DNA from: Eledone cirrhosa
Lineage: Eukaryota
Length of the DNA stretch: 64,000 nt
Direction of reading: 5' to 3'
Assembly (NCBI GenBank): GCA_964016885.1
Contig: OZ024743.1
Span: 238,080,001 to 238,144,000, forward strand
The translations under genes and the position numbers were made by a program. The number at the start of each line of letters is the position of its first letter. The first letter of the stretch is position 1. The notes below the pieces were generated by a model. The model worked only from the letters and a program-made list of their open reading frames with translations. It did not search any database and was not told the origin of the DNA. Below, piece by piece: positions 1 to 64,000 of this stretch.

Positions 1-859
1 CAATAATCAATTTATTTTCCTGGAAGTGAGTTAAGTATATTTTATGTAACTATTTTATTTCATATTTCTTTTTTTAATTCTTTCACTGGTTTCAGTCATA
101 AGATTTTGGCCCAACTGGAGCACCATTTTGAAGTTTTTAATCAGTTATATTGATTTCAGTAATTACATTTTCATGCTTGATGTTTATTCTATATATACAT
201 TTATATGCATATATATATTTAGAAGCAGTAGCGCTAAGATAGCGTCGTGCATAATAGGGGTGTATATAATAACATATATAATATGTTTGTGTACAATAAA
301 TACCTGAAAACCTCATTATCAAAGAAAAAATAAATTTTCATAATGAAAAAAGTATTTTTCACTTTTGTTCTGTGAACAATATGTCAAAAATACCTGAGTA
401 CCCAGTGAGAATGCCAGACAGCTGTTTCAAAATTCATTAATCTTTTATTAGTGACATTCATTCAACTAGTTCTGAGATGAAAATAAACTAGAGCCTTTAT
501 AGATTTTGCGTATTCAACATTTGCTGGTGATGCTCATTTGCATATAGCAAATAGAAAATATCAGCTGTACATAAATATATTGTATATTATGTTCAGTGTT
601 ATCTTAGTGCTACAGTCAATTAAATATAACCAGCCAAGTTAGCACTATAAGCAAATGAGCATTTCCAGTTGAAGTTTTCTATTTGTAACATGCTGTGATG
701 ATGAAGACCCGTCCATAAGCATACAGTACAATACGACCTGATCCATCCATGCGTTACCCCATTCTACTATCACTCCCAGTAGCTATCCCCACCACTTCTG
801 CAGCCATCCTCCATACAGTACCACTCCTTAGCTATTACCCCTTGAAAGCTCTTAGATAC

Positions 860-1496
860 TCTCACTAATGCACCCAGAACACCCTGTAGGATGGTTGGCA
901 AACAGGAAGGGCACTCCACTGTAGAAACCATACCTAAAAGAATTGAGAGGAGGACCCCCCAGTTGTATCAATGACATAACTATCCCTCTAGTGTTGGTGA
1001 TCTACATGATAAATACACCCAGTACATACTGTTAACTGGATGGTAATAAGAAGGGCGCCTAGCCACAGAAAGCTTGCCAAATAAAGGGTTATAAGGACCT
1101 TTCAATTGTGTCATGGTCATGACAACATCCCAAGCATTGGTGATCTACACAATAAATGCACTTAGAGCATGCTGTAAAGTGGTTGGTGAAAGGAAGAGCA
1201 ATACAAGTACCTAGTAAACATTGTAATGTAGTTGGTGACAGGAATAACATCCAGCTGTAGATAGCTTTCCAAACTTAAGGTTGGGAGGACCCTCGAGTTG
1301 TCACAAAGGTATGACAAACTCTGTAGTGTTGGTGCCATAGTAAAATGCACTTGGTAGAATGTGGAACAGTATGTAAACAAAATGCAAATCCCCAGCCTGT
1401 CTCGGAGATCAGTAACCCTGCTTCAGTACAAACTCGGTCGTTGAAGACCCATCCAGCTCTTGTTAGCAGGGAAAGGGGATATTAAATGATGATGAT
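860..1496 (+). mobile_element. Degenerate RTE-type 3' region / RTE-tailed SINE with tandemly repeated module
   Basis: Several decayed copies of the GGTTGG..AGGAAGGGCATCCAGCTGTAGA module found in the RTE 3' UTRs elsewhere in the window; ends in aaatgatgatgat. Confidence 0.55.
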
Positions 1497-1684
1497 TTAT
1501 GGATCTAGCTTAGAGCTATTTTTAGCATTCTTGTTAGCCTGCCTGTAGCCTACTGCTTAAGCAGCGTCTGCATGTGTGCTCACAGTTGGTGTTGAATGCA
1601 TGGCCAATGACGGAACTTTGTGTGTTTAGTAAGACACGGTCTACTGATGATGGGTCTAGTGTCTTTATGTGACCTGTTACCTAA

Positions 1685-1780
1685 TAATTGTTTCTACTTT
1701 TGGCACAAGGCCAGCAATTATCCAGTGTATTACTGGTACTTTATTTTATCGACCCCGTAAGGATGAAAGGCAAAGTTAAA
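1685..1780 (-). mobile_element. tRNA-derived SINE, 3' fragment
   Basis: Reverse complement of CTTTGCCTTTCATCCTTACGGGGTCGATAAAATAAAGTACCAG...GGCCTTGTGCCAAAAGTAGAAACAATTATT. Confidence 0.8.
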
Positions 1781-1940
1781 TACTGGTATTTGGCACAATT
1801 TCTTCTCGGCCCAAAACAGCTGTATAGACTTTAAGAATCGGTTTTTACCATCTTCATGTAAGTTCATCACTTACTTTTCATATATATATGGTTTTGCATA
1901 TATTTTGTCTTGGTAATATTAACTCATGCATTATTATATA

Positions 1941-3250
1941 TAAAGTCAACCTGACAAAGACTAAGGTCCTAGAAAGTAGAAGAGAAAACAGAACCCAGAT
2001 CCCCGCAGGGAAGTGGCCTTGTTCAATATGTAGGTAGAAATTCCATCCTCTGTCCTATATGCAAACTATGAGATCTCAGGAAGTTTAGCTAAGAATGTAG
2101 GATTTCCATGTAACAGTGCTCTGGAACAGTAAGCAGCAAACGACCACAGGAAACAAGTGCTACCAAATTCTGGGAGGGCTCTGTAGAAACAGTAGGCAGA
2201 TTCTGCTACTAAGGTGACCAAATTAGCAGCGGAGGTGGCTGTTCTGAAAGTACAGTAGCCAGAGTTAGAATGGGATGGAGGAAGTTCAGTGAGTTACTAC
2301 CACTGCTGGTTACAATAGGCTTCTCCCTCAGAATGAAATGCAGACTGTATGATGCATGCATACAAACAGCAGTGTTGCATGGTAGTGAAACCTGGGCGCT
2401 GCGTGCAGAAGATTTGCGTAGATTGGAAAGAAATGAAGCATGCATGCTCTAATGGATGCGTAATAGTAATATACGAGAAACTAGGCATAAGAGGAATCAA
2501 ATGCTGTGAGCAGGAGAGGAGAGTGTGTTGATATGGACATGTGATGAATATGAAGCATGACAGCTGCATAAAAAAGTGCAGAGTGCTCAAAGTTGATGGA
2601 AGACTTGGAGTGGGAAGACTTGGGATGAGGTGATAAAAACCAACTTTGCCCAATTGCACCCTTCAAAGACACATGACCAAGATCTCTGGCAATACGCAGT
2701 AATACAGAAGACCCAACTTCCCACAAGCACAAACCAAAGCATATATACAGTATGCCCCAAACCATCCTCCCATACACCCCCATGAGGATAGGCCAAAGTG
2801 AATGCATCAAGTGAAGCCCCCAGCCCACACTGTTAAGTGGTCATATAGGCGTCACGACAAAAAGCACCCTGTACTCATTGTAAATGAGGTTGACCTTAGG
2901 AAGGGCATCCAGCTGTAGAATCCAAGCCAGAATCAGTCCTGTATGAGCAAGACATGGTCTTCAGAGCTAGCATTGCCCACAACAGGACAACCTGTCTAAC
3001 CCATGCTAGCCTGGAAAATCGACATAAACATCCAGCCCACACTGTAAAGTGGTCGTGTAAAAGACACAGCAAAAACACCAAGCACACACTGTAAATGTGG
3101 TTGGCACTAGGAAGGACATCCAGTCATAAAAAACCAGCCAGAAACAGTCCTACATGAGCGAGATACAGTCACTCAACCCAACTTGCGTCTAACCCATGCT
3201 AGCGTGGAAGAAGATGATAATGATGATGACGATGACGATGATGATGATGG
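1941..3250 (+). mobile_element. RTE-clade LINE, 5'-truncated, degenerate
   Basis: Fragments translate to KVNLTKTKVL, GWRKFSELLPLL and LYDACIQTAVLHGSETWAL; 3' UTR module and (GAT)n tail; many stops and frameshifts. Confidence 0.85.
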
Positions 3251-3570
3251 TGATATATATATATAACCAACAGAGATAAAGAAAATTTCTTTACCATACT
3301 ACATGGAACATCTCAGTGAATAAGATAGTTTAAAATGTCTAGATCAGAAAAGCATATAAACACAGTTTAAATGATGCCAAAGATGCAAGTGAAATTCTCT
3401 TGTATTAGTTAGTTTGGTCTGCATTTTTCACCTTTTGGAGATTTTGGCACAAGTTAAACTATGTTTATATATATAGTATTTAAATTAACTATGGGTTTCT
3501 CCACAGTTTCTGTCTACCACATTTCAATTGCAAAGCCAACTCCTAAACCTCACAGTCATATCGGTACCTA

Positions 3571-3721
3571 CCATATTTCCCGGCGCCGAGGATGCACCCT
3601 AATTTTGACAACTAAAATTTTTTTATTAAATAATAAACAACTTTCGGCCTCCAAGACGCAAGGTAGACTTTTGTGACTTATTTTAGGAAAAAAGTAGCGT
3701 CTTCAATGCCGGGAAATATGT
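3571..3721. mobile_element. Tc1/mariner-pogo-type MITE
   Basis: Terminal inverted repeats CCATATTTCCCGGC / GCCGGGAAATATG flanked by TA on both sides; ~150 bp, non-coding. Confidence 0.7.
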
Positions 3722-3791
3722 TAATTTATTTCACATTCTTCTAACACTAAAACTCAACATCCTTTCTTTATTTTTTATATTAATATTCCAG

Positions 3792-4265
3792 GTGTATTCC
3801 TGAATCTCCAAGGTGGCTTATTGGAAGAAAAGATTTCAGAGAAGCACAAACTATTTTAAAGAAAATTATGAAGAAAAATAAAATAGATCAGGAGGAAGTT
3901 TTTTATGATTTTACAAATAATTGTTTCTACTTTAGGCACAAGGCCAGCAATTACCCAGTGCATTACTGGTACTTTATTTTATCGACCCCGTAAGGATGAA
4001 AGGCAAAGTCAACCTCGACAGGATTTGAACTCAGATCGTAAAGGGACGTAACTATGCTGGAAAGCATGGCATCCGACCCTCTACCGATACTGCCAATCCA
4101 CCGCCCTTATGATTTTACAAATAATGAGGACATTTCATTGGAAAACAGTTTTCAACAAAATATACACGAGGAAAAAATATCAAAAAATGAGCGAAGCTAC
4201 AGTTTTATTGATCTGTTTAGAACATTCCGGCTTGCAATGATCACACTTAATATTTGTTTTAGTTG
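3792..4265 (+). pseudogene. SLC22-family (organic cation/anion transporter, MFS) internal exon, disrupted by a SINE
   Basis: ccag| acceptor and |gtaagt donor; translates CIPESPRWLIGRKDFREAQTILKKIMKKN...YSFIDLFRTFRLAMITLNICFSW, the central-loop signature of SLC22; the insertion adds an in-frame TAA at 3991-3993. Confidence 0.85.
3922..4106 (-). mobile_element. Full-length tRNA-derived SINE inserted in the exon
   Basis: A-box TGGCAGTATCGG, B-box GTTCAAATCC, central GCCTTTCATCCTTACGGGGTCGATAAAA (resembles the Meta-type SINE core), AATTATT tail; exact 19-bp TSD TTATGATTTTACAAATAAT at 3903-3921 and 4107-4125. Confidence 0.92.
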
Positions 4266-4314
4266 GTAAGTATGTCTTTGTTATATTCTTCAATGCCTCA
4301 TAACATATAGCTGT

Positions 4315-4495
4315 ATGGCAGTATCGGTAGAGAGTCGGACGCCATGATTTCCAGCATAGTTACGGCTCTTTACGGTCTGAGTTCAAATCCCGCCGAGGTT
4401 AACTTTGCCTTTCATCCTTTCGGGGTCGATAAAATAAAGTACCAGTAATGTACTGGGTATTTGCTTGCCTTGTACCAAAAGTAGAAACAATTATT
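4315..4495 (+). mobile_element. tRNA-derived SINE
   Basis: Same family: A and B boxes, central core, GTAGAAACAATTATT end. Confidence 0.88.
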
Positions 4496-4504
4496 ATATT
4501 ACTA

Positions 4505-4745
4505 TAATGTATTAAGTTATACATATTATAGCGCCCTTTAGAGGGGTATGGGGACACAATATTGATTTATTATACATATCATGGGGCCTGTTTGGTGGGG
4601 GTACAATGTTTAGGTGTATTATTGTATTACTGTAATGTTATACATATCATGGGGCCCTTTTAATGGACAACGTTTAGGTGTATTAAAGTATTATTGTAAA
4701 ATATTTAGTTATACATATCACAGGGCCCTTTTGGGGAGCAATGTT
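4505..4745. repeat. Degenerate minisatellite (~65-70 bp unit, ~4 copies)
   Basis: Recurring TTATACATATCATGGGGCC...ACAATGTTTAGGTGTATTA. Confidence 0.65.
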
Positions 4746-4849
4746 TTATGGCTTCATGCCCTCCTTCCTGGTATCAACCGTTTTTAGTCATCACCTCTTA
4801 CAAACTGCAGAGATATGGTGCACCTATTCAAAGCCAAGATACACAGTCA

Positions 4850-5105
4850 CAGAAATGGAATGAGATGGTTGGATCATGTGTTGAGGAAGGATGAATATGG
4901 CTGATTGAGAGGAATAATGTAAATGAATGTGAAAGGAAATGGAGGAAGCAAACAAACATGAAAGAGACGGCTTAATGTGATAGAAGAAGAAATGAAAACC
5001 AGGGAGTTGGTAAGGGAGAGGTGCAGAAGATAAGACAAAATGGAGAAGCTTCTCATTGTGCCTAAAAGGCTAACCCTTGATTTAGTTTGGAAAATGTTCT
5101 TAAAA
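4850..5105 (+). mobile_element. Old RTE-like 3' fragment
   Basis: RWLDHVLRKDE-like remnant; a related fragment lies at 25745-25955. Confidence 0.5.
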
Positions 5106-6469
5106 TATTTGTTGTTGTATCAGGTATTGAGATGAACTGAAGAATATCGAAGATTTAATATCTTTATATTGATAACATTTTTGTGTTTTATTGTACTATG
5201 ATTCTTTTCAACATGCTGACATGTATGCGTATGTGTGTGTGCATGTGTATATAAATATAAGTGCACAAGCCCAGACGCACTTACAAAAATACACACTCAC
5301 AGACATACATTCACACAAATACACATACATTCACACAAACTCACACATACATTCACACAAACACACACAAACACACATACATTCACACAAACTCACATAT
5401 ACATTCACACAAACACAAACACACACATACACACACACATTTACACATTCACATACACTCATACACAGCATAGCAAATGGAACGCCAGCTGATGTTTTGC
5501 TCTAATTTTTTCACCATCTTCCTTTTACATGCTTGTATGTGTTAGACAGGTTGTTACGTTATGAAGCCAGGCAGGTTATGTGACAACGTATTACTCATAC
5601 AATCTAATTTTGGTTTGGTTTTCTACAGCTGGATGCCCTTCCTAATGCTAGCCACATCACAATGTGTACTGGGAGTTTATTTTTATGGCACCAGCAACTT
5701 ACATGGTGCTTTTTGTCATGGCACATGTGAGGGAAATTTAGTAAGCAGAAATTGTGTCAGTCTGTGAGAGATTATTATTGAATGTTAGAGAGAAACATCT
5801 AGTTCTTGTGTGCCTTTAACAGAATCAATTCAGTTGCAAGCATTCAGGTCTGAAGATGTTCCTCCAACCTTCTCTCCAGTCTTGCTGACTCTAAAAAGGG
5901 GTCATAGCTGCTTTCCTTCTTCCTATGACTAAGTGATAAAATAATGTTGGAATCAATCCAATTTGGTATCGTTTTCTCTCTTATGTAATTCTTCTTCTTC
6001 TTCTTGAGAGGGCTCTGGGGGCAGAGTCTTCAAACACTCCTTCCAGCAGGTCCTGTCAGAAACAATCATCTCCAACTGATCCAGCTGGATCCCCAAGTGA
6101 GACTAGCCAAGCTCATGGATGTTATCCAACCATCTTGCTCAGTGTCTACCACTGGGTCTCCTGCCGGTTGGTTTTTCTCTTATATGAGATGTTAAGAGAT
6201 AAAAGCCTCTGGTAGTTCAAAAGAATGAGTACCAGTAATATACTGGTTTATTTTATCTCCAAATCTATGAAAATGTTCTTGTACATAATCAAAAGATATC
6301 AACATCCGATGAATTAAATGAGATATTTTCATTTTCTTCAAAAAAGATCTATTGTTAATAATACACTATATGTGTGTATGTATGTGTTTATGTTGGGTTC
6401 CTGGTATGTCCTGTAACTTAGCAGCTAGAAAAAACAAGCATCAATAAAATAATTACTGGGGTTATCAAA

Positions 6470-6605
6470 GGTGGTCAATATGGCAGGGTTGTCAGAACAT
6501 TGGATATTTCTTCCAGGTCTCTGTTTCCAGTTCAAACCCTTCCGAGGTCCACTTTGGCTTTCATCCTTTAGGAGTCGATAAAGAAAGTACCAGTTCAGTG
6601 CTGGT
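6470..6605 (+). mobile_element. Diverged tRNA-derived SINE
   Basis: GTTCAAACCC B-box and CTTTCATCCTTTAGGAGTCGATAAA core. Confidence 0.65.
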
Positions 6606-6754
6606 GCAGCCCTCTCTCCTTCCAGTTTCCCACATCCTGGATGATCTACTACAGAGCTTCTCAAAGAAGGTCCAGGGGGCACTGGGGCCTAAGGGGCGGT
6701 TAAGGGTAGAGATAAATATGATATAATACTATATTATATATCAAATTATACATA

Positions 6755-8369
6755 TCTATATATATAAAACTGAGGATGTCTGTCTGTGTGTATGTGAGGT
6801 CGAATCCCTAAAACTCGAAAACCACCCAACCGACTGTTTTCAAACTTTACATATGTAATACTTATGTTTCAGGGAGTCTTCTGAGCATTAGGCGATTTAG
6901 CGATCTCGCTCTATAATTCTTAGTCTTTCCCTTTTTAGATAGATACATACATATAACGTCGCACCCTTATAATATCTGTCTGTATGTCTGGCTGTCCGCA
7001 TTACGTTACTTCTACAATTCCTTCTCCGTCCAGAACGTGCCCTTATAATATCTGTCTGTATGTCTAGCTGTCTGCTGCCTCCGGTTATTCTGCCACCCTT
7101 GCTCAAGACAAATCTCACACTCATTCCCCAAACAGTTGGTAACTGCACACAACTTCTTCCTCACGTTTTAATCCACAGTGTTGCTTAGTTACATACCACC
7201 AGACCCTTACTTCTTTGCCAGCCGTGGTTGTAGCAATACTAAGCTTAGCTAAGGCGGTTATATATTTCACACAACACTAAAAATGAAAGCCGGTAACTAT
7301 GTATTAGTCAGTCTCTTCTGCATACCCTGAGCAAAGAAAATCCAACTTTAGTGGAGCGAGTGAAATAAAGTCGACCTTGCTGCGATTCAAAAATCAGATT
7401 TGCAGGTTATATATTTCACACAACACTAAAAATTAAAGCCGGTAAAGAAAAACATCGCTGTAATAGCTTCAGTTTGCTTACTTACATGCCTTTACGAGAA
7501 CAAAAGTTACTATTTTACCGCTTAGTATTGTAGAGAAGCACCAAACTGACTGTTTTCAAACTTTACACATGTAATACTTATGTTTCAGGGAGTGTTCTGA
7601 GCAAAAACAAATTTCAAATTTTCAATGCCCTAGGGACCGCATTAGGCGATTTACCGATCTCGCTCTATAATTCTTAGTCTTTCTCTTTTTAGATAGATAT
7701 ATACATATTGCGTCGCGACCTTATAATATCTGTCTGCATTACGTCACTTCCCTGAGGATGTCTGTGTGTGTGTGTGTGTGTGAGTTTGAATCACTAACAC
7801 TCGAGAAGTACCCAGCCGATTTTTTTCAAACTTTACATGTGTATTACTTATGTTTCAGGGAGTGTTATGCACATAACAAATACAACTTTTCTTTTATCTC
7901 CTAGGTGAAAAACTGAGTTTAAAAATTTTTTTAGGGGTTTTTTGAGGCGTTACGTCACACCGATTTCCCTGAAATTGTAACTATGTATTAGTCTGTCTTT
8001 TCTTTATACCGTAATCAAAGAAAATCCAGCTTCCTTATGGCCTAAGGCCCGCCTTAGGTGAAAAATTTCATTTTTTCAGCTTCTTAAGGCTTTTTGGAGG
8101 CGTTACGTCTAGCCTATTTTCCCGAAATATAAAGGCATATTATGCTCATAAAAAAATTTCATTTTCTTGATCCCCTAGGACCCGCTTTAGGTGAAAACCT
8201 GCATTTTTCCTGCTTTATCGAGAAAAATCTTAAAGATTATCCAGCCATCAGAGTATTCGGTTTATTTTCCTTACATATTGTCCAGGCATGCAGTTTTTAC
8301 ACGATTAATCTGTTGGCGGCCCGCGTTCCAAAATACCTTATCCCGTGCAACACCGGGTGCCACTGCTAG
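6755..8369 (+). mobile_element. Non-autonomous Helitron
   Basis: Starts A|TCTATATATATAAAA and ends with the CCCGTGCAACACCGGG hairpin followed by CTAG|T; no TSD; internal tandem sub-repeats. Confidence 0.8.
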
Positions 8370-8872
8370 TTATATATAAATATAGTAAAATAAAAAATAT
8401 ATATTTATTCATACAAAGTATATAATATATTATTTAATATATATAAATTTACGATATTATTTATTATATATTATTTACAATTTGTGTATAGGCTGTGAGG
8501 GGGTGGAAAAAAAGTTTGAGAACCTCTGATCTGCTAAATCAAAGAATGGAGGATCAAGAGGCTGTTTGTGTCTGCTCATCACTGTACAAGCACCTAAAAC
8601 CTTCAGCAAAAACATGGTTCATACTACCAAGTCATACTTGTTTGCAAGTGGTGGCTGTAGTTATAATGAAATAAACCCATGAATGCAATGTCCCAGTATA
8701 GCCACAGAGGTAAAGAATAAAAAAATGTAACAAGAATAAAATTCAAAAGACTATTAAGCTTTAGTGATATAAGGAGATATATAAAATTTTTCTTCTAAAA
8801 TTAGTTGTAGCATTAGTAGTTAGTATTGGATTATTTTGTGAGAAGACAGATAAATAAAGATTAATCTTTTAA

Positions 8873-9451
8873 CCCTTTAGCATTTAAACTGTCCATATCC
8901 GGCTAGAATTATCTCCCTCTTCTCTTCAATCTGGTCGTAAACGGCCCCTCATATCGACGTTAAGGTATTCTTCTCAAAATAAATAATATCATAAAAATCT
9001 CATAGATTCAATATTATGTAAGATAATTATGTAAAATAAAGCCTTTACCCAAAAAATACTATAGTAAATATAGAGTAATGTAAAGCTGAAAGTATGTCTT
9101 GGGTCAGTTGATTCTTTAAATTTAAGTTATGTACAGTTATGAGTAGGGTTTGTTGTAGTGCAAGAATGAGGTTATGATTAGTTTAAAGTTTTTTTTAACC
9201 AGATATTTTATATAGAGTTTAGAAAGAAATAATTAATTCTTTCATGACTGTGTTTCTAATGAAATACACTCTATTTTAATTAATTAATTTATGAAGAATT
9301 TTGAGGGATTTACTAAAATTATTAATTATTTTATTACTAAGATAGTAACGTAATGCAAGGTTCTTATATGGAAGATTTTAGTTTAAATTGGAAACCTTTA
9401 AAATGGGTGATTTTATTTCATAGAAACAAAGCGGGGTTGGTAACTAAAGGG
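8873..9451. mobile_element. piggyBac-like MITE
   Basis: TTAA|CCCTTTAG ... CTAAAGGG|TTAA; the mirror copy lies in the right arm (~23473-24070). Confidence 0.75.
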
Positions 9452-9837
9452 TTAATGCTTAATATCTGACACCACATGAAACAACATTAACAAAGGCATT
9501 ATTGAAAAGTACAAAACAACACTATGAATGCATCACATAAAAAACTACTCTTTATTAGCATATTTTTGCAATGTCTGTAAATGTACTATAAACTTTTAAA
9601 TTAGCAAGACATTCTTGAAAATTACAAAACAACATTATAACTAAATCACATTAAAAATTCGAGTCCTCCTCCGCCCCTCCTTTGCCCACCTATAAGTGTG
9701 CAAATGCTACATTTAAACACGATAAATTGAAGCTATAAACTCCCTAGCTGTGCCTGGTGTCCAGTATAGCCTTAATCAATTGGAATTTGAAGGAACTCCA
9801 CCGTATGGACATAAAACTAGGAAACTGCTGACGTTAA

Positions 9838-10058
9838 CTCTTTAGCAATTAAAACCAGCCGTATCTGGCCAGAATTCTCTCACCTTTTTCTGTTCAAACT
9901 GGCTGTAAATGGCTATTCATATATATGTAAGATATTGCTCTCAAAATAAATAATATCAAATTCCTGTATATTCGACATTATGTGAGATAATTATGTGAGA
10001 TAAAGTGTTTACCGTGGAAATACAATAATAAATATAGAGTAATATAAATGCTGAAGGG
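9838..10058. mobile_element. piggyBac-like MITE (short form)
   Basis: TTAA|CTCTTTAGCA ... TGCTGAAGGG|TTAA, inserted in an old RT remnant (ELHRMDIKTRKLLT). Confidence 0.7.
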
Positions 10059-10224
10059 TTAACCATATTCGCCTATGTTTATATTTAAGCTAAAATATAA
10101 ATTATCACCTTTATGTCTTTTCAACTTCAAAATATCTTCTTTACTGAACATTTCAATATCGTCACGTCATTTATTGACAATGTTTAAATCTCTACGTACC
10201 TTTAAATATGTAATTACAATAACT

Positions 10225-10430
10225 ATAGCAGTAAAGTATCGGACAACATGCTTTTCAGCATAGTCACGACCTTTTACGTTCTGTGTTCAAATCCCGGAAG
10301 GTTAGCTTTGCCTTTCATCCTTACAGGATCGATAAAATAAAGTACCAGTAACTAACTGGGATCGATTTAATCGACTTTCTCCTTCCCAAAACATTGTTGG
10401 CCTTGTGCCTAAATTAGAAACCAATAATTA
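10225..10430 (+). mobile_element. tRNA-derived SINE (older variant)
   Basis: GTTCAAATCC, CTTTGCCTTTCATCCTTACAGGATCGATAAAATAAAGTACCAG and GGCCTTGTGCCTAAATTAGAAACCAATAATTA. Confidence 0.8.
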
Positions 10431-11871
10431 TCTCCTCTATAGAGAATAATCTTTTTATTTCTACTGGTTTTCATGGACTAATAGCATATATATTTATTAG
10501 ATTTTTTTCCATACGTTGACGCGTATGTGTGTAAGTGGATATGCATACATTTATATGTATAAGTATATAAATACGCAAACACAGACATACTTACAAAAAA
10601 ACACACACTCACAGACATACATTTACATAAACACATACATACATTCACACAAACACACAATACATTCACACAAACACGCACACATATATTTACAGAAACA
10701 CACATACACTTACACACACCATAGTTTTTTCACCATCCCGTTCCTTCTTTTTACACACACATACATTCACACAGACGATTTTACATTTTCTACTTCATTA
10801 TGCATATTTCAAAGGCATTAAAATGTCATTGGGTAATAGTTATTTAATGCAGTTTCGTCAGGCAGGTGCTGAAAATGTAAACAGTTTTTGTTTTTGATTT
10901 TTGATATGCCCACTGTTGAAGAAATGTTGTTCATTTGGAATATATATAACAACCTACTGCGGGACATGACTATAATTCAGAGATGATAGATATATATCAA
11001 TAGATATTGTATATGCATATTGCCTATATTTTACCATTCTCTCTACCAAAATACAGCCACCGTATCTGCTATTAACTAAATGTGTGCACTCTGAACAGCT
11101 GATTGCAGCTGCATTACTGCAATTTAGCAGATTCATTGACTGAGCTAGACGTTGGCTGGAGAACGTTGACTTAATACCAGCGATCTTCGTTACTTTTATA
11201 TTATATTATACTCCCAACTGCTCTGTTTTGAATTTCCTGCATAAGGTTAGACTTTTCAATATTTCTTGTTTATGCTTCCTAATATTAAATTTTGAGTATT
11301 GAATGTTTGACTTTGTATCACCAGCTATTATTTGCTTGTATATATATAAGCCTTGTTATGTATATATGTATATATACAGGTAGTTAGTTGAGTTTTTTGT
11401 TTGGTGCAAATTCTCTTGTTTGAATTCAACCACCAAACCATGTGTTTTAGTCTACGATAGGATTCTTCCTCTTTTTCATTAGAGGCAGAGTGTGAGAACG
11501 GCAAGAACTGCTAGATACTTTGTCCAGTGGTAACGGCTAACACACACTATCTTATGACTTGGACCACCTACTGATGAAGTGTAACAGCTTGGTTACATAA
11601 ATATCTGCTGATATTACGTGACTTTCTGAACATTGTGGATCTAATATCTGCATTTGTGAAGTTATGTTGCAGAGAAATGATATTATCCAGGAGTTGAGAT
11701 TTTTACCTTTCTCTCTACCAAAACGCAGCCACCGTATCTGCTATTAACTAAATGTATGCACTCTCAACAGCTGATTGCAGCTGCATTACTGCAATTTGGC
11801 AGATTCGTTGAGTGTGCTAGACATTGGCAGGAGAACGTTGACTTAATACCAGCGATCTTCATCACTTTTAA

Positions 11872-14224
11872 TAATACCGCAAATTAAAGAATTATCTTAT
11901 TTAAAATTATGGAAAGGAACTAATGAAGTTATCGAATGGTTTAAGGAAATTAAATCTAACTATAATAATAACTTTATTCAATTGGATATTGCTAATTATT
12001 ACTCATCCATCACTCCTAATCTACTTAACAAAGCACTAACATATGCATTTAAACATACAGACTTAACTAGTAATGAAATGCACATTATCTTAACGGCACG
12101 GAAAACATTAATAGAATTTAACAACCAACTCTGGACTAGAGCAGATAGAAACAATAATTTCGATATCACTATGGGATCATCCGATTCCGCTCAGGTAACG
12201 GATCTTGTGGGTCTCTTTATAAATAATTCTCTACATAGAAAAATACCTGAGATGACCGGAGGTTTATATCGTGACGACATGCTTTTACTTATCGAAAATA
12301 ATAACTGTGAATTAAATAGGAAAAGAAAAGAAATTATACAATTTTTTAATTACCTTAATCTAAAAGTAGAAATAGAGAATAACCATAAAATAGTTAATTT
12401 TCTAGATGTAACATTAAACCTTAACACATGTCTCCATTATCCTTTTCACAAACTAAACGAGAACTTAAACTACGTTAATTTTAACTCTAATCACCCCAGA
12501 TCCGTTAAAAATACTATAGTGAATTCTGTACAGCAACGCATTTCTAGAATTTCAGCTAATAGGAATATATTTGATGATAAAGCACATTATTACAACGAAG
12601 CCTTAGGTAGAGCTGGATATAGAAATAAAATTAAATACATTGATAATAATAATATGACAACTAACCATAATCCTAACAATTTTAACAACTATAATAGAAA
12701 ACCTTACAATAATTCGGAAAACAAAAAAAGAAATAGAACTAGGAATATATTATGGTTCGCTCCTCCTTTCTCATTAAATATTAAAACTCCTATTGCTAAA
12801 CTATTTTTTAAAGCTCTTGACAAATGCTTCCCTAGAACATAGAGATATTACTCAATTTTTAATAGACATACTATAAAATTAACTTATTCATCCACCAAAG
12901 ATTTAGCGCAGAATATTAATAGAATTAATAATAGAAATTTAAAACCTAACCAAAATACCACTAATAACCCCAGAAATATCCAATTTGATAAATGTAACTG
13001 TAGAAATAAATCTAATTGTCCGTTAAATAACAATTGCTTAGCTAAAAATATAGTATATAATTGTAATGTAATAACTAATTTAAATTCATTTAATTATGTA
13101 GGATCTACTTCCACAGATTTTAAAGCTCTTTTACGCATTTAAACAAACAATCTTCAACTTCTCTATCTAGCTTATTATGGGACCTCAAATTAAAGAACGT
13201 TAAATATTCGTTAGTTTGGAATATTATTTCAAAAGCTACTCCTTTTAATTCCTCTTCAGAAAATTGTAATCTTTGAATAGAGGAAATATTCTTTATATTA
13301 AAAAGCAAAAATTCCCTAAATGTAAGAAGCAATCTATTCAGTTGCTGCAGACATAGATTGAATTCAACGTTTAAATTTAATTTAAAATGTTATATATAAT
13401 TAATTCTATTAATATATTGAACCTATCGATAAATCATTAGATTCCTTCATTTGACTGCTTAAACTCTGAAATATAAACATTTTTTCCTAGTAAATTTTTC
13501 TATCGAACGTGTATCGAACGTATGGATGTGTAAGTGTGCGTGTGTATATAAGCATGTATATCTTTGCGTTTCTTTTGTGAGATATACGTGTGTGTGTATG
13601 TATGTACCTTTTTTGTCTTCTTTTCTTTAATTTTTTCTTCCTAAATTATTGTTCCATTTTTATAAATATATCGAGATTGATACTTTCCTTTAATTATTAC
13701 ACCCCCTTGCCTCTTTTACTTCCGCATCTAAGTGTACGTGTGTGTAGGTGTGCGTATGCGCGTGCCTTCATATTCTTATGATGTATCTATTCTGTCTGTA
13801 GATTACAGACATACAGATACATTTGCCCTAAATTATATATTTACGCACACTTTTTCACTATACGTATACATATGTGCATACACATATATGCACATCTGTG
13901 AGCGTATATACATACATATACATACACCTAACTATATTTCTTGATAGATTATTATATATTTCATATTCTAATTCATTTGTCTATATCTTTTTTTTTTTTT
14001 TTTGCTTTTCTTGATGAGACTTTCCAAGTATTTACCCATGTTTTATATTGCCTCGTCTGACGAACGAATGAAGACGTTTCTTTCGTATTCGCCTCATTCG
14101 GGAAACCTCTGGTAATGAGGTAATTATATTGTATTGATTTTTATACATTAAATTTTGCTCTGATACTTACATAGAGCACTCTTCACTTCTATGACCTTTT
14201 CTGTTTTCAACGAAAATTTCAATA

Positions 14225-14227
<3 letters not shown>
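11872..14227 (+). mobile_element. Penelope-like element, 5'-truncated (RT + GIY-YIG, pLTR with hammerhead)
   Basis: ORF 11982-12842 has PLE RT motifs (MGSSDSAQVTDLVGL, GGLYRDD, NFLDVTLNL, SNHP); downstream CNCRNKSNCPL linker and IVYNC...YVGST GIY-YIG with stops; ends in (TA)n. Confidence 0.88.
14051..14120 (+). ncRNA. Minimal type I hammerhead ribozyme motif (Penelope pLTR)
   Basis: cctcgt-CTGACGA-a[cgaatga..tcattcg]g-GAAA-cc tct gg-TA-atgagg: stem I and stem II pair, stem III is short; the base of stem II is mismatched. Confidence 0.75.
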
Positions 14228-14286
<59 letters not shown>

Positions 14287-14833
14287 TTCTAATATTGACT
14301 ATTGTGATGTTCGAAGGACCTGTGATTTCCCCTATGAACCCATAGTTAGGGCAGATACGACATATGACTCTAAGTCATGTGAAATTAATTTGCCTTACCT
14401 GCCTCCTATGGTGCATAGTGCATGTATCATTTAATTACTTCTGTGTGCATTCACTTGCCTCTGTTTCTTGTTTGATACTCTATAACTCTAAGTCATGGAA
14501 AACTAACTCACCTGTCTTCTATAGATGACCAATGCATACCTTCTTTTGTTGCTTTTGTGTGCATTTACATGCCTCAATTTGTTTTTCTTTCTTTTTTAAT
14601 TATCTTTAATTGCTTTTAATTGCTTTTGTGTATCTTCACATGCCTCAGTTTCTTGTGAGAAAATCTGCTTGTATTCTCATATGTTGCTATAATGTTGACT
14701 AACAACCCCATTACTCATTCTCTTCATCCTTCTCATCTCCAATCTCCCTCTTATTATCCTGTACTGTATCTCTACTGTTCTGGTCACTAAGCTTGGTCGA
14801 GCCTATATTCAACATTATATTTTTTGTTTATAA

Positions 14834-14880
14834 CGCTCTGATGATTCCTGCCCCACGGTATCGATGAAACATTGTCAGCG
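14834..14880 (+). ncRNA. Minimal hammerhead ribozyme motif (second pLTR remnant)
   Basis: cgct-CTGATGA-...-GAAA-cattg-TC-agcg; perfect 4-bp stem I, degenerate stem II; followed ~45 nt later by (TA)n. Confidence 0.6.
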
Positions 14881-14937
14881 AATAACAATTGTTTGAGTAT
14901 ATAGGCGTTCTTTGATTTCTTTTATCTATATATATAT

Positions 14938-16191
14938 CATCATCATCATCACCATTTTACGTCCATTCTTCCACGCTAGCATGGGTTAGACGGGTTGTCC
15001 TGTTGTGGGCAGTCTCCGGTCGGCTGACCTTGTCTTGCTCATACGGGAACTGATTCTGGCTTGATTTCTACAGCTGGATGCCCTTCCTAACACCAACCTC
15101 ATTTACAGTGAGTGCTGGGTGCTTTTTTTCCATGGCGCCTACACGTCCACTTTACAGTGTGGGCTGGGTGCTTTTTTGTCATGGCACCTCCACGAGCACT
15201 TTTCAGTGGGAGGATGTGGGGGCATATTGTCTATATGCTTTAGCTTCGGCTTGTACCCGTGGGGGGTCGGGTCTTCTGTATTACGCCAGACGTCACGGTC
15301 GTGTGTCATCGCCTTTGAGAGGTGTAATTGGGTAAGGTCGGCTTTTATCACCTCATCCCAGGTCTTCTTGCGTCTCCCCACTCCGCGGTATCCTTCGACT
15401 TCTACTGCTCTGCACCTTTTTATGCAGCTGTCATCCTTCATACGCATCACATGTCCATACCAACGCAACCGCCTCTCCTACACACAACCTTTGCCATGTA
15501 TAGGGGAGCAATCAGCAAAGTTAGGATTAGGAATGAGTATAGCAAGGATTTTAGCCTACAGGTCGGTGTCCACCAGGGCTCCGTTCTTAGCTCTCTCCTG
15601 TTCATCATAGTCCTGCAGTCAATAACGGAGAAGTTTAAGACCGGATGCCCATGGGAACTCCTGTATGCAGATGACCTCGCACTTATAGCTGAATCTATGG
15701 TAGAACCAGAGAAGAAATTCCAAACTTGGAAGCAGGGACTAGAAAGAAAGGGTCTCAAAGTCAACCTGACAAAGACTAAGGTCCTTGTAAGTAGACGAGA
15801 AAACAGGACCCAGATCCCATCAGGGAAATGGCCTTGCTCAGTATGTCGGAACTCCATTCTCTGCCCCAAATGCAAACAATGGGTACATAAGAGATGTAGC
15901 GGGATCTCAGGAAGCTTAACTAAGAATGTAGCCTTCACATGTAGCAGCTGTGCTGGGACAGCAAGCTGCAAACAGCCACAGGAAACAAGTACCACCAAAC
16001 TCTGGGAGGGCTCTGCAGAAACAGTAGACAGCTTCTGCTATCTAGGTGACCGAATTAGCAGCGGAGGTGGGTGTTCAGAAAGTACAATAACTAGGGTAAG
16101 AAGGGGATGGAAGAAGTTCAGGGATCTACTGCCACTGCTAGCTGCAAAAGGCTTTTCCCTCAAAATGAAAGGCAGACTGTATGATGCGTGT

Positions 16192-16240
<49 letters not shown>

Positions 16241-16665
16241 CCGTTTTATGTCCGTTCTTCCACGCTAGCATGGGTTAGAAGGGTTGTCCTGTTGTAGGCA
16301 GTGTCTGGTCGGCTGACCATGCCTTGCTCATACAGGAACTGATTTGGCTTGATTTCTACAGTTAAATGCCCTTCCTAACACCAACCTCATTCACAGTGAG
16401 TGCTGGGTGCTTTTTCGTGGCGCCTACACGTCCACTTTACAGTGTGGGCTGGGTGGTTTTTTGCCGTGCCACCTCTACGACCACCTTGCGGTAGGGGTGT
16501 GGGGGCTTATTGTCTATATGCTTCAGATTGTACCCATGGGAGGTCGGGTTACATGGTAGTGAGACCTGGGCGCTGTCTGTGGAAGACTTGTGTAAATTAG
16601 AAAGAAACGAAGCCAGCATGCACCGATGGGTGTGTAATAGTAATATACACGAACGGCAAAGCATA
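14938..16665 (-). mobile_element. RTE LINE with a 5' inversion and a nested second 3' end
   Basis: 14938-15490 on - (GAT tail, RLRWYGHVMRM); 15491-16190 and ~16550-16665 on + (QVGVHQGSVLS, LYADDL, HGSETWAL); a second 3' end on - at 16191-~16550. Confidence 0.8.
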
Positions 16666-17142
16666 AATAATTATTTATATATATAGATATATATCTTTAT
16701 GTTTCCTTAGGATAGAAAGGAAATTGTTTATAAGATATTTCAAATACAAATATTAAAATGAGCTCATTTAATTTTGCTTTCAAAACTTATTTATTACAAG
16801 TAGGAACAGCACCTGCCTTCCAGGAAAATTTCTGCTAATATATATGTTACCAGCAAAGAGGGAATATCCAGGCATTATGTATTCTGTACAATATATAAGC
16901 TTTGCACAATGCTTGTAACATATATAATGTATGAGTATGAACTCACACTAACATATTTGAATGTGAATTTCATTTAATTTTGTTTACCAGTATTTATTTC
17001 CTAGAGGGCAGACACACAGACACTGGTTTTTAAATGGAGATAAAATATAAGTATTTATGAATTTAGAAAAAACTGGGATTTTTTTTATATATTCAAGAGA
17101 TTATTGCTCTTTTTTTTTATGATAACATTTCATTTACATACA

Positions 17143-17350
17143 TTATCTTCTGTTTACATCTTCAAGGGTTTGAGGTAAATCTTTATCTTTCGTTTCTGGT
17201 AGTAATAGCAACAATAAACCAGATATCACAGACAAAAGACCATAGAGGCTTAGAGGAAGCCATGAAACATAGAATGATAGTTGAAGTATAAAATGGGCAC
17301 AGATACCACCGATACGGGCACACATAGAAGATATGCCTAAACCATTTGTT
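17143..17350 (-). CDS. SLC22-family transporter, terminal coding exon
   Basis: ttttcag| acceptor; (R)TNGLGISSMCARIGGICAHFI...LLLPETKDKDLPQTLEDVNRR*, with the ARIGG and LPETK motifs. Confidence 0.9.
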
Positions 17351-17429
17351 CTGAAAAACAAAAACGATTTGTTACTTTACATATATTTCTGTTAGAATTT
17401 GACTAATATGTGTTTGTTGTAAGTATTTC

Positions 17430-17765
17430 AATTATATATCTGACACCACCCTTTCTCTGTAAAGTTATGTTGGTACCACAACATCCAGTCCAAAATAAAT
17501 AAGGTCGTGTAGGTTTCACGACAAAAAAAACACACAGTCCACACTGTAATGTGACCGTGTAGGTAACACGGTAAAAACCTCCCAGTCCACACTGTGAACG
17601 TGGTTGGTGTTAGGAAGGGCATCCAGCCGTACGAACCTGCCAGACAGTCCTATACTAGCGAGACACGGTCACCCGACCAATCTTGCCTCAAGTGGGACAA
17701 TTCACGTCTAAACCCATGCTAGCGTAGAAGATAGATGTTAAACGATGATGATGATGATGGTGGTG
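17430..17765 (+). mobile_element. RTE 3' UTR fragment in an intron
   Basis: GGTTGGTGTTAGGAAGGGCATCCAGCC module and (GAT)n tail. Confidence 0.75.
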
Positions 17766-17804
17766 AAACTTTCATTACTTATGATTAACTGAACGTCTCT
17801 TCTA

Positions 17805-18135
17805 CATACATTGTATACACCTCATTCTACACACCTCATTCTACACACCTCATTCTACACACCTCACTCTATACACATCAATCTACACACTGCAATCAAT
17901 ACAACGCATTATATATTCCTCAGTCTACACACCACATTATGTATATAGACCTCATTCAACACACCACAATCTACACACTTCATTATGTATACAACTATTT
18001 CCACACCACATTATATACACCTCATTCTATAAAGCACAATCTACACACCTCAATATATACACACATTAATCTACCCATTAATCTACCCATTAATCTACCC
18101 ATTAATCTACCCATATACTACAATCTACACACTCA
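17805..18135. repeat. Short tandem repeats (ACACCTCATTCTAC; CATTAATCTACC)
   Basis: 14-bp and 12-bp units visible directly. Confidence 0.75.
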
Positions 18136-18211
18136 ATCTATTTGTTACTTTATGGACTTTGGCAAATCAAAAATTCTTGGATTTTTACAAAGATGTCTCA
18201 ACAAAACTTAC

Positions 18212-18320
18212 CGAACTACTGTTGGAAATATTTCTGCTGTTAACAGATAAATTGAACCATAAGCTGCAGAGATTCCAAATTTTCCCAGAATAACCAGGAT
18301 CAGAGGAAACCAATATGAAC
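18212..18320 (-). CDS. SLC22-family transporter, penultimate coding exon
   Basis: ttttag| ... |gtaagt; (G)SYWFPLILVILGKFGISAAYGSIYLLTAEIFPTVV(R) with the E.FPT..R motif; phases match both neighbouring exons. Confidence 0.92.
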
Positions 18321-19574
18321 CTAAAACATAATTAAATCAAAACATATTGCAGCAGATGCCTCAGTCCTCCTCCTTCTCCTCCTCCTCATATATACATTAC
18401 ATTACAGGTGAATATCTAATAGGTAAAATTTACACCACAGCATGCCCCCCCCCCTTCCTCACCAGACATACTAAATCATCCATGATCCAATTCCTCTCTG
18501 TCACAAAAAATTAAACACATCACATACACATTCGCATATACACATACACACAACATGATAGAATGTTAACAGAGGTTTCAGCCTTACAAAATCACATTGC
18601 ACGCCAATTAACACACATACAATTAAACATTTGTTTGTGTGTTCAGACTTTAATTATTGCGAAGTTTTTAAAAGGGACTTAAATATTTGCAAAATAAATT
18701 GCCCGCTAGATTACACACAGTTATAAATATATTCCATCAGAAGATATCGACATTGGCCCCTCAAGGGTAAACAATCTACAATCTCTGTTCGTAACGAACT
18801 CCTTTAAAGTCTTCAAATTTTCTTTAGATAATTATCTTACAACTCAAGTTACTCACATATACATACAGATCAGCTTATAAATTAAGTTATGCAGATATTA
18901 CACACACACATGTTTCAAAGAGAAATTCGGAACTCTGGAATTACTTCCCTTGTTCTCAAAAACGAGCTCTCTACTATATTAAAAGTAAATTTAGTGAGCT
19001 AATGTTTCTTTTCGTAATTTTGTCCTTGCACCCAATGAAAAGCCAGTATTGAAATGGTTCCTCCACTATACAGTAGTGGCCATAAATTGACCCTGAAACC
19101 TAAGGTCATGCATATATGTTAAGTGTATTAAATTTTAATTATCCTAAATAAGCTATCTTCCAAATAAATTGAGCATTATTTTAATTGGCCTTTTATCTAT
19201 GGATATCCTGCACACACACATACACACACACACACACACACCCACACCCACACTCACACCCACACCCATACATATGTATGTATCTATGTATTTATGTATA
19301 CAAGCTCCTACATAAATTGGTATAATTTCACCCAAATTGTAGGAGTCCTATAATGAAACGAGACGTCCGCCTGGGAAGAGATATATTAGATATATCTCAT
19401 ATGAAATAATACAGCCAATTTTCCACGCAATACTTTTAGTTAGCACCCCGAACGCATATTTGGGAATATAATCACTTATTTCCTAATGTTTGTTGAGTGA
19501 GTTGGAATTTGGCCGGAGTATCGCTAAAAAGCTTTCTCCGATATTGTATTTATTTATGTATATATGTATATTAC

Positions 19575-19789
19575 CTTTGGGTACAAAATTGGAGATGATG
19601 CAGTTTAATCCACTAAACATCATGAAAAAACTAATGGGTTTTCGATGGTCAAAACCAATAAATAAAAGGTAACTACATAAATAGCATGGTATCTCCACCG
19701 CCATCACCAGTAGGAAGTTTATGTATCGGTTTCCAGCCATGTCAACAGCATTAATTGTTGTTCCATAGTACAGCATACTCATTACTATC
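19575..19789 (-). CDS. SLC22-family transporter, internal exon
   Basis: ttttacag| ... |gtaata; (W)IVMSMLYYGTTINAVDMAGNRYINFLLVMAVEIPCY...NFVPK(G), with the YYG, GNRY.NF and VEIP motifs. Confidence 0.92.
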
Positions 19790-20309
19790 CTGTAAAACAA
19801 CAACAGCAACAACATTAAACAAACAACTATATATTGTTTACGCCTGAATTGTAGACATGTCATGCAGTAGGCTATTATATATATATAGTAGCAGAATGGC
19901 CCGATGTTGCTCTGGATTCTAAACATAGATTGGCATGTTTATCCCTCCTTTCTGAAATAGTACAGAGAAGTACGGAATACCTCGGCCTTGGGGTGGTGTC
20001 TACATTTTGTGCTTATAAAAAGAATTCGTCGTAGATTAACAGGGTTTTTTTCCGTGCGAAGAAAATCAATACTTTATGGCGAAATAAATACTTTTGTTTA
20101 TATTATATATCTGTACATGAATATATAATTATATATATGTATATATCAAAATAACAGATTAAAGTTTAAGCAAAGGATCGCTGCTTTCACCCTTAACGGG
20201 ATCTTCTGAAACTAAAAAAACCAATCTGTGAACGCAGAAGTAAATATTTCGAAAACATTACACGCTATATATATATATACACACTATATATATACACACA
20301 CACACAGAT

Positions 20310-20627
20310 AGCGTCATAATGTCGTAATGCAGACAGCCAGACTTACAGACAGATATTATAAGGGCGCAACGTTATATCTATGTATCTATCTAAAAAGAAA
20401 GACTAAGAATTATAGAGAGAGATCGCTAAATCACCTAATGCAGTGCCTAGGGCATTGAAAATTTGAAATATGTTTTGCTCAAAACACCCACAGGACCATA
20501 AGTATTACATGTGTAAAGTTTGAAAACAATCTGTTAGGTGGTTCTCGAGTTTTAGGGAGTCAGACAGACAGACACACAGTCAGACAGACATTCTCTGTTT
20601 TTATATATATATATATACACATATAGA
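20310..20627 (-). mobile_element. Helitron 5' fragment (same family as 6755-8369)
   Basis: Reverse-complement similarity to 6755-7010. Confidence 0.65.
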
Positions 20628-20717
20628 TGTGTAAAATCCCAACCGCGATGCCACTCTACATCTCCCCATGTAACGAGTACCAACATGATCAGTGGTCTCC
20701 TTGGTCTCAGCACCGCA

Positions 20718-20842
<125 letters not shown>

Positions 20843-21752
20843 ATAAAAGTGATGAAGATCGCTGGTATTAAGTCAACGTTCTCCAGCCAACGTCTAGCTC
20901 AGTCAATGAATCTGCTAAATTGCAGTAATGCAGCTGCAATCAGCTGTTGAGAGTACACACATTTAGTTAATAGCAGATACGGTGGCTGTATTTTGGTAGA
21001 GAGAATGGTAAAATATAGGCAATATGCATATACAATATCTATTGATATGTATCTATCATCTCTGAATTATAGTCATGTCCCGCAGTAGGTTGTTATATAT
21101 ATTCCAAATGAACAACATTTCTTCAATAGTGGGCATATCAAAAATCAAAAACAAAAACTGTTTACATTTTCAGCACCTGCCTGACGAAACTACATTAAAT
21201 AACTATTACCCAATGACATTTTAATGCCTTTGAAATATGCATAATGAAGTAGAAAATGTAAAATCGTCTTTTCTTACTAAATATTGACAATCCGTTTGAT
21301 ACTATATACGTAATACCTTTATAGATACCTCTGACGTTGAGTGCTTATTTTGATTACACTATAATTAATTGATTGTTTAGATCAACCATCATGGATTATT
21401 GAACTGAAACACACACATATATATGTATCATATATATCACATGTCCTTTATTACAATGCTATATACACATACATATATCCATATATCATTATCATCAGCT
21501 TTCATCACTGTTTAACATCTGTTTCCTATGGCTGCATGTGTTAGATGGGTTATCACATTATGAGGCTTGACAGATCAGGGGACCACATCTTGCTCATAGA
21601 TTGTTTTGTGCTTGGTTTTCTACAGCTAGATATCCTTCCTAGAGCTGACCACTTAACATCATATACTGGGACCTTTTTTTGTGGCTCCAGTACACAAATA
21701 CACACACAAAAACAAACACACACATACGCGCACACGCGCACACACACGCACA

Positions 21753-21916
<164 letters not shown>

Positions 21917-22515
21917 ACACATGTTTTCAACCTTCCAGCTTACTCTTTCTCATAACCTTACTCTTTCTTGATGAAGGACTAACATCCAATATGTTGAATC
22001 ATTCTTCATCCTTTTCCTGTAAGCATGAAACTAATAAGACTTTGTGTAATTGTATTTTTGTGTCTGTTTCCTTTTTTGAAATCTTGAATTATATATATTC
22101 AATAAAGAAACAAGATTATTGTTGAAATTAAATCATATATTAATTTTACATATGTTTCACTTACAATAAACAAAGTCAAGTGAGAGATATGTAAATAATA
22201 CATTGACAGAGAGTTATACTTGTCAGCTCTACAGTAATGAAATCTATATATAAATTTCTGCGATTCTGTCTCAACAGGTAGAGAGGAGTAGTTTGACTAC
22301 CTCATACTACTCCTCTCTCTTTATGTTTGCTGTGTGAATGTATGTGTGTGTAAAAAGAAGGAAGGAGATGGTGAAAAAACGTGTGTTTCTGTAAATGTAT
22401 GTGTGGTTTGTGTAAATGTATGTGTGTGTTTGTGTGAATGTATGTGTGTGTTTGTGTGAATGTATGTGTGTGTTTTATGTGAATGTATGTCCGTGAGTGT
22501 GTTTTTTTTTGTAAG

Positions 22516-22685
22516 TATGTCTGTGTTTGCGTATTTATATATTTATACATGTCTGTGTTTGCGTATTTATATATTTATACATGTCTGTGTTTGCGTATTT
22601 ATATATTTATACATGTCTGTGTTTGCGTATTTATATATTTATACATGTCTGTGTTTGCGTATTTATATATTTATTTGCGTATTTA
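22516..22685. repeat. 32-bp minisatellite (~5 copies)
   Basis: TGTCTGTGTTTGCGTATTTATATATTTATACA repeated; only one copy in the left arm. Confidence 0.85.
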
Positions 22686-24570
22686 TATTTATATACTTAT
22701 GTCAGCATTTATATTACTCTATATTTATTATTGTATTTCCACGGTAAACACTTTATCTCACATAATTATCTCACATAATGTCGAATATACAGGAATTTGA
22801 TATTATTTATTTTGAGAGCAATATCTTACATATATATGAATAGCCATTTACAGCCAGTTTGAACAGAAAAAGGTGAGAGAATTCTGGCCAGATACGGCTG
22901 GTTTTAATTGCTAAAGAGTTAAGGTCAGCAGTTTCCTAGTTTTATGTCCATACGGTGGAGTTCCTTCAAATTCCAATTGATTAAGACTATACTGGACACC
23001 AGGCACAGCTAGGGAGTTTATAGCTTCAATTCTATTCTGGACCATTTTAACACGTATAATATTCTTTCCTGATTTTGTTTTTCATTGACCATGCTGAATC
23101 CCTTTTCCTTCATTTACACCAAGATACTTAATGAAATCTCCCTTGATCCAGATCCATGATAGCAGTGTCATTATTAAATTGGGTTGAGGTAGGTAATAGC
23201 TGTCAATTTATCGTGTTTAAATGTAGCATTTGCACACTTATAGGTGGGCAAAGGAGGAGGACTCGAATTTTTAATGTGATATAGATATAATGTTGTTCAG
23301 TAATTTTCAAGAATGTCTTGCTAATTTAAAAGTTTATAGTACGTTTACAGACATTGCAAACATATGCTAATAAAGAGTAGTTTTTTATGTGATGCATTCA
23401 TAGTGTTGTTTTGTATTTTTCAATAATGCCTTGTTAATGTGGTTTCATGTGGTGTAAGATATTAAGCGTTAACCCTTTAGTTACCAACCCCGCTTTGGTT
23501 CTATAAAATAAAATCACCCATTTTAAAGGTTTCCAATTTAAACTAAAATCTTCCATATAAGAACCTTGCATTACGTTACTATCTTAGTAATGAAATAATT
23601 AATAATTTTAGTAAATCCCTCAAAATTCTTCATAAATTAATTAATTAAAATAGAGTGTATTTCATTAGAAACAGTCATGAAAGAATTAATTATTCCTTTC
23701 TAAACTCTATATAAAATATCTGGTTAAAAAAAACTTTAACTTAATCATAACCTCATTCTTGAGCCTGCACTACAAAAAACCCTACTCATAATTGTACATA
23801 ACTTAAATTTAAAGAATCAACTGACCCAAAACATACTTTCAGCTTCACCCTTTAGCATTTACATTACTCTATATTTACTATAGTATTTTTTGGGTAAAGG
23901 CTTTATTTTACATAATTATCTTACATAATATTGAATCTATGAGATTTTTATGATTTTATTTATTTTTGAGAAGAATACCTTAACGTCGATATGAGGGGCC
24001 GTTTACGACCAGTTTGAAGAGAAGGGGGAGATAATTCTAGCCGGATATGGACAGTTTAAATGCTAAAGGGTTAAAAGTTTAATCTTTATTTATCTGTCTT
24101 CTCACAAAATAATCCAATACTAACTACTAATGCTACAACTAATTTTAGAAGAAAAATTTAATATATCTGCTTATATCACTAAAGCTTAATAGTCTTTTAA
24201 ATTTTATTCTTGTTACATTTTTTATTCTTTACCTCTGTGGCTATACTGGGACATTGCATTCAGGGGTTTATTTCATTATAACTACAGCCACCACTTGCAA
24301 ACAAGTATGACTTGGTAGTATGAACCATGCTTTTGCTGAAGGTTTTAGGTGCTTGTACAGTGATGGCAGACACAAACAGCCTCTTGATCTTCCATTCTTT
24401 GACCTAGTAGATCAGAGGTTCTCAAACATTTTGTCACACCCTCACAGCCTATACACAAATTGTAAATAATATATAATAAATAATATCGTTAATTTATATA
24501 TATTAAATAATATATTATATACTTTGTATGAATAAATATATATATTTTTATTTACTATATTTATATATAA

Positions 24571-25744
<1,174 letters not shown>

Positions 25745-26080
25745 CTGAAAGTGACTGGATGGGAGAAGTGATAGAAATGGATGTGATAGGAAACTGAGGA
25801 AGGGGAAGACCAGGAAAGATATGGCTGAAGACAATAGAGGAGGAAAAGAAGACCAGGGGATTAGTGAGAGGGAGTGCAGTCAATAAGGAAAAAATGGAGA
25901 AGCTTGTCATGGGGCCTGCAAGGCTAACCCCTACTTTAGCAGAAAAAATGACCTTAACCCATTAGCAATTCTCTCACCTCTTTCTGTTCAAACCAACTGT
26001 AACTGGCCGATCATACTGATGTCAAGGTATTGTTCTCAAAATAACTATCAAAATCTCATGGATTCAGTATTATGTGAGAT

Positions 26081-27040
26081 AATAATAATAATAATAATAA
26101 TAATGAATTTATTGTGTAAAGTGCTCAGGTGCACTACAACTCGTCAAAGGTGCATGTATAGTACATAGAATAATACACAAATGTCAGGGAAGTGAATAGT
26201 GTATGAGTCATGATATACATGTGTGTATGTGTATGGAGGGGGAAGATTAGGTGTAGTGTTGGCGAATCTCAGGAAGCATGGAGGTTTTAAAGGATGCGGT
26301 GTCTCAGGAGCTAACAACTGATGCAGGTAGTTTGTTCCATGCTTCAGCAACTCTGAGCGTGAAATATGTTTCCGAAAGTCATGGGAACTGTGCTGTTTTC
26401 TTTCGGCATTTTTCTTTGGACTTTGTGGGCATGCCCACGTGTGTTAGACACATGGAAATCAAAAAGGTACTCAGGGTTGTTATTGGCAAGATGGTTAATA
26501 ATCTTGTGGGTGTTTACCAAGTCAGCTGCCAGGCGTCGGAGCTTCAATGTATCCATGCCCAGGGAAGCAAGGCGTTCAGAGTATGGTAGATGCCTAATGG
26601 AGGGTATTCGTTTGGTTGCACGTCTCTGAACAGTTTCCAGGTGGTCAATGTTCTGAGCAAGATAGGGGTTCCAGACTGGTGATGTAAATTCTAAGTGTGG
26701 CCGCACCATAGCCATGTACAGCCTTAAATAGATATCTGGAGAGCGGCTGACAAAGGTCTTGCTGAGTGATGCTAAGATACCCTCGGCCCTCTTGACAATT
26801 TTAGAGACGTGCTTCGTCCAACGCAAATCGCTGCTGACCGTAATGCCCAGGTCACGTTCACAAGAAGACTTCTTGATATTAGTGTTGTGGAGAGAGTATG
26901 TGGACGCTGGGTTTTTACTCCCAAAATGCATGGTGGTGCACTTGTTCACAACTAGCTTGAGTTGCCAGTCTGAGATCCATTGTTGCATTGTGTCCAGGTC
27001 AGACTGCAAGCAAGATCTATAGTGTTCAGGATCTGTCCTT
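26081..27040 (-). mobile_element. CR1-clade LINE, 5'-truncated, inserted in a piggyBac-like MITE
   Basis: ORF 26344-27009: QSDLDTMQQW..WQL, ERDLGI, VRPHLEF..PVWNP, LETVQRRATK; AATAAA plus (ATT)n tail; near-TSD TTATGTGAG(A/G)TAA on both sides. Confidence 0.88.
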
Positions 27041-28236
27041 TATGTGAGGTAAAGCCTTTTTTGTTAAAATACAATAGTAAATATAGAGTAATATGAATGC
27101 TAAAGCTTTAATATACTTGTTGTTGAATAAGTCCCTATTGTTTTTGAATAATTACACACAATATTCTATTACCTTTATCTCCTCATCCTCCCTTGGGTGT
27201 GTATATACTTATAAGGTCGATTTGATGGAAATCCGCAACTCTGTTTTGAAAATTAGCCAGTAACATTGTAATATATTCCTCTGTATTTGAATTCGATTTT
27301 TCACGATTGATAATTGAGGATAGCGATTTCAAGATGACAACAAGGTGATGAAACATATGTAAATGGTAGAAATAAATCCTACTGTACCGCTTATCTGTGT
27401 TAATCCTTTTTTTACCTATTATATATGTATATATAATTATATATATATGGAATACTGTTAGCTTCTCGCTACAACAATTTCTATACTTTTCATTTATATA
27501 TATATACTCGGCTTTATTTCCTACAGTGCTTAAATTATTTGTGACTAATCCCGGTATTTAAAAAAAAAAAGACCGCGATAATATTGCTTTTTGCTGAACT
27601 CCTTATTGTAGAGTTTTTTTCGGAATGTTTTTGACTGTTGTTTCATGTAAACAAACATTCGTCTCATTCTGACGTCACCGGCCCTGTTTTTCCACATGTG
27701 CGTTTTATTTTCAACATCACGCATGATGTTAAACTAGCCTGCTTTTAAATTCCCTTTTTGGCATATTAATCATTGAGACCTTGGTTACCATGTTGAGCAC
27801 TGCTGATGAACGAAATCCAACCGTGACCATCCCACTGAAAGTTTTCGTGAAATAGTCTTTTCAAGACTATACAGAGCATTTGAAGTTGTCCCAAATTGAA
27901 GGATGAGTACTTTAGACTTTGCTTTATCATGAGTTAAGGCTCTATTGATTTTTCCATGGATTTCTCTAAATTATGTTGGATAAATCTATATCCTGATTCT
28001 TTTTGAATTGAGTTTGAATTATTTTTACCATATCTTATGTTAACTAGTTTCCCATTTTGACGCTATAGTCACTTATATATTATGGAATACTGTTAGCTTC
28101 TCGCTACAACAATTTCTATACTTTTCATTTATATATATATATATATATATATGATTATTTAATTTATTAATTCTTCATTGAGCCACATCGTGAACGGTTG
28201 CCACATATATATCTGTGACTTTATGTATATGTAAAT

Positions 28237-28315
<79 letters not shown>

Positions 28316-28344
28316 CATATATATATATATATATATATATATAG

Positions 28345-29338
28345 GAATTTAAGACTGGCTGTCCATTGGAACTTCTCTATGCTGACGATCTGGTTGTTAT
28401 AGCAGAATCAGTAGAGGAGCTAGAGAGTAAATTATGGCTATGGAAACAGCAGTTGGAATCAAGAGGACTGAGAGTAAACCTAGCTAAGACAAAAGTCTTG
28501 ATGAGTAGAAAAGAGGACTAAACTCTGACTCCGTCAGGGAAATGGCCATGTTCGATATGCAGAAAATGTACACAGTGCAGATCTTGGGTACACAAGAGAT
28601 GTAGTGGGATAGCAGGCAAACTAACAGGTAAGGAGAAATACGTATGCAGTAGATGTACAGGGAAATTTGACAGTAGAAGTCGCATTGATAGACACATTTT
28701 TCAAATGCAGGCGGGTGCTATAGAAGTGGTTGATAGCTTCCGGTACCTAGCAGATCAGATTAGCATGGGAGGGGGGTGTTCTGAGGCCATAGTATCTATA
28801 ATAAGGACGGGTTAGAAGAAGTTTAGGGAGATGCTTCCTCTGCTGACGAAGAAGGGTTTCTCCCTGCTTATGAAAGGCTGGTTATATGATGCCTGTGTGA
28901 TGAGTACGATGCTGCATGGTAGTGAGACATGGGTAGCAAGTGAAGAGGATATGTGACGGTTGGAGAGAAATGAGGCAAGCATGCTCCATTGGATGTGCAA
29001 TGTCAATCTGCGTGAACGGCCGACCATGGATGTATTGAGAAAGAAACTGTGTCTGAGAGGGATAAATTGTAGTGTGCTGGAGAGGAGACTGCGATGGTAT
29101 GGACATGTGATGCGCATGGAGGATGACCGATGGGTGAAGAAGAGCGAAGAAATGGCAGTTGAAGGAAACGTAGTAGAGGAAGACCATGAAAAATATGGGC
29201 GGAGGTGGTGAGAACAGACCTCAGATTGCTGAAGCTCACGGTGGAGATGACGAAGGACCGTGACAAGTGGAGAGATGCTGTGCTGAAGATGACTCGTCCC
29301 ACCCTTGCAAGCAGGGAAAAGCGGACGTAAAATGATGA

Positions 29339-29342
<4 letters not shown>
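28345..29342 (+). mobile_element. RTE-clade LINE (second subfamily), 5'-truncated
   Basis: [20 protein letters not shown] and RRLRWYGHVMRM; (GAT)n tail; lies between (TA)n tracts. Confidence 0.88.
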
Positions 29343-29373
<31 letters not shown>

Positions 29374-29389
29374 TGTGTGTGTGTGTGTA

Positions 29390-31472
29390 TGCAATCTGGG
29401 TTGCCAGACGAACATAAGGATAGGTTTTATGAGTCCTTAATGCACACTACTGCCTTCACAAGTGTCGAGAAGAAAGCTGTGTGGAAGAGCCATTATGAAA
29501 GTTTACTGAATGAGGAGAATTCATGGGAGAAAGGGACGCTACTCCAAGTGGACCCCATAGAGAGCCAAGCAATACAAGTCAGCAGCAGTGTAGTAAGTAA
29601 GGAAATTAAGGATATGAAGACTGGGAAAGCAACTGGTCCATCGAGTTTAGCTGCCGAGATGCTGAAAGCATCTAGATCGGTAGGTCACACCATAACCATA
29701 CATATTGTTAACCAAGTAATACTAGAGAGCGTCATTACAAATGATTGGCACAGCACCAACATTGTCAACTGCTACAAGGGTAAAGGAGATGCACTAAATA
29801 GAGGAAACTATAGAGGTATAAAGCTGATGGACTAGGTCATGAAAATAACAGAAAGAGTTAGAGCACAGCTGATTAGGGACAGGGTAAATCTTCCTGTGAG
29901 GCAGTTACAGGAAAAGTACCTAGCTAAAAGTAAGCCGCTCTAGCTGGTATTTGTCGATCTGGAAAAAGCCTTCGACAGAGTGCCCAGTGCTATAATCTAG
30001 TAGGCTCTTAGAAAACTAGGAGTAGATGAATGGCTTGTGAAGGCTGTACAAGCCATGTATAGGGGAGCAGTCAGCAAAGTTAGGGTTAACAATGACTATA
30101 GCGAGGAATTTAGCATATAGGTTGGTGTCCAGCAGGGCTCTGTTCTTAGCCCTCTCCTGTTTATTATTGTATTGTAAGCTATAGCAGAGGAGTTTAAGAC
30201 CGGATGTCCAATGGGAATGTCTGTATGTGGATGATCTTATACTTATAGCTGAATCTATCGTGGAACTAGAGAAACAATTTCAAACATGGAAGCAGGACCT
30301 AGAAAGAAAGTATCTCAAAGTCAACCTGACAAAGACTAAGGTCTTTGTAATTAGAAGAGAAAACAGAACCCAGATCCCCTCAGGGAAATGGCCTTGCTGA
30401 GTATGTAGGAAAGGTGTAGGTAGAAATTTCATCCTTTGCCCATATGCAAACAATGGGTACACAAGAGATGTAGTGGGATGTAAGGACGTTTAGCTAAGAA
30501 TGTAAGCTTTACATGTAACAGTTGCACTGGGACAGTAAGCAGTGATTGATCACAAGAAACAAGCACTACCAAATTCTGGGAGGGCTTGGTAGAAACAGTA
30601 GACAGCTTCTGCTACCTAGGTGACAGAATTAGCAGTGAAGGTGGGTATCTGAAAGTACAGTAGCCCGAGTAAGAACGGGATGGAGCAAGTTCAGGGAGTT
30701 ACTACCACTGCAAGCTGCAAAAGGGTTTTCCCTCAAAATGAAAAGCAGACTGTATGATGCATGCATACGAACAGCAATGTTGCATGGTAGTGAAATTGGG
30801 GTGTTGTGCACAAGACTTGTGTAGATTAGAAAGAAATGAAGATTGCATGCTCCGATGGATGTGTAATATATGCGAATGTGTAATATACGCGAATGGCAAA
30901 GCATAAATGAATTAAGAGAGAGACTAGGCATAAGAGGAATCAAATGTTGTGTGCAGGAGAGTAGATTATATTGGTATGGATATATGATGCGTATGAAGGA
31001 TGACAGCTGCATAAAAAGGTGCAGAGCACTAAAAGTCGATGGAAGCCTTGGAGTGGGGTGACCAAGAAGACCTGGGATGAGGTTATAAAAGCTGATCTTG
31101 CCCAATTGCACCTCTTAAATGCAATGACACAGACTGAGTTCTCTGGCGTTACGCAGTAATACAGAGGACCCTACTTCCCATGGGTACAAGCTGAAGCTAA
31201 AGCATATAGACAGTATGCCCCCAGGTGTCATGACAAAAAATCACTCGGTCCACATTGTAAAGTTGTCGTGTAGGTGCCATGTTAAAAGCACCCAGTACCC
31301 ACTGTAAATGAGGTTGATGTTAGGAAGGGCATCCAGCTGTAGAAATCAAGCCAAAATCAGTTCTGTATGAGCAAGACATAGTCACCTGACATGGCATTGC
31401 CCACAACAGGACAATCCGTCTAACCCATGCTAACGCGAAAGAATGGACGTAAAACGGTGATTATTATTATTA
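29390..31472 (+). mobile_element. RTE-clade LINE, degenerate, internally deleted
   Basis: MKTGKATGP, NYRGIKL, FVDLEKAFDRVP and QGSVLSPLLF; 3' UTR module; tail runs into (ATT)n. Confidence 0.88.
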
Positions 31473-31597
31473 TAGTTCAAATCCCGCCGAGGTTAACTTT
31501 GCCTTTCATCCTTACGGGGGTCGATAAAATAAAGTACCAGTAATGTAATGGGTAATTGATGGCCTTGTGCCAAAAGTAGAAACAATTATTATTATTT
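31473..31597 (+). mobile_element. tRNA-derived SINE, 5'-truncated
   Basis: Starts at the B-box; core and GTAGAAACAATTATTATT tail. Confidence 0.88.
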
Positions 31598-31617
31598 TAT
31601 TTGTTGTTATTATTATA

Positions 31618-31811
31618 ATGGATTGGCAGTATCGGTAGAGGTTTGGGCGCCATGCTTTGCAGCATAGAGTTACGCCACTTTATGATCTGAGTTAACCCCC
31701 CCCCCCCCGGTTAACTTTGCCTTTCATCCTTACGGGGTCGATAAAATTAAGTACCAGTAATGCACTGAGATAAATTGCTGGCCTTGTGCCAAAAGTAGAA
31801 ACAATTATTAT
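31618..31811 (+). mobile_element. tRNA-derived SINE
   Basis: A-box, core and AATTATTAT tail abutting the Tx1-like array. Confidence 0.88.
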
Positions 31812-34800
31812 GAGACGGCTGTAACTAAGGCGGAGTAAGTTAGTTAAATTTTTATGAGTTATCGAAAGTTCTATATACTATTTTTTACAACGGTGTGTAG
31901 TTAAAGAACCCCTCATTCAAAGGAGGTGGTTTGTTAACTGTATCTCGCGCCCTTGAGGGCTAAATTTGCATTTATTTACAATCATACCCCCTAAATTTTG
32001 TTTTTAAAAAAAAATCGCGGACAAAAAATGTGTCCACAGGGAGGAACAGCGGGTTGTTCGGATGGTGGAACAGCCGATTCCATCCAATCACAAGGCAAAG
32101 TAAAAAAAGAGGAAAAACAGCAGCAGCAGCGACAGTGGTGGTGACAACAGCAGCAGCAACCACTGGAACAGTAGCAGCAGTAATGGAAATTACAGCGAAA
32201 ACTTCCCTGCGTTAGAAAAATCAAACACCCCCACCACCCCAATAACAACAGCAACAGCCATAATGAACCGAAGCAGCAACAACTATAAAAGCAGCAACAC
32301 AGAGAAAAAAAAAACACTTACGACGGTAACAAAGACAAAACTAGCGATGGGTCAACACAAATCAAAACAAACACATCTTTCGCTAAAGCGACAAACTATT
32401 TTGAACAAGTACACACCACCAATGAAGAGATAAAACAAGCAAAGGTCTTGGTTAAAAAGACCGGACACAGGGTAAGTTTCACCCGCCCAGCTGAGATAAT
32501 AAGAAACAAGCGTTTGTGTTCGGTCGGTTATCGCACGATCGTATAAAAATCGCGGCGATTCGAACAGGCAACGGAACCACAGGTCCAAAGAGCTATGGGT
32601 TCCGTCTGGGCACAGAAAACATACATAGCTTCGGGATCGAGGTATGGCACTGTGGATGTGCTCTTCGCTACACCAGAAGAAGCCAGAGCACACTCCATTG
32701 CGCCACTCCGCAGTGACGAAATCATAATGATGCCTACAAACTGCGGCCAGAGAGTCGTGAAGGTTCGAGTGGCCCAGGTTCTACCCTCAGGGGAGATGGC
32801 GTGGTTGACAGCGGCCGTCCTCGCTGACGTTGAGGATTCAACAACTATACTCAACGTCAAGCGAATAAGAGAGGAAAATTGGACAGGGTCGGAGATGGAG
32901 CTAATCATCCTAGCAAACCATGAGAACATTGAGGCCATCCCCGATGTAATAGACCTGGACGACGGCAGCCATCTACCCGTGACTATCGAAGGTAGGCGCC
33001 CAAGGTGTCATGGATGCGGTGACAAGACGCACCTTAAGGCATTCTGCCTCAAACTCACCAAAACAGACACGCGCCCACCCCTTCTCCCCACGCCGTGCCC
33101 CGCAACTGAAGCGGACAAACAAAGAAAGACCACAATGGCAGAAGAGAAATCACCATCCCCAACAAAAGCACCATCTCATCCACCACCCACAGAACCAATG
33201 GAAAGCATACCCCTTCCTGATATAGCTAAATCAGACAAGGAGTGCGATGAGGCCGAAGAATGGAGGACTATTCCAACAAAATAAAGGAAGAACTCCCTAC
33301 CCTTTCAGGCTAGTGGCCATCTATGCCCCAACAGGAGAAGGACGGCCTGAATTCTTCCGGTGTCTGGAGAACTTTCTTGGAACGTCCCGCTCTTTAGTGT
33401 TAGTGCGCGACTGGAACGGGATCTTAGATGCACGCTGGGATTGTGTGGGATTAGCAGATAGGGGAGGAGGGTGTAAAAGCCTCACAAACCTGCTCAGGCG
33501 TTTTCAGATGTCGGACAGGTACCAATTGGATTTACCGAATGTGCCAATGTGAACTTGGACAAACCGCATCGGGTCATCCAGATCATATCTAGATAGGGTA
33601 TTTTGTAGGGAAATAAATGGTATAGCATAGGCTGTCCACAATTCAAGATAGTTGGCTACACGGATCACAAATTTGTGATCTGTATGGTTGACTTAGATAG
33701 GCTTCATAGACAGGGACCCGGCTACTGGAAACTAAACGCGTCGTTAACAGCGTGCAAAGGTTACAGAGACCGGATTAGCAAATTGGTTAAGCGGGCATTG
33801 ACATGGGCCATCGTCAACAACAAATGGTGGTTTGCCCTGAAAAGAGCGATTAGAATAGAGTCCATTAGGTTTAGTAAAGCGCTAGTAACAGAGAAAAATA
33901 GAGCTGAAGGAAATCTAGTTAGCAAATTAGACGAGGCGCTTAGTAAAGGCATCGCGACCGACGTGCTTGCGCCGAAATTGGCTCTCGACCCATTTTTCAA
34001 CGCTAAGGACGAAGGATACGTTGCCAGAGCTAGAGTGCGTGCTCTCAGACACGAGCGGACGAAAGCCGTTCAATGGGCCCGGGTGGCGAAGGGCGTCGTG
34101 GCAACAAAGCCACGATCCGGTCTTTGGCGAACAACGACGGGCGCATGATACTCGATCCCGGCAGATGTGTGCGGCTTTTCAGCAGCACTTTGCTCAGGTG
34201 TTCGGGGGCAATGGCGGGCCGCATCGCGGAATGGACTTCAGTGCCTACCTCCACGGACTGCCGAGGTTCTCGGTCACTGAGGCGGAGTGACATCTGCTCT
34301 GTGGTGAGAGTGAACGGTCACCTTTCGGAACCGTTCAACATCATGCACTCGATCCACCAAGGATGTCCTCTCTCGTCCTTGTACGTATTAACTCTCGAGC
34401 CATTACTGCACAAACTGAAGACGCTGAGCGGTGATACCGCTTGAACCAGGATGCGGAAGAACAGTGTCAGCTTATGCAGGCAACATCACCGTAGTGGTGT
34501 CGAACGCCAAACACATCGAGGAAATCGACACCACACTAAGAGACTACGAGGTAGTGACAGGAGCAATGATCAACCAGGAAAAATCAGTAGGCTTGCAACT
34601 CGGCACCTGGGGAGGCAGGTGCAAGCCGTCCAACAGCGTTGCCCGTCACTGGACGGATGGACCGGTTAAATTGTTAGGGGTCCGGACCTAAATACGGACA
34701 AAAACTGAGAGGAGGTCACGAATAAGGTGATTTCTCTCACCCAGAAATGGGCCGAGGGGAAGCTATCTCTGAAAGGTCGAGCGGAGGTGGCGAATGCATA

Positions 34801-36044
34801 CATCGCGTCTGTCATCTACTACCGCCTGACCGTCGTGCCTTGTCCTAAGCCTAGCCTAACTGCACTGGAGAGTTTGCTCTTTCGCTTTTTGTGGAAAGGA
34901 CGCGCTCCGATTGTCAGGCGTTCCATCTGCTGTCAACACCCGCTACGCAGAGGGCTGGGCATGCTGCGGCTGTGGATGCGCAGACATGCGCTCAGGCTAC
35001 GACATCTCCACCTCTTCCTCGGCGGTGATCAGGTGTGGTCGCCCTTTGCTAGACACATGTTTCCCCAGCTTGTCTCCTTGGCGGAGCTGCAATCCTGGGT
35101 CAAGCAAAAACCGAGAGGCAGCGCTTGGAAACTGGAATGTCTTCAGGCGCTTACAGCCATGACCAGTGGAGCAATACAATCGATGGAAACTCCACCTTGG
35201 CGTTCTATAGAGGATTAGTGGAGGGAAAATGGCAACGACGTCCTTGGGGAGACTCTAGGCGTCGATGAAAACCAACTAGCCAATCTCTTTGGGAGAACAT
35301 TTGGGCCGGGGCCCATGGACAACTTCCAGAAATCCCTGGCCTGGCAATGCTACTGAGGAGCCTTGCCAGTTTGGGATAAACTCTACAGGCATGGAAGTGC
35401 CGTCAGCCGGGTTGTCTGAGATGAAACCCTCCCGCACGCACTCGTCCAGTGTCCGAGCATTGCTGACTTGTGGGTTTATGCCGAACACCTGCTGTCAGAT
35501 GTAGAACGGATCCGGCTATCACCTGAGTTCATCGTGAAAATTGCCCCGCCGTCTTTCTTTAGCCGAGAAGGGCAGGCAGTTTTTATTTGCCTGGTGGACA
35601 CCTCTGAAAGGGTTGAAGACGGGTACTTTCCTCTTCGGTGACGCCCTCATTAACTTTTTAAAGTTTCACCTGAAGAGTAAAATCAGGGTGGATAGGGAAG
35701 TGCTGACTTCCAGCCAGTTTGTTGAAAGGTGGGTGAGAGAGGCAAGAATGGCCTGTGTGAATAGGTCTACCCTGAGCGTGTGCCTGTAGCATTGTAGGAG
35801 GAAAACTGGAAGAGGGCATTTGCCCTAGCGGTCAGGGTAACCGTGGCTTTTTTTGTGGGCTTTCTCCACGAGCAACCCTCGGAGGTGTCCCCCCTATTGG
35901 GAATTTTTCATTGTTTCCTTTTGTCACACTCTGTTTTTGTTTTTTATTACATGCAGAAATGCCTATTTGTATTGTCCTGTGTTGTCCTTAATGTTATACT
36001 TTGTGTCAACCCTTGTGGTTAATAAAGAAAGCATTATTATTATT
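31812..36044 (+). mobile_element. Tx1-like non-LTR retrotransposon, copy 1 (two internal deletions)
   Basis: ORF1 32595-33284 with zinc knuckle CHGCGDKTHLKAFC; partial APE (YAPTG, DWNGILD, GYWKLN); partial RT (QGCPLS, YAGN); ends CCCTTGTGGTTAATAAAGAAAGC(ATT)n. Confidence 0.9.
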
Positions 36045-39000
36045 GGTCTGTTTGGAGGTCTTTTTTTCTCGCTCCCAGTAAGTCGTTTTATTTACCTGTT
36101 ATATTATTTGTTGTTAAATTGTTCTTGTTGTGTAGGGAAATAAGCCCTTGGACTTTACCCTGTGAAGGGGAAAGTATGATATTTGGGCCTTTTGGCCCAA
36201 ATATTTTAACAATATTTGAACATTTTACTTTTGAAAATAAAAAAAAATGAAAACATGGCTGAGCCATGCCCCCCCCCCCCCCCCCCCCCAGCAATATCTC
36301 TGCTGTCGTGTGACAACGGCGTAAAAGTTGAGAGGAGGGTTAGTGAAATTCATACAACAAACACCACAAACAACGTGAACAAAGACAACAACACTGAGAA
36401 CACTAAATTAAAAAAAATTACCACACTAACTACAACAATAACAGCGTTAACAATAATACAGACAACAGAAAAAAATGACAACAAATGCAACAACGATATT
36501 AACACCACTAACAAGAAAATAAACAACAACACCAACAACAACAATACAAATTGCACCGAAAACAACAACAATGGTGGCACCAAAAACACAACCAACTACA
36601 ACAGTGATAACAGCAACAACACCAACAACACCGTTTGTAGCAACAGCAACAGCACCAACAACAAGACCAGTAGCAGCAGTAGCGGCAGCAATAATGTTGC
36701 CGCTGAAAAAGGGGTCACTTCTTTCGCAGGTGTGGCCCGAAATATAGAGACAGTGCTAGACACGGAGGAGGAGATGGCAGTCACAAGAGCCATGGTGACA
36801 AGGAATGAATATAGAGTTTCCCTGAAACCTCCACCCGATTTCTTCAAAGACGAGCAGAGCAGCTGAGCACACTGACTTACTGCACCGTAAGCAAGATGTC
36901 ACATCAGGTGGAGAGAGCCATGGAGGCTCAAATCCAAAAGGCTTGGGGTATGTCTGGGCGCCAAAAACCCACATCACCCGAGGCAAAAAATACGCCACAG
37001 TAGACGTACATTTCGCCACCCGCCAAGAGGCGAAGTCTCACTCTTTGGAAACTCTAAAGAGTGAGGAGATGCTAATACAGACTGACCAGGAGTACACCGA
37101 GGCCATCCCAGATATCATAGACTTCGAAGAAGGACTCCAGCTCCCTATAAGCGTGGAGGGAAGGCGCCCAAAGTGCTTTCTCTGTGGGCAGAAGGGTCAC
37201 CTCAGGGCCTTCTGCCCGCAGAAGACAGCCAAGAAGAGGGCCCCTCCTTCCGACGCCGGATCCGCTGCTACCAAGAGCAGGGCAGGCAACAGAGGCAGAA
37301 GACCCTTCCATGGTAAATAGGAGGCCAACGCTCGTGGCCCCATACCAAGGCCACGGACAACTAAAGCAGCGGCAGCTGGCGGCAACACCAACAGTAGCAG
37401 TAGCCACACCGGCAGCGAAATCGCCGGAGCGGGCTCCACTACCACCACCAACAGCAGTGGAGCTCATACCCCTCCCAGACCCACGGAATCCGATATGGAG
37501 TATGAGGCAGGAGGGAAGTAGCAAATGGTGTGCCACAAAAAAAAAAAAATCCCTTAGCTTCACCCTCCAAAAGCGAAGGCAAACGAAGAGGGGTAAAAGC
37601 TGCAAGGAGACTTGCAGCAACACCACTACCATCACCATCACCATCACCACCACAAGCATCACCACCAACAACAACCACGCCACCACCAGCATCACCAAAA
37701 ACACCAACATCGCAAACACAACAAAACACACACACCCAACAGCAACAAGAAAACAGTAACAAAATCACCCCTTCCCTCAAAAAAGTACACAGCCATAAAC
37801 ATGGCAAATAAAGAACTCTTACAACATATAAAGCAGCACACAGACATCACAGAAAAAAACTACTACAGCCCATCAACACCAAGAACTCTCCCGACAAACA
37901 TAAACATCATTGAAATCAAAATAGAACATTACAAACTTTTAAAACAAAAATTCCCCAAATCAGTTGGAGACTCCAGAGGGTCGGTTACCAAGACGATATA
38001 CACCGACATCCTCTTGGAAACACCCATGACCAGCCAAAGGGATGGTTCTACTGTCCCTTCGCCACAAGATCAAGGTAAGTGATCCTTTCTCACTTAGCCT
38101 GTTTCTCATCCAACATGGCCGTACTTAGAATAGGCAGTATAAAAGTACGTGGCCTGGGGTAATCTTGGAAGCAGGGTGACCTGCTCAACGACCTCAGGTC
38201 ACTAAACATAGATCTGGTGGCCATCAGTGAGACCAGAATCTCCGAAGCACGAGCCTTCGCACCGATCTTCGGCGGCTACGATGTATACGCATCTCCCAGC
38301 CGTCCAGGATCGGGGGGAGGGCTTGCCGTGCTTTTTCGGAGAGGCTTGGATCTTCCTGGACTCAGAAGGTAATTCGGTGGTGCTGGACGTGACCGGCAGC
38401 GAAGGCAATGCTTTCAGGTTAGTAGCCGTCTACGCCCCCATAGGGGCAGGACGGACAGATTTCTTCAGACGTCTAGAGACCTTTCTTGGAAGGTCCCGCT
38501 CTTTAGAGTTAGTGGGCGACTGGAACGGTATCTTAGATGCACGCTGGGATTATGTGGGGCTAGTAGACAGGGCAGGAGGGTGTAAAAGCCTCAACAACCT
38601 GCTCAGACGTTTCGAACTGTCTGACAGGTATAGGCTGGATTATCTGAATGTGCTAATGTGGACATGGGCAAAACAGATCGGGTCATCCAGATCGTATTTA
38701 GATAGGGTATTCTGTAGGGAAACAGATAAGACTAGTGTAGGTTGTCCACAATTTAAAGTAGTCGACTACACGGACCACAAATTTGTGATCTGTGAAGTTG
38801 ACTTAGATAGACTCCATAGGCAATGGCCCAGCTGCTGGAAGCTGAACGCGCCGTTCCCGGCGCGCAAAGCTTACAGAGACCGGATTAGCGAATTAGTTAA
38901 GCGTGCGTTGACGGGTGCGATCGTCAACAACAGGTGGTGGTTTACCCTGAAAAGGGCTATTAGACTAGAATCGATAAGGTTTAGCAAAGGAGTAGTGATA

Positions 39001-41765
39001 AAGGTAAATAGAGTAGAGAGAGAGTTAGTTAGAAAGCTAGAAGAGGCGTTTGGGACAGGCATCGCAACCGACGTGCTTGCGGCGAGATTGGAACTCGACC
39101 AATTCTTCAACGCAAAGCATGAAGGCTGCGTTGTCAGAGCTAGAGCGCGTGCTCTAAGACACGAGGGGATGAAAGCCGTTCAATGGGCCCGGGTGGTCGA
39201 GGCGCGACGTGGCAACAAGTCCACGATTTCGTCTTTACCTGATCAAAACGGGAGCATGTTGCTCGAACCCGAGCAGATGTGTGCGGCTTTTCAACATCAC
39301 TTTGCTCAATTGTTCGGGAACGGCGGCGAGTCGGATCGGAGTATCAACTTGGGTGCATAACTCGACGGACTGCCGCGGCTCTTGACGACCGTAGCGCAGT
39401 GCTGCGAAAAGCCGATAACAGCAAGTGAAATACGGGAAGCGATGTCTGACTACACGAGGGGTAAATCGCCAGGTTTGGATGGTCTGCCCTACGAGCTTTA
39501 TGCGTACATGCCAGACTTGTTCGGCGACCTCATGGCAGATGTGTACTGCAACTGGCAGCAGAACGGGGGCATTCCCAGTTTTGTGAGCCGGGGAGCGGTG
39601 GCGCTGCTGAGAAAAGACCCGAACAAGGGGGACGTTGTAGACAACTTCAGACCCATAACTCTGCTAAACGCAGAGTTTAAGATATTGGCCAAGGTGTTAG
39701 CAAAGAGATTGGCGCTTGTCGTCGGTGATCTGGTGGGAGAGGCGCAGACATACACCATTCCGGACAGATTCATCCATGACAACCTCCATCTCATGCGATA
39801 CATCATAGAGAGGTTGGTTAAGGAACCTGGCATGGGTGGGGCCCTGATCAATTTGGATCAATCTAAAGCATTTGATAGGGTTGACCATCGGTACCTGGCT
39901 GCGGTCCGCGGCGCGGCCAGCTTCGGGCTCGTTTTTAGGAGCTGGATCGCTGCGATGCACAGCGACATCTGCTCGATTGTGAGGGTGAATGGTCACCTGT
40001 CGCAGCCTTTCAGCATCATGCGCTTGGTCCACCAGGGTTTCCCCCTCTCGTCCCTCTTGTACGTACTGGCCCTAGAGCCGTTCTTGCACAAGAGACGATG
40101 AGGGGTGTCCCACGCGCACTGGGATAAGAGACAACAAAGTTTTAGCCGACGACGTCACCGTGGTGGTGTCGAGCACGAAACACGTCCAGATGCTCGGCAC
40201 CGCTCTCAAGGAATACGAAGCGGTGACAGGAGCAAAGATAAACTAGGAAAAGTCCGTCGTCTTGCATCTCGGCACCTGAAGAGGCAAGTCCATGCCGTCC
40301 GACAGCGTCGTGGGGCTCTGGACGGAAAGCCGGTTAAATTGCTCAGGGTCTGGTTCGGCTCGGACCTCCAGATGGACAAAAAAAAGGAGCGAGGTGACGA
40401 GCAGGGTGGCCTCTCTCACCCAGAAATCGGCCGAGAGGAGGCTGTCTCTGAAAGGCCGGGCAGAGGTGGCGAATACGTACATCGCGTCCATCATCCGCTA
40501 CCAACTGACTTGTACCTTGTCCCCGCCCAACTCTGACCAAAATTGAGCGCCTTCTCTTCCGCTTTTTGTGGAAGGGACGTGCTCCCATGGGCAGACGATC
40601 CATTTGCTGTTAACACCTGTTGCGTGGAGGACTAGGCATGCCATGGCTGATGATGCGCAAACATGCGCTGAGGCTGCGACATCTCTGGTGTTTCCTTGAC
40701 GGGGAACAGGTGTGGTCACCGTTCGCCAGACACGCTTTTCCGCAGCTCATCTCCTTGACGGAGCTGCAGTCCTGGATCAGGAAAACACCGAGGGATAGCG
40801 CTTGGAAGATGGAATGTATCCAGGCGCTCAACGCCCCCTACCAGCTGGGCACTGATATCGGTGGAACATCGACCTTGGTGTTCTATAGAGGGCTAGTGGA
40901 GGGAAAGAGCGACGACTTTCTCGGGGAGACCCTAGGCGTCGAAGACGATCATCTGTTCGCTCTCTTCTAGAGAACTTTCAGACCGGGGCCTATGGACAAC
41001 TTCCAGAAATCCCTGGCCTGGCAGTGTTACCGGGGAGCGTTGCCGGTTCGGGATAAGCTCTACTGGCACGGAGGTGTTGTCAGCCGAGCCTGTCCAAGAT
41101 GCGCCCAGGGCGACGAAACCGTCCTGAACGCACTTGTTCAGTGCCCGAGGATTGCTGACTTGTGGAGCTATGTCGAAAAGCTGCTGTCGCGTGTAGGACG
41201 GATCCGGTTATCGATTGAGTCCATTGTGCAGATAGTCCCGCCGTCCTCCTTTAAGGAGGAGGAAGGACAGGCAGTTTTCATCTGCCTGGTGGCCATGGCG
41301 AAAGAGATTGTGTGGTGGACAAGGTTGAAAGGGTTGAAGATGTACACTTTCTTCTTCGGCCAATTCCTGATTAACTTTTTCAAGTTTCACTTGAAGAGGA
41401 AAATCAGGGTGGAGAGACAAGTGCTGTCTTTTAGTAAGTTTGTTGAAAGGTGGGTGAAAGTGGTGAGCCTGGTCCGAATGAACGGGCCCGCTCTGAGTAT
41501 GCGCCTGTAGACTGAGGAGTGGGAAAATTGATAGAGGGCGCTTGCCCTGGTAGTCAGGATGGCCGTGGTCTTTTTGTGTGACTCTCGGAGGTTTCCCCCT
41601 TTTTGAGGAATTTTTGTTGTTTGAATTTTTTTGATTTCTAGCCCGATTGTGTTATAACCTGTTTACATGACAAAAACACACTTTGTATCGTCCTGTACTG
41701 TTCTGTGTCGTCTCTAATGTTTTTCTTCGTGTTAGCCCTTGTGGCCAATAATGAAACCATTATTA
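36045..41765 (+). mobile_element. Tx1-like retrotransposon, copy 2 (near full length, frameshifted)
   Basis: ORF1 pieces 36216-38082 (N/T-rich, CFLCGQKGHLRAFC); ORF2 from ATG 38115 with APE, RT (GKSPGLDG, FRPITLLN, DQSKAFD) and C-terminal CPRC..ETV..ALVQCP; (ATT) tail. Confidence 0.92.
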
Positions 41766-44700
41766 CAACAATAAGAGCATCAGAAACACCACATTTGCTG
41801 CAGCAGCAGCAAAAACAAAGCGCTTATTGAATATTGATATTGATATTAGCGATAAAGACGAACAGTTGGCCAAAGCGTGGAGGCTAATTAAACGGGAGAA
41901 GTCCTGGGCAAACCTGACCATCCCGGACGAGGCAATAGCGGTCATGCAAAGGAGGACGGTGCTCTTTCGATGTATTTCGGTGCAGACACGAAAAGTGGAA
42001 CTTGCGAGCCAAGCAGAGGTAGAGGCTGCTTTGGAGTTCACCGGAAGTAACATAGAGTACAAAGCAAGAGGCAAACAGTTCGGTACCATCTCGGTACTGT
42101 TCAAAACCGAGGCCCTCGCTATTAAGCACTCGGTGACCCCCTGCAGAACGGAACGCATTATCATGCATCCGTCCTATATGGGTAAAAGGACAGTGAAGGT
42201 ACGCATTCCCAACATCCCACCAGGAATGAACATATGGTGGCTACTGGGATGCGTAATCGAGGAGGGGACAGACACTGCCCTCCTAGACATCAAAAGGACA
42301 GAGAGAGAGGACTGGTCCGGAATGGATTTGGAGATTCTTCTCCAAATGAAACCGGAAGATATGAATAACATCCCGGATTTTGCCCGCCTGCAGGATGGGA
42401 CAACAATCCAACTAATGATTGACGGAAGAAGGCCACGCTGCTTCGTCTGCGGGGAAGCAACGCATCTTCAAGCCTTCTGCCCTCAGCGCAAAAATGCAGG
42501 GGGTCGCAAACCTCCTTTGTTGCCAACGCCAGTGTCATCACGGAAAGCTGCACCACCACTACCACCAACATCAACATCAACAAAAACACGGACACCAACA
42601 TCAAAAGCAGCCGGATCACCACCAACACCAAAACCAATCCAAGGAGAAAACGAGGAAAGCTCTCCCACTCCCCCTACCCCCCAATTATACACATAGACAA
42701 AACAATAAACGCACACACAAACACAGAGACACTCACAGACACAGACCCGTTGTCTTCCAGCAGCGAAGATGAAGGAAAACCCAAAAGTGCAAAAAAACAG
42801 AGAAAACAGACAAAAACAAAAGGCCCAACAAAATACAAAAACACACACAACAAAAAATACAGACACCACTAACGCAAACACTTCCCCAATAACATCATCA
42901 CCAACAGCAACATCGACACCGCCTCCACAATCCCCGAAACGCAAACAACCTAAACAAACACAAGTACAAATAAACACACAAATACCTGAAATTGCAGACA
43001 CCACACCTACAACAAACATAGACATACCCGAAACAACACCACCAAAACCATCGCCACCACCTTCACCAAAACGAAAACAAATAAAACCACACCAACAAAA
43101 TGTTAAAAACTACGTGCTTGTCAGAAGGGCCAACGATAAACTGATGGCCCTCTTAGCGCGAAGCGAGGACATTCAAACAGAGGGGGAGATTTTTGAAATG
43201 AGCACATTTTGCGTGCCAGAAGATTTGCTTCTGGTCCGAATGTCACTCAATTCCTTCAAAGAAATTCGAGAGAGCTTTCCTCAAGACGTGGGAACTCCGA
43301 ATGTGAAACCCACATCAAGACTTTTAAAGGGGTTCCCAAAAGAAACCCCACCAACCATGGAGGTCGAACCACCCGACCTTCACAAGACCCGGGAGGTAAG
43401 TAAACCTTCCCTCTCTCTCTCTCTTAGCTTACCAATATGGCCATATTAAGAGTAGGCAGTTTAAATGTTCGCGGCCTGGGGTCACCCTGGAAGCAGGGTC
43501 GCTTGCTCAACGACCTCCGGTCGCTAGAAATGGATGTGATTGCCGTAAGCGAGACCAGAATTTCCGACACGCGCGCACTAGCCCCCATTTTCGACGACTA
43601 TCAGACCTTCGCATCTGTTAGCAGGCCGGGAATGGGGGGTGGGGTGGCAGTGCTGTTTAGGAAAGGACTGGATCTCGAGGTAAGGTCGATCTTCCGGGAC
43701 CCGGACGGTAAGTTGGTGGTCTTGGATGTGAGCAGTAGCGAAGGTGGTGCCTTTAGACTGCTGGCCGTCTACGCCCCTACAGGGGCCGGACGACCTGACT
43801 TCTTTAGGCGCCTGGAGACCTTTCTGGGTACGTCTCGCCCTTTACTGTTAGCGGGGGACTGGAATGGCAGGGATTGTGTGGGAGTAGCCGATAGGAGCGG
43901 GGGGTGCAAAAGCCTCAAGCACCTACTCAGCCAGTTCCAACTGTCTGACAGGTATCGACTAGATTTCGCCAATGTGCCAGTATGGACATGGACCAACCGA
44001 ATGGGGTCATCTAGATCGTATATAGACAGGATCTTCATTAGAAAAATAGATAGAAATAGTGTGGGCTGTCCACTTTTTAAAACGGTCGCCTATTCAGACC
44101 ACAAATTTGTGATCTGTACGGTCGACCTAAATAAAACGCGTAGGTTAGGACCGGGTTACTGGAAGCTGAACAGGTCAATTCCGGCACGTAAGGCTTACAG
44201 GGACCGAGTCAACAAGTTAGTTAAGCAAAAGTTGACAGGGGTAATCATCAACAACAGATGGTAGGGGGCTCTCAAAAGAGAGATTAGAGTAACTTCGATA
44301 GAGTTCAGCAAAGAACTAGCGTTAGAGAAAAATAGAAAGCAGGGGGAGTTGGTAGATAAGTTAGACGAGGCTATTTGTAGTGGCATCGCAACTGACGTGC
44401 TAGCGGCGAGAATGGCATTAGACCATTTTTTCAATGCCAAACATGAAGGTTGCATTGTCAGAGCTAAGGCGCGTGCGCTGAGAAACGAGGGAACTAAAGC
44501 TGTTCGATGGGCCCGCGTGGCGGAGGCGCAGCGTGGTAATAAAACCACAATTCGGTCTTTGGCGGACCGAAACGGACACGAGATAAGCGATTCCAAGCGG
44601 ATGTGTGAGGCCTTTCGCCAACACTTTGCTCGGTTGTTCAGGGAGAGTGGCGAGTCAGAGAGAGTAGCGGATTTCAGTCCCTACCTTGACAGCTTGCCGC

Positions 44701-47114
44701 GCATCTCGACGGTCGACGCTGAGCGCTGCGAAAGGCCGATTACTTCAGCCGAAATTCAGGACGCCCTTGTCGGCTGCATGAGGCGCAAGTCACCCGGTTT
44801 GGATGGCCTGCCCTACGAGCTTTACGTAAATATGCCAGACTTGTTCTCCGAACTCCTCGAAGCACTCTACTGCAACTGGCAGCAGAATGGGAGTATTCCC
44901 AGTTCTGTGAGCAGGTGAGTGGTGACGCTGATAAGGAAAGACGAGAACAAGAGGGATACATTAGACAACTTCAGGCCCATAACTCTGCTCAACACAGAGT
45001 TTAAGATTTTGGCCAAGGTGTTAGCAAAGAGATAGGCGCTTGTCGTCGAGGATTTGGTTGGGGAGGCGCAAACTTGCGCAATCCCAGCCAGGTCCATACA
45101 CAACAATCTCCACCTCATGCGATACATCATAGAGAGAGTAGGGTGTAAACCTGGCTTCGGTGGGGCACTGATCAATTTAGATCAATCGAAAGCATTCGAT
45201 AGGGTCGATCATCGGTACCTGGAGTTTGTCCTCAAAGCAGCTGGCTTCGGCCCTGTCTTTAGAAGCTGGATCGTTGCAATGCACAGCGGCACACGCTCGC
45301 TGGTCAAGGTTAATGGCCACCTCTCGGAACCATTTCGGCTCTCCCGATCGGTCCGTCAAGGGTTCCCTCTCTCTTCCCTTCTGTACGTATTGACTCTCGA
45401 GCCTTTACTGCGGAAGCTGGAGCTGTTGCAGGGCATCCCGCTCGAACCGGGACGTGGAAAGGCGGTGTCGGCTTATGCGGCCGACATCACCGTGATGGTG
45501 TCGAACACCTCAGAAATCGAGGTGGTCGGCACCTTATTGAAGGAATATGAAAGGTTGACAGGAGCCAAACTTAACCCGGAAAAGTCGGTGGGCTTGCAGC
45601 TCGGAACCTGGAGAGGCAAGCCCATGCCGTCCAACAGCGTCGTGGGGCGCTGGACGGACGGACCGGTAAAGTTGCTCGGAGTTTGGTTCGGACCTGACCT
45701 CCAGGTGAAAAAGAATTGGGACGAGGTAACGAGCAGAGTAGCCAGTCTCACCCAAAAATGGGCTGGGAGGAAGCTATCACTGAAAGGTCGCGCGGAGGTG
45801 GCGAATGCGTACATCGCGTCCGTCATCTACTACCGCCTAACCGTCGTGCCTTGCCCCCGTCCGCGCCTCGTCAAGTTGGAACGGCTCCTCTTCAAATTCT
45901 TGTGGAGGGGACAAGTTCCGTTGGTGAGGCGGTCCATCTGCTGCCAGCACCCTCTACGCGGAGGGCTGGGCATGCCGTGGCTAATGATGCGCAGACATGC
46001 GTTGAGGCTGCGACATCTCCAGATATTCTGCCTCAATGGTGAACAGGTGTGGTCGCCGTTTATCAGACGGGCCTTTCCGCAGCTCATTTCTTTGACTGAG
46101 CTGCAGTCCTGGGTCAAGAAGAGACCGAGACTGGGTGACTGGCACCTGGAATGTTGCCAGGCTCTCACTGCCCTCTACCAAGCTGGCAATGCAATCAGTG
46201 GAACTTCCACTCTCGAGTTCTATAGAGGATTCGTGGTGGGCAAGTGCGATGACGCACTCGGAGAAGCTTTGGGCCTCGACGAAGTCGAACTGACCAGTCT
46301 GTACCGGAGGACTTTTGAGCCGGGGACGATGGACAATTTCCAGAAATCCCTCGCTTGGCAGTGCTACCGGGAGGCACTGCCGGTTCGGGATAAACTCTAC
46401 AGGCACGGAAGTGCTGTCAGACGGACCTGCCCAAGATGCGCACAGAACGACGAAACCGTTCTGCACGCACTTGTCCAATGTCCGTGCATTACTGACTTGT
46501 GGAGTTATGACGAACAGCTACTGTCGCGTGTGGAACGAATCCGGCTATCGAGCCGCCACCTTCCTTAGGTCAGGAAGAGCAGGAAATTTTCCTCTGTCTG
46601 GTGGCAGTTGCGAAAGAGATTATATGGTGGACCAGGTTGAAAGGACTAAAGACAGACACTTTTCTCTTCGGCCAATCCCTCTTCAACTTCTTCAAGTTTC
46701 ACCTGGAAAGGAGGGTGAGGGTGGAGAGAGAAGTGCTTCCCCCCAATACATTTGCTAAAAGGTGGGTGAATGTGGCGAGAATGGTTCGTGTGAATGGGCC
46801 TGCTCTGACCATGCGCCTATAGGCTGGCTAACTTGAGGAGAGGGGTGCTCTCCTGGGTGCCCTAGAAGCGCAGGGTGGTTCAGGATTGGTGGGGTACCCG
46901 AATCACCCCAGGGTCGTCCACCCCTATCGGGGAATTTATTTTGTTGTATTTATGCATAGTTTATTTTATATTTTTATATTTTCATTGTTAAATTAATCTT
47001 GCCATTGTGCACTTTTACTCGACCTTATTGTAAACCCCCACTATCCCTGTCTTTGTATTGTCCCCTACATGTCGGCCCTTGTGGCTAATAAATGAAATCA
47101 TTATTATTATTATT
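41766..47114 (+). mobile_element. Tx1-like retrotransposon, copy 3 (most divergent, 5'-truncated)
   Basis: ORF1 41827-43449 (CFVCGEATHLQAFC); ORF2 43437-46822 (SLNVRGL, SETR, GDWN, SDH; QGFPLS, YAAD; CCHC finger) with stops; (ATT)n tail. Confidence 0.92.
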
Positions 47115-50100
47115 GAATGCTATGGTTGACGGAGGCTCGGCTCTGTAAATTTTGACCGCTATAACAATTGTAAATTGTTTAAAACTTTAACCAACTTGTA
47201 GACAAAAACACCCTCCTCCTTGTGAGAGGGGTCTTTCTGCCCGTTATTTGGCCCTTCGGGGTTATATAACCGCCTATTGGGGTTTTGTGCCCAATATTTA
47301 TTTTAAACAAAAAAACAACATGGCTACGAAAAAGAATTTTCATAGGTCACTCCCACTCATTCCGTCTTCTTCTTCCTCAATCGTCACTACAGCAGAGAGA
47401 AGATTGTCTCTCTCCCTCCCCTCTCTAAATGTGTCTCTCTCCCTCCCTTCTCTTTCGCAAGCGACGCCAGAAAAGAAAAATCACGTGCAAAGCGAGCAAG
47501 ATTTCTCCACGACGACGACGACAACGACGAAACAGGTGTGCGGGAAATACGAAAACCCATTTCATTCGTCTGACGTCAGGAATAATAGCAGTAGCAGCCG
47601 TAATAACAGCAGCAACAGTGACAAGGAAAACAACAGTAGCAGCCGCAACAGCATCAGCAGCAGCATAAACAACAACAGCATTAGCAGCAACAACAACAGC
47701 AGCAGCAGCAACAACAACAACAACCACAGCAACAGCGGCGGGGGCAGTAGTCGTAGTACCTGCAGCAACAACAAAAGTAACAGCAGCTCTGACGACAACA
47801 ACAACAACAACAGCAGCAAAGAAAAACCAATCTCGTTTGCAGGTATCGCAAAGAACCTGGAAACCATCCTCATAACAAATGAGGAATTAGAGGAAGCGAA
47901 GAAGATGGTGACAAAAACTGGACACCGAGCAATCTGCAAGGCAGCGGAAAATTTTTTCGAAACCCAACAGCACTGTACGGTCACGTACCGTACAGTAAGT
48001 ACAAAATCCCGTAGGGTTGAAAGAGCCACAGAAGCTCAAATACAAAAAGCCTGGGGGTCTGTGTGGCAGCGGAAAACGCACATCACCCGAGGCAAGAAAT
48101 ATGCCACAGTAGACGTACTTTTTGCCACACCCCAGGAGGCAAAGGCTCAATCCTTAGTGACCCTAAGGAGCGAGGAAATAGTGTTGGTGCCCTCCTACTG
48201 GGGGCAAAAAATTGTGATGGTCAAACTGACCCCCCCCCCCCCCCCGATGGGCCATTCTTGGCTGGCCGCGTCTGTCCTCGTCGGAATCGAGGACAAAACA
48301 ACTGTACTGCAAGTACAGAAAAAAGTAAGAGAAGTTTGGGTCGGCACCTCCATTGAGATGTTAATCCAAACCAACCAGGAGTGCATCGAAGCTATCCCGG
48401 ATGTGATAGACTTCGATAACGGCACTCAACTGCCCATAAGTGTTGAGGGCAAACGCCCGAAATGCTTTCGCTGTGGATCGAAGACTCACCTCAGGGCCTT
48501 CTGCAACGAGAAGACCCTGAGAAAGGAGAAAACCCCCCTCCTTCCGAAACCGGCTCCACGGCTCCAGCAACAGGACAAGCGGCAACCAGGAACGATAGGT
48601 CCGTGGCACCCATACCCACGCCACGGAAATCAAAAACAGCAGCAGCAGTGGAAGGATTAACAACAACAACAACAGCAATACCAAATGCAGCTGCAACAGA
48701 GACTCCAGGGCAAACATCACCAACAACAACAAGTGAAAGTGTGGAGCTGGTACCCCTCCCCGACCTCACAGAATCAGACATGGAGTGTGAGGTGGGAGAG
48801 GGATGGCAAAAGGTCGTAAGAAGGCACAAACGCAGAAGCAGCGCATCGTCGCCTTCGAAAAGGGAGGAAAGAAATGAAAAAAGGGTAAAGGCTACTGCAA
48901 AGAGACTCACAGCAGCAACACCACCAACACCATCACCACCCACACTAGCACCACCATCACCACCGGCGACAACCCTACCGCCAACAACACCTTCAACACC
49001 ACCACCACAAGCACCAACATCGCAAACACAACAACAAAACACACACACCCAGCAACAACGACAAGAAAATAGCAGAACCACACCCCTCCCCCAGAAAAAC
49101 AATGCACGGCAATAAATACACACAACAAGAAACTAGTGACTTACATAATTGAACACACAGACATTTCACAACACGACTACATAATACCAGCACCAATCAA
49201 AACGCCAACTAACATAAGACTGCTAAAAATAGCACAGAAACAATACACAAACATTAAAACGAAATTCCCCAACGCAGTTGGTGATTTCAGAGACCTAGGA
49301 GGGACCCTCAACCGAAGAGTATATTGGGACATACTCATAGAAGAGCCGACGGCCAGCCGAAGGGACGATTCAACGGTCCCTTCACCAGACGATCAAGTGA
49401 AAAGGGATGGAAAAACCATCCCTCCTCTACGAAAAGTACGGTAAGTGGTCTTTCCCATCTTTTCCACTCTATTTTAAACATGACCTCACTCAGAATAGGC
49501 AGCATAAATGCGCGTGGCTTGGGGTCGTCATGGAAGCAGGGTCACCTGCTCAACGACCTCAGGTCACTAAACATAGATGTAGTGGCCATCAGCGAGACCA
49601 GAATCTCCGAAGCACGGGCCTTCGCACCGATCTTCGGCGGCTACGAAGTGTACGCATCTCCCAGCCGTCCTGGATCAGGGGAGGAGTTGCTGTGCTTTTT
49701 CAGAGAAGTTTGGATCTCGCCATACCGGCCATCTTCCTGGACCCAGAGGGTAAGTTGGTGGTGCTGGACGTGACCAGCGGAGACGTGCAAGCTTTCAGGC
49801 TAGTGGCCGTCTATGCCCGACAGGAGCAGGACGGCCTGATTTCTTCCGGCGTCTGGAGACCTTTCTTGGAACGTCCCGCTCTTTAGTGTTAGTGGGCGAC
49901 TGGAACGAGATCTTAGATGCACGCTGGGACTGTGTGGGATTAGCAGATAGGGGTGGAGGGTGCAAGAGCTTCACCAACCTGCTCAGGCGTTTTGAACTGT
50001 CTGACAGGCACCGATTGGATTTCCCGAATGTGCCAATGTGGACTTGGACAAATCGCATAGGGTCATCCAGATAATATCTAGATAGAGTATTTTGTAGGGA

Positions 50101-53100
50101 AATAGATAGGTCTAGCATAGGCTGTCCACAATTCAAGATAGTCAGCTACAGGGACCACAAATTCGTGATCTGTGTGCTTGACTTAGATAGGCTTCATAGA
50201 CGATACCCGGCTACTGGAAGCTAAACGCGTCCTTACCAGCGCGCAAGGCCTACAGAGACCGGATTAGCGAACTAGTTAAGCGGGCGTTGACGGGGGACAT
50301 CGTCAACAACAAGTGGTGGTTTGCTCTGAAAAGAGCAATTAGAATAGAATCGATTAGGTTCAGTAAGGCTTTAGCAATAGAGAAAAATAGAGCAGAGGGA
50401 GAACTAGTTAGAAAATTAAAACGAGGCGCTTAGCAAAGGCATTGCGACCGACGTGCTTGCGGCGAAATTGGCCCTTGACCAATTCTTCAATGCAAAGCAC
50501 GAAGGCTGCGTTGTCAGAGCTAGGGTGCGTGCTCTCAGACACGAGGGGACGAAAGCCGTTCAATGGGTCCGAGTGGCGGAGGAGCGTCGTGGCAACAAAG
50601 CCACGATCCGGTCTTTGGTGGACCACGACGGGCGCATGCTACTCGATCCCGGGCAAATGTGTGAAGCTTTTCAGCGATACTTCGCTCAGCTGTTCGGGGG
50701 CAGTGGTGGACAGGGTCGAGGGATGGACTTTAGTGTCTACTTCGACGGACTGCCACGGCTCTCGGCCACTGAGGCGGAGTGTTGCGAAAAGCCGATAACA
50801 GCCGCTGAAGTAAGGGAGGCAATGACTGGCTGCACAAGGGGTAAATCGCCTGGTTTGGATGGTCTGCCATATGAACTTTACGTACAGATGCCAGACTTGT
50901 TCGGAGGCCTCTTGGCGGACGTCTACTGCAACTGGCAACAGAACGGGAGTATTCCCAGTTCTGTGAGCCGAGGAGCGGTGGCACTGCTGAGAAAGGATCC
51001 GAACAAGGGGGATAACATAGATAATTTCCGGCCCATAACTCTGCTAAACACAGAGTTCAAGATTTTGGCCAAGGTGCTAGCAAAGAGGTTGGCGCTTGTC
51101 GTTGGTGGTCTGGTGAGAGAGGCGCAGACATGCGCCATTCCCGACAGATCCATCCACGACAACCTCCACCTCATGCGATACATCGTAGAGAGGGTAGCTA
51201 GGGAACATGGCACGGGTGGGTCCTTGATCAATTTAGATCAGTCGAAAGCTTTCGATAGGGTAGACCATCGTTACCTAGCGGCAGGCCTGAGGGCGGCTGG
51301 ATTTGGGCCCGTCTTCAGAGGTTGGATCGCTGCCATGCACAGCGACATTTGCTCTGTGGTGAGAGTGAACGGTCACCTTTCGGAAGCGTTCAAGATCATG
51401 CGCTCGGTCCGCCAAGGATGTCCTCTCTCGTCCCTCTTGTACGTATTGACTCTCGAGCCATTACTGCACAAACTAGAGACGTTGAGGGGCGTCCCGCGCG
51501 AACTAGGATGCGGAAGATCCGTGTCAGCATATGCGGACGATGTCACCGTAGTGGTGTCGAACGCCAAACACATCGAGGCGATCGGCACTACACTAAGAGA
51601 ATACGAAGCGGTGACAGGAGCAATGATCAACCAGGAAAAGTCAGTGGGCCTGCAGCTCGGCACCTGGAGAGGCAGGTCCATGCCGTCCAACAGCGTCGTT
51701 GGACGCTGGACGGACGGACCGGTTAAATTGCTAGGGGTCTGGTTCGGTCCGGACCTCCAGACGGACAAAAACTGGGACGAGGTGACGAGCAGGGTGGCTT
51801 CTCTCACCCAGAAATGGGCGGAGAGGAAGCTATCCCTGAAAGATCGAGCGGAGGTGGCTAACACGTACATCGCGTCTGTCATCTGTTACCGCCTGACCGT
51901 CGTACCTTGTCCTAAGCCCCGCCTGACTGCGCTGGAGCGTTTGCTCTTTCGCTTTTTGTGGAAGGGACGCGCTCCGATGGTCAGGCGGTCCATCTGCTGT
52001 CAACACCCGCTACGTGGAGGGCTGGGAATGCCGTGGCTGATGATGCGCAGACACGCGCTCAGGCTACGACATCTCCACCTCTTCCTCGACGGTGATCAGG
52101 TGTGGTCGCCGTTTGCTAGACACGTATTTCCCCAGCTCGTTTCCTTGACGGAGTTGCAGTCCTGGGTCAAGCGAAGACCGAGAGGGAGCGCCTGGAGACT
52201 GGAATGTCTTCAGGCGCTCACAGCCCTCGACCAATCGGGAAATGTGATCGGTGGAAACTCCACCTCGGCGTTCTATAGAGGATTAGTGGAGGGGAAGAGC
52301 GACGACGTACTTGGGGAAACTCTAGGCGTCGACGAAAATCAACTAGCCAATCTCTTCGGAAGAACTTTCGGGCCAGGGCCTATGGACAACTTCCAGAAAT
52401 CTCTGGCCTGGCAGTGCTACCGAGGAGCCTTGCCAGTTCGGGATAAACTCTACAGGCATGGAGGTGCCGTCAGCCGGGCATGTCCGAGATGCGCGCAGGG
52501 CGACGAAACCGTCCTGCACGCACTCGTCCAGTGTCCGAAAATTGCTGACTTTGGGTTTATATCGAACACCTGCTGTCGCGTGTAGGACGGATCCGGCTAT
52601 CATCTGAGTCCATCGTGAGGATTACTCCGCCCTCCTCCTTTAGCCGGGAAGGGCAGGCAGTTTTTATCTGTCTGGTGGCCATGGCGAAAGAGATAGTATG
52701 GTGGACACGTTTGAAAGGGCTGAAGACGAGCACTTACCTCTTCGGTGATGCCCTGATTGCCTTTTTCAAATTTCATTTGAAAAGGAAAATCAGAGTAGAG
52801 AGGGAAGTGCTCTCTTCCCAGCATTTTGTTGAAAGATGGGTGAGAGAAGCAAGAATGGCCCGAGTGAATGGGCCTACTCTGAGTATATATCTGTAAATTA
52901 AAGGTGGAAAACTGGGAGAGGGCACTTGCCTTGGTGGTCAGGGTCACTGTGGCCTTTTACTGGGCTTTCTCCACAAATGTCCCTCCGAAGTCTCCCCTCT
53001 ATTGGGGAATTTTTCATTGTTATTTTTTGTTACATCCTCTGTTTTTGTTTTTTACACGCCCATTTGTACCGTATTGTATTGTCCTGCACTGTCCTTAATG

Positions 53101-53136
53101 TCTACTTTATGTAAACCCTTGTGGTTAAAAAAGAAA

Positions 53137-53170
<34 letters not shown>
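47115..53170 (+). mobile_element. Tx1-like retrotransposon, copy 4 (best preserved)
   Basis: ORF1 ~47320-49444 (S/N-rich, CFRCGSKTHLRAFC); ORF2 49480-52896 with a 710-aa open stretch (QGCPLS, YADD, CPRCAQGDETVLHALVQCP); frameshifts in APE; longest (ATT)n tail. Confidence 0.93.
50453..52585 (+). CDS. Reverse transcriptase + zinc-finger portion of Tx1-like ORF2
   Basis: Open 710-aa frame with non-LTR RT motifs including SAYADDV; part of a frameshifted ORF2. Confidence 0.85.
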   Translation: MLAAKLALDQFFNAKHEGCVVRARVRALRHEGTKAVQWVRVAEERRGNKATIRSLVDHDGRMLLDPGQMCEAFQRYFAQLFGGSGGQGRGMDFSVYFDGLPRLSATEAECCEKPITAAEVREAMTGCTRGKSPGLDGLPYELYVQMPDLFGGLLADVYCNWQQNGSIPSSVSRGAVALLRKDPNKGDNIDNFRPITLLNTEFKILAKVLAKRLALVVGGLVREAQTCAIPDRSIHDNLHLMRYIVERVAREHGTGGSLINLDQSKAFDRVDHRYLAAGLRAAGFGPVFRGWIAAMHSDICSVVRVNGHLSEAFKIMRSVRQGCPLSSLLYVLTLEPLLHKLETLRGVPRELGCGRSVSAYADDVTVVVSNAKHIEAIGTTLREYEAVTGAMINQEKSVGLQLGTWRGRSMPSNSVVGRWTDGPVKLLGVWFGPDLQTDKNWDEVTSRVASLTQKWAERKLSLKDRAEVANTYIASVICYRLTVVPCPKPRLTALERLLFRFLWKGRAPMVRRSICCQHPLRGGLGMPWLMMRRHALRLRHLHLFLDGDQVWSPFARHVFPQLVSLTELQSWVKRRPRGSAWRLECLQALTALDQSGNVIGGNSTSAFYRGLVEGKSDDVLGETLGVDENQLANLFGRTFGPGPMDNFQKSLAWQCYRGALPVRDKLYRHGGAVSRACPRCAQGDETVLHALVQCPKIADFGFISNTCCRV

Positions 53171-53457
53171 GGACGCATGTGTATGAAGACGTATAAGTCT
53201 GCGGGGGAAAAGTTTCGTAAATTTAAGCTGTTTTAAAGTATCATTTTTTGTATTTTCTTGTCGTTAACGAAGCATAAGGTACCACCTTGGTACCAAGGAA
53301 GGGAGACCTCTCAATATTCTGGCTTTAAGCCTGAATATTCAGATTTATTTTCAAAAACTTCGAAAAAAAAAACGCCCCCCCCCCCCAATGGAATTTTTGA
53401 CTTTGAAACGGTAAACAATGTACAGGTCAAAAGTTCAAAATCAGCCACTGTAGATCT

Positions 53458-53490
<33 letters not shown>

Positions 53491-53659
53491 AGATTTATGT
53501 TAACTCTAATCTAACCTAAATATTATGTATTATAACACATAAACATACAAACATATAACTCCCACATAGACACACACATACATAGGATCTATTCACCATC
53601 TGGTCCCTTGAAAGGACCTAGAAATGTAGGAAAAGGTATACAAATGTATCACCTCTCCC

Positions 53660-53880
53660 ACCATCTTCATCATCAACAACACCAACAGCATCAGCATCAC
53701 TATCATCATCAATAACAACATCTACAACAACATCAACAGCACATCAACAACATCATCATCATCAACAACAGCAGCTACATCATGAACAACAAAGATATCA
53801 ACAATAACATCAATAACAACATCATCATCATGATCATCAACATAATCATCAGCAATATGATGAACAATAACAACATCAGC
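53660..53880. repeat. Degenerate (CAT/CAA)n low-complexity tract
   Basis: Seen directly. Confidence 0.8.
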
Positions 53881-53894
53881 ATTCTTTTTTTTTA

Positions 53895-54190
53895 AAATTA
53901 GGCACAAGGTTAGCAACCTTGGAAGGACAAGAGGTTTAAATGGACCCAAATATACCACTGGTACTATATTCTATTGCCCTCTGTTTCAGAAGAATGAAAG
54001 GCAAGAATTAAACTTGGAATGTAAATTACCAGAACAAATACTGCTAAGCATTTGTTCGATGCTCTAAAGACTCTGAGCACAAGGCCAGCGATTTTATGGG
54101 AGAAGAAAGTCAATTAAATCGACCCCAGTACTTGACTGGTATTTTATTTTATTGAGCCTGGATGGATGAAGGGCAAAGTTGGCCTTGGTG
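53895..54190 (-). mobile_element. Two diverged SINE fragments
   Basis: GGCACAAGG, ACTGGTA(C/T)T and GATGAA(A/G)GGCAAAG remnants in antisense. Confidence 0.6.
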
Positions 54191-54259
54191 GTTTCCCTTT
54201 CCCTTTCCTTTATATTATATTTGTTTGTGTTTTCATTCTGTAAGCCTTGTATTACTATA

Positions 54260-55075
<816 letters not shown>

Positions 55076-55355
55076 TTTTTTTTATACAACAGTCAATAAA
55101 ACCATATAATTTCACTGAATGTAAAAAGCAGGAACAAATACCGCAAAACATTTTGTCTGACACTCTAACCATTTTGTCAAAACTAATAAATACTAATTTC
55201 TGTGGATATATCCACATTGCTTTCTGGCTCCAGCGAATATAAGTATTGTACTGAAGAACTATTAAAGTAAAACTACAAAATCAAATATATCGTTGTATGT
55301 TCGTATCGTTTCCCCTATTACTAAAGAAACTTTGGTTTTTAATTATAAGTATATA

Positions 55356-55872
55356 TGTAGCGAAATCTGTCCACACCTTGACCTCTGAGTGACATTTAAC
55401 GGTCATTTTGGGAGTTATCTCTTTTCGGGCGTCAACAGATCTGAGAGTGGACGAGCTATAGAGGTCACCCCTTTGTTCTCAAGGCTTGGGGACAGAGGAC
55501 GCGACAGAGATAAATAGTCTGTCTTAGATCAAGTCGGGCAGTTCGAAGCAGTTCTTGATAGAGTAAACATGTAAAACATTTGCTTTCTACAGACCCGTAG
55601 GGGTCTTACAGACTCTTACTTTCTCTTACTCTCTCTCACTCAATCTCTATCTCTTGGTCTCTCTCCTAACCAAGCCAGTGAAGTTCATGAAGTTTTCTTG
55701 GTAAATAAAATTTAATTCTACTTTTACAAACAAACAAATAATGTACATAATCCTGTGTATTTTTCGTATAGCTCCGGCGTGAGCTATTTTCAATAAATTA
55801 ATAATATAGTGGTTTGGTGTCACCCTGGTTCATTTATATGTATTCATTGTCTGCGTGATCAAGGAACTATCA
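55356..55872 (+). mobile_element. Possible solo LTR
   Basis: TG...CA ends, TATA-like GATAAATAG and AATAAA signals; TSD imperfect (tata/tatc). Confidence 0.3.
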
Positions 55873-56149
55873 TATCATCATCATCTTATTGAACACTTAC
55901 TCACTTACCTACACACATGCAACCTCTGGTCACACTGTATCACACAACAGTGACCACACAACACAGCAAGCTACAAGTGAGCACGCACGCAACAAACGAA
56001 TAAACACCATAGTAACCAACACGACCATAAAAAATAATCGCTATATATATATATATATATATATACATATATACACATACACATACACATACACATAAAT
56101 ATATCTATATATACATATATACACACACACACACATACACACACACACA

Positions 56150-56500
56150 CAATAATGATTAACGTTGCTGCGATCGAATGTGGCTTTTTAGCCCGGTCAA
56201 CGGCAGTAGCCGGCTGTGGTTGGAGTTCATGTACTTTTGCATGTCATTTGAGCCCTCCTTCTGATCTACACTCTCTTCCACATGCTTGGCAGGCATGATG
56301 AGTAGCATCTCCAACAGCAGCCTGGTAGTCAACCACTGGCCTCACTTTATGACTGCAAAGATGACTTTCGAGTCCAGCTTTTCTGAGGCAGAGTCTCGCA
56401 CAGACGCTACAAGCCAGCACCATAGGAGGACCCTCGCCGTCTGGAATATAACAGACCAGCACGGCAACTCCGATGATTTTCCAGCCTGTACCGACTTTCG
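56150..56500 (-). mobile_element. LINE 3' end with two C2H2 fingers (RTE/BovB-like)
   Basis: CSVCARLCLRKAGLESHLCSH and CQACGRECRSEGGLK*HAKVH (internal stop); short ATT tail. Confidence 0.6.
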
Positions 56501-56771
56501 AATAAAACAGTTGCTGTTTAATTTTTTTTGTTTGTTTTATTGACACACAAATACCACATAGCTTCTCTTCTAGAAGTCTGCAGTATATCACTTTCTTCTT
56601 TCTTATGTTTTTGTGTATTATATTTGATATATTTTTGTATATTGTATTTGTTATATGTGTTTATATTTGTATCTTATTTCTGAAAGAATTGTTATCAATT
56701 TGTAATGTTATTTATGTATATAATTTATAATGTTCTTTAATTAAGTGACAAAAGCATATATATATATATAT

Positions 56772-57333
56772 ATATTGTTATGCTTTGGGAGGGTCATGTT
56801 GCCAATAAGAAACACACGCACCAGTTGCTTTCACTCCAATTTATTATAAATGAAATTTATAAATTTAAGAATTTATAAATTTCCGGTTGGTTGGTTCCAT
56901 AACCGGACGGTTGTTCATATATTGTCAAAGTTCTTTCGTCACACATTCTGTGACCTCTTCAGTGACTGGGGATTCTTTTCTTTGTTTGGTGCCTCTCCTT
57001 TGTTCTGTCCTACGCCATCTTTTTTTGTGTGTATTGTGCAAACTAAGCACACAACACACACAAAAAACAAAAAAACAACAAGATGGCGTAGGACAGAACA
57101 AAGGAGAGGCACAAAACAAAGAAAAGAATCCCCAGTCACTGAAGAGGTTACAGAATGTGTGACGAAAGAACTTTGACAATATATGAACAACCGTCCGGTT
57201 ATGGAACCAACCAACCAACCAGAAATTTATAAATTCTTAAATTTATAAATTTCATTTATAATAAATTGGTGTGAAAGCAACTGGTGCGTGTGTTTCTTAT
57301 TGGCAACATGACCCTCCCAAAGCATAACAATAT
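56772..57333. repeat. Near-perfect ~560-bp palindrome (two ~250-bp arms)
   Basis: 56772-57021 is the reverse complement of 57080-57333 with few differences. Confidence 0.93.
57135..57177 (+). ncRNA. Minimal hammerhead-like motif (mirror copy on - at 56924-56966)
   Basis: gtca-CTGAAGA-g-gt(t/c)aca gaatg tgtgac-GAAA-gaac-TT-tgac; stems I and II pair; extra G after A9 and U at the cleavage position. Confidence 0.6.
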
Positions 57334-57387
57334 CGGTTTCAACTCACGTTTTCAGATAAAGAATCTTGCTAAACAAATTCAGAAACG

Positions 57388-57457
<70 letters not shown>

Positions 57458-59727
57458 GAATTAAACAAGATTCAATGAGTACATCAAATAATAAGTTTTA
57501 CAGTAGATTGGAAGCACTCTACAGAAAACATTTTCCAGAGTTATTAATATTAAAATATAAATATTAATAAAATAGATGTTCTTTTGATCAATTAAATCAC
57601 AGATATGGGAATTTTCATATTAAATACGATAAATAGAAAACTGCCGGAGATTACCGGTGGTTTATATAGGGACGACATTTTATTTACGGTGGTCAAACAC
57701 AACAATATTGAACTAAATAGAGTAAAGAAAAGTATAATAGAATTCTTTAAAATGTATGACCTTAAGTTAGAAGTAGAAAATGGTACCAAAATAGTTAATT
57801 TCCTAGACGTTACGCTGAGCTTAAACTCTGGCTTTTATTACCCTTTTCATAAGCCCAATGAAAACTTAACCTATGTTAGTAACCATTCCAATCACCCAAA
57901 ATCTGTAAAAAAAGCTATAGTAAATAGTGTGCAAAAACGCATTAATAGAATATCAGCTAATAAAGCTATATTTGATGATAATGCAGCATACTACAATAAT
58001 GCGTTAAAAAGAGCAGGATATGAGAAAAATATAGAATATGTACATAATAATAATCCAAGTTTTAATCCTGAAAAAAATAATGGCATATATAAACGAAACT
58101 CTAATAATTATAATTTAAACACCCATACGCCAAACAAACTGAGGAAAAGAACTAGAACTAAATCAGTCATATGGTTTGCCCCCCTGAATCGGTAGCAGTT
58201 AGAACACCAATTGCAAAATTATTCTTTAATGCTTTGGGCACCTCTTTCCCTACTCATCATAAATACCATTCCATTTTTAATAGACATACCATTAAATTGT
58301 CTTATTCTACAACTATGAATATGGCCCAAAACATTGCTAAATTAAACACTAAAATTCTAAAGCAGAATCAGGATAATGATCTTAATAATAGCGTTAACAT
58401 AAATGATAATAAACCAAAATGTAATTGTAGAAATAAAATTGATTGCCCTCTGCAAAATAATTGTTTAGATAGTAATTTGGTGTATAAATGCACCGTAAAA
58501 ACTGATTACAACACATACAACTACATAGGATCGACTTCTACATTTAAAGCCAGATTTGCGAATCATAAATGCTCATTTTCGAACTCCAAGAGGAAATCAT
58601 CCACTTCTTTATCACAGCTTATATGGTTATTAAAAGAGAAGAATTTAAAATACTCCATTTTTTGGACGAAACTTCGGAATAGTGGAATTTACCGCAACTC
58701 AAGTATATCAAGTAACTGCACGCGTTGTACAATGGAGACCCTGTTGATTATTAATAATTATGAGACCTTAATTAACAAAAAAGTGAATTATTCTCTAATT
58801 GCCTTCATAAAGCCTTGTCTACATTTCAAGCCTCCCATAAGACCAGGAAAAAACACTAAGCAACTAAACTTGGTTTTTAGACGTACATAATCAACAGTTG
58901 AAAGCCTTAATGGCCTTTAATGTTGCTTTATCTTATAACTATCTATAAAAGAAATAACGTTTGAATGAATGACACTTGTTTAATAACATGCAGACACGTT
59001 GATATGCATAACATAATATTATTAACTTTGATCCATACCATTATTTCTCTATCTTTATTTTTCTATCTTTATTTTTCTATCTTTATTTTTCTATCTATGT
59101 TTTAAATATAGTTCAAATATCCAACCTGTAAATTTTTACTGACCTTATTTTGAACTGTGAATCATTCATGCGTTTACACTCCTTTATTTATATATATGTA
59201 TGTATTTAACTTTTGCATGTTTTTAAGTATACCTATCTTTATTTTTTTATATATGTTTTAAATATAGTTCAAATATCCAACCTGTAAATTTTTACGGACC
59301 TTATTTTGAACTGTGAATCATTCAGGCGTTTACACTCTTTTATATATTTATGTATTTAACCTTTGCATGTTTGAATCTATTATATAAGATTATAAACGTT
59401 ATCATTTACCAAAAGTATACTGTCTCATTAATACTTAGTATATCTCTCTATACCTATTTTTTTTTGTAAATATGTGTATATTGTATAATAGCAAAATCAT
59501 ATTATTACTTTCGTATATCTCTGCATTTGGGTTTTTACATCTATATTTATAATGTATAATAACTTAATCATAATTACCGTTTCGGTTTAACGCTATATAT
59601 AGTTTGTGCAAATATAGATATATTGTACAATAACATATCCATTATTTAGGTTTCATTCCTCCCATGAAGGTAGAACTAATATAGTGATTTAATATAATAT
59701 AATAAATATTAATTTATTACGATAAAT

Positions 59728-61695
<1,968 letters not shown>

Positions 61696-62424
61696 ATATA
61701 TATATATATATATATATGACTGAAAACTCTGCGTTAATCATTATACTTTAGACAATGTATCTACTTGACAATAAATTTTTCGATATTTCTAACAATAAGT
61801 ATTTCATAAATTTTACATACCGAAAATGTTGACACTCTTATAGGTAATTTTTGTTAAAGATTACTTTTAAGGGATAATTCAACAGTGTATATTTCTCTTT
61901 CGCGGGCCTAGTAAATCCTTTAATTTTGTTTTCATAAAATTCAGAATTTTAGAAATATGACACATTTAAAAAATTTATAAAATCTATAAAATTAATAAAT
62001 ATAAATAACCATCAACTTTTAAAAACTTAAAATTTTGATTCTTCACCCTAAAATAACATAAATTAAATATTTTGAACTTAACCGCTTAGTCCATAAGGGG
62101 AAAAAATGTTTCTGCATAAATTACTCCCTTTTATCTCTCCCTCTCTTTAATCATCTATTAGTAGCCTTCATAAACTGTAATAAAATTATAATTCCAGAGA
62201 CGTCTTCCTCGATAATCATAATTTGTAGTATCCCACATTTTAAAATCTCTATAACTGTTACATTAAAGCAACGTTTTTGTTACTCATACCTTCTCTATTG
62301 AATTTATTACGTTTTCGCATTTTCTCATTATTAGGGTATAAATGTTGAGTTTTCTCATAGGTTAATCACTACCTTGATTAAATCTTAGCCATTTAAAATC
62401 TCAGGGTATGTCATGTATCATTAT

Positions 62425-62469
62425 ATTTTGTCTGATGAGGACGTACCTCTGAAATATGTATAATAAAAT
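62425..62469 (+). ncRNA. Minimal hammerhead ribozyme motif (pLTR of the 57548-62520 element)
   Basis: attttgt-CTGATGA-gga cgtacc tct-GAAA-tatgta-TA-ataaaat; 7-bp stem I, 3-bp stem II, near-palindromic stem III. Confidence 0.7.
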
Positions 62470-62512
62470 TTAATTGATCAAAAGAACATCTATTTTATTA
62501 ATATTTATAATA

Positions 62513-62571
<59 letters not shown>

Positions 62572-62739
62572 TTTTGTCACTTAATAAAAGAACATTATAA
62601 ATTATATACATAAATAACATTACAAATTGATAACAATTCTTTCAGAAATAAAATACAAATATAAACACATATAACAAATACAATATACAAAAATACGCAT
62701 GTATATGTGTGTGTGTGTATATATGTATATATATATATA

Positions 62740-62770
<31 letters not shown>

Positions 62771-62780
62771 GTCGTTATTT

Positions 62781-62974
62781 TAGGCAGTGGATTGGCAGTA
62801 TCGGTAGAGGGCGGACGTCATGCTTTGACGCATAGAGTTACGGCCCTTTCCCTTCTGAGTTCAAATCCCGCCGAGGTCAACTTTGCCTTTCATCCTTACG
62901 GGGTCGATAAAATAAAGTACCAGTAATGTACTGGGTAATTGCTGGCCTTGTGCCAAGTGTAGAAACAATTATTA
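62781..62974 (+). mobile_element. tRNA-derived SINE
   Basis: Full A box, B box, core and tail; directly follows an (ATT)n tract. Confidence 0.9.
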
Positions 62975-63190
62975 TGTTTTTTTCGTGCAATGGCCATACT
63001 CGATAACGAGGGGGCTGCCATCATGTATGTACTTTAAAAACCTTCAAAGCACAGGCATTGCTTGTTCTAGATTTGTTACAGGTTCGTGTTGCTGGCTGTG
63101 CCCCATTTTCTGCAATCTGACAAGAGATTGCAATACTCTTAGCAGAGTTTGCAGTCATTATATATGTATGTATGTATGTATGTGGATACA

Positions 63191-63382
63191 GGGCGGTGGA
63201 TTGGCAGTATCGGTAGAGGGTCGGACGCCATGCTTTGACGCATAGAGTTACGGCCCTTGCCATTCTGAGTTCAAATCCCGCCGAGGTTAACTTTGCCTTT
63301 CATCCTTACGGGGTCGATAAAATAAAGTACCAGTAATGTACTGGGTAATTTCTGGCCTTGTGCCAATAGTAGAAACAATTAT
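63191..63382 (+). mobile_element. tRNA-derived SINE, full length
   Basis: GGGCGGTGGATTGGCAGTATCGG start and GTAGAAACAATTAT end. Confidence 0.9.
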
Positions 63383-63399
63383 GTATGTATGTATGTATG

Positions 63400-64000
<601 letters not shown>

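Follow-up and report, generated by a model that had tools for sequence, protein, structure and literature searches.

L1-type LINE families and a partner SINE in Eledone cirrhosa that probably integrate at ATT repeats and build co-oriented trains

In the cephalopod Eledone cirrhosa, several families of L1-type LINEs and a partner SINE very probably integrate at ATT repeats, their own tails seeding the next insertions, and in this way build co-oriented trains stepwise; the probability of this reading is put at about 0.85. Because the ATT repeat is both the landing site and the copy's own tail, each insertion likely seeds the next. The array from which the analysis starts lies in a window of 64,000 nucleotides (contig OZ024743.1, positions 238,080,001 to 238,144,000), and copies of its members were collected from other loci.

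The array and its junctions

Positions 31474-53170 of the window consist of two SINE copies and four L1-type LINE copies, named E1 to E4, all on the + strand and joined by ATT runs (Table 1). One junction, at 41759-41765, is short and reads ATTATTA only, and SINE2 has ATTATTAT on either side. All of these junctions were seen by reading the sequence, and TRF scored three of them, which bore out the first-pass annotation of an ATT run at every junction.

Table 1. Features of the array and of its upstream neighbour, in window coordinates.
Feature	Position	Strand	Hairpin, tail or other evidence	Coding remains
LINE 3' fragment, upstream neighbour, outside the ATT system	29889..31459	+	RT fragment 30185-30400, Pfam RVT_1 E=8e-6	
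ATT run between upstream LINE fragment and SINE1	31460..31473	+	Reading	
SINE1, 5'-truncated	31474..31596	+	Hairpin 31560-31572; ATT tail 31585-31596; 89% identical to SINE2	
TTATTTGTTGTTATTATTATA, remnant resembling the E1-family 5' leader	31597..31617	+	Follows the ATT run of SINE1; SINE2 sits between remnant and E1	
SINE2, full-length	31618..31811	+	Hairpin 31779-31791; tail ATTATTAT 31804-31811	
E1, L1-type LINE, 5' end typical of family	31812..36044	+	Hairpin 36008-36020; ATT tail 36033-36044	ORF1 32313-33272; ORF2 33304-35786, without about its first 105 codons and with a deletion of ~560 bp at 34272/34286
E2, L1-type LINE, 5' end typical of family	36045..41765	+	Hairpin 41734-41746; tail ATTATTA 41759-41765	ORF1 36720-37548 (weak CCHC match); ORF2 38115-41507, frameshifted
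E3, L1-type LINE, 5'-truncated within ORF1	41766..47114	+	Hairpin 47074-47086; ATT tail 47100-47114	ORF1 part 41857-42570; ORF2 43437-46819 with in-frame stops; APE match in ORF 43428-44264
E4, L1-type LINE, 5' end typical of family	47115..53170	+	Hairpin 53114-53126; tail (ATT)10.7 53139-53170	ORF1 47320-49112; ORF2 49480-52893, frameshifted

The same annotation had counted seven co-oriented elements joined by ATT; the two SINEs and four LINEs stand, but the seventh, an upstream "RTE" thought to join the chain through its own tail, does not. By Pfam this fragment retains pieces of RT only, so that its assignment to RTE, a clade of short single-ORF elements with APE and RT, is tentative; the 3' end of its family is (GAT)n in 22 of 30 copies and GAT followed by ATT in 5 of 30 (two paralogue groups, the window's among them). 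Since the family normally ends in (GAT)n, the ATT run at 31460-31473 is not the fragment's own tail. Its family having a GAT tail and ordinary insertion sites, the fragment was dropped from the chain.

The four LINEs are distinct subfamilies, as had been proposed, and not products of tandem duplication, because they are 71-88% identical in DNA, their ORF1s share only 34-40% identity, and their damage differs. E1 is 83-88% and E2 76.7% identical to E4, and E3 is 71-75% identical to the others; compared with an E4-family ORF1, those of E1, E2 and E3 show 34-40% identity (save short patches of 70-74% in E2), the ORF2 pieces being mostly 62-96% identical in the same comparison. E1 carries two internal deletions, E2 and E4 frameshifts, and E3 a 5' truncation and in-frame stops. 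That tandem or segmental duplication, or unequal crossing-over, made the array is thus a very remote prospect. Two further loci on this contig, 186 kb and 381 kb upstream, do carry parts of the array at 95-97% identity, and co-oriented homologous elements invite unequal exchange, but the divergence just described, together with the differing 5' UTRs, argues that duplication, judged from these identities, copied the array and did not create it. The closest relatives of E4 are 93-97% identical to it; for E1 and E2, with the paralogues set aside, the figure is 87-93%.

The paralogous arrays also bear on whether the order of elements in the window is real. An assembly artefact, in which repeats were misjoined at ATT runs, has in its favour that in four public runs the short-read contigs end at the ATT junction and that, among the pieces listed, the junction at 47100-47114 is unbridged; it is nevertheless quite improbable, as the same type of junction is present at dozens of other loci, and paralogue P1 keeps the order LINE fragment-SINE1-SINE2-E1-E2. 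In paralogue P2 the order is LINE fragment-ATT-SINE2-E1: the ATT run that matches 31460-31473 continues there without SINE1. This is the sole clean contrast between presence and absence among the three same-contig arrays, whose comparison yielded no empty sites for E1-E4, the arrays differing in complex ways. The arrays have a right-hand flank in common, which starts with an (ACT)n run and may be repetitive itself.

ATT repeats at the 5' ends of genomic copies

For each of three LINE families, 30 loci were chosen by score, the top 30 of 40 hits scored out of 133-1630 first-look candidates; being best-scoring, young copies close to the window's own, with the window copy and three paralogues included, they are not a random sample. 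In these loci, 84 of 90 full-length 5' ends abut an ATT-phase repeat of at least 6 nt (30/30 in the E4 family, 28/30 in the E2 family and 26/30 in the E1 family), and the remaining six have ATT 8-20 nt upstream. The register of the repeat is constant within each family. As controls, 36,988 window positions outside the array and 116,550 positions in the flanks of other loci were checked for a preceding ATT-type hexamer, which 0.41% of the former and 0.87% of the latter have. The expectation of the first-pass annotation that genomic copies would have ATT at their 5' flanks is therefore borne out in these samples. Directly upstream of the 90 5' ends lies the 3' end of a LINE in 26 cases and of a SINE in another 26; this total of 52/90, taken with the ATT flanks, agrees with the earlier proposal of an (ATT)n-targeting lineage whose tail recreates its target.

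Co-oriented chains, two to seven elements long, are also present at other loci, one example consisting of five SINEs followed by two LINEs, and in 16 upstream stretches of 10 kb the LINE-like DNA is co-oriented over 61,141 bp and opposite over 1,969 bp (97% co-oriented), so that multi-family, co-oriented arrays, also foreseen in the first-pass annotation, are found beyond the window. These counts weigh against the view that no targeting is involved and that chance or selection gathers ATT-tailed LINEs in regions that are AT-rich or tolerant. LINEs without specificity, such as the I element, also bear ATT or TAA tails (PMC3747384, in excerpt), and yet the abundance of ATT at 5' ends in a family-constant register, against less than 1% in controls, and the 97% co-orientation leave this view with almost no probability. 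The neighbouring (GAT)n-tailed LINE family, used as a negative control, has an ATT flank at 0 of 25 5' truncation points, with ordinary TSDs.

Some of the ATT sequence that abuts full-length 5' ends may have been part of the RNA. About 20 of the 30 E1-family 5' ends are preceded by the string ATTTGTTGTTATTATTAT, an ATT-like leader that the remnant at 31597-31617 resembles, and pure ATT is abutted by 93% of full-length LINEs, whereas pure-ATT TSDs are found in only 19 of 46 SINEs.

Target-site duplications, the partner SINE and a proposed mechanism

In 5'-truncated copies of the E4 family, ATT lies at the junction or at most 13 nt away in 8 of 13, and the visible TSDs include ATTATTCCTA, ATTATTATTAC and ATTATGTACAT. 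The SINE is non-coding, about 190 bp long and present in 100 copies within the sampled loci; direct repeats of at least 9 nt are seen in 46 of the 100, 38 of these 46 start with ATTAT, and 27 extend into unique sequence. In a less biased sample of SINEs, ATT stands directly at the 5' junction in only 5 of 20, as is expected if the TSD extends into unique DNA. Since the TSDs of SINEs and truncated LINEs start with ATTAT, the first nick would be placed just 5' of ATTATT; these copies need no more than a short ATTAT(T) at the nick, and the specificity is thus for a short motif. ATT tails supply this motif in bulk, and a long microsatellite may not be required.

These duplications also bear on the choice between stepwise insertion and the formation of a train in a single integration, in which reverse transcriptase would switch templates, leaving one RNA at its 5' end and resuming on the (AUU)n 3' end of a second. 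At the junctions, neighbouring elements are separated by clean ATT runs and no unique TSD stands between them, and at any single junction the structure of the elements alone is compatible with such one-event chimeras. By contrast, SINEs and truncated LINEs have their own ATT-starting TSDs, 38 of the 90 full-length copies stand at ATT runs without a recognised element upstream, one paralogue of the array lacks SINE1, and the apparent ages of the members differ, all of which makes a single event improbable and favours insertions one at a time.

Judged by its LINE-like 3' end, the SINE is a partner of the LINEs. An alignment of its last 50 nt with the 3' ends of the LINEs has 22 invariant columns across 8 sequences, and a hairpin upstream of the tail, with a 4 bp stem and a CUUGU loop, is common to LINEs and SINEs and shows covariation. 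Among 96 distinct LINE and SINE 3' ends, 82% of the hairpin cells pair, against 66% in shuffles (0 of 500 reach this value), and double-sided changes affect 57 cells, where shuffles give 24 (0/500), although the 96 sequences fall into few families, so that the independent compensatory events are few, and one of the four pairs is fixed by the selection motif. Controls in which the hairpin was slid pair at 18-50%. No tRNA-derived head was found in the SINE, ARAGORN finding 0 tRNA genes and Rfam 0 matches on the SINEs and on the whole array; strings resembling boxes A and B are visible in the SINE by eye only.

From these features the following mechanism can be proposed. The bottom strand would be nicked at the 3' end of AATAAT, the nicked end would pair with the (AUU)n tail of the RNA and prime reverse transcription, and the top strand would be cut 9-21 nt downstream. 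ORF2p would recognize a template RNA by its hairpin, some 12 nt ahead of the tail, and the SINE could therefore use ORF2p in trans. Because pairing would fix the orientation relative to the strand of the repeat, elements landing in a tail would share the direction of their host; the ATT tail of each copy would then be the next landing site, and trains would grow one insertion at a time. In the window, E1 likely entered an ATT run and SINE2 then the ATT-like leader of E1; SINE1 entered the ATT run further upstream once the array had parted from one paralogue, and E2, E3 and E4 each the tail of the element ahead.

A more far-reaching version, which we regard as possible but rather doubtful, is that at least four LINE families and the SINEs share an "address code", in which the 3' hairpin selects the template and the (AUU)n tail, by pairing, selects the target, and not the endonuclease. 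If it were true, target choice would be programmable by the sequence of the tail, the ATT tails would renew themselves and offer a safe landing ground on which long co-oriented trains grow, and such trains would make a sizeable share of the repeat growth in this cephalopod genome. The LINEs, the SINE and the (GAT)n-tailed family offer, within one genome, a natural comparison between the endonuclease and tail-target pairing. Stepwise insertion at ATT would also give a rule for local repeat architecture in a repeat-rich genome, that of co-oriented, ATT-joined trains, useful in repeat annotation and assembly checking, and would explain the birthplace of ATT microsatellites.

Class of the elements and comparison with known systems

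The elements are L1-type LINEs by their architecture, with an N-terminal APE endonuclease, an RT, a C-terminal zinc domain and a separate ORF1. Pfam matches on the window copies are Exo_endo_phos (E=9e-15), RVT_1 (up to E=3e-29) and zf-RVT, the latter following the RT in E2, E3, E4 and L146, a better-preserved genomic copy. In L146, Exo_endo_phos and RVT_1 lie on one ORF of 657 aa, a CPRC...H...C string is present, and a separate ORF1 encodes 597 aa; remains of ORF1 are found in E1-E4. The first 657 aa of ORF2 are collinear with residues 8-664 of human L1 ORF2p (E=1e-33), while R2 proteins match ORF2 in the RT only (E=2e-12). Among named homologues, the nearest are cephalopod and turtle proteins that lack annotation; the label given by a protein atlas is "LINE-1 ORF2 family". 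The ORF1 of Tx1-clade elements is described as carrying an RRM and CCHC knuckles (PMC5203782, in excerpt). Against Pfam the 597-aa ORF1 gave no significant family and one sub-threshold MBD match (E=0.012), a PDB search with ORF1 found no relative, the E4-family ORF1 contains no CX2CX4HX4C string, and the ORF1 of E2 has a zf-CCHC match below threshold (E=0.0016; 18.9 bits against a cut-off of 20.8).

An identity with Dong/R4 was ruled out by the APE domain and the two ORFs. Dong belongs to the R4 clade, with a single ORF and a C-terminal restriction-like endonuclease and no APE. It has been reported on (TAA)n (PMC3812793, in excerpt), the same trinucleotide repeat on the other strand, but differs from the elements described here, which have an N-terminal APE and a C-terminal zf-RVT.

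LINEs of the Tx1 clade that target microsatellites include Kibi at (TC)n, Koshi at (TTC)n and crocodilian Tx1 families at (TTCC)n/(TTTC)n (PMC4494074; PMC3812793, both in excerpt). Like these, the elements described here are APE-type LINEs of the L1 group with ORF1 and ORF2, whose insertion is tied to one simple repeat, and their 84/90 is far above the criterion of 20% of flanks used in PMC4494074. Unlike them, they target (ATT)n, have a cephalopod host and make do with a short ATTAT(T) for SINEs and truncated copies; their placement is by architecture. The literature covered by the search, in part as excerpts and with Repbase Reports, Kojima and Fujiwara 2004 and Ohshima and Okada 1994 outside its reach, held no paper pairing Tx1/L1 elements with an (ATT)n target. 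Within the known microsatellite-targeting LINEs of L1/Tx1 type, (ATT)n is a new target, with a partner SINE, and joins the few simple repeats at which APE-type LINEs insert specifically, here in a cephalopod, a lineage for which the searched papers describe no such targeting. In crocodilians, SINEU-3 shares the target preference of Tx1-Mar, its presumed Tx1-type partner, and sequential insertions occur in tandem (PMC4494074, in excerpt). The target of Tx1-Mar does not renew itself, however, because it is a Mariner transposon, whereas here it is the element's own tail.

Human L1, together with Alu, nicks at TTTT/AA, has a poly(A) tail and inserts into older tails. The elements described here would share with it a tail complementary to the nicked strand of the target, hot spots in older tails and a SINE mobilized in trans, and they do share TSDs that begin with the tail motif and a collinear ORF2 protein; in our case, tail and target are a trinucleotide repeat and not a homopolymer. 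The 3' hairpin common to LINE and SINE, unlike L1/Alu, suggests a stringent choice of template. Retrotransposition of UnaL2 requires a stem-loop, and we know of no target specificity for this element. LINE-SINE pairs of the stringent type that end in a repeat tail, for example that of UnaL2 with TGTAA repeats (PMC3747384, in excerpt), resemble the present system in a 3' stem-loop and a short repeat tail common to LINE and SINE, although UnaL2 belongs to a different clade.

Composition of the array

The genome containing the window is eukaryotic and 3.0 Gb in size, and G+C content is 0.46-0.54 across window positions 32-52 kb vs 0.28-0.42 around them. Between ATT runs, the array comprises a 5'-truncated SINE (SINE1), a full-length SINE (SINE2) and four long elements (E1-E4, names also used for their families), on the + strand throughout. 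An ATT run was seen at each junction for which the first-pass annotation had claimed one. Its co-oriented chain of seven elements stands for the two SINEs and four LINEs, but not for the element that it called an RTE, which is a neighbour and not a member.

Features of the array (window coordinates)
Feature	Position	Strand	Basis
ATT junction run	31460-31473	+	sequence reading
ATT junction run	31585-31596, then TTATTTGTTGTTATTATTATA up to 31617	+	sequence reading
ATT junction run	31804-31811	+	sequence reading
ATT junction run	36033-36044	+	sequence reading
ATT junction run, only ATTATTA	41759-41765	+	sequence reading
ATT junction run	47100-47114	+	sequence reading
ATT junction run	53139-53170	+	sequence reading
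E1	31812-36044	+	long element between ATT runs
E2	36045-41765	+	long element between ATT runs
E3	41766-47114	+	long element between ATT runs
E4	47115-53170	+	long element between ATT runs

The long elements encode an APE-type endonuclease, RVT_1 and a C-terminal zf-RVT domain (Pfam). The same three domains are found in ORF2 of L146, a better-preserved genomic relative of E4 with an ORF1 of 597 aa and ORF2 in two pieces, the first 657 residues of which are collinear with residues 8-664 of human L1 ORF2p (E=1e-33); R2 proteins match the RT alone (E=2e-12). On this domain set and collinear alignment, the elements are assigned an L1-group architecture, within which the first-pass Tx1-like label is putative. 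The closest named homologues are from argonaut (70%), cuttlefish (46%) and sea turtle (37-38%), and the nearest protein-atlas cluster carries the label "LINE-1 ORF2". The available portions of two octopus repeat papers list "L1-Tx1" families and do not mention targeting there. Parts of the E3 3' end and the E4 5' region match contigs of two runs with other species labels (X1, X2) at 90% identity or more, and related families may exist in related species.

The four copies are distinct subfamilies, as had been proposed, and not a tandem duplication. DNA identity is 83-88% between E1 and E4, 76.7% between E2 and E4, and 71-75% between E3 and the others; the ORF1s of E1, E2 and E3 share 34-40% identity with the E4-family protein (E2 adds short patches of 70-74%), while ORF2 pieces mostly share 62-96%. 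Each copy is also damaged differently: in E1, ORF2 lacks its first ~105 codons and the RT has lost ~560 bp; E2 and E4 carry frameshifts; and E3, whose 5' truncation point lies within ORF1, is interrupted by in-frame stops. Parts of the array do have paralogues on this contig, 186 kb and 381 kb upstream (C4:237920001-237960000, L121-L124; C4:237725001-237765000, L125-L128), as duplication would have it, but given the divergence of E1-E4 duplication copied the array and did not create it.

Homopolymer C runs of 13-21 nt occur at 31700-31712 (inside SINE2), 36269-36289 (E2 5' UTR) and 48230-48245 (E4 ORF1). Upstream of the array, a second RT fragment at 28345-28815 (RVT_1, E=5e-7), with a weak PHD-like zinc-finger match after it, is another LINE fragment; a ~140-bp unit at 28205-28343 recurs at L135 (2671-3587) and many other loci, and forms short tandem arrays elsewhere.

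ATT at the 5' ends of genomic copies

The genome was queried with the 5'-terminal 216-224 nt of each of E4, E2 and E1, stretches that contain no ATT, and flanks were read at the 30 best loci per family (best of 40 scored matches among 133-1630 first-look candidates), so that the sample consists of young copies and is not random; each set includes the window's own copy, and three paralogues are also present. A 5' end was scored as positive where 6 nt or more of ATT-phase repeat adjoined it, with a gap of no more than 3 nt.

ATT flanks and upstream neighbours of full-length copies
Family	ATT at 5' end	Upstream LINE 3' end	Upstream SINE 3' end	No recognised element
E4	30/30	16	1	13
E2	28/30	5	14	11
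E1	26/30	5	11	14

ATT thus adjoins 84/90 full-length 5' ends, vs background frequencies of a preceding ATT-type hexamer of 0.87% (116,550 other positions at these loci) and 0.41% (36,988 positions of the window beyond the array). ATT runs are present at the six loci scored as negative too, 8-20 nt upstream, and the junction register is fixed within a family (…ATTATT/GAATGC, …ATTATT/GGTCTG, …ATTAT/GAGACGG). Passive accumulation without targeting is contradicted by this background and by a second control, the family of the RTE-like neighbour (29889-31459), whose recognisable part consists of RT fragments only: 22/30 copies end in (GAT)n, 0/25 5'-truncation points have an ATT flank and ordinary TSDs are visible, so that ATT flanks are not general to retroelements here. 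With such a tail and such truncation points, this element was rejected as a chain member; the window copy has one GAT unit and then the ATT run, which is not the element's own tail.

At three independent loci (L150, L153, L155, window 31457-31473), one or two GAT units of the (GAT)n-tailed LINE lead into either a run of ATT or an element that targets ATT; such tails may, rarely, serve as a near-cognate site for landing. Compound (CTT)n(ATT)n runs lie 5' of several copies (L005, L009, L066, L100), and the tail of the E4-family copy L018 is a single ATT followed by a long (CTT)n. Another repeat family, with TCTCAGTCATTGATGTT in its 5' end, lies directly 3' of ATT runs at six loci (3' flanks of L008, L014, L022, L025, L153 and L155) and may be a further ATT-targeting element.

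Among 13 5'-truncated E4-family copies, four adjoin ATT, three have TSDs that start with ATT and extend into unique DNA (ATTATTCCTA, ATTATTATTAC, ATTATGTACAT…), one lies 13 nt downstream of a SINE tail, three are without clear ATT and two are rearranged. Of the SINEs at all collected loci, 100 retain an intact 3' end, and in 46 of these 9 nt or more of the 5' flank are directly repeated in the tail region. The repeat starts with ATTAT, immediately following the SINE body, in 38 of the 46 and extends into unique sequence in 27 (e.g., ATTATTTGTAAAATCATAA), the remaining 19 being pure ATT. ATT is at the 5' junction itself in only 5/20 SINE copies of a less biased set, as predicted by TSDs of 9-21 nt starting with ATT.

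In target-primed reverse transcription, established for L1, the first nick exposes the end that primes on the RNA. By this logic, the nick would fall just 5' of ATTATT on the element sense strand, and the exposed AATAAT end would pair with the (AUU)n tail, setting orientation relative to the repeat strand; co-orientation would follow from this pairing. Specificity itself may be set either by the endonuclease or by the tail pairing. Of the proposed (ATT)n targeting, the ATT flanks are borne out and a long repeat may not be required, since a short ATTAT(T) at the nick suffices for SINEs and truncated LINEs. Pure ATT is found at 93% of full-length LINE 5' ends vs 41% of SINE TSDs; either full-length RNAs carry an ATT-like leader that helps the 5' join, or LINE particles prefer long runs. 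Such a leader is clear for the E1 family, where the imperfect string ATTTGTTGTTATTATTAT just before the first base of ~20/30 copies (L091-L120) looks like an inherited ATT-like 5' leader.

Likely order of insertion and chains elsewhere

The leader string (31597-31617) precedes SINE2, and ATTATTAT is present on both of its flanks, so SINE2 likely landed in E1's leader. In the paralogous arrays, shared blocks are 95-97% identical and internal composition is unlike, a pattern suggestive of segmental duplication and, later, of added insertions or of unequal exchange between co-oriented elements. One of them (P1) keeps the order LINE fragment-SINE1-SINE2-E1-E2 at 95-97% identity and diverges thereafter; the other (P2) has LINE fragment-ATT-SINE2-E1 without SINE1 (L148), and also has the 3' part of E3, with E4 after it, at 95-96%. 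The presence or absence of SINE1 at an ATT run is predicted by sequential insertion. Relatives are 93-97% identical for E4 and, with paralogues excluded, 87-93% for E1 and E2, values that fit different insertion times. Homology of the window to both paralogues (L124, L128) restarts exactly at an (ACT)n run (53462-53490), and the sequence after this run may be a further repeat sited at a microsatellite.

One-event chimeras formed by template switching are possible for a single junction, but leave unexplained why P2 lacks SINE1, why the TSDs of single insertions start with ATT and why 38/90 copies lie at ATT runs that are preceded by no recognised element. Assembly error is possible for the window's particular array; short-read contigs of public runs break at the ATT run.

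For 16 E4-family copies picked for a preceding LINE tail, the upstream 10 kb were surveyed for chains: 61,141 bp of LINE-like DNA share the orientation of the reference copy and 1,969 bp are opposite. Trains include two full-length LINEs downstream of a LINE tail (L131) and two LINEs downstream of five SINEs (L134), with others at L133, L136, L138, L140, L142 and L143, and the window array is a large but typical train. Together with the 5' flanks, these chains support the first-pass proposal of an (ATT)n-specific lineage whose own tail recreates its target.

A shared 3' hairpin and comparison with known elements

The last ~50 nt of the four LINEs and four SINE copies share 22 invariant alignment columns. 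In the RNAalifold prediction they form a single hairpin ~12 nt ahead of the tail, with a 4-bp stem and CUUGU as its loop, and both sides change in three of the four pairs. Across 96 distinct LINE and SINE 3' ends from all loci, 82% of hairpin cells pair vs 66% in shuffles, and 57 are changed on both sides vs 24 (each reached by 0/500 shuffles; slid controls, 18-50% pairing), although one pair is fixed by the motif used for collecting the sequences and the few families represented (stems AACC/GGUU, GGCC/GGCC, GCC/GGC, UGGC/GCCA) imply few independent compensatory events. The hairpin is likely a template-recognition signal giving the SINE access to the LINE machinery.

Microsatellite-targeting APE-type LINEs are a known class. 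In the portions available of two papers (PMC4494074, PMC3812793), Tx1-clade targets are (TC)n, (TTC)n, (TTCC)n and (TTTC)n, those of Waldo and Mino are ACAY and AC repeats, and that of Dong is (TAA)n. Among the papers open to full-text search, no Tx1 or L1 element paired with an (ATT)n target was found. The window families differ from the listed Tx1-clade families in their target, and (ATT)n-targeting is what they add to the class. Tails of (ATT)n are reported for the RandI elements of a green alga and their SINEs; the window LINEs combine a partner SINE with a self-renewing ATT target.

Follow-up and report, generated by a model that had tools for sequence, protein, structure and literature searches.

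A shared predicted 3' hairpin and insertion site point to a Tx1-like LINE as the likely partner of an abundant SINE in the cephalopod Eledone cirrhosa

Introduction

The partnership between a SINE and the LINE that mobilises it is a well-known kind of relationship. The closest structural parallels to the present case are eel UnaSINE/UnaL2 and zebrafish ZfL2-1/ZfL2-2, in which, as in our elements, a short common 3' stem-loop is followed by a simple repeat, with a conserved loop and an exchangeable stem (PMC1636434, PMC4176376). In the zebrafish L2 elements the loop is needed and the stems can be swapped (PMC4176376). Those pairs belong to the L2 clade and were tested by assay, whereas here the LINE is L1/Tx1-like, about 30 nt are held in common and the pair is known from sequence alone (PMC1636434, PMC4176376). 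The name 'TX1' in the zebrafish study denotes a construct, and we rejected it as a reference to the Tx1 clade (PMC4176376).

A Tx1 partner has likewise been given to the crocodilian SINEU, namely Tx1-Mar, from a common target and age, and some SINEU families prefer their target less strongly than others do, comparable to the looser SINE target reported below. SINEU differs in its snRNA heads and its Mariner transposon target, and in the account cited its pairing is based on 5' heads and targets, not on a 3' hairpin (PMC4494074). Tx1 LINEs that insert into microsatellites, as ours do, include Kibi in (TC)n, Koshi in (TTC)n and the crocodilian (TTCC)n/(TTTC)n families, from which the present elements are distinguished by an (ATT)n target, a sister group targeting (ATCT)n and a cephalopod host (PMC4494074). 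Tails shared with L1-clade LINEs have been described for maize ZmSINE2/3 with LINE1-1_ZM and Chlamydomonas SINEX-3_CR with L1-1_CR, a plant and an alga whose elements have poly(A) ends, while our pair comes from an animal, ends in (ATT)n and inserts at a specific target (PMC3472496, PMC3747384). Since plants and an alga are the only hosts given for such tail-sharing in the relevant part of one survey, an animal, target-specific Tx1 case would bear on whether the relaxed recognition of mammalian L1 is derived (PMC3472496).

In octopuses, OR1 and OR2 of the CORE superfamily are abundant tRNA-type SINEs that resemble ours by description, and no partner LINE is named for them in the accounts cited (PMC4824008, PMC5804259, PMC4758252); the family studied here may be OR1/OR2 or a relative. 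In Octopus vulgaris, 11.6% of the genome consists of SINEs, and most recently active families are described as unclassified (PMC13282606). The literature searched yielded no paper naming the present pairing, although the families may already be contained in Repbase, SINEBase, the library of PMC13282606 or the 1994 paper on octopus SINEs. A partner LINE would identify the enzyme responsible for a repeat that occupies approximately 3% of the genome and hits exons.

Results and discussion

The LINE array and the SINE family

The window, by which we mean the whole 64-kb stretch of E. cirrhosa DNA analysed, contains four diverged Tx1-like LINEs of the L1 clade placed head-to-tail from 31812 to 53170, the first of which sits within the ATT tail of a SINE. 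The elements are as follows.

31619..31811, plus strand: SINE of the young, short subfamily S, into the ATT tail of which LINE a has landed
31775..31795, plus strand: predicted terminal hairpin of that SINE, stem GGC/GCC, loop CTTGT at 31783-31787, then GAAA and ATT
31812..36044, plus strand: Tx1-like LINE a, degraded and internally deleted, 5' boundary putative; ORF1 CCHC knuckle at 33006, hairpin 36004-36024, ATT tail 36033-36044
36045..41765, plus strand: full-length, degraded Tx1-like LINE b with a knuckle at 37174, a hairpin at 41730-41750 and an ATT tail starting at 41759
41766..47114, plus strand: Tx1-like LINE c, 5'-truncated within ORF1; knuckle at 42439, Exo_endo_phos, RVT_1 and zf-RVT, hairpin 47070-47090, ATT tail 47100-47114
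47115..53170, plus strand: full-length, frameshifted Tx1-like LINE d with a knuckle at 48463, RVT_1 and zf-RVT domains, a hairpin at 53110-53130 and an ATT tail at 53139-53170
31474..31591, plus strand: SINE S, 5'-truncated, upstream of the array, in an ATT run that follows the end of an RTE element
1681..1779, minus strand: SINE S, 5'-truncated
3915..4106, minus strand: SINE S, full length, lying in an exon-like plus-strand frame and flanked by a 19-bp duplication that begins ATTATT
4315..4497, plus strand: SINE S
10226..10429, plus strand: SINE of subfamily L, which is long and older; its end, of the GAAAYC-ATT type, is closer to the Tx1 end
62783..62976, plus strand: SINE S, full length, preceded by an ATT run
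63191..63384, plus strand: SINE S, full length; another contig holds a copy with 100% identity across 198 nt
26050..27040, minus strand: fragment of a CR1-type LINE, the main rival, with an (ATT)n end, a tail lacking the CUUGU hairpin and a 5' junction lacking ATTAT

The LINEs belong to the L1 clade, as their ORF2 has an APE, an RT nearest to that of L1 and a C-terminal zinc finger. A family-d copy carries Exo_endo_phos (APE), RVT_1 and zf-RVT in one open frame of 1165 aa, domains also found in pieces within the window, and among solved structures the ORF2 matched human L1 ORF2 (E 1e-47) and R2 (E 1e-22), the only two clades that appeared. In the Tx1 clade a CCHC knuckle stands in ORF1 in place of the mammalian L1 ORF1 domain; all four window elements have such a knuckle (CX2CX4HX4C), and ORF1 gave no Pfam match above cut-off. 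Both this knuckle and a target-sequence preference are Tx1-clade features, so that "Tx1-like" is assigned here by features and not by a tree with named references; homologs of these LINEs are unnamed or "hypothetical", and their names therefore give no clade label. The radiation comprises the ATT-type lineage and a sister group with an ATCT tail and target.

The SINE is short, non-coding and dispersed, with 5'-truncated copies, target duplications and a simple-repeat tail, and its 207 matches occupy 3.1% of 1.0 Mb of sampled genome. The copy at 63191 contains words 55 nt apart that we take to be A-box-like (63202-63213) and B-box-like (63269-63277), and comparison of the SINE head with ARAGORN and Rfam returned no tRNA and no other RNA match. 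Divergence from the consensus is 6.6% in subfamily S and 15% in L, against 2.7-5.6% in the sampled Tx1 families, where the sample leans to young copies; the ranges touch, and the SINE medians are older than those sampled Tx1 families.

The shared 3' end

The first-pass annotation had proposed that this SINE and the Tx1-like LINE share a terminal motif, CCTTGTG-N(9-11)-GAAA-N2-ATTATT (strict form; the loose form is CCTTGTG..GAAA), and that the LINE lineage drives the SINE. All seven SINE and LINE ends that it cited are present in the sequence, and among its three SINE examples the one at 31780 fits the strict pattern, while those at 10399 and 63354 have the loose form only. The common motif is real: the window has nine exact strict matches, at five SINE ends (31563, 31782 and 62946 on the plus strand, 3943 and 1710 on the minus strand) and four LINE ends (36011, 41737, 47077 and 53117), and 600 kb of evenly spaced genome gave 39 strict matches against 0 expected and 60 loose matches against 1.0 expected (five block shuffles). 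In 1.0 Mb of genome sampled without bias, the strict motif was confined to SINE or Tx1-like ends, its 66 matches being 58 SINE, 7 Tx1 and one unclassified match resembling an old SINE. The RTE and CR1 tails of the window lack CCTTGTG, as had been claimed; because this CR1 family also ends in (ATT)n, an ATT tail alone is not diagnostic of Tx1.

The stretch common to SINE and LINE, made up of the predicted hairpin, GAAA and the ATT repeat, is short (~30 nt), and the match is one of a short hairpin, not of long sequence identity. The two have the common 3'-terminal sequence or structure of a stringent SINE-LINE pair, short and, for subfamily S, weak in pairwise comparison. SINE subfamilies S and L and the LINEs Tx1 a, b and d all have identical spacing from loop to GAAA to ATT. 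At the named hairpin 86.5% of cells are paired, against 68.6% in shuffles (0/500) and 30-58% when the position is slid. All Tx1 rows (11/11) have C-G as their second stem pair and all SINE rows (7/7) have G-C, and the Tx1 tails alone show nine double changes versus 3.5 (1/500), a covariation signal that comes from few independent changes. A hairpin model made from 17 Tx1 tails only returned, in 1.0 Mb, 24 SINE 3' ends among 51 non-Tx1 matches (24/152 SINE ends), compared with two SINE ends among 22 matches for the same alignment without structure; none of these SINE matches is significant singly (E 0.16-9.6), the SINE copies are not independent, and the structure was drawn after both families had been viewed.

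Because the SINE has the same predicted hairpin and ATT repeat end as the Tx1-like LINEs, together with their ATTAT landing sites, we consider it likely that it is copied in trans by the ORF2 of the (ATT)n-targeting Tx1-like lineage, with which it has both 3' end and Y|ATTAT site in common. The same partner could act by another mechanism, in which Tx1 mobilises the SINE via the AUU repeat and primer pairing only and the hairpin is left over from the capture of the tail. Single-strand folding gave the hairpins no extra stability over shuffles (z -1.2 to +1.1, 7/7), the loop varies among the ATCT-tailed sister families and L1-clade elements are mostly relaxed (PMC3472496), all of which suit such a relaxed mechanism. 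We nevertheless regard it as unlikely, since the hairpin and GAAA survive the 30-nt deletion by which subfamilies L and S differ, pairing is kept through the double change, and Tx1 families 72-88% alike retain the hairpin.

Candidate partner LINEs

Pairwise tail similarity between SINE S and Tx1 a-d is short and weak (p 0.003-0.20), and a second CR1 family scores similarly against SINE S (p 0.004-0.03); the highest pairwise tail score to SINE S belongs to an ATCT-tailed sister Tx1. The top 100 matches of a sequence profile of Tx1 ends hold seven SINE ends and five ends of the second CR1 family. Pairwise or profile scoring alone was rejected as a discriminator, for it fails to separate Tx1 from the second CR1 family for subfamily S. 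A better-fitting LINE would speak against the proposed pairing, and none of those sampled beats Tx1 on tail, hairpin register and insertion signature combined.

The true partner could instead be a LINE outside the sample, either from a Tx1 branch that is rare or extinct and carries the SINE-type stem or from another clade, the present Tx1 elements being relatives or co-targeters. The unbiased sample is limited to 1.0 Mb, some LINE families in it have no visible 3' end, and subfamily L is older than the dated Tx1 families. This explanation is nonetheless improbable, given that all 30 zf-RVT loci fetched fall in one Tx1 radiation, and that a genome-wide pattern scan for LINEs bearing the SINE-type stem behind the Tx1-type upstream word gave SINE variants only (194 matches, of which the 30 fetched comprised 26 with a SINE body and four matching the SINE 3' part). 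Nor do the ends of other clades fit: Dong/R4, which uses the same microsatellite, has a sense-strand (TAA)n tail in the opposite orientation and no tail similarity, and RTE has a (TGA)n tail. Also rejected as a rival was a family whose (TA)n is preceded by a fixed ATTATTATTAC, as it has no hairpin and inserts in TA runs.

Insertion sites and nesting

The 19-bp duplication starting ATTATT that had been reported around the minus-strand SINE at 3915-4106 was found again, in an exon-like open frame. Duplications of at least 8 bp flank 53 of 124 SINEs, against 7% with mismatched flanks; they measure 8-20 bp (median 15 bp in S), and C or T precedes 47 of the 53, giving a start of Y|ATTAT. When duplications were called unanchored, 29/41 started with ATTAT exactly at the SINE end. 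ATTAT is present at the 5' junction of 32/56 Tx1 copies and 0/18 CR1 copies (background 6.9% per 35 nt). As to whether SINE and Tx1 targets differ, Y|ATTAT and duplication lengths agree, but the SINE preference is looser, with (ATT)3 on the 5' side of 13/90 S copies versus 28/56 Tx1 copies.

These junctions largely refute mobilisation by the (ATT)n-ended CR1 family, which we hold to be very improbable in spite of a tail unit and polarity that match the SINE's and of copies up to 98% alike, indicating recent activity: none of its 18 junctions, about four of which are alignment limits and not true ends, has ATTAT or a duplication of at least 8 bp, and the family has no CUUGU hairpin, no tail similarity (p 0.25-0.93) and no SINE end in its top 100. 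A likeness produced by chance or by convergence at an ATT-rich end, for which the ~30 nt length and the weak pairwise scores of subfamily S might speak, is hardly credible when loop and spacing are identical at a single position named beforehand, a stem pair is swapped and the insertion signature agrees.

SINE and Tx1 insert into one another's tails, a SINE following 16/85 Tx1 ends and a Tx1 following 15/225 SINE ends, compared with a SINE after 0/22 CR1 ends. This mutual nesting suggests that their activity overlapped in time; by divergence SINE S is on average older than the sampled Tx1 families. The earlier proposal that the Tx1-like lineage drives the abundant SINE is thus supported by tail, hairpin register, Y|ATTAT targets and nesting, from which we infer mobilisation.

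Proposed mechanism

By analogy with target-primed reverse transcription in L1 and with the L2 stem-loop pairs, the endonuclease of the Tx1-like lineage would nick the bottom strand at ATAAT/R, the freed DNA end would pair with the AUU repeat of the element RNA, and ORF2 would bind the hairpin loop, the stem merely having to be paired. The SINE probably acquired its tail by capturing a short Tx1 end that was 5'-truncated. More tentatively, we may be dealing with an animal L1/Tx1 lineage that combines stringent, loop-specific CUUGU recognition with priming by AUU and mobilises a SINE present in ~600,000 copies, and whose division into ATT and ATCT branches brought joint changes of loop, tail and target. 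Such a lineage, if true, would offer a natural system for studying how RNA recognition and target choice co-evolve, and whether the relaxed mammalian L1 descends from a stringent ancestor. Under the likely pairing itself, each insertion would create new ATT, so that copies stack, which would explain the four-LINE array. All 16 full-length family-d copies (16/16) are preceded by an ATT run, as is each of three 5' ends related to that of LINE b found elsewhere.

Terminal motif and SINE family

The abundant SINE of this genome is probably driven by the Tx1-like LINE lineage, and our results support the partnership that the first-pass annotation had proposed from a 3' motif common to both, CCTTGTG-N(9-11)-GAAA-N2-ATTATT (strict form; the loose form is CCTTGTG..GAAA). 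Every SINE and LINE end quoted there is found in the window, including the three SINE examples, two of which match the loose form only. The strict pattern occurs nine times in the window, at five SINE and four LINE ends; across 60 evenly spaced 10-kb genome stretches it gave 39 matches against 0 expected, and the loose form 60 against 1.0. With 100 such stretches, 66 strict matches comprised 58 SINE ends, seven Tx1-like ends and one old SINE-like end.

The SINE accounts for 207 matches, or 3.1% of the 1.0 Mb sampled, which would correspond to roughly 600,000 copies in the 3.0-Gb genome, provided that the sample is typical. Three tails (S, L and P) are carried on one common head and body: SINE S is short and lies a median 6.6% from consensus (n=47), SINE L exceeds it by 30 nt (15.4%, n=22), and SINE P has an unrelated tail (14.4%, n=7). 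A-box-like and B-box-like words were seen in the head, and no tool run returned a tRNA match. Because its tail differs, SINE P probably has a different partner from the other subfamilies; this tail, of about 150 nt, ends in (ATACC)n-like repeats (sampled loci L117:3095, L114:1483-5400 and L081:6037-6400), and at L114 part of SINE P is present as a tandem array.

A test anchored on the SINE tail, run on the 124 copies in which both ends are present, found duplications of at least 8 bp around 53, compared with 7% when flanks were mismatched; the median length is 15 bp in SINE S, and a C or T precedes the duplication in 47/53. The unanchored test found a non-repetitive duplication of at least 10 bp in 41/124, of which 29 start ATTAT exactly at the SINE end. 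We confirm the 19-bp duplication previously reported around a SINE that lies in an exon-like frame:

3790-4270 (+), exon-like frame with AG and GT ends, broken by a young SINE

With the SINE removed this frame reads open, and it holds an IPESPRWL motif, which we take to be typical of MFS/SLC22 transporters.

Tx1-like LINEs and their targets

Four LINEs (a-d) lie head to tail, with 72-88% identity in their aligned parts, the first beginning within the ATT tail of a SINE and each later one within that of the preceding LINE:

31619-31811, SINE with ATT tail
31812-53170, array of four Tx1-like LINEs

All four carry a CCHC knuckle in ORF1, and their ORF2 pieces match Exo_endo_phos, RVT_1 and zf-RVT. 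Among 20 fetched copies of family d (that of LINE d), two keep ORF2 open over about 1165 aa, and the closest solved structure to this ORF2 is human L1 ORF2. The named homologs closest to the LINE protein come from Argonauta hians (70%) and a cuttlefish, which makes an octopod the probable host. Of 150 scored zf-RVT loci, 30 were fetched, and every one falls in the same radiation as these LINEs, which we call Tx1-like on the basis of its L1-clade ORF2, knuckle and target preference rather than tree placement with named references. Sixteen of the 20 family-d copies, chosen with a query containing the 3' ATT run, are full length, and an ATT run precedes all 16. Over all loci, ATTAT stands at 32/56 mapped Tx1 5' junctions and (ATT)3 at 28/56, many of the junctions lacking ATTAT being alignment breaks within other Tx1 sequence. 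SINE S sites have a shorter ATT context than those of Tx1, with (ATT)3 upstream in 13/90 copies. The dated Tx1 families, selected for an intact domain, diverge by 2.7-5.6% per copy, less than the SINE medians and so a younger age.

In a sister group of Tx1-like families the end is of the same kind and keeps AATAAA-GAAA, but the loop varies, and both tails and targets are (ATCT)n (L111, L106:7888, L065:2384, L054:264, L291:635 and L267:3085); three such ends are stacked at L111 (8272-8808, minus).

The shared predicted 3' hairpin

When CTTGT is used to align SINE S, SINE L and Tx1 a, b and d, the distances to GAAA and to the ATT run are equal, and the CTTGT flanks can pair as a predicted stem, GGC/GCC in the SINE and GCC/GGC or ACC/GGT in the LINEs. 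In this structure, drawn with both families already in view, 86.5% of the cells pair over 18 tails, against 68.6% when shuffled and 30-58% when slid. The second stem pair is G-C in 7/7 SINE rows and C-G in 11/11 LINE rows, rows that are kin and so represent few independent changes. The pairing signal is present, though weaker, in 17 Tx1 tails alone. When Tx1 tails only were used to build a covariance model, it gave 67 matches with E no higher than 10 across 1.0 Mb, namely 16 Tx1 ends, 24 SINE 3' ends, none individually significant, and 27 others; a structure-free model, with different filters and calibration, returned two SINE ends among 22 non-Tx1 matches. None of seven tails folded better than its shuffles. 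AATAAA within the 3' arm is kept in most Tx1 tail copies and absent from the SINE, as polymerase II and III transcripts, respectively, would predict.

Alternative partners

Pairwise local scoring of the last 45 nt of each end gave SINE L against Tx1 c a score reached by 0/1000 shuffles; SINE S gave p 0.003-0.20 against Tx1 a-d and p 0.004-0.03 against a second CR1 family, the top score came from an ATCT-type tail, and a sequence profile discriminates only mildly. These SINE S and profile results count against the partnership, as do the lack of extra folding stability, the shorter ATT context of the SINE and the age difference. The CR1 family of the window is a rival candidate, for it too ends in (ATT)n, which the first-pass annotation overlooked in setting CR1 tails apart; however, ATTAT or a duplication was found at 0/18 CR1 junctions, and a SINE follows 0/22 CR1 ends against 16/85 Tx1 ends. 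Tx1 follows 15/225 SINE ends; the loci behind these neighbour counts were chosen in part with Tx1 or SINE queries. In the microsatellites that Tx1 and the SINE use, two Dong/R4 families also sit, with (TAA)n ends, in the opposite direction. They occur at L177, L183 and L282 and in the 3' flanks of L042, L047, L050, L056 and L059, often tail to tail with Tx1 or SINE in one microsatellite, and one family shows 98-99% identity among its 40 best copies. RTE ends are (TGA)n. This survey covers LINE families with visible 3' ends, those of a few families being unseen. A LINE with the SINE-type stem was sought separately, and the 30 fetched of 194 genome-wide pattern matches were SINE variants.

Proposed mechanism

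By analogy with L1, the first step would be a bottom-strand nick at ATAAT/R by the Tx1-like endonuclease. The DNA end so released would anneal to the AUU repeat in the RNA, and a second nick 8-20 bp further on would yield the duplication. ORF2 may read the CUUGU loop, as in ZfL2-1 and ZfL2-2, for which PMC4176376 describes a required loop and exchangeable stems. Tx1 ends truncated to 48-132 nt exist and are a plausible source for capture of the SINE tail. Tail sharing between SINEs and LINEs is known, as are Tx1 families targeting microsatellites, and so are SINEs driven by Tx1 (PMC4494074, PMC3747384 and PMC3472496). The openly readable literature, Repbase and octopus repeat-annotation supplements aside, held no mention of this Tx1-SINE pair, nor of any animal Tx1-SINE pair with a common 3' hairpin.

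Other repeats

A repeat family ending in ATTATTATTAC and then (TA)n, found at 14 other places in the sampled loci, adjoins Penelope-like GIY-YIG frames in the window. The remaining features are as follows:

61200-61700 (+), ATTATTATTAC-ended family
11847-13380, 57596-58890 and 59953-60621, Penelope-like elements (RT-like frame and weak GIY-YIG match)
7296-10054 and 22702-25744, inverted duplication of roughly 2.7 kb, 92-99% identity
G000:C1:143.3-143.8 Mb (another contig; L161, L164-L168, L171), segment repeated about every 50-60 kb, with two CR1 ends tail to tail

What the first reader, a model, noticed from the sequence alone, without database searches (positions are those of the whole stretch)
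38071..49500. Conserved GGTAAGT splice donor at the Tx1-like ORF1/ORF2 junction; splicing to the first downstream AG fuses ORF1 to ORF2 in frame in all three intact copies
Seen: copies 2, 3 and 4 have otherwise unalignable junctions, yet each has G|GTAAGT about 40 nt before the ORF2 ATG, followed by a pyrimidine tract. ORF2 is in the -1 frame relative to ORF1 in all three. Removing GT..first AG gives an in-frame fusion each time. Copy 2, 38075-38097 (23 nt): QDQ-A-CFSSN-MAVLRIG. Copy 3, 43396-43427 (32 nt): TRE-LTN-MAILRVG. Copy 4, 49441-49493 (53 nt): RKV-R-IGSINARGL. The ORF1 frames are supported by mutual protein homology. Known: L1/Tx1 ORF2 is normally made by reinitiation from an unspliced bicistronic RNA. 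Inference: these elements may use a micro-intron to make an ORF1-ORF2 fusion, or keep a U1 snRNP site for another purpose. Caveats: 23-32 nt is below usual metazoan intron size, and three in-frame outcomes by chance is roughly 1 in 27.
Basis: partly seen in the sequence, partly recalled or inferred. Interest (0 to 1): 0.8.

Follow-up and report, generated by a model that had tools for sequence, protein, structure and literature searches.

The report
LINE keeps splice donor after ORF1
A group of jumping genes (Tx1-like LINE retrotransposons) keeps a splice-donor signal where its first gene ends, in at least five families of this genome and in relatives from another source; it does not match a conserved intron that would fuse the two genes, and it likely lets the cell's splicing machinery cut out the second gene to make a first-gene-only RNA.

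Summary
The three G|GTAAGT sites and the three in-frame joins are in the window as written, but the fusion does not survive family-level testing. Copy 2's acceptor is private (0 of 29 other copies); its family's usual first AG gives an out-of-frame join. Family 3 is mostly 30 nt with ORF2 in ORF1's frame (21 of 30), and its sister subfamilies lack the acceptor. First-AG joins are in frame in 4 of 10 lineages, about chance. No intron-less copy was found (fusion join in 0 of 453 family-4 copies). The donor itself is real: G|GTRAGT sits at the ORF1 stop in five families (67-83% ORF2 identity), in three different codon phases, with the A/G wobble at +3, and ranks first or second among about 300-380 GTs per element. 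Relatives with about 41% ORF2 identity, in a host-contaminated MAG, carry AAG|GTAAGT after the ORF1 stop, where fusion is impossible. Best reading: a selected U1-type donor at the structural/enzyme boundary, likely used as in plant Ty1/copia elements to make ORF1-only RNA, with unspliced RNA making ORF2 and transposing. No RNA evidence of its use was obtained.

The parts
36045..41758 (+). Copy 2: degenerate full-length Tx1-like LINE (family 2), between (ATT)n runs
38074..38080 (+). G|GTAAGT donor motif, phase 1 of ORF1 (ends Gly-Lys-stop; TGA 38080-38082); 40 nt before ORF2 ATG
   Evidence: present in 28 of 30 family loci
38081..38114 (+). Pyrimidine-rich spacer; AG at 38096-38097 is private to this copy
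   Evidence: 0 of 29 other copies have it
38115..38117 (+). ORF2 ATG with A at -3
36078..36083 (+). Second donor-like GTAAGT about 35 nt inside the 5' end of copy 2
   Evidence: similar 5'-UTR motifs in family 5 and group B; not followed up in RNA
41766..47099 (+). Copy 3: 5'-truncated, degenerate Tx1-like LINE (family 3)
43395..43401 (+). G|GTAAGT donor motif, phase 0 of ORF1; 41 nt before ATG here, 39 in the usual copy
   Evidence: present in 29 of 30 loci
43402..43436 (+). Pyrimidine spacer with CT repeat; its TAG (43425-43427) is the ORF1 stop in the usual 30-nt form and is absent from sister subfamilies
43437..43439 (+). ORF2 ATG
47115..53138 (+). Copy 4: full-length, degenerate Tx1-like LINE (family 4), followed by (ATT)n tail 53139-53170
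49440..49446 (+). G|GTAAGT donor motif, phase 2; its TAA (49442-49444) is the ORF1 stop; 39 nt before ATG
   Evidence: present in 29 of 30 loci
49480..49493 (+).
32547..36032 (+). Copy 1: same group, but the ORF1 end, junction and EN start are deleted near 33290, so it cannot be scored

Best explanation
These Tx1-like LINEs keep a G|GTRAGT splice-donor motif at the end of ORF1, and it is likely a selected U1 snRNP site that would let part of the RNA splice out the ORF2 start to a downstream acceptor and become an ORF1-only message, while the unspliced RNA likely makes ORF2 from its own AUG and is the form that gets copied. Shown: the motif, its position at the ORF1 stop and upstream of the ORF2 ATG, its independence of codon phase, the +3 A/G wobble, its rank, its presence in distant relatives, the lack of a conserved near acceptor and the lack of intron-less copies in the searches made. 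Inferred: U1 binding; actual splicing; the acceptor, which would be free to vary because any downstream AG removes the ORF2 start; a second role of bound U1 in protecting full-length RNA, as in Arabidopsis EVD; reinitiation at the ORF2 AUG.
For: Motif at -37 to -47 from the ATG in families 2-6 and sister subfamilies, in phases 0, 1 and 2, so protein sequence cannot explain it. Family 6 has G|GTGAGT in 23 of 23 loci, the change a 5' splice site tolerates (consensus recalled). It ranks 1st in 7 and 2nd in 2 of the 9 elements that carry it, among 298-383 GTs each (recalled matrix; 10 elements scored, L267 lacks it). Group B relatives (40-43% ORF2 identity, sister clade with SH-aLRT 100 in a quick tree) have AAG|GTAAGT 13 nt before the ATG and after the ORF1 stop in 72 of 72 junction occurrences (9 distinct sequences, overlapping loci of one MAG). 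Group B also has donor and acceptor motifs in both UTRs, the 3'-UTR donor switching between GTAAGT and GTGAGT, and a 3'-UTR acceptor ranks 1st or 2nd in all 4 group B elements scored. In family 4 the top acceptor is in the 3' UTR. ORF2 ATG with A at -3 is kept in 9 of 9 own-genome lineages shown. Precedent: Ty1/copia donor at the gag boundary makes a GAG-only RNA and U1 there blocks premature termination (PMC5580714, sections 6 and 8 read).
Against: No spliced RNA was seen. Run X4 (kind not on record; 3'-biased) has contigs that run unspliced through both junctions tested (48097-49506, depth 78; 43298-43478, depth 10), and no listed joint starts at a donor (15 of 423 joints shown; 15 of 16). 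No strong acceptor is conserved across the five families: the best shared AGs score a mean of 3.6 (+1841) and 2.2 (+415), and families 5 and 6 have no 3'-UTR acceptor. One group B subfamily (L267) lacks the motif. 0 of 8 distant L1/Tx1-like elements have a donor within 60 nt of the ORF2 start. GGTAAGT also arises from Gly-Lys codons at EN +271 in families 2, 3 and 4. In human L1 a conserved donor is thought to be kept for a RUNX3 site, not for splicing (PMC5860796, section 10). A bicistronic RNA already favours ORF1, so the need for an ORF1-only RNA is unclear.
Confidence: 0.45

Rival explanations
1. Splicing-independent U1 site: U1 binds but no intron is removed; it supports elongation or stability or blocks premature polyadenylation along an intron-less 6-kb RNA.
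For: No conserved acceptor; AG-poor spacer; donor-like motifs also just inside the 5' end in copy 2, family 5 and group B; unspliced contigs in X4; U1's protective role in EVD (PMC5580714, section 8).
Against: Families 4 (L213), 5, 6 and L243 have no AATAAA or ATTAAA in ORF2 to protect; group B has acceptor motifs paired with its UTR donors; protection alone does not need the site to sit exactly between the ORF1 end and the ORF2 ATG, though that is the only mid-element non-coding gap.
Confidence: 0.27
2. The motif only looks like a donor: it is a DNA element (factor site or internal promoter for ORF2) or part of a translation-reinitiation signal with the pyrimidine tract.
For: Near-constant 37-47 nt distance to the ATG and about 80% pyrimidine spacer in this genome; human L1 precedent of a donor inside a RUNX3 site (PMC5860796, section 10); L172 begins 4-5 nt before the motif.
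Against: Group B keeps the motif at -13 with no pyrimidine tract; the pattern of fixed and variable positions is that of a 5' splice site; only 1 of 87 loci picked without an upstream requirement starts within 110 nt of the ATG.
Confidence: 0.15
3. One reading: a micro-intron removed to the first AG makes an ORF1-ORF2 fusion protein.
For: In-frame join in families 3, 4, 4-sister and most of 5a; families 3 and 6 have an acceptor-like YAG before the ATG, the top acceptor in those elements; one of 150 library proteins (P0203) is an ORF1-ORF2 fusion of unknown origin.
Against: Out of frame in family 2 (24 of 28 donor-bearing loci), family 6 (23 of 23), young family 5b (5 of 6) and two family-3 sisters; impossible in group B. 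Three family-3 copies counted in frame carry an extra base that puts them out. Intron-less copies: none among 6 non-GT family-4 hits of 453, 0 hits in family 3, 3 hits in family 6 and 4 in family 2, all point changes or small deletions, whereas spliced human L1s that keep ORF2 are about 2% of full-length copies (PMC5860796, section 7). Introns under about 30 nt are generally absent from animals (PMC13644364, start of abstract in listing).
Confidence: 0.05
4. Neutral inheritance: the motif is an ancestral stop-codon context (Gly-Lys-stop) carried along without function.
For: The motif contains or adjoins a stop; the five families share ancestry; same heptamer from Gly-Lys codons in EN; loss in L267.
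Against: Phase differs among lineages; six invariant positions against 26% and 11.5% invariance at 4-fold sites gives roughly 3e-4 and 2e-6 if sites are independent (rough); in group B the motif lies outside ORF1.
Confidence: 0.08

Closest known systems
Plant Ty1/copia EVD and Drosophila copia gag-only splicing (Oberlin 2017, PMC5580714; abstract and sections 6, 8 read)
   Same: Conserved U1-type donor near the boundary of structural and enzyme coding regions; donor better conserved and more predictive than acceptor; genomic copies keep the intron; unspliced RNA is the major form.
   Different: LTR elements with one gag-pol ORF; acceptor position conserved and spliced RNA shown. Here a two-ORF LINE, no conserved acceptor, no RNA evidence.
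Mammalian L1: ORF2 by termination-reinitiation over a 63-nt spacer; spliced products SpORF2 and SpIREs (PMC5972666 passages; PMC2896524 passages; PMC5860796 abstract and sections 7, 10)
   Same: EN-RT-CCHC ORF2 (best PDB match is L1 ORF2p, E 1.8e-51); short inter-ORF spacer; own ORF2 AUG.
   Different: The L1 donors in the passages read lie in the 5' UTR, and that splicing is treated as a dead end; no donor at the ORF1 stop was described in what I read.
Tx1 clade, microsatellite-targeting members such as Kibi and Koshi (Kojima 2015, PMC4494074; passages read)
   Same: Two ORFs, CCHC knuckle in ORF1, insertion at microsatellites, head-to-tail piles.
   Different: Tails here are (ATT)n and (TCTA)n; no junction donor mentioned in the passages read.
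SART1 UAAUG translational coupling (via PMC5972666 passage)
   Same: LINE solution to expressing ORF2 from a bicistronic RNA.
   Different: Overlapping stop-start and a downstream structure; here stop and start are mostly 9-45 nt apart.

Membership tests
Tx1 clade LINE | ORF2 with APE endonuclease, RT and C-terminal zinc finger | tested here: met
   Pfam Exo_endo_phos, RVT_1, zf-RVT; intact 1134-1148 aa ORF2 in other copies
Tx1 clade LINE | Separate ORF1 with CCHC knuckle | tested here: met
   C-x2-C-x4-H-x4-C about 1 kb before ATG
Tx1 clade LINE | Target preference for a repeat (many members) | tested here: met
   3' ends run into (ATT)n in families 2-4 and mostly (TCTA)n in 5-6; 5' flanks match where seen
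Tx1 clade LINE | RT phylogeny groups with named Tx1 references | not testable with these tools
   No named Repbase Tx1 held; the quick tree has only unnamed or gene-model neighbours, so 'Tx1-like' is kept
Major-spliceosome 5' splice site | Match to U1 pairing consensus with tolerated +3 purine change | tested here: met
   6-9 of 11 matches plus wobbles in 12 of 12 junctions scored (consensus recalled)
Major-spliceosome 5' splice site | Used in RNA or bound by U1 | tested here: inconclusive
   No run on record as RNA; X4 contigs unspliced, rare forms dropped by assembly
Fusion-making micro-intron | Conserved acceptor | tested here: not met
Fusion-making micro-intron | Conserved in-frame join | tested here: not met
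   4 of 10 lineages
Fusion-making micro-intron | Intron-less retrocopies | tested here: not met
EVD/copia-type structural-only splicing | Conserved donor at structural/enzyme boundary | tested here: met
EVD/copia-type structural-only splicing | Conserved acceptor position | tested here: not met
   3'-UTR acceptor only in group B and family 4 group
EVD/copia-type structural-only splicing | Short spliced RNA enriched on polysomes; premature termination when U1 site is lost | not testable with these tools
   needs RNA and mutants

The most novel reading that the evidence does not exclude
This Tx1-like lineage independently evolved the copia strategy: ORF2 is treated as an optional intron, so host splicing from the ORF1-end donor sets the ORF1:ORF2 ratio, and the elements keep real introns (5' UTR, ORF2, 3' UTR) in their genomic copies because only unspliced RNA is copied.
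Probability: 0.35. Interest if true: 0.72.

Novelty: new variant of a known kind. Interest (0 to 1): 0.5.

Why it matters
How LINEs balance ORF1 and ORF2 is usually explained by translation alone, and splicing of LINE RNA is treated as host defence or accident. A donor kept across about 41% ORF2 identity, exactly at the ORF1 stop, points to a selected use of U1 or splicing in a LINE, parallel to copia. It gives a seven-base target for one clean experiment. It also warns that gene predictors can build false ORF1-ORF2 fusion models from such junctions.

Tried and rejected
Micro-intron fusion and 3n+2 rule: rejected. RNA: no RNA holder listed; two read layings gave contigs only; loose-end tables were cut (2802 and 135 rows not shown), so a distal splice cannot be excluded. 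Retrocopy patterns have blind spots: family 4 misses joins with T second; families 3 and 6 miss joins starting with G; family 2 misses both; whole-genome denominators exist only for family 4 (453); for the others at least 21, 24 and 30 donor-bearing occurrences are held in loci, a few fetched twice. Viral contigs: nothing. Rfam on 6 elements: 0 hits. CR1/L2-like loci L109, L112, L121 lack the motif (clade label recalled). Protein proxy for the motif in wider relatives: 32 of 150 representatives had an N-terminal extension, 36% F/L/S/P against 25% background; P0093 begins with a Val-Ser plus pyrimidine-coded run; too indirect to count. 5'-truncation hot spot at the donor: 1 of 87, not supported. 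The careful tree did not finish; the quick tree is used only for the sister relation. DIRS-1 paper PMC7192593 (passages) was not relevant. Alisch 2006 was not held and is cited through a review. Paper searches listed no report of a donor at a Tx1 ORF1/ORF2 junction; subscription journals and Repbase Reports are not searched, and no supplements were opened, so prior mention cannot be excluded. Look-ups in earlier findings gave nothing that bears on this.
Full report
Setting. The window lies in an unnamed 3.0-Gb genome (G000:C4). From about 32 to 53 kb it holds four head-to-tail, same-strand LINE copies separated by (ATT)n. ORF2 has APE endonuclease, RT and zf-RVT; the nearest solved relative is L1 ORF2p; ORF1 has a CCHC knuckle. 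The best-scoring homolog that carries a name is a gene model from Argonauta (67% over 41% of the query). All window copies are broken in ORF2; copy 1 has lost its junction.

Observation. To test whether they are family traits I took 30 loci per family. Family 2: 28 of 30 have the donor; the AG at 23 nt is in the window copy alone; 22 use the AG of codon 5 of ORF2, which with a phase-1 donor gives an immediate stop; 24 of 28 are out of frame, and the 4 in-frame cases rest on private changes. Family 3: 29 of 30 have the donor; lengths are 30 nt (21), 32 (4), 28 (2), 26 (2); in the 30-nt form ORF1 runs through the motif and stops at the very TAG taken as acceptor, in ORF2's frame. Its sister subfamilies keep the donor, end ORF1 Gly-Lys-stop and have no such AG. 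Family 4: 29 of 30; the TAA inside the motif is the ORF1 stop and the first AG is an Arg codon in ORF2, in frame.

More lineages. Searches not conditioned on the motif found family 5 (donor at -45 to -47, phase 2; 23 of 27 loci) and young family 6 (G|GTGAGT at -41, phase 1; 23 of 23). Family 6 would splice out of frame; family 5 is mixed. Lineage tally for first-AG fusion: in frame 3, 4, 4-sister, 5a; not in frame 2, two 3-sisters, 5b, 6, and group B: 4 of 10. One more sister copy (L222) was left out because its ORF1 frame is broken.

Retrocopies. If a spliced RNA made the fusion enzyme it should be copied often (cis preference, recalled; spliced human L1s are about 2% of full-length copies, PMC5860796 section 7). 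Of 453 family-4 copies with the 20 bases before the donor, 6 lack T at +2 and all 6 are point changes. Family 3 gave 0 hits, family 6 gave 3 and family 2 gave 4, none spliced. Blind spots are listed under Tried and rejected. An ORF1-only RNA could be copied only in trans, so this result counts against fusion but not against that model.

Another host. A genome-collection scan returned 39 loci from one MAG titled Arenicella that consists of tandem animal-type elements, presumably host DNA (inference). Their ORF2 is 40-43% identical to the families here, and they fall in the sister clade. In 72 of 72 junction occurrences (9 distinct sequences, overlapping loci) the ORF1 stop is followed directly by G|GTAAGT, 13 nt before the ATG, without a pyrimidine tract. 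Use of this donor cannot fuse the ORFs; it can only remove the ORF2 start. One divergent subfamily (L267, 48% to the others) lacks it. These elements also have a donor 17 nt after the ORF2 stop (GTAAGT or GTGAGT by subfamily) with an acceptor-like site 254-280 nt after the stop, and a 5'-UTR donor; all 27 spacing patterns kept the segment (the search pattern required the donor, so it could not find intron-less copies). Eight distant elements (26-31% identity) had no donor within 60 nt of the ORF2 start; L184 has G|GTGAGT at its ORF1 stop 98 nt upstream.

Is it selected? Across six lineages positions -1, +1, +2, +4, +5, +6 are invariant and +3 is A or G, while most flanking columns vary. Four-fold sites are invariant in 41 of 159 and 10 of 87 cases. 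The motif is in phases 0, 1 and 2 and outside ORF1 in group B, so it is held at the nucleotide level. It is the best or second-best donor in each of 9 elements that carry it, and in L147, L152, L165 it is the only GTRAGT in about 5 kb.

RNA. No run is on record as RNA. X4 is small and 3'-biased, hence possibly RNA (inference); its contigs bridge the family-4 and family-3 junctions unspliced and no listed joint starts at a donor. Contigs drop rare forms; this shows only that an unspliced form is present.

Mechanism. Shown: a conserved donor-type motif at the ORF1 stop; a conserved ORF2 ATG with A at -3 in this genome; no conserved near acceptor or frame. Inferred: ORF2 is made by reinitiation on unspliced RNA, as proposed for L1 (PMC5972666 passage); U1 binds the motif; a fraction splices to a downstream AG and yields ORF1-only RNA, and bound U1 may also protect the full-length RNA, the two roles shown for EVD (PMC5580714 section 8). 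The weak point is the acceptor: good 3'-UTR candidates exist in group B and family 4, none in families 5 and 6, and shared AGs inside ORF2 are modest. I give this 0.45, U1 without splicing 0.27, a look-alike DNA or translation signal 0.15, neutral 0.08, fusion 0.05.

Novelty. Eight paper searches listed no report of this motif in Tx1 elements; coverage is incomplete. The closest system is copia-type gag-only splicing, in a different class of element. Verdict: the fusion claim fails, but a narrower real feature remains; new variant of a known kind, interest 0.5.

Noticed in passing
L231-L269 (CAXXMW01 contigs): The matched contigs of a MAG titled uncultured Arenicella are long head-to-tail arrays of young animal-type Tx1-like LINEs with a period of about 6.5 kb; likely host contamination of a species-representative genome.
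   Followed up: partly
L243: +17 and about +267 after ORF2 stop; L267: +44 and about +187: Intron-like GT..AG segment in the 3' UTR of both group B subfamilies, and a 5'-UTR donor with an acceptor just before the ORF1 ATG in L243-type elements.
   Followed up: partly
window 36078-36083; L219 -2103; L213 5' end: Donor-like motifs 30-40 nt inside the 5' end of families 2, 5 and (weaker) 4.
   Followed up: no
L147-L176, L210-L227: Two target or tail types in one clade: (ATT)n for families 2-4, (TCTA)n for families 5-6, behind a shared 3' end; families 4-6 include many copies with intact ORF2.
   Followed up: partly
L172: Family-6 copy whose 5' end lies 4-5 nt before the donor.
   Followed up: partly
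window 49370-49440: The family-4 ORF1 end looks like a diverged tandem duplication of the family-2 pre-donor segment, with the donor kept on the second unit and the phase changed.
   Followed up: no
window 43707, 49749: GGTAAGT inside the endonuclease from Gly-Lys codons in families 2-4, absent in 5 and 6.
   Followed up: partly
P0203: A 1514-aa library protein with ORF1 knuckles joined in frame to an endonuclease lacking its Met; natural single ORF or gene model, origin unknown.
   Followed up: no
L183 3' end; L184 ORF1 stop: L183 ends next to U2-snRNA-like sequence (resemblance recalled, untested; Keno-like). L184 ends ORF1 with Gly-Glu-stop on a GGTGAGT motif.
   Followed up: no
window 7296-11210 vs 20831-25744: Several long inverted matches (92-99% identity, up to 2 kb) between these regions, suggesting nested elements with inverted repeats or an inverted duplication.
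   Followed up: no
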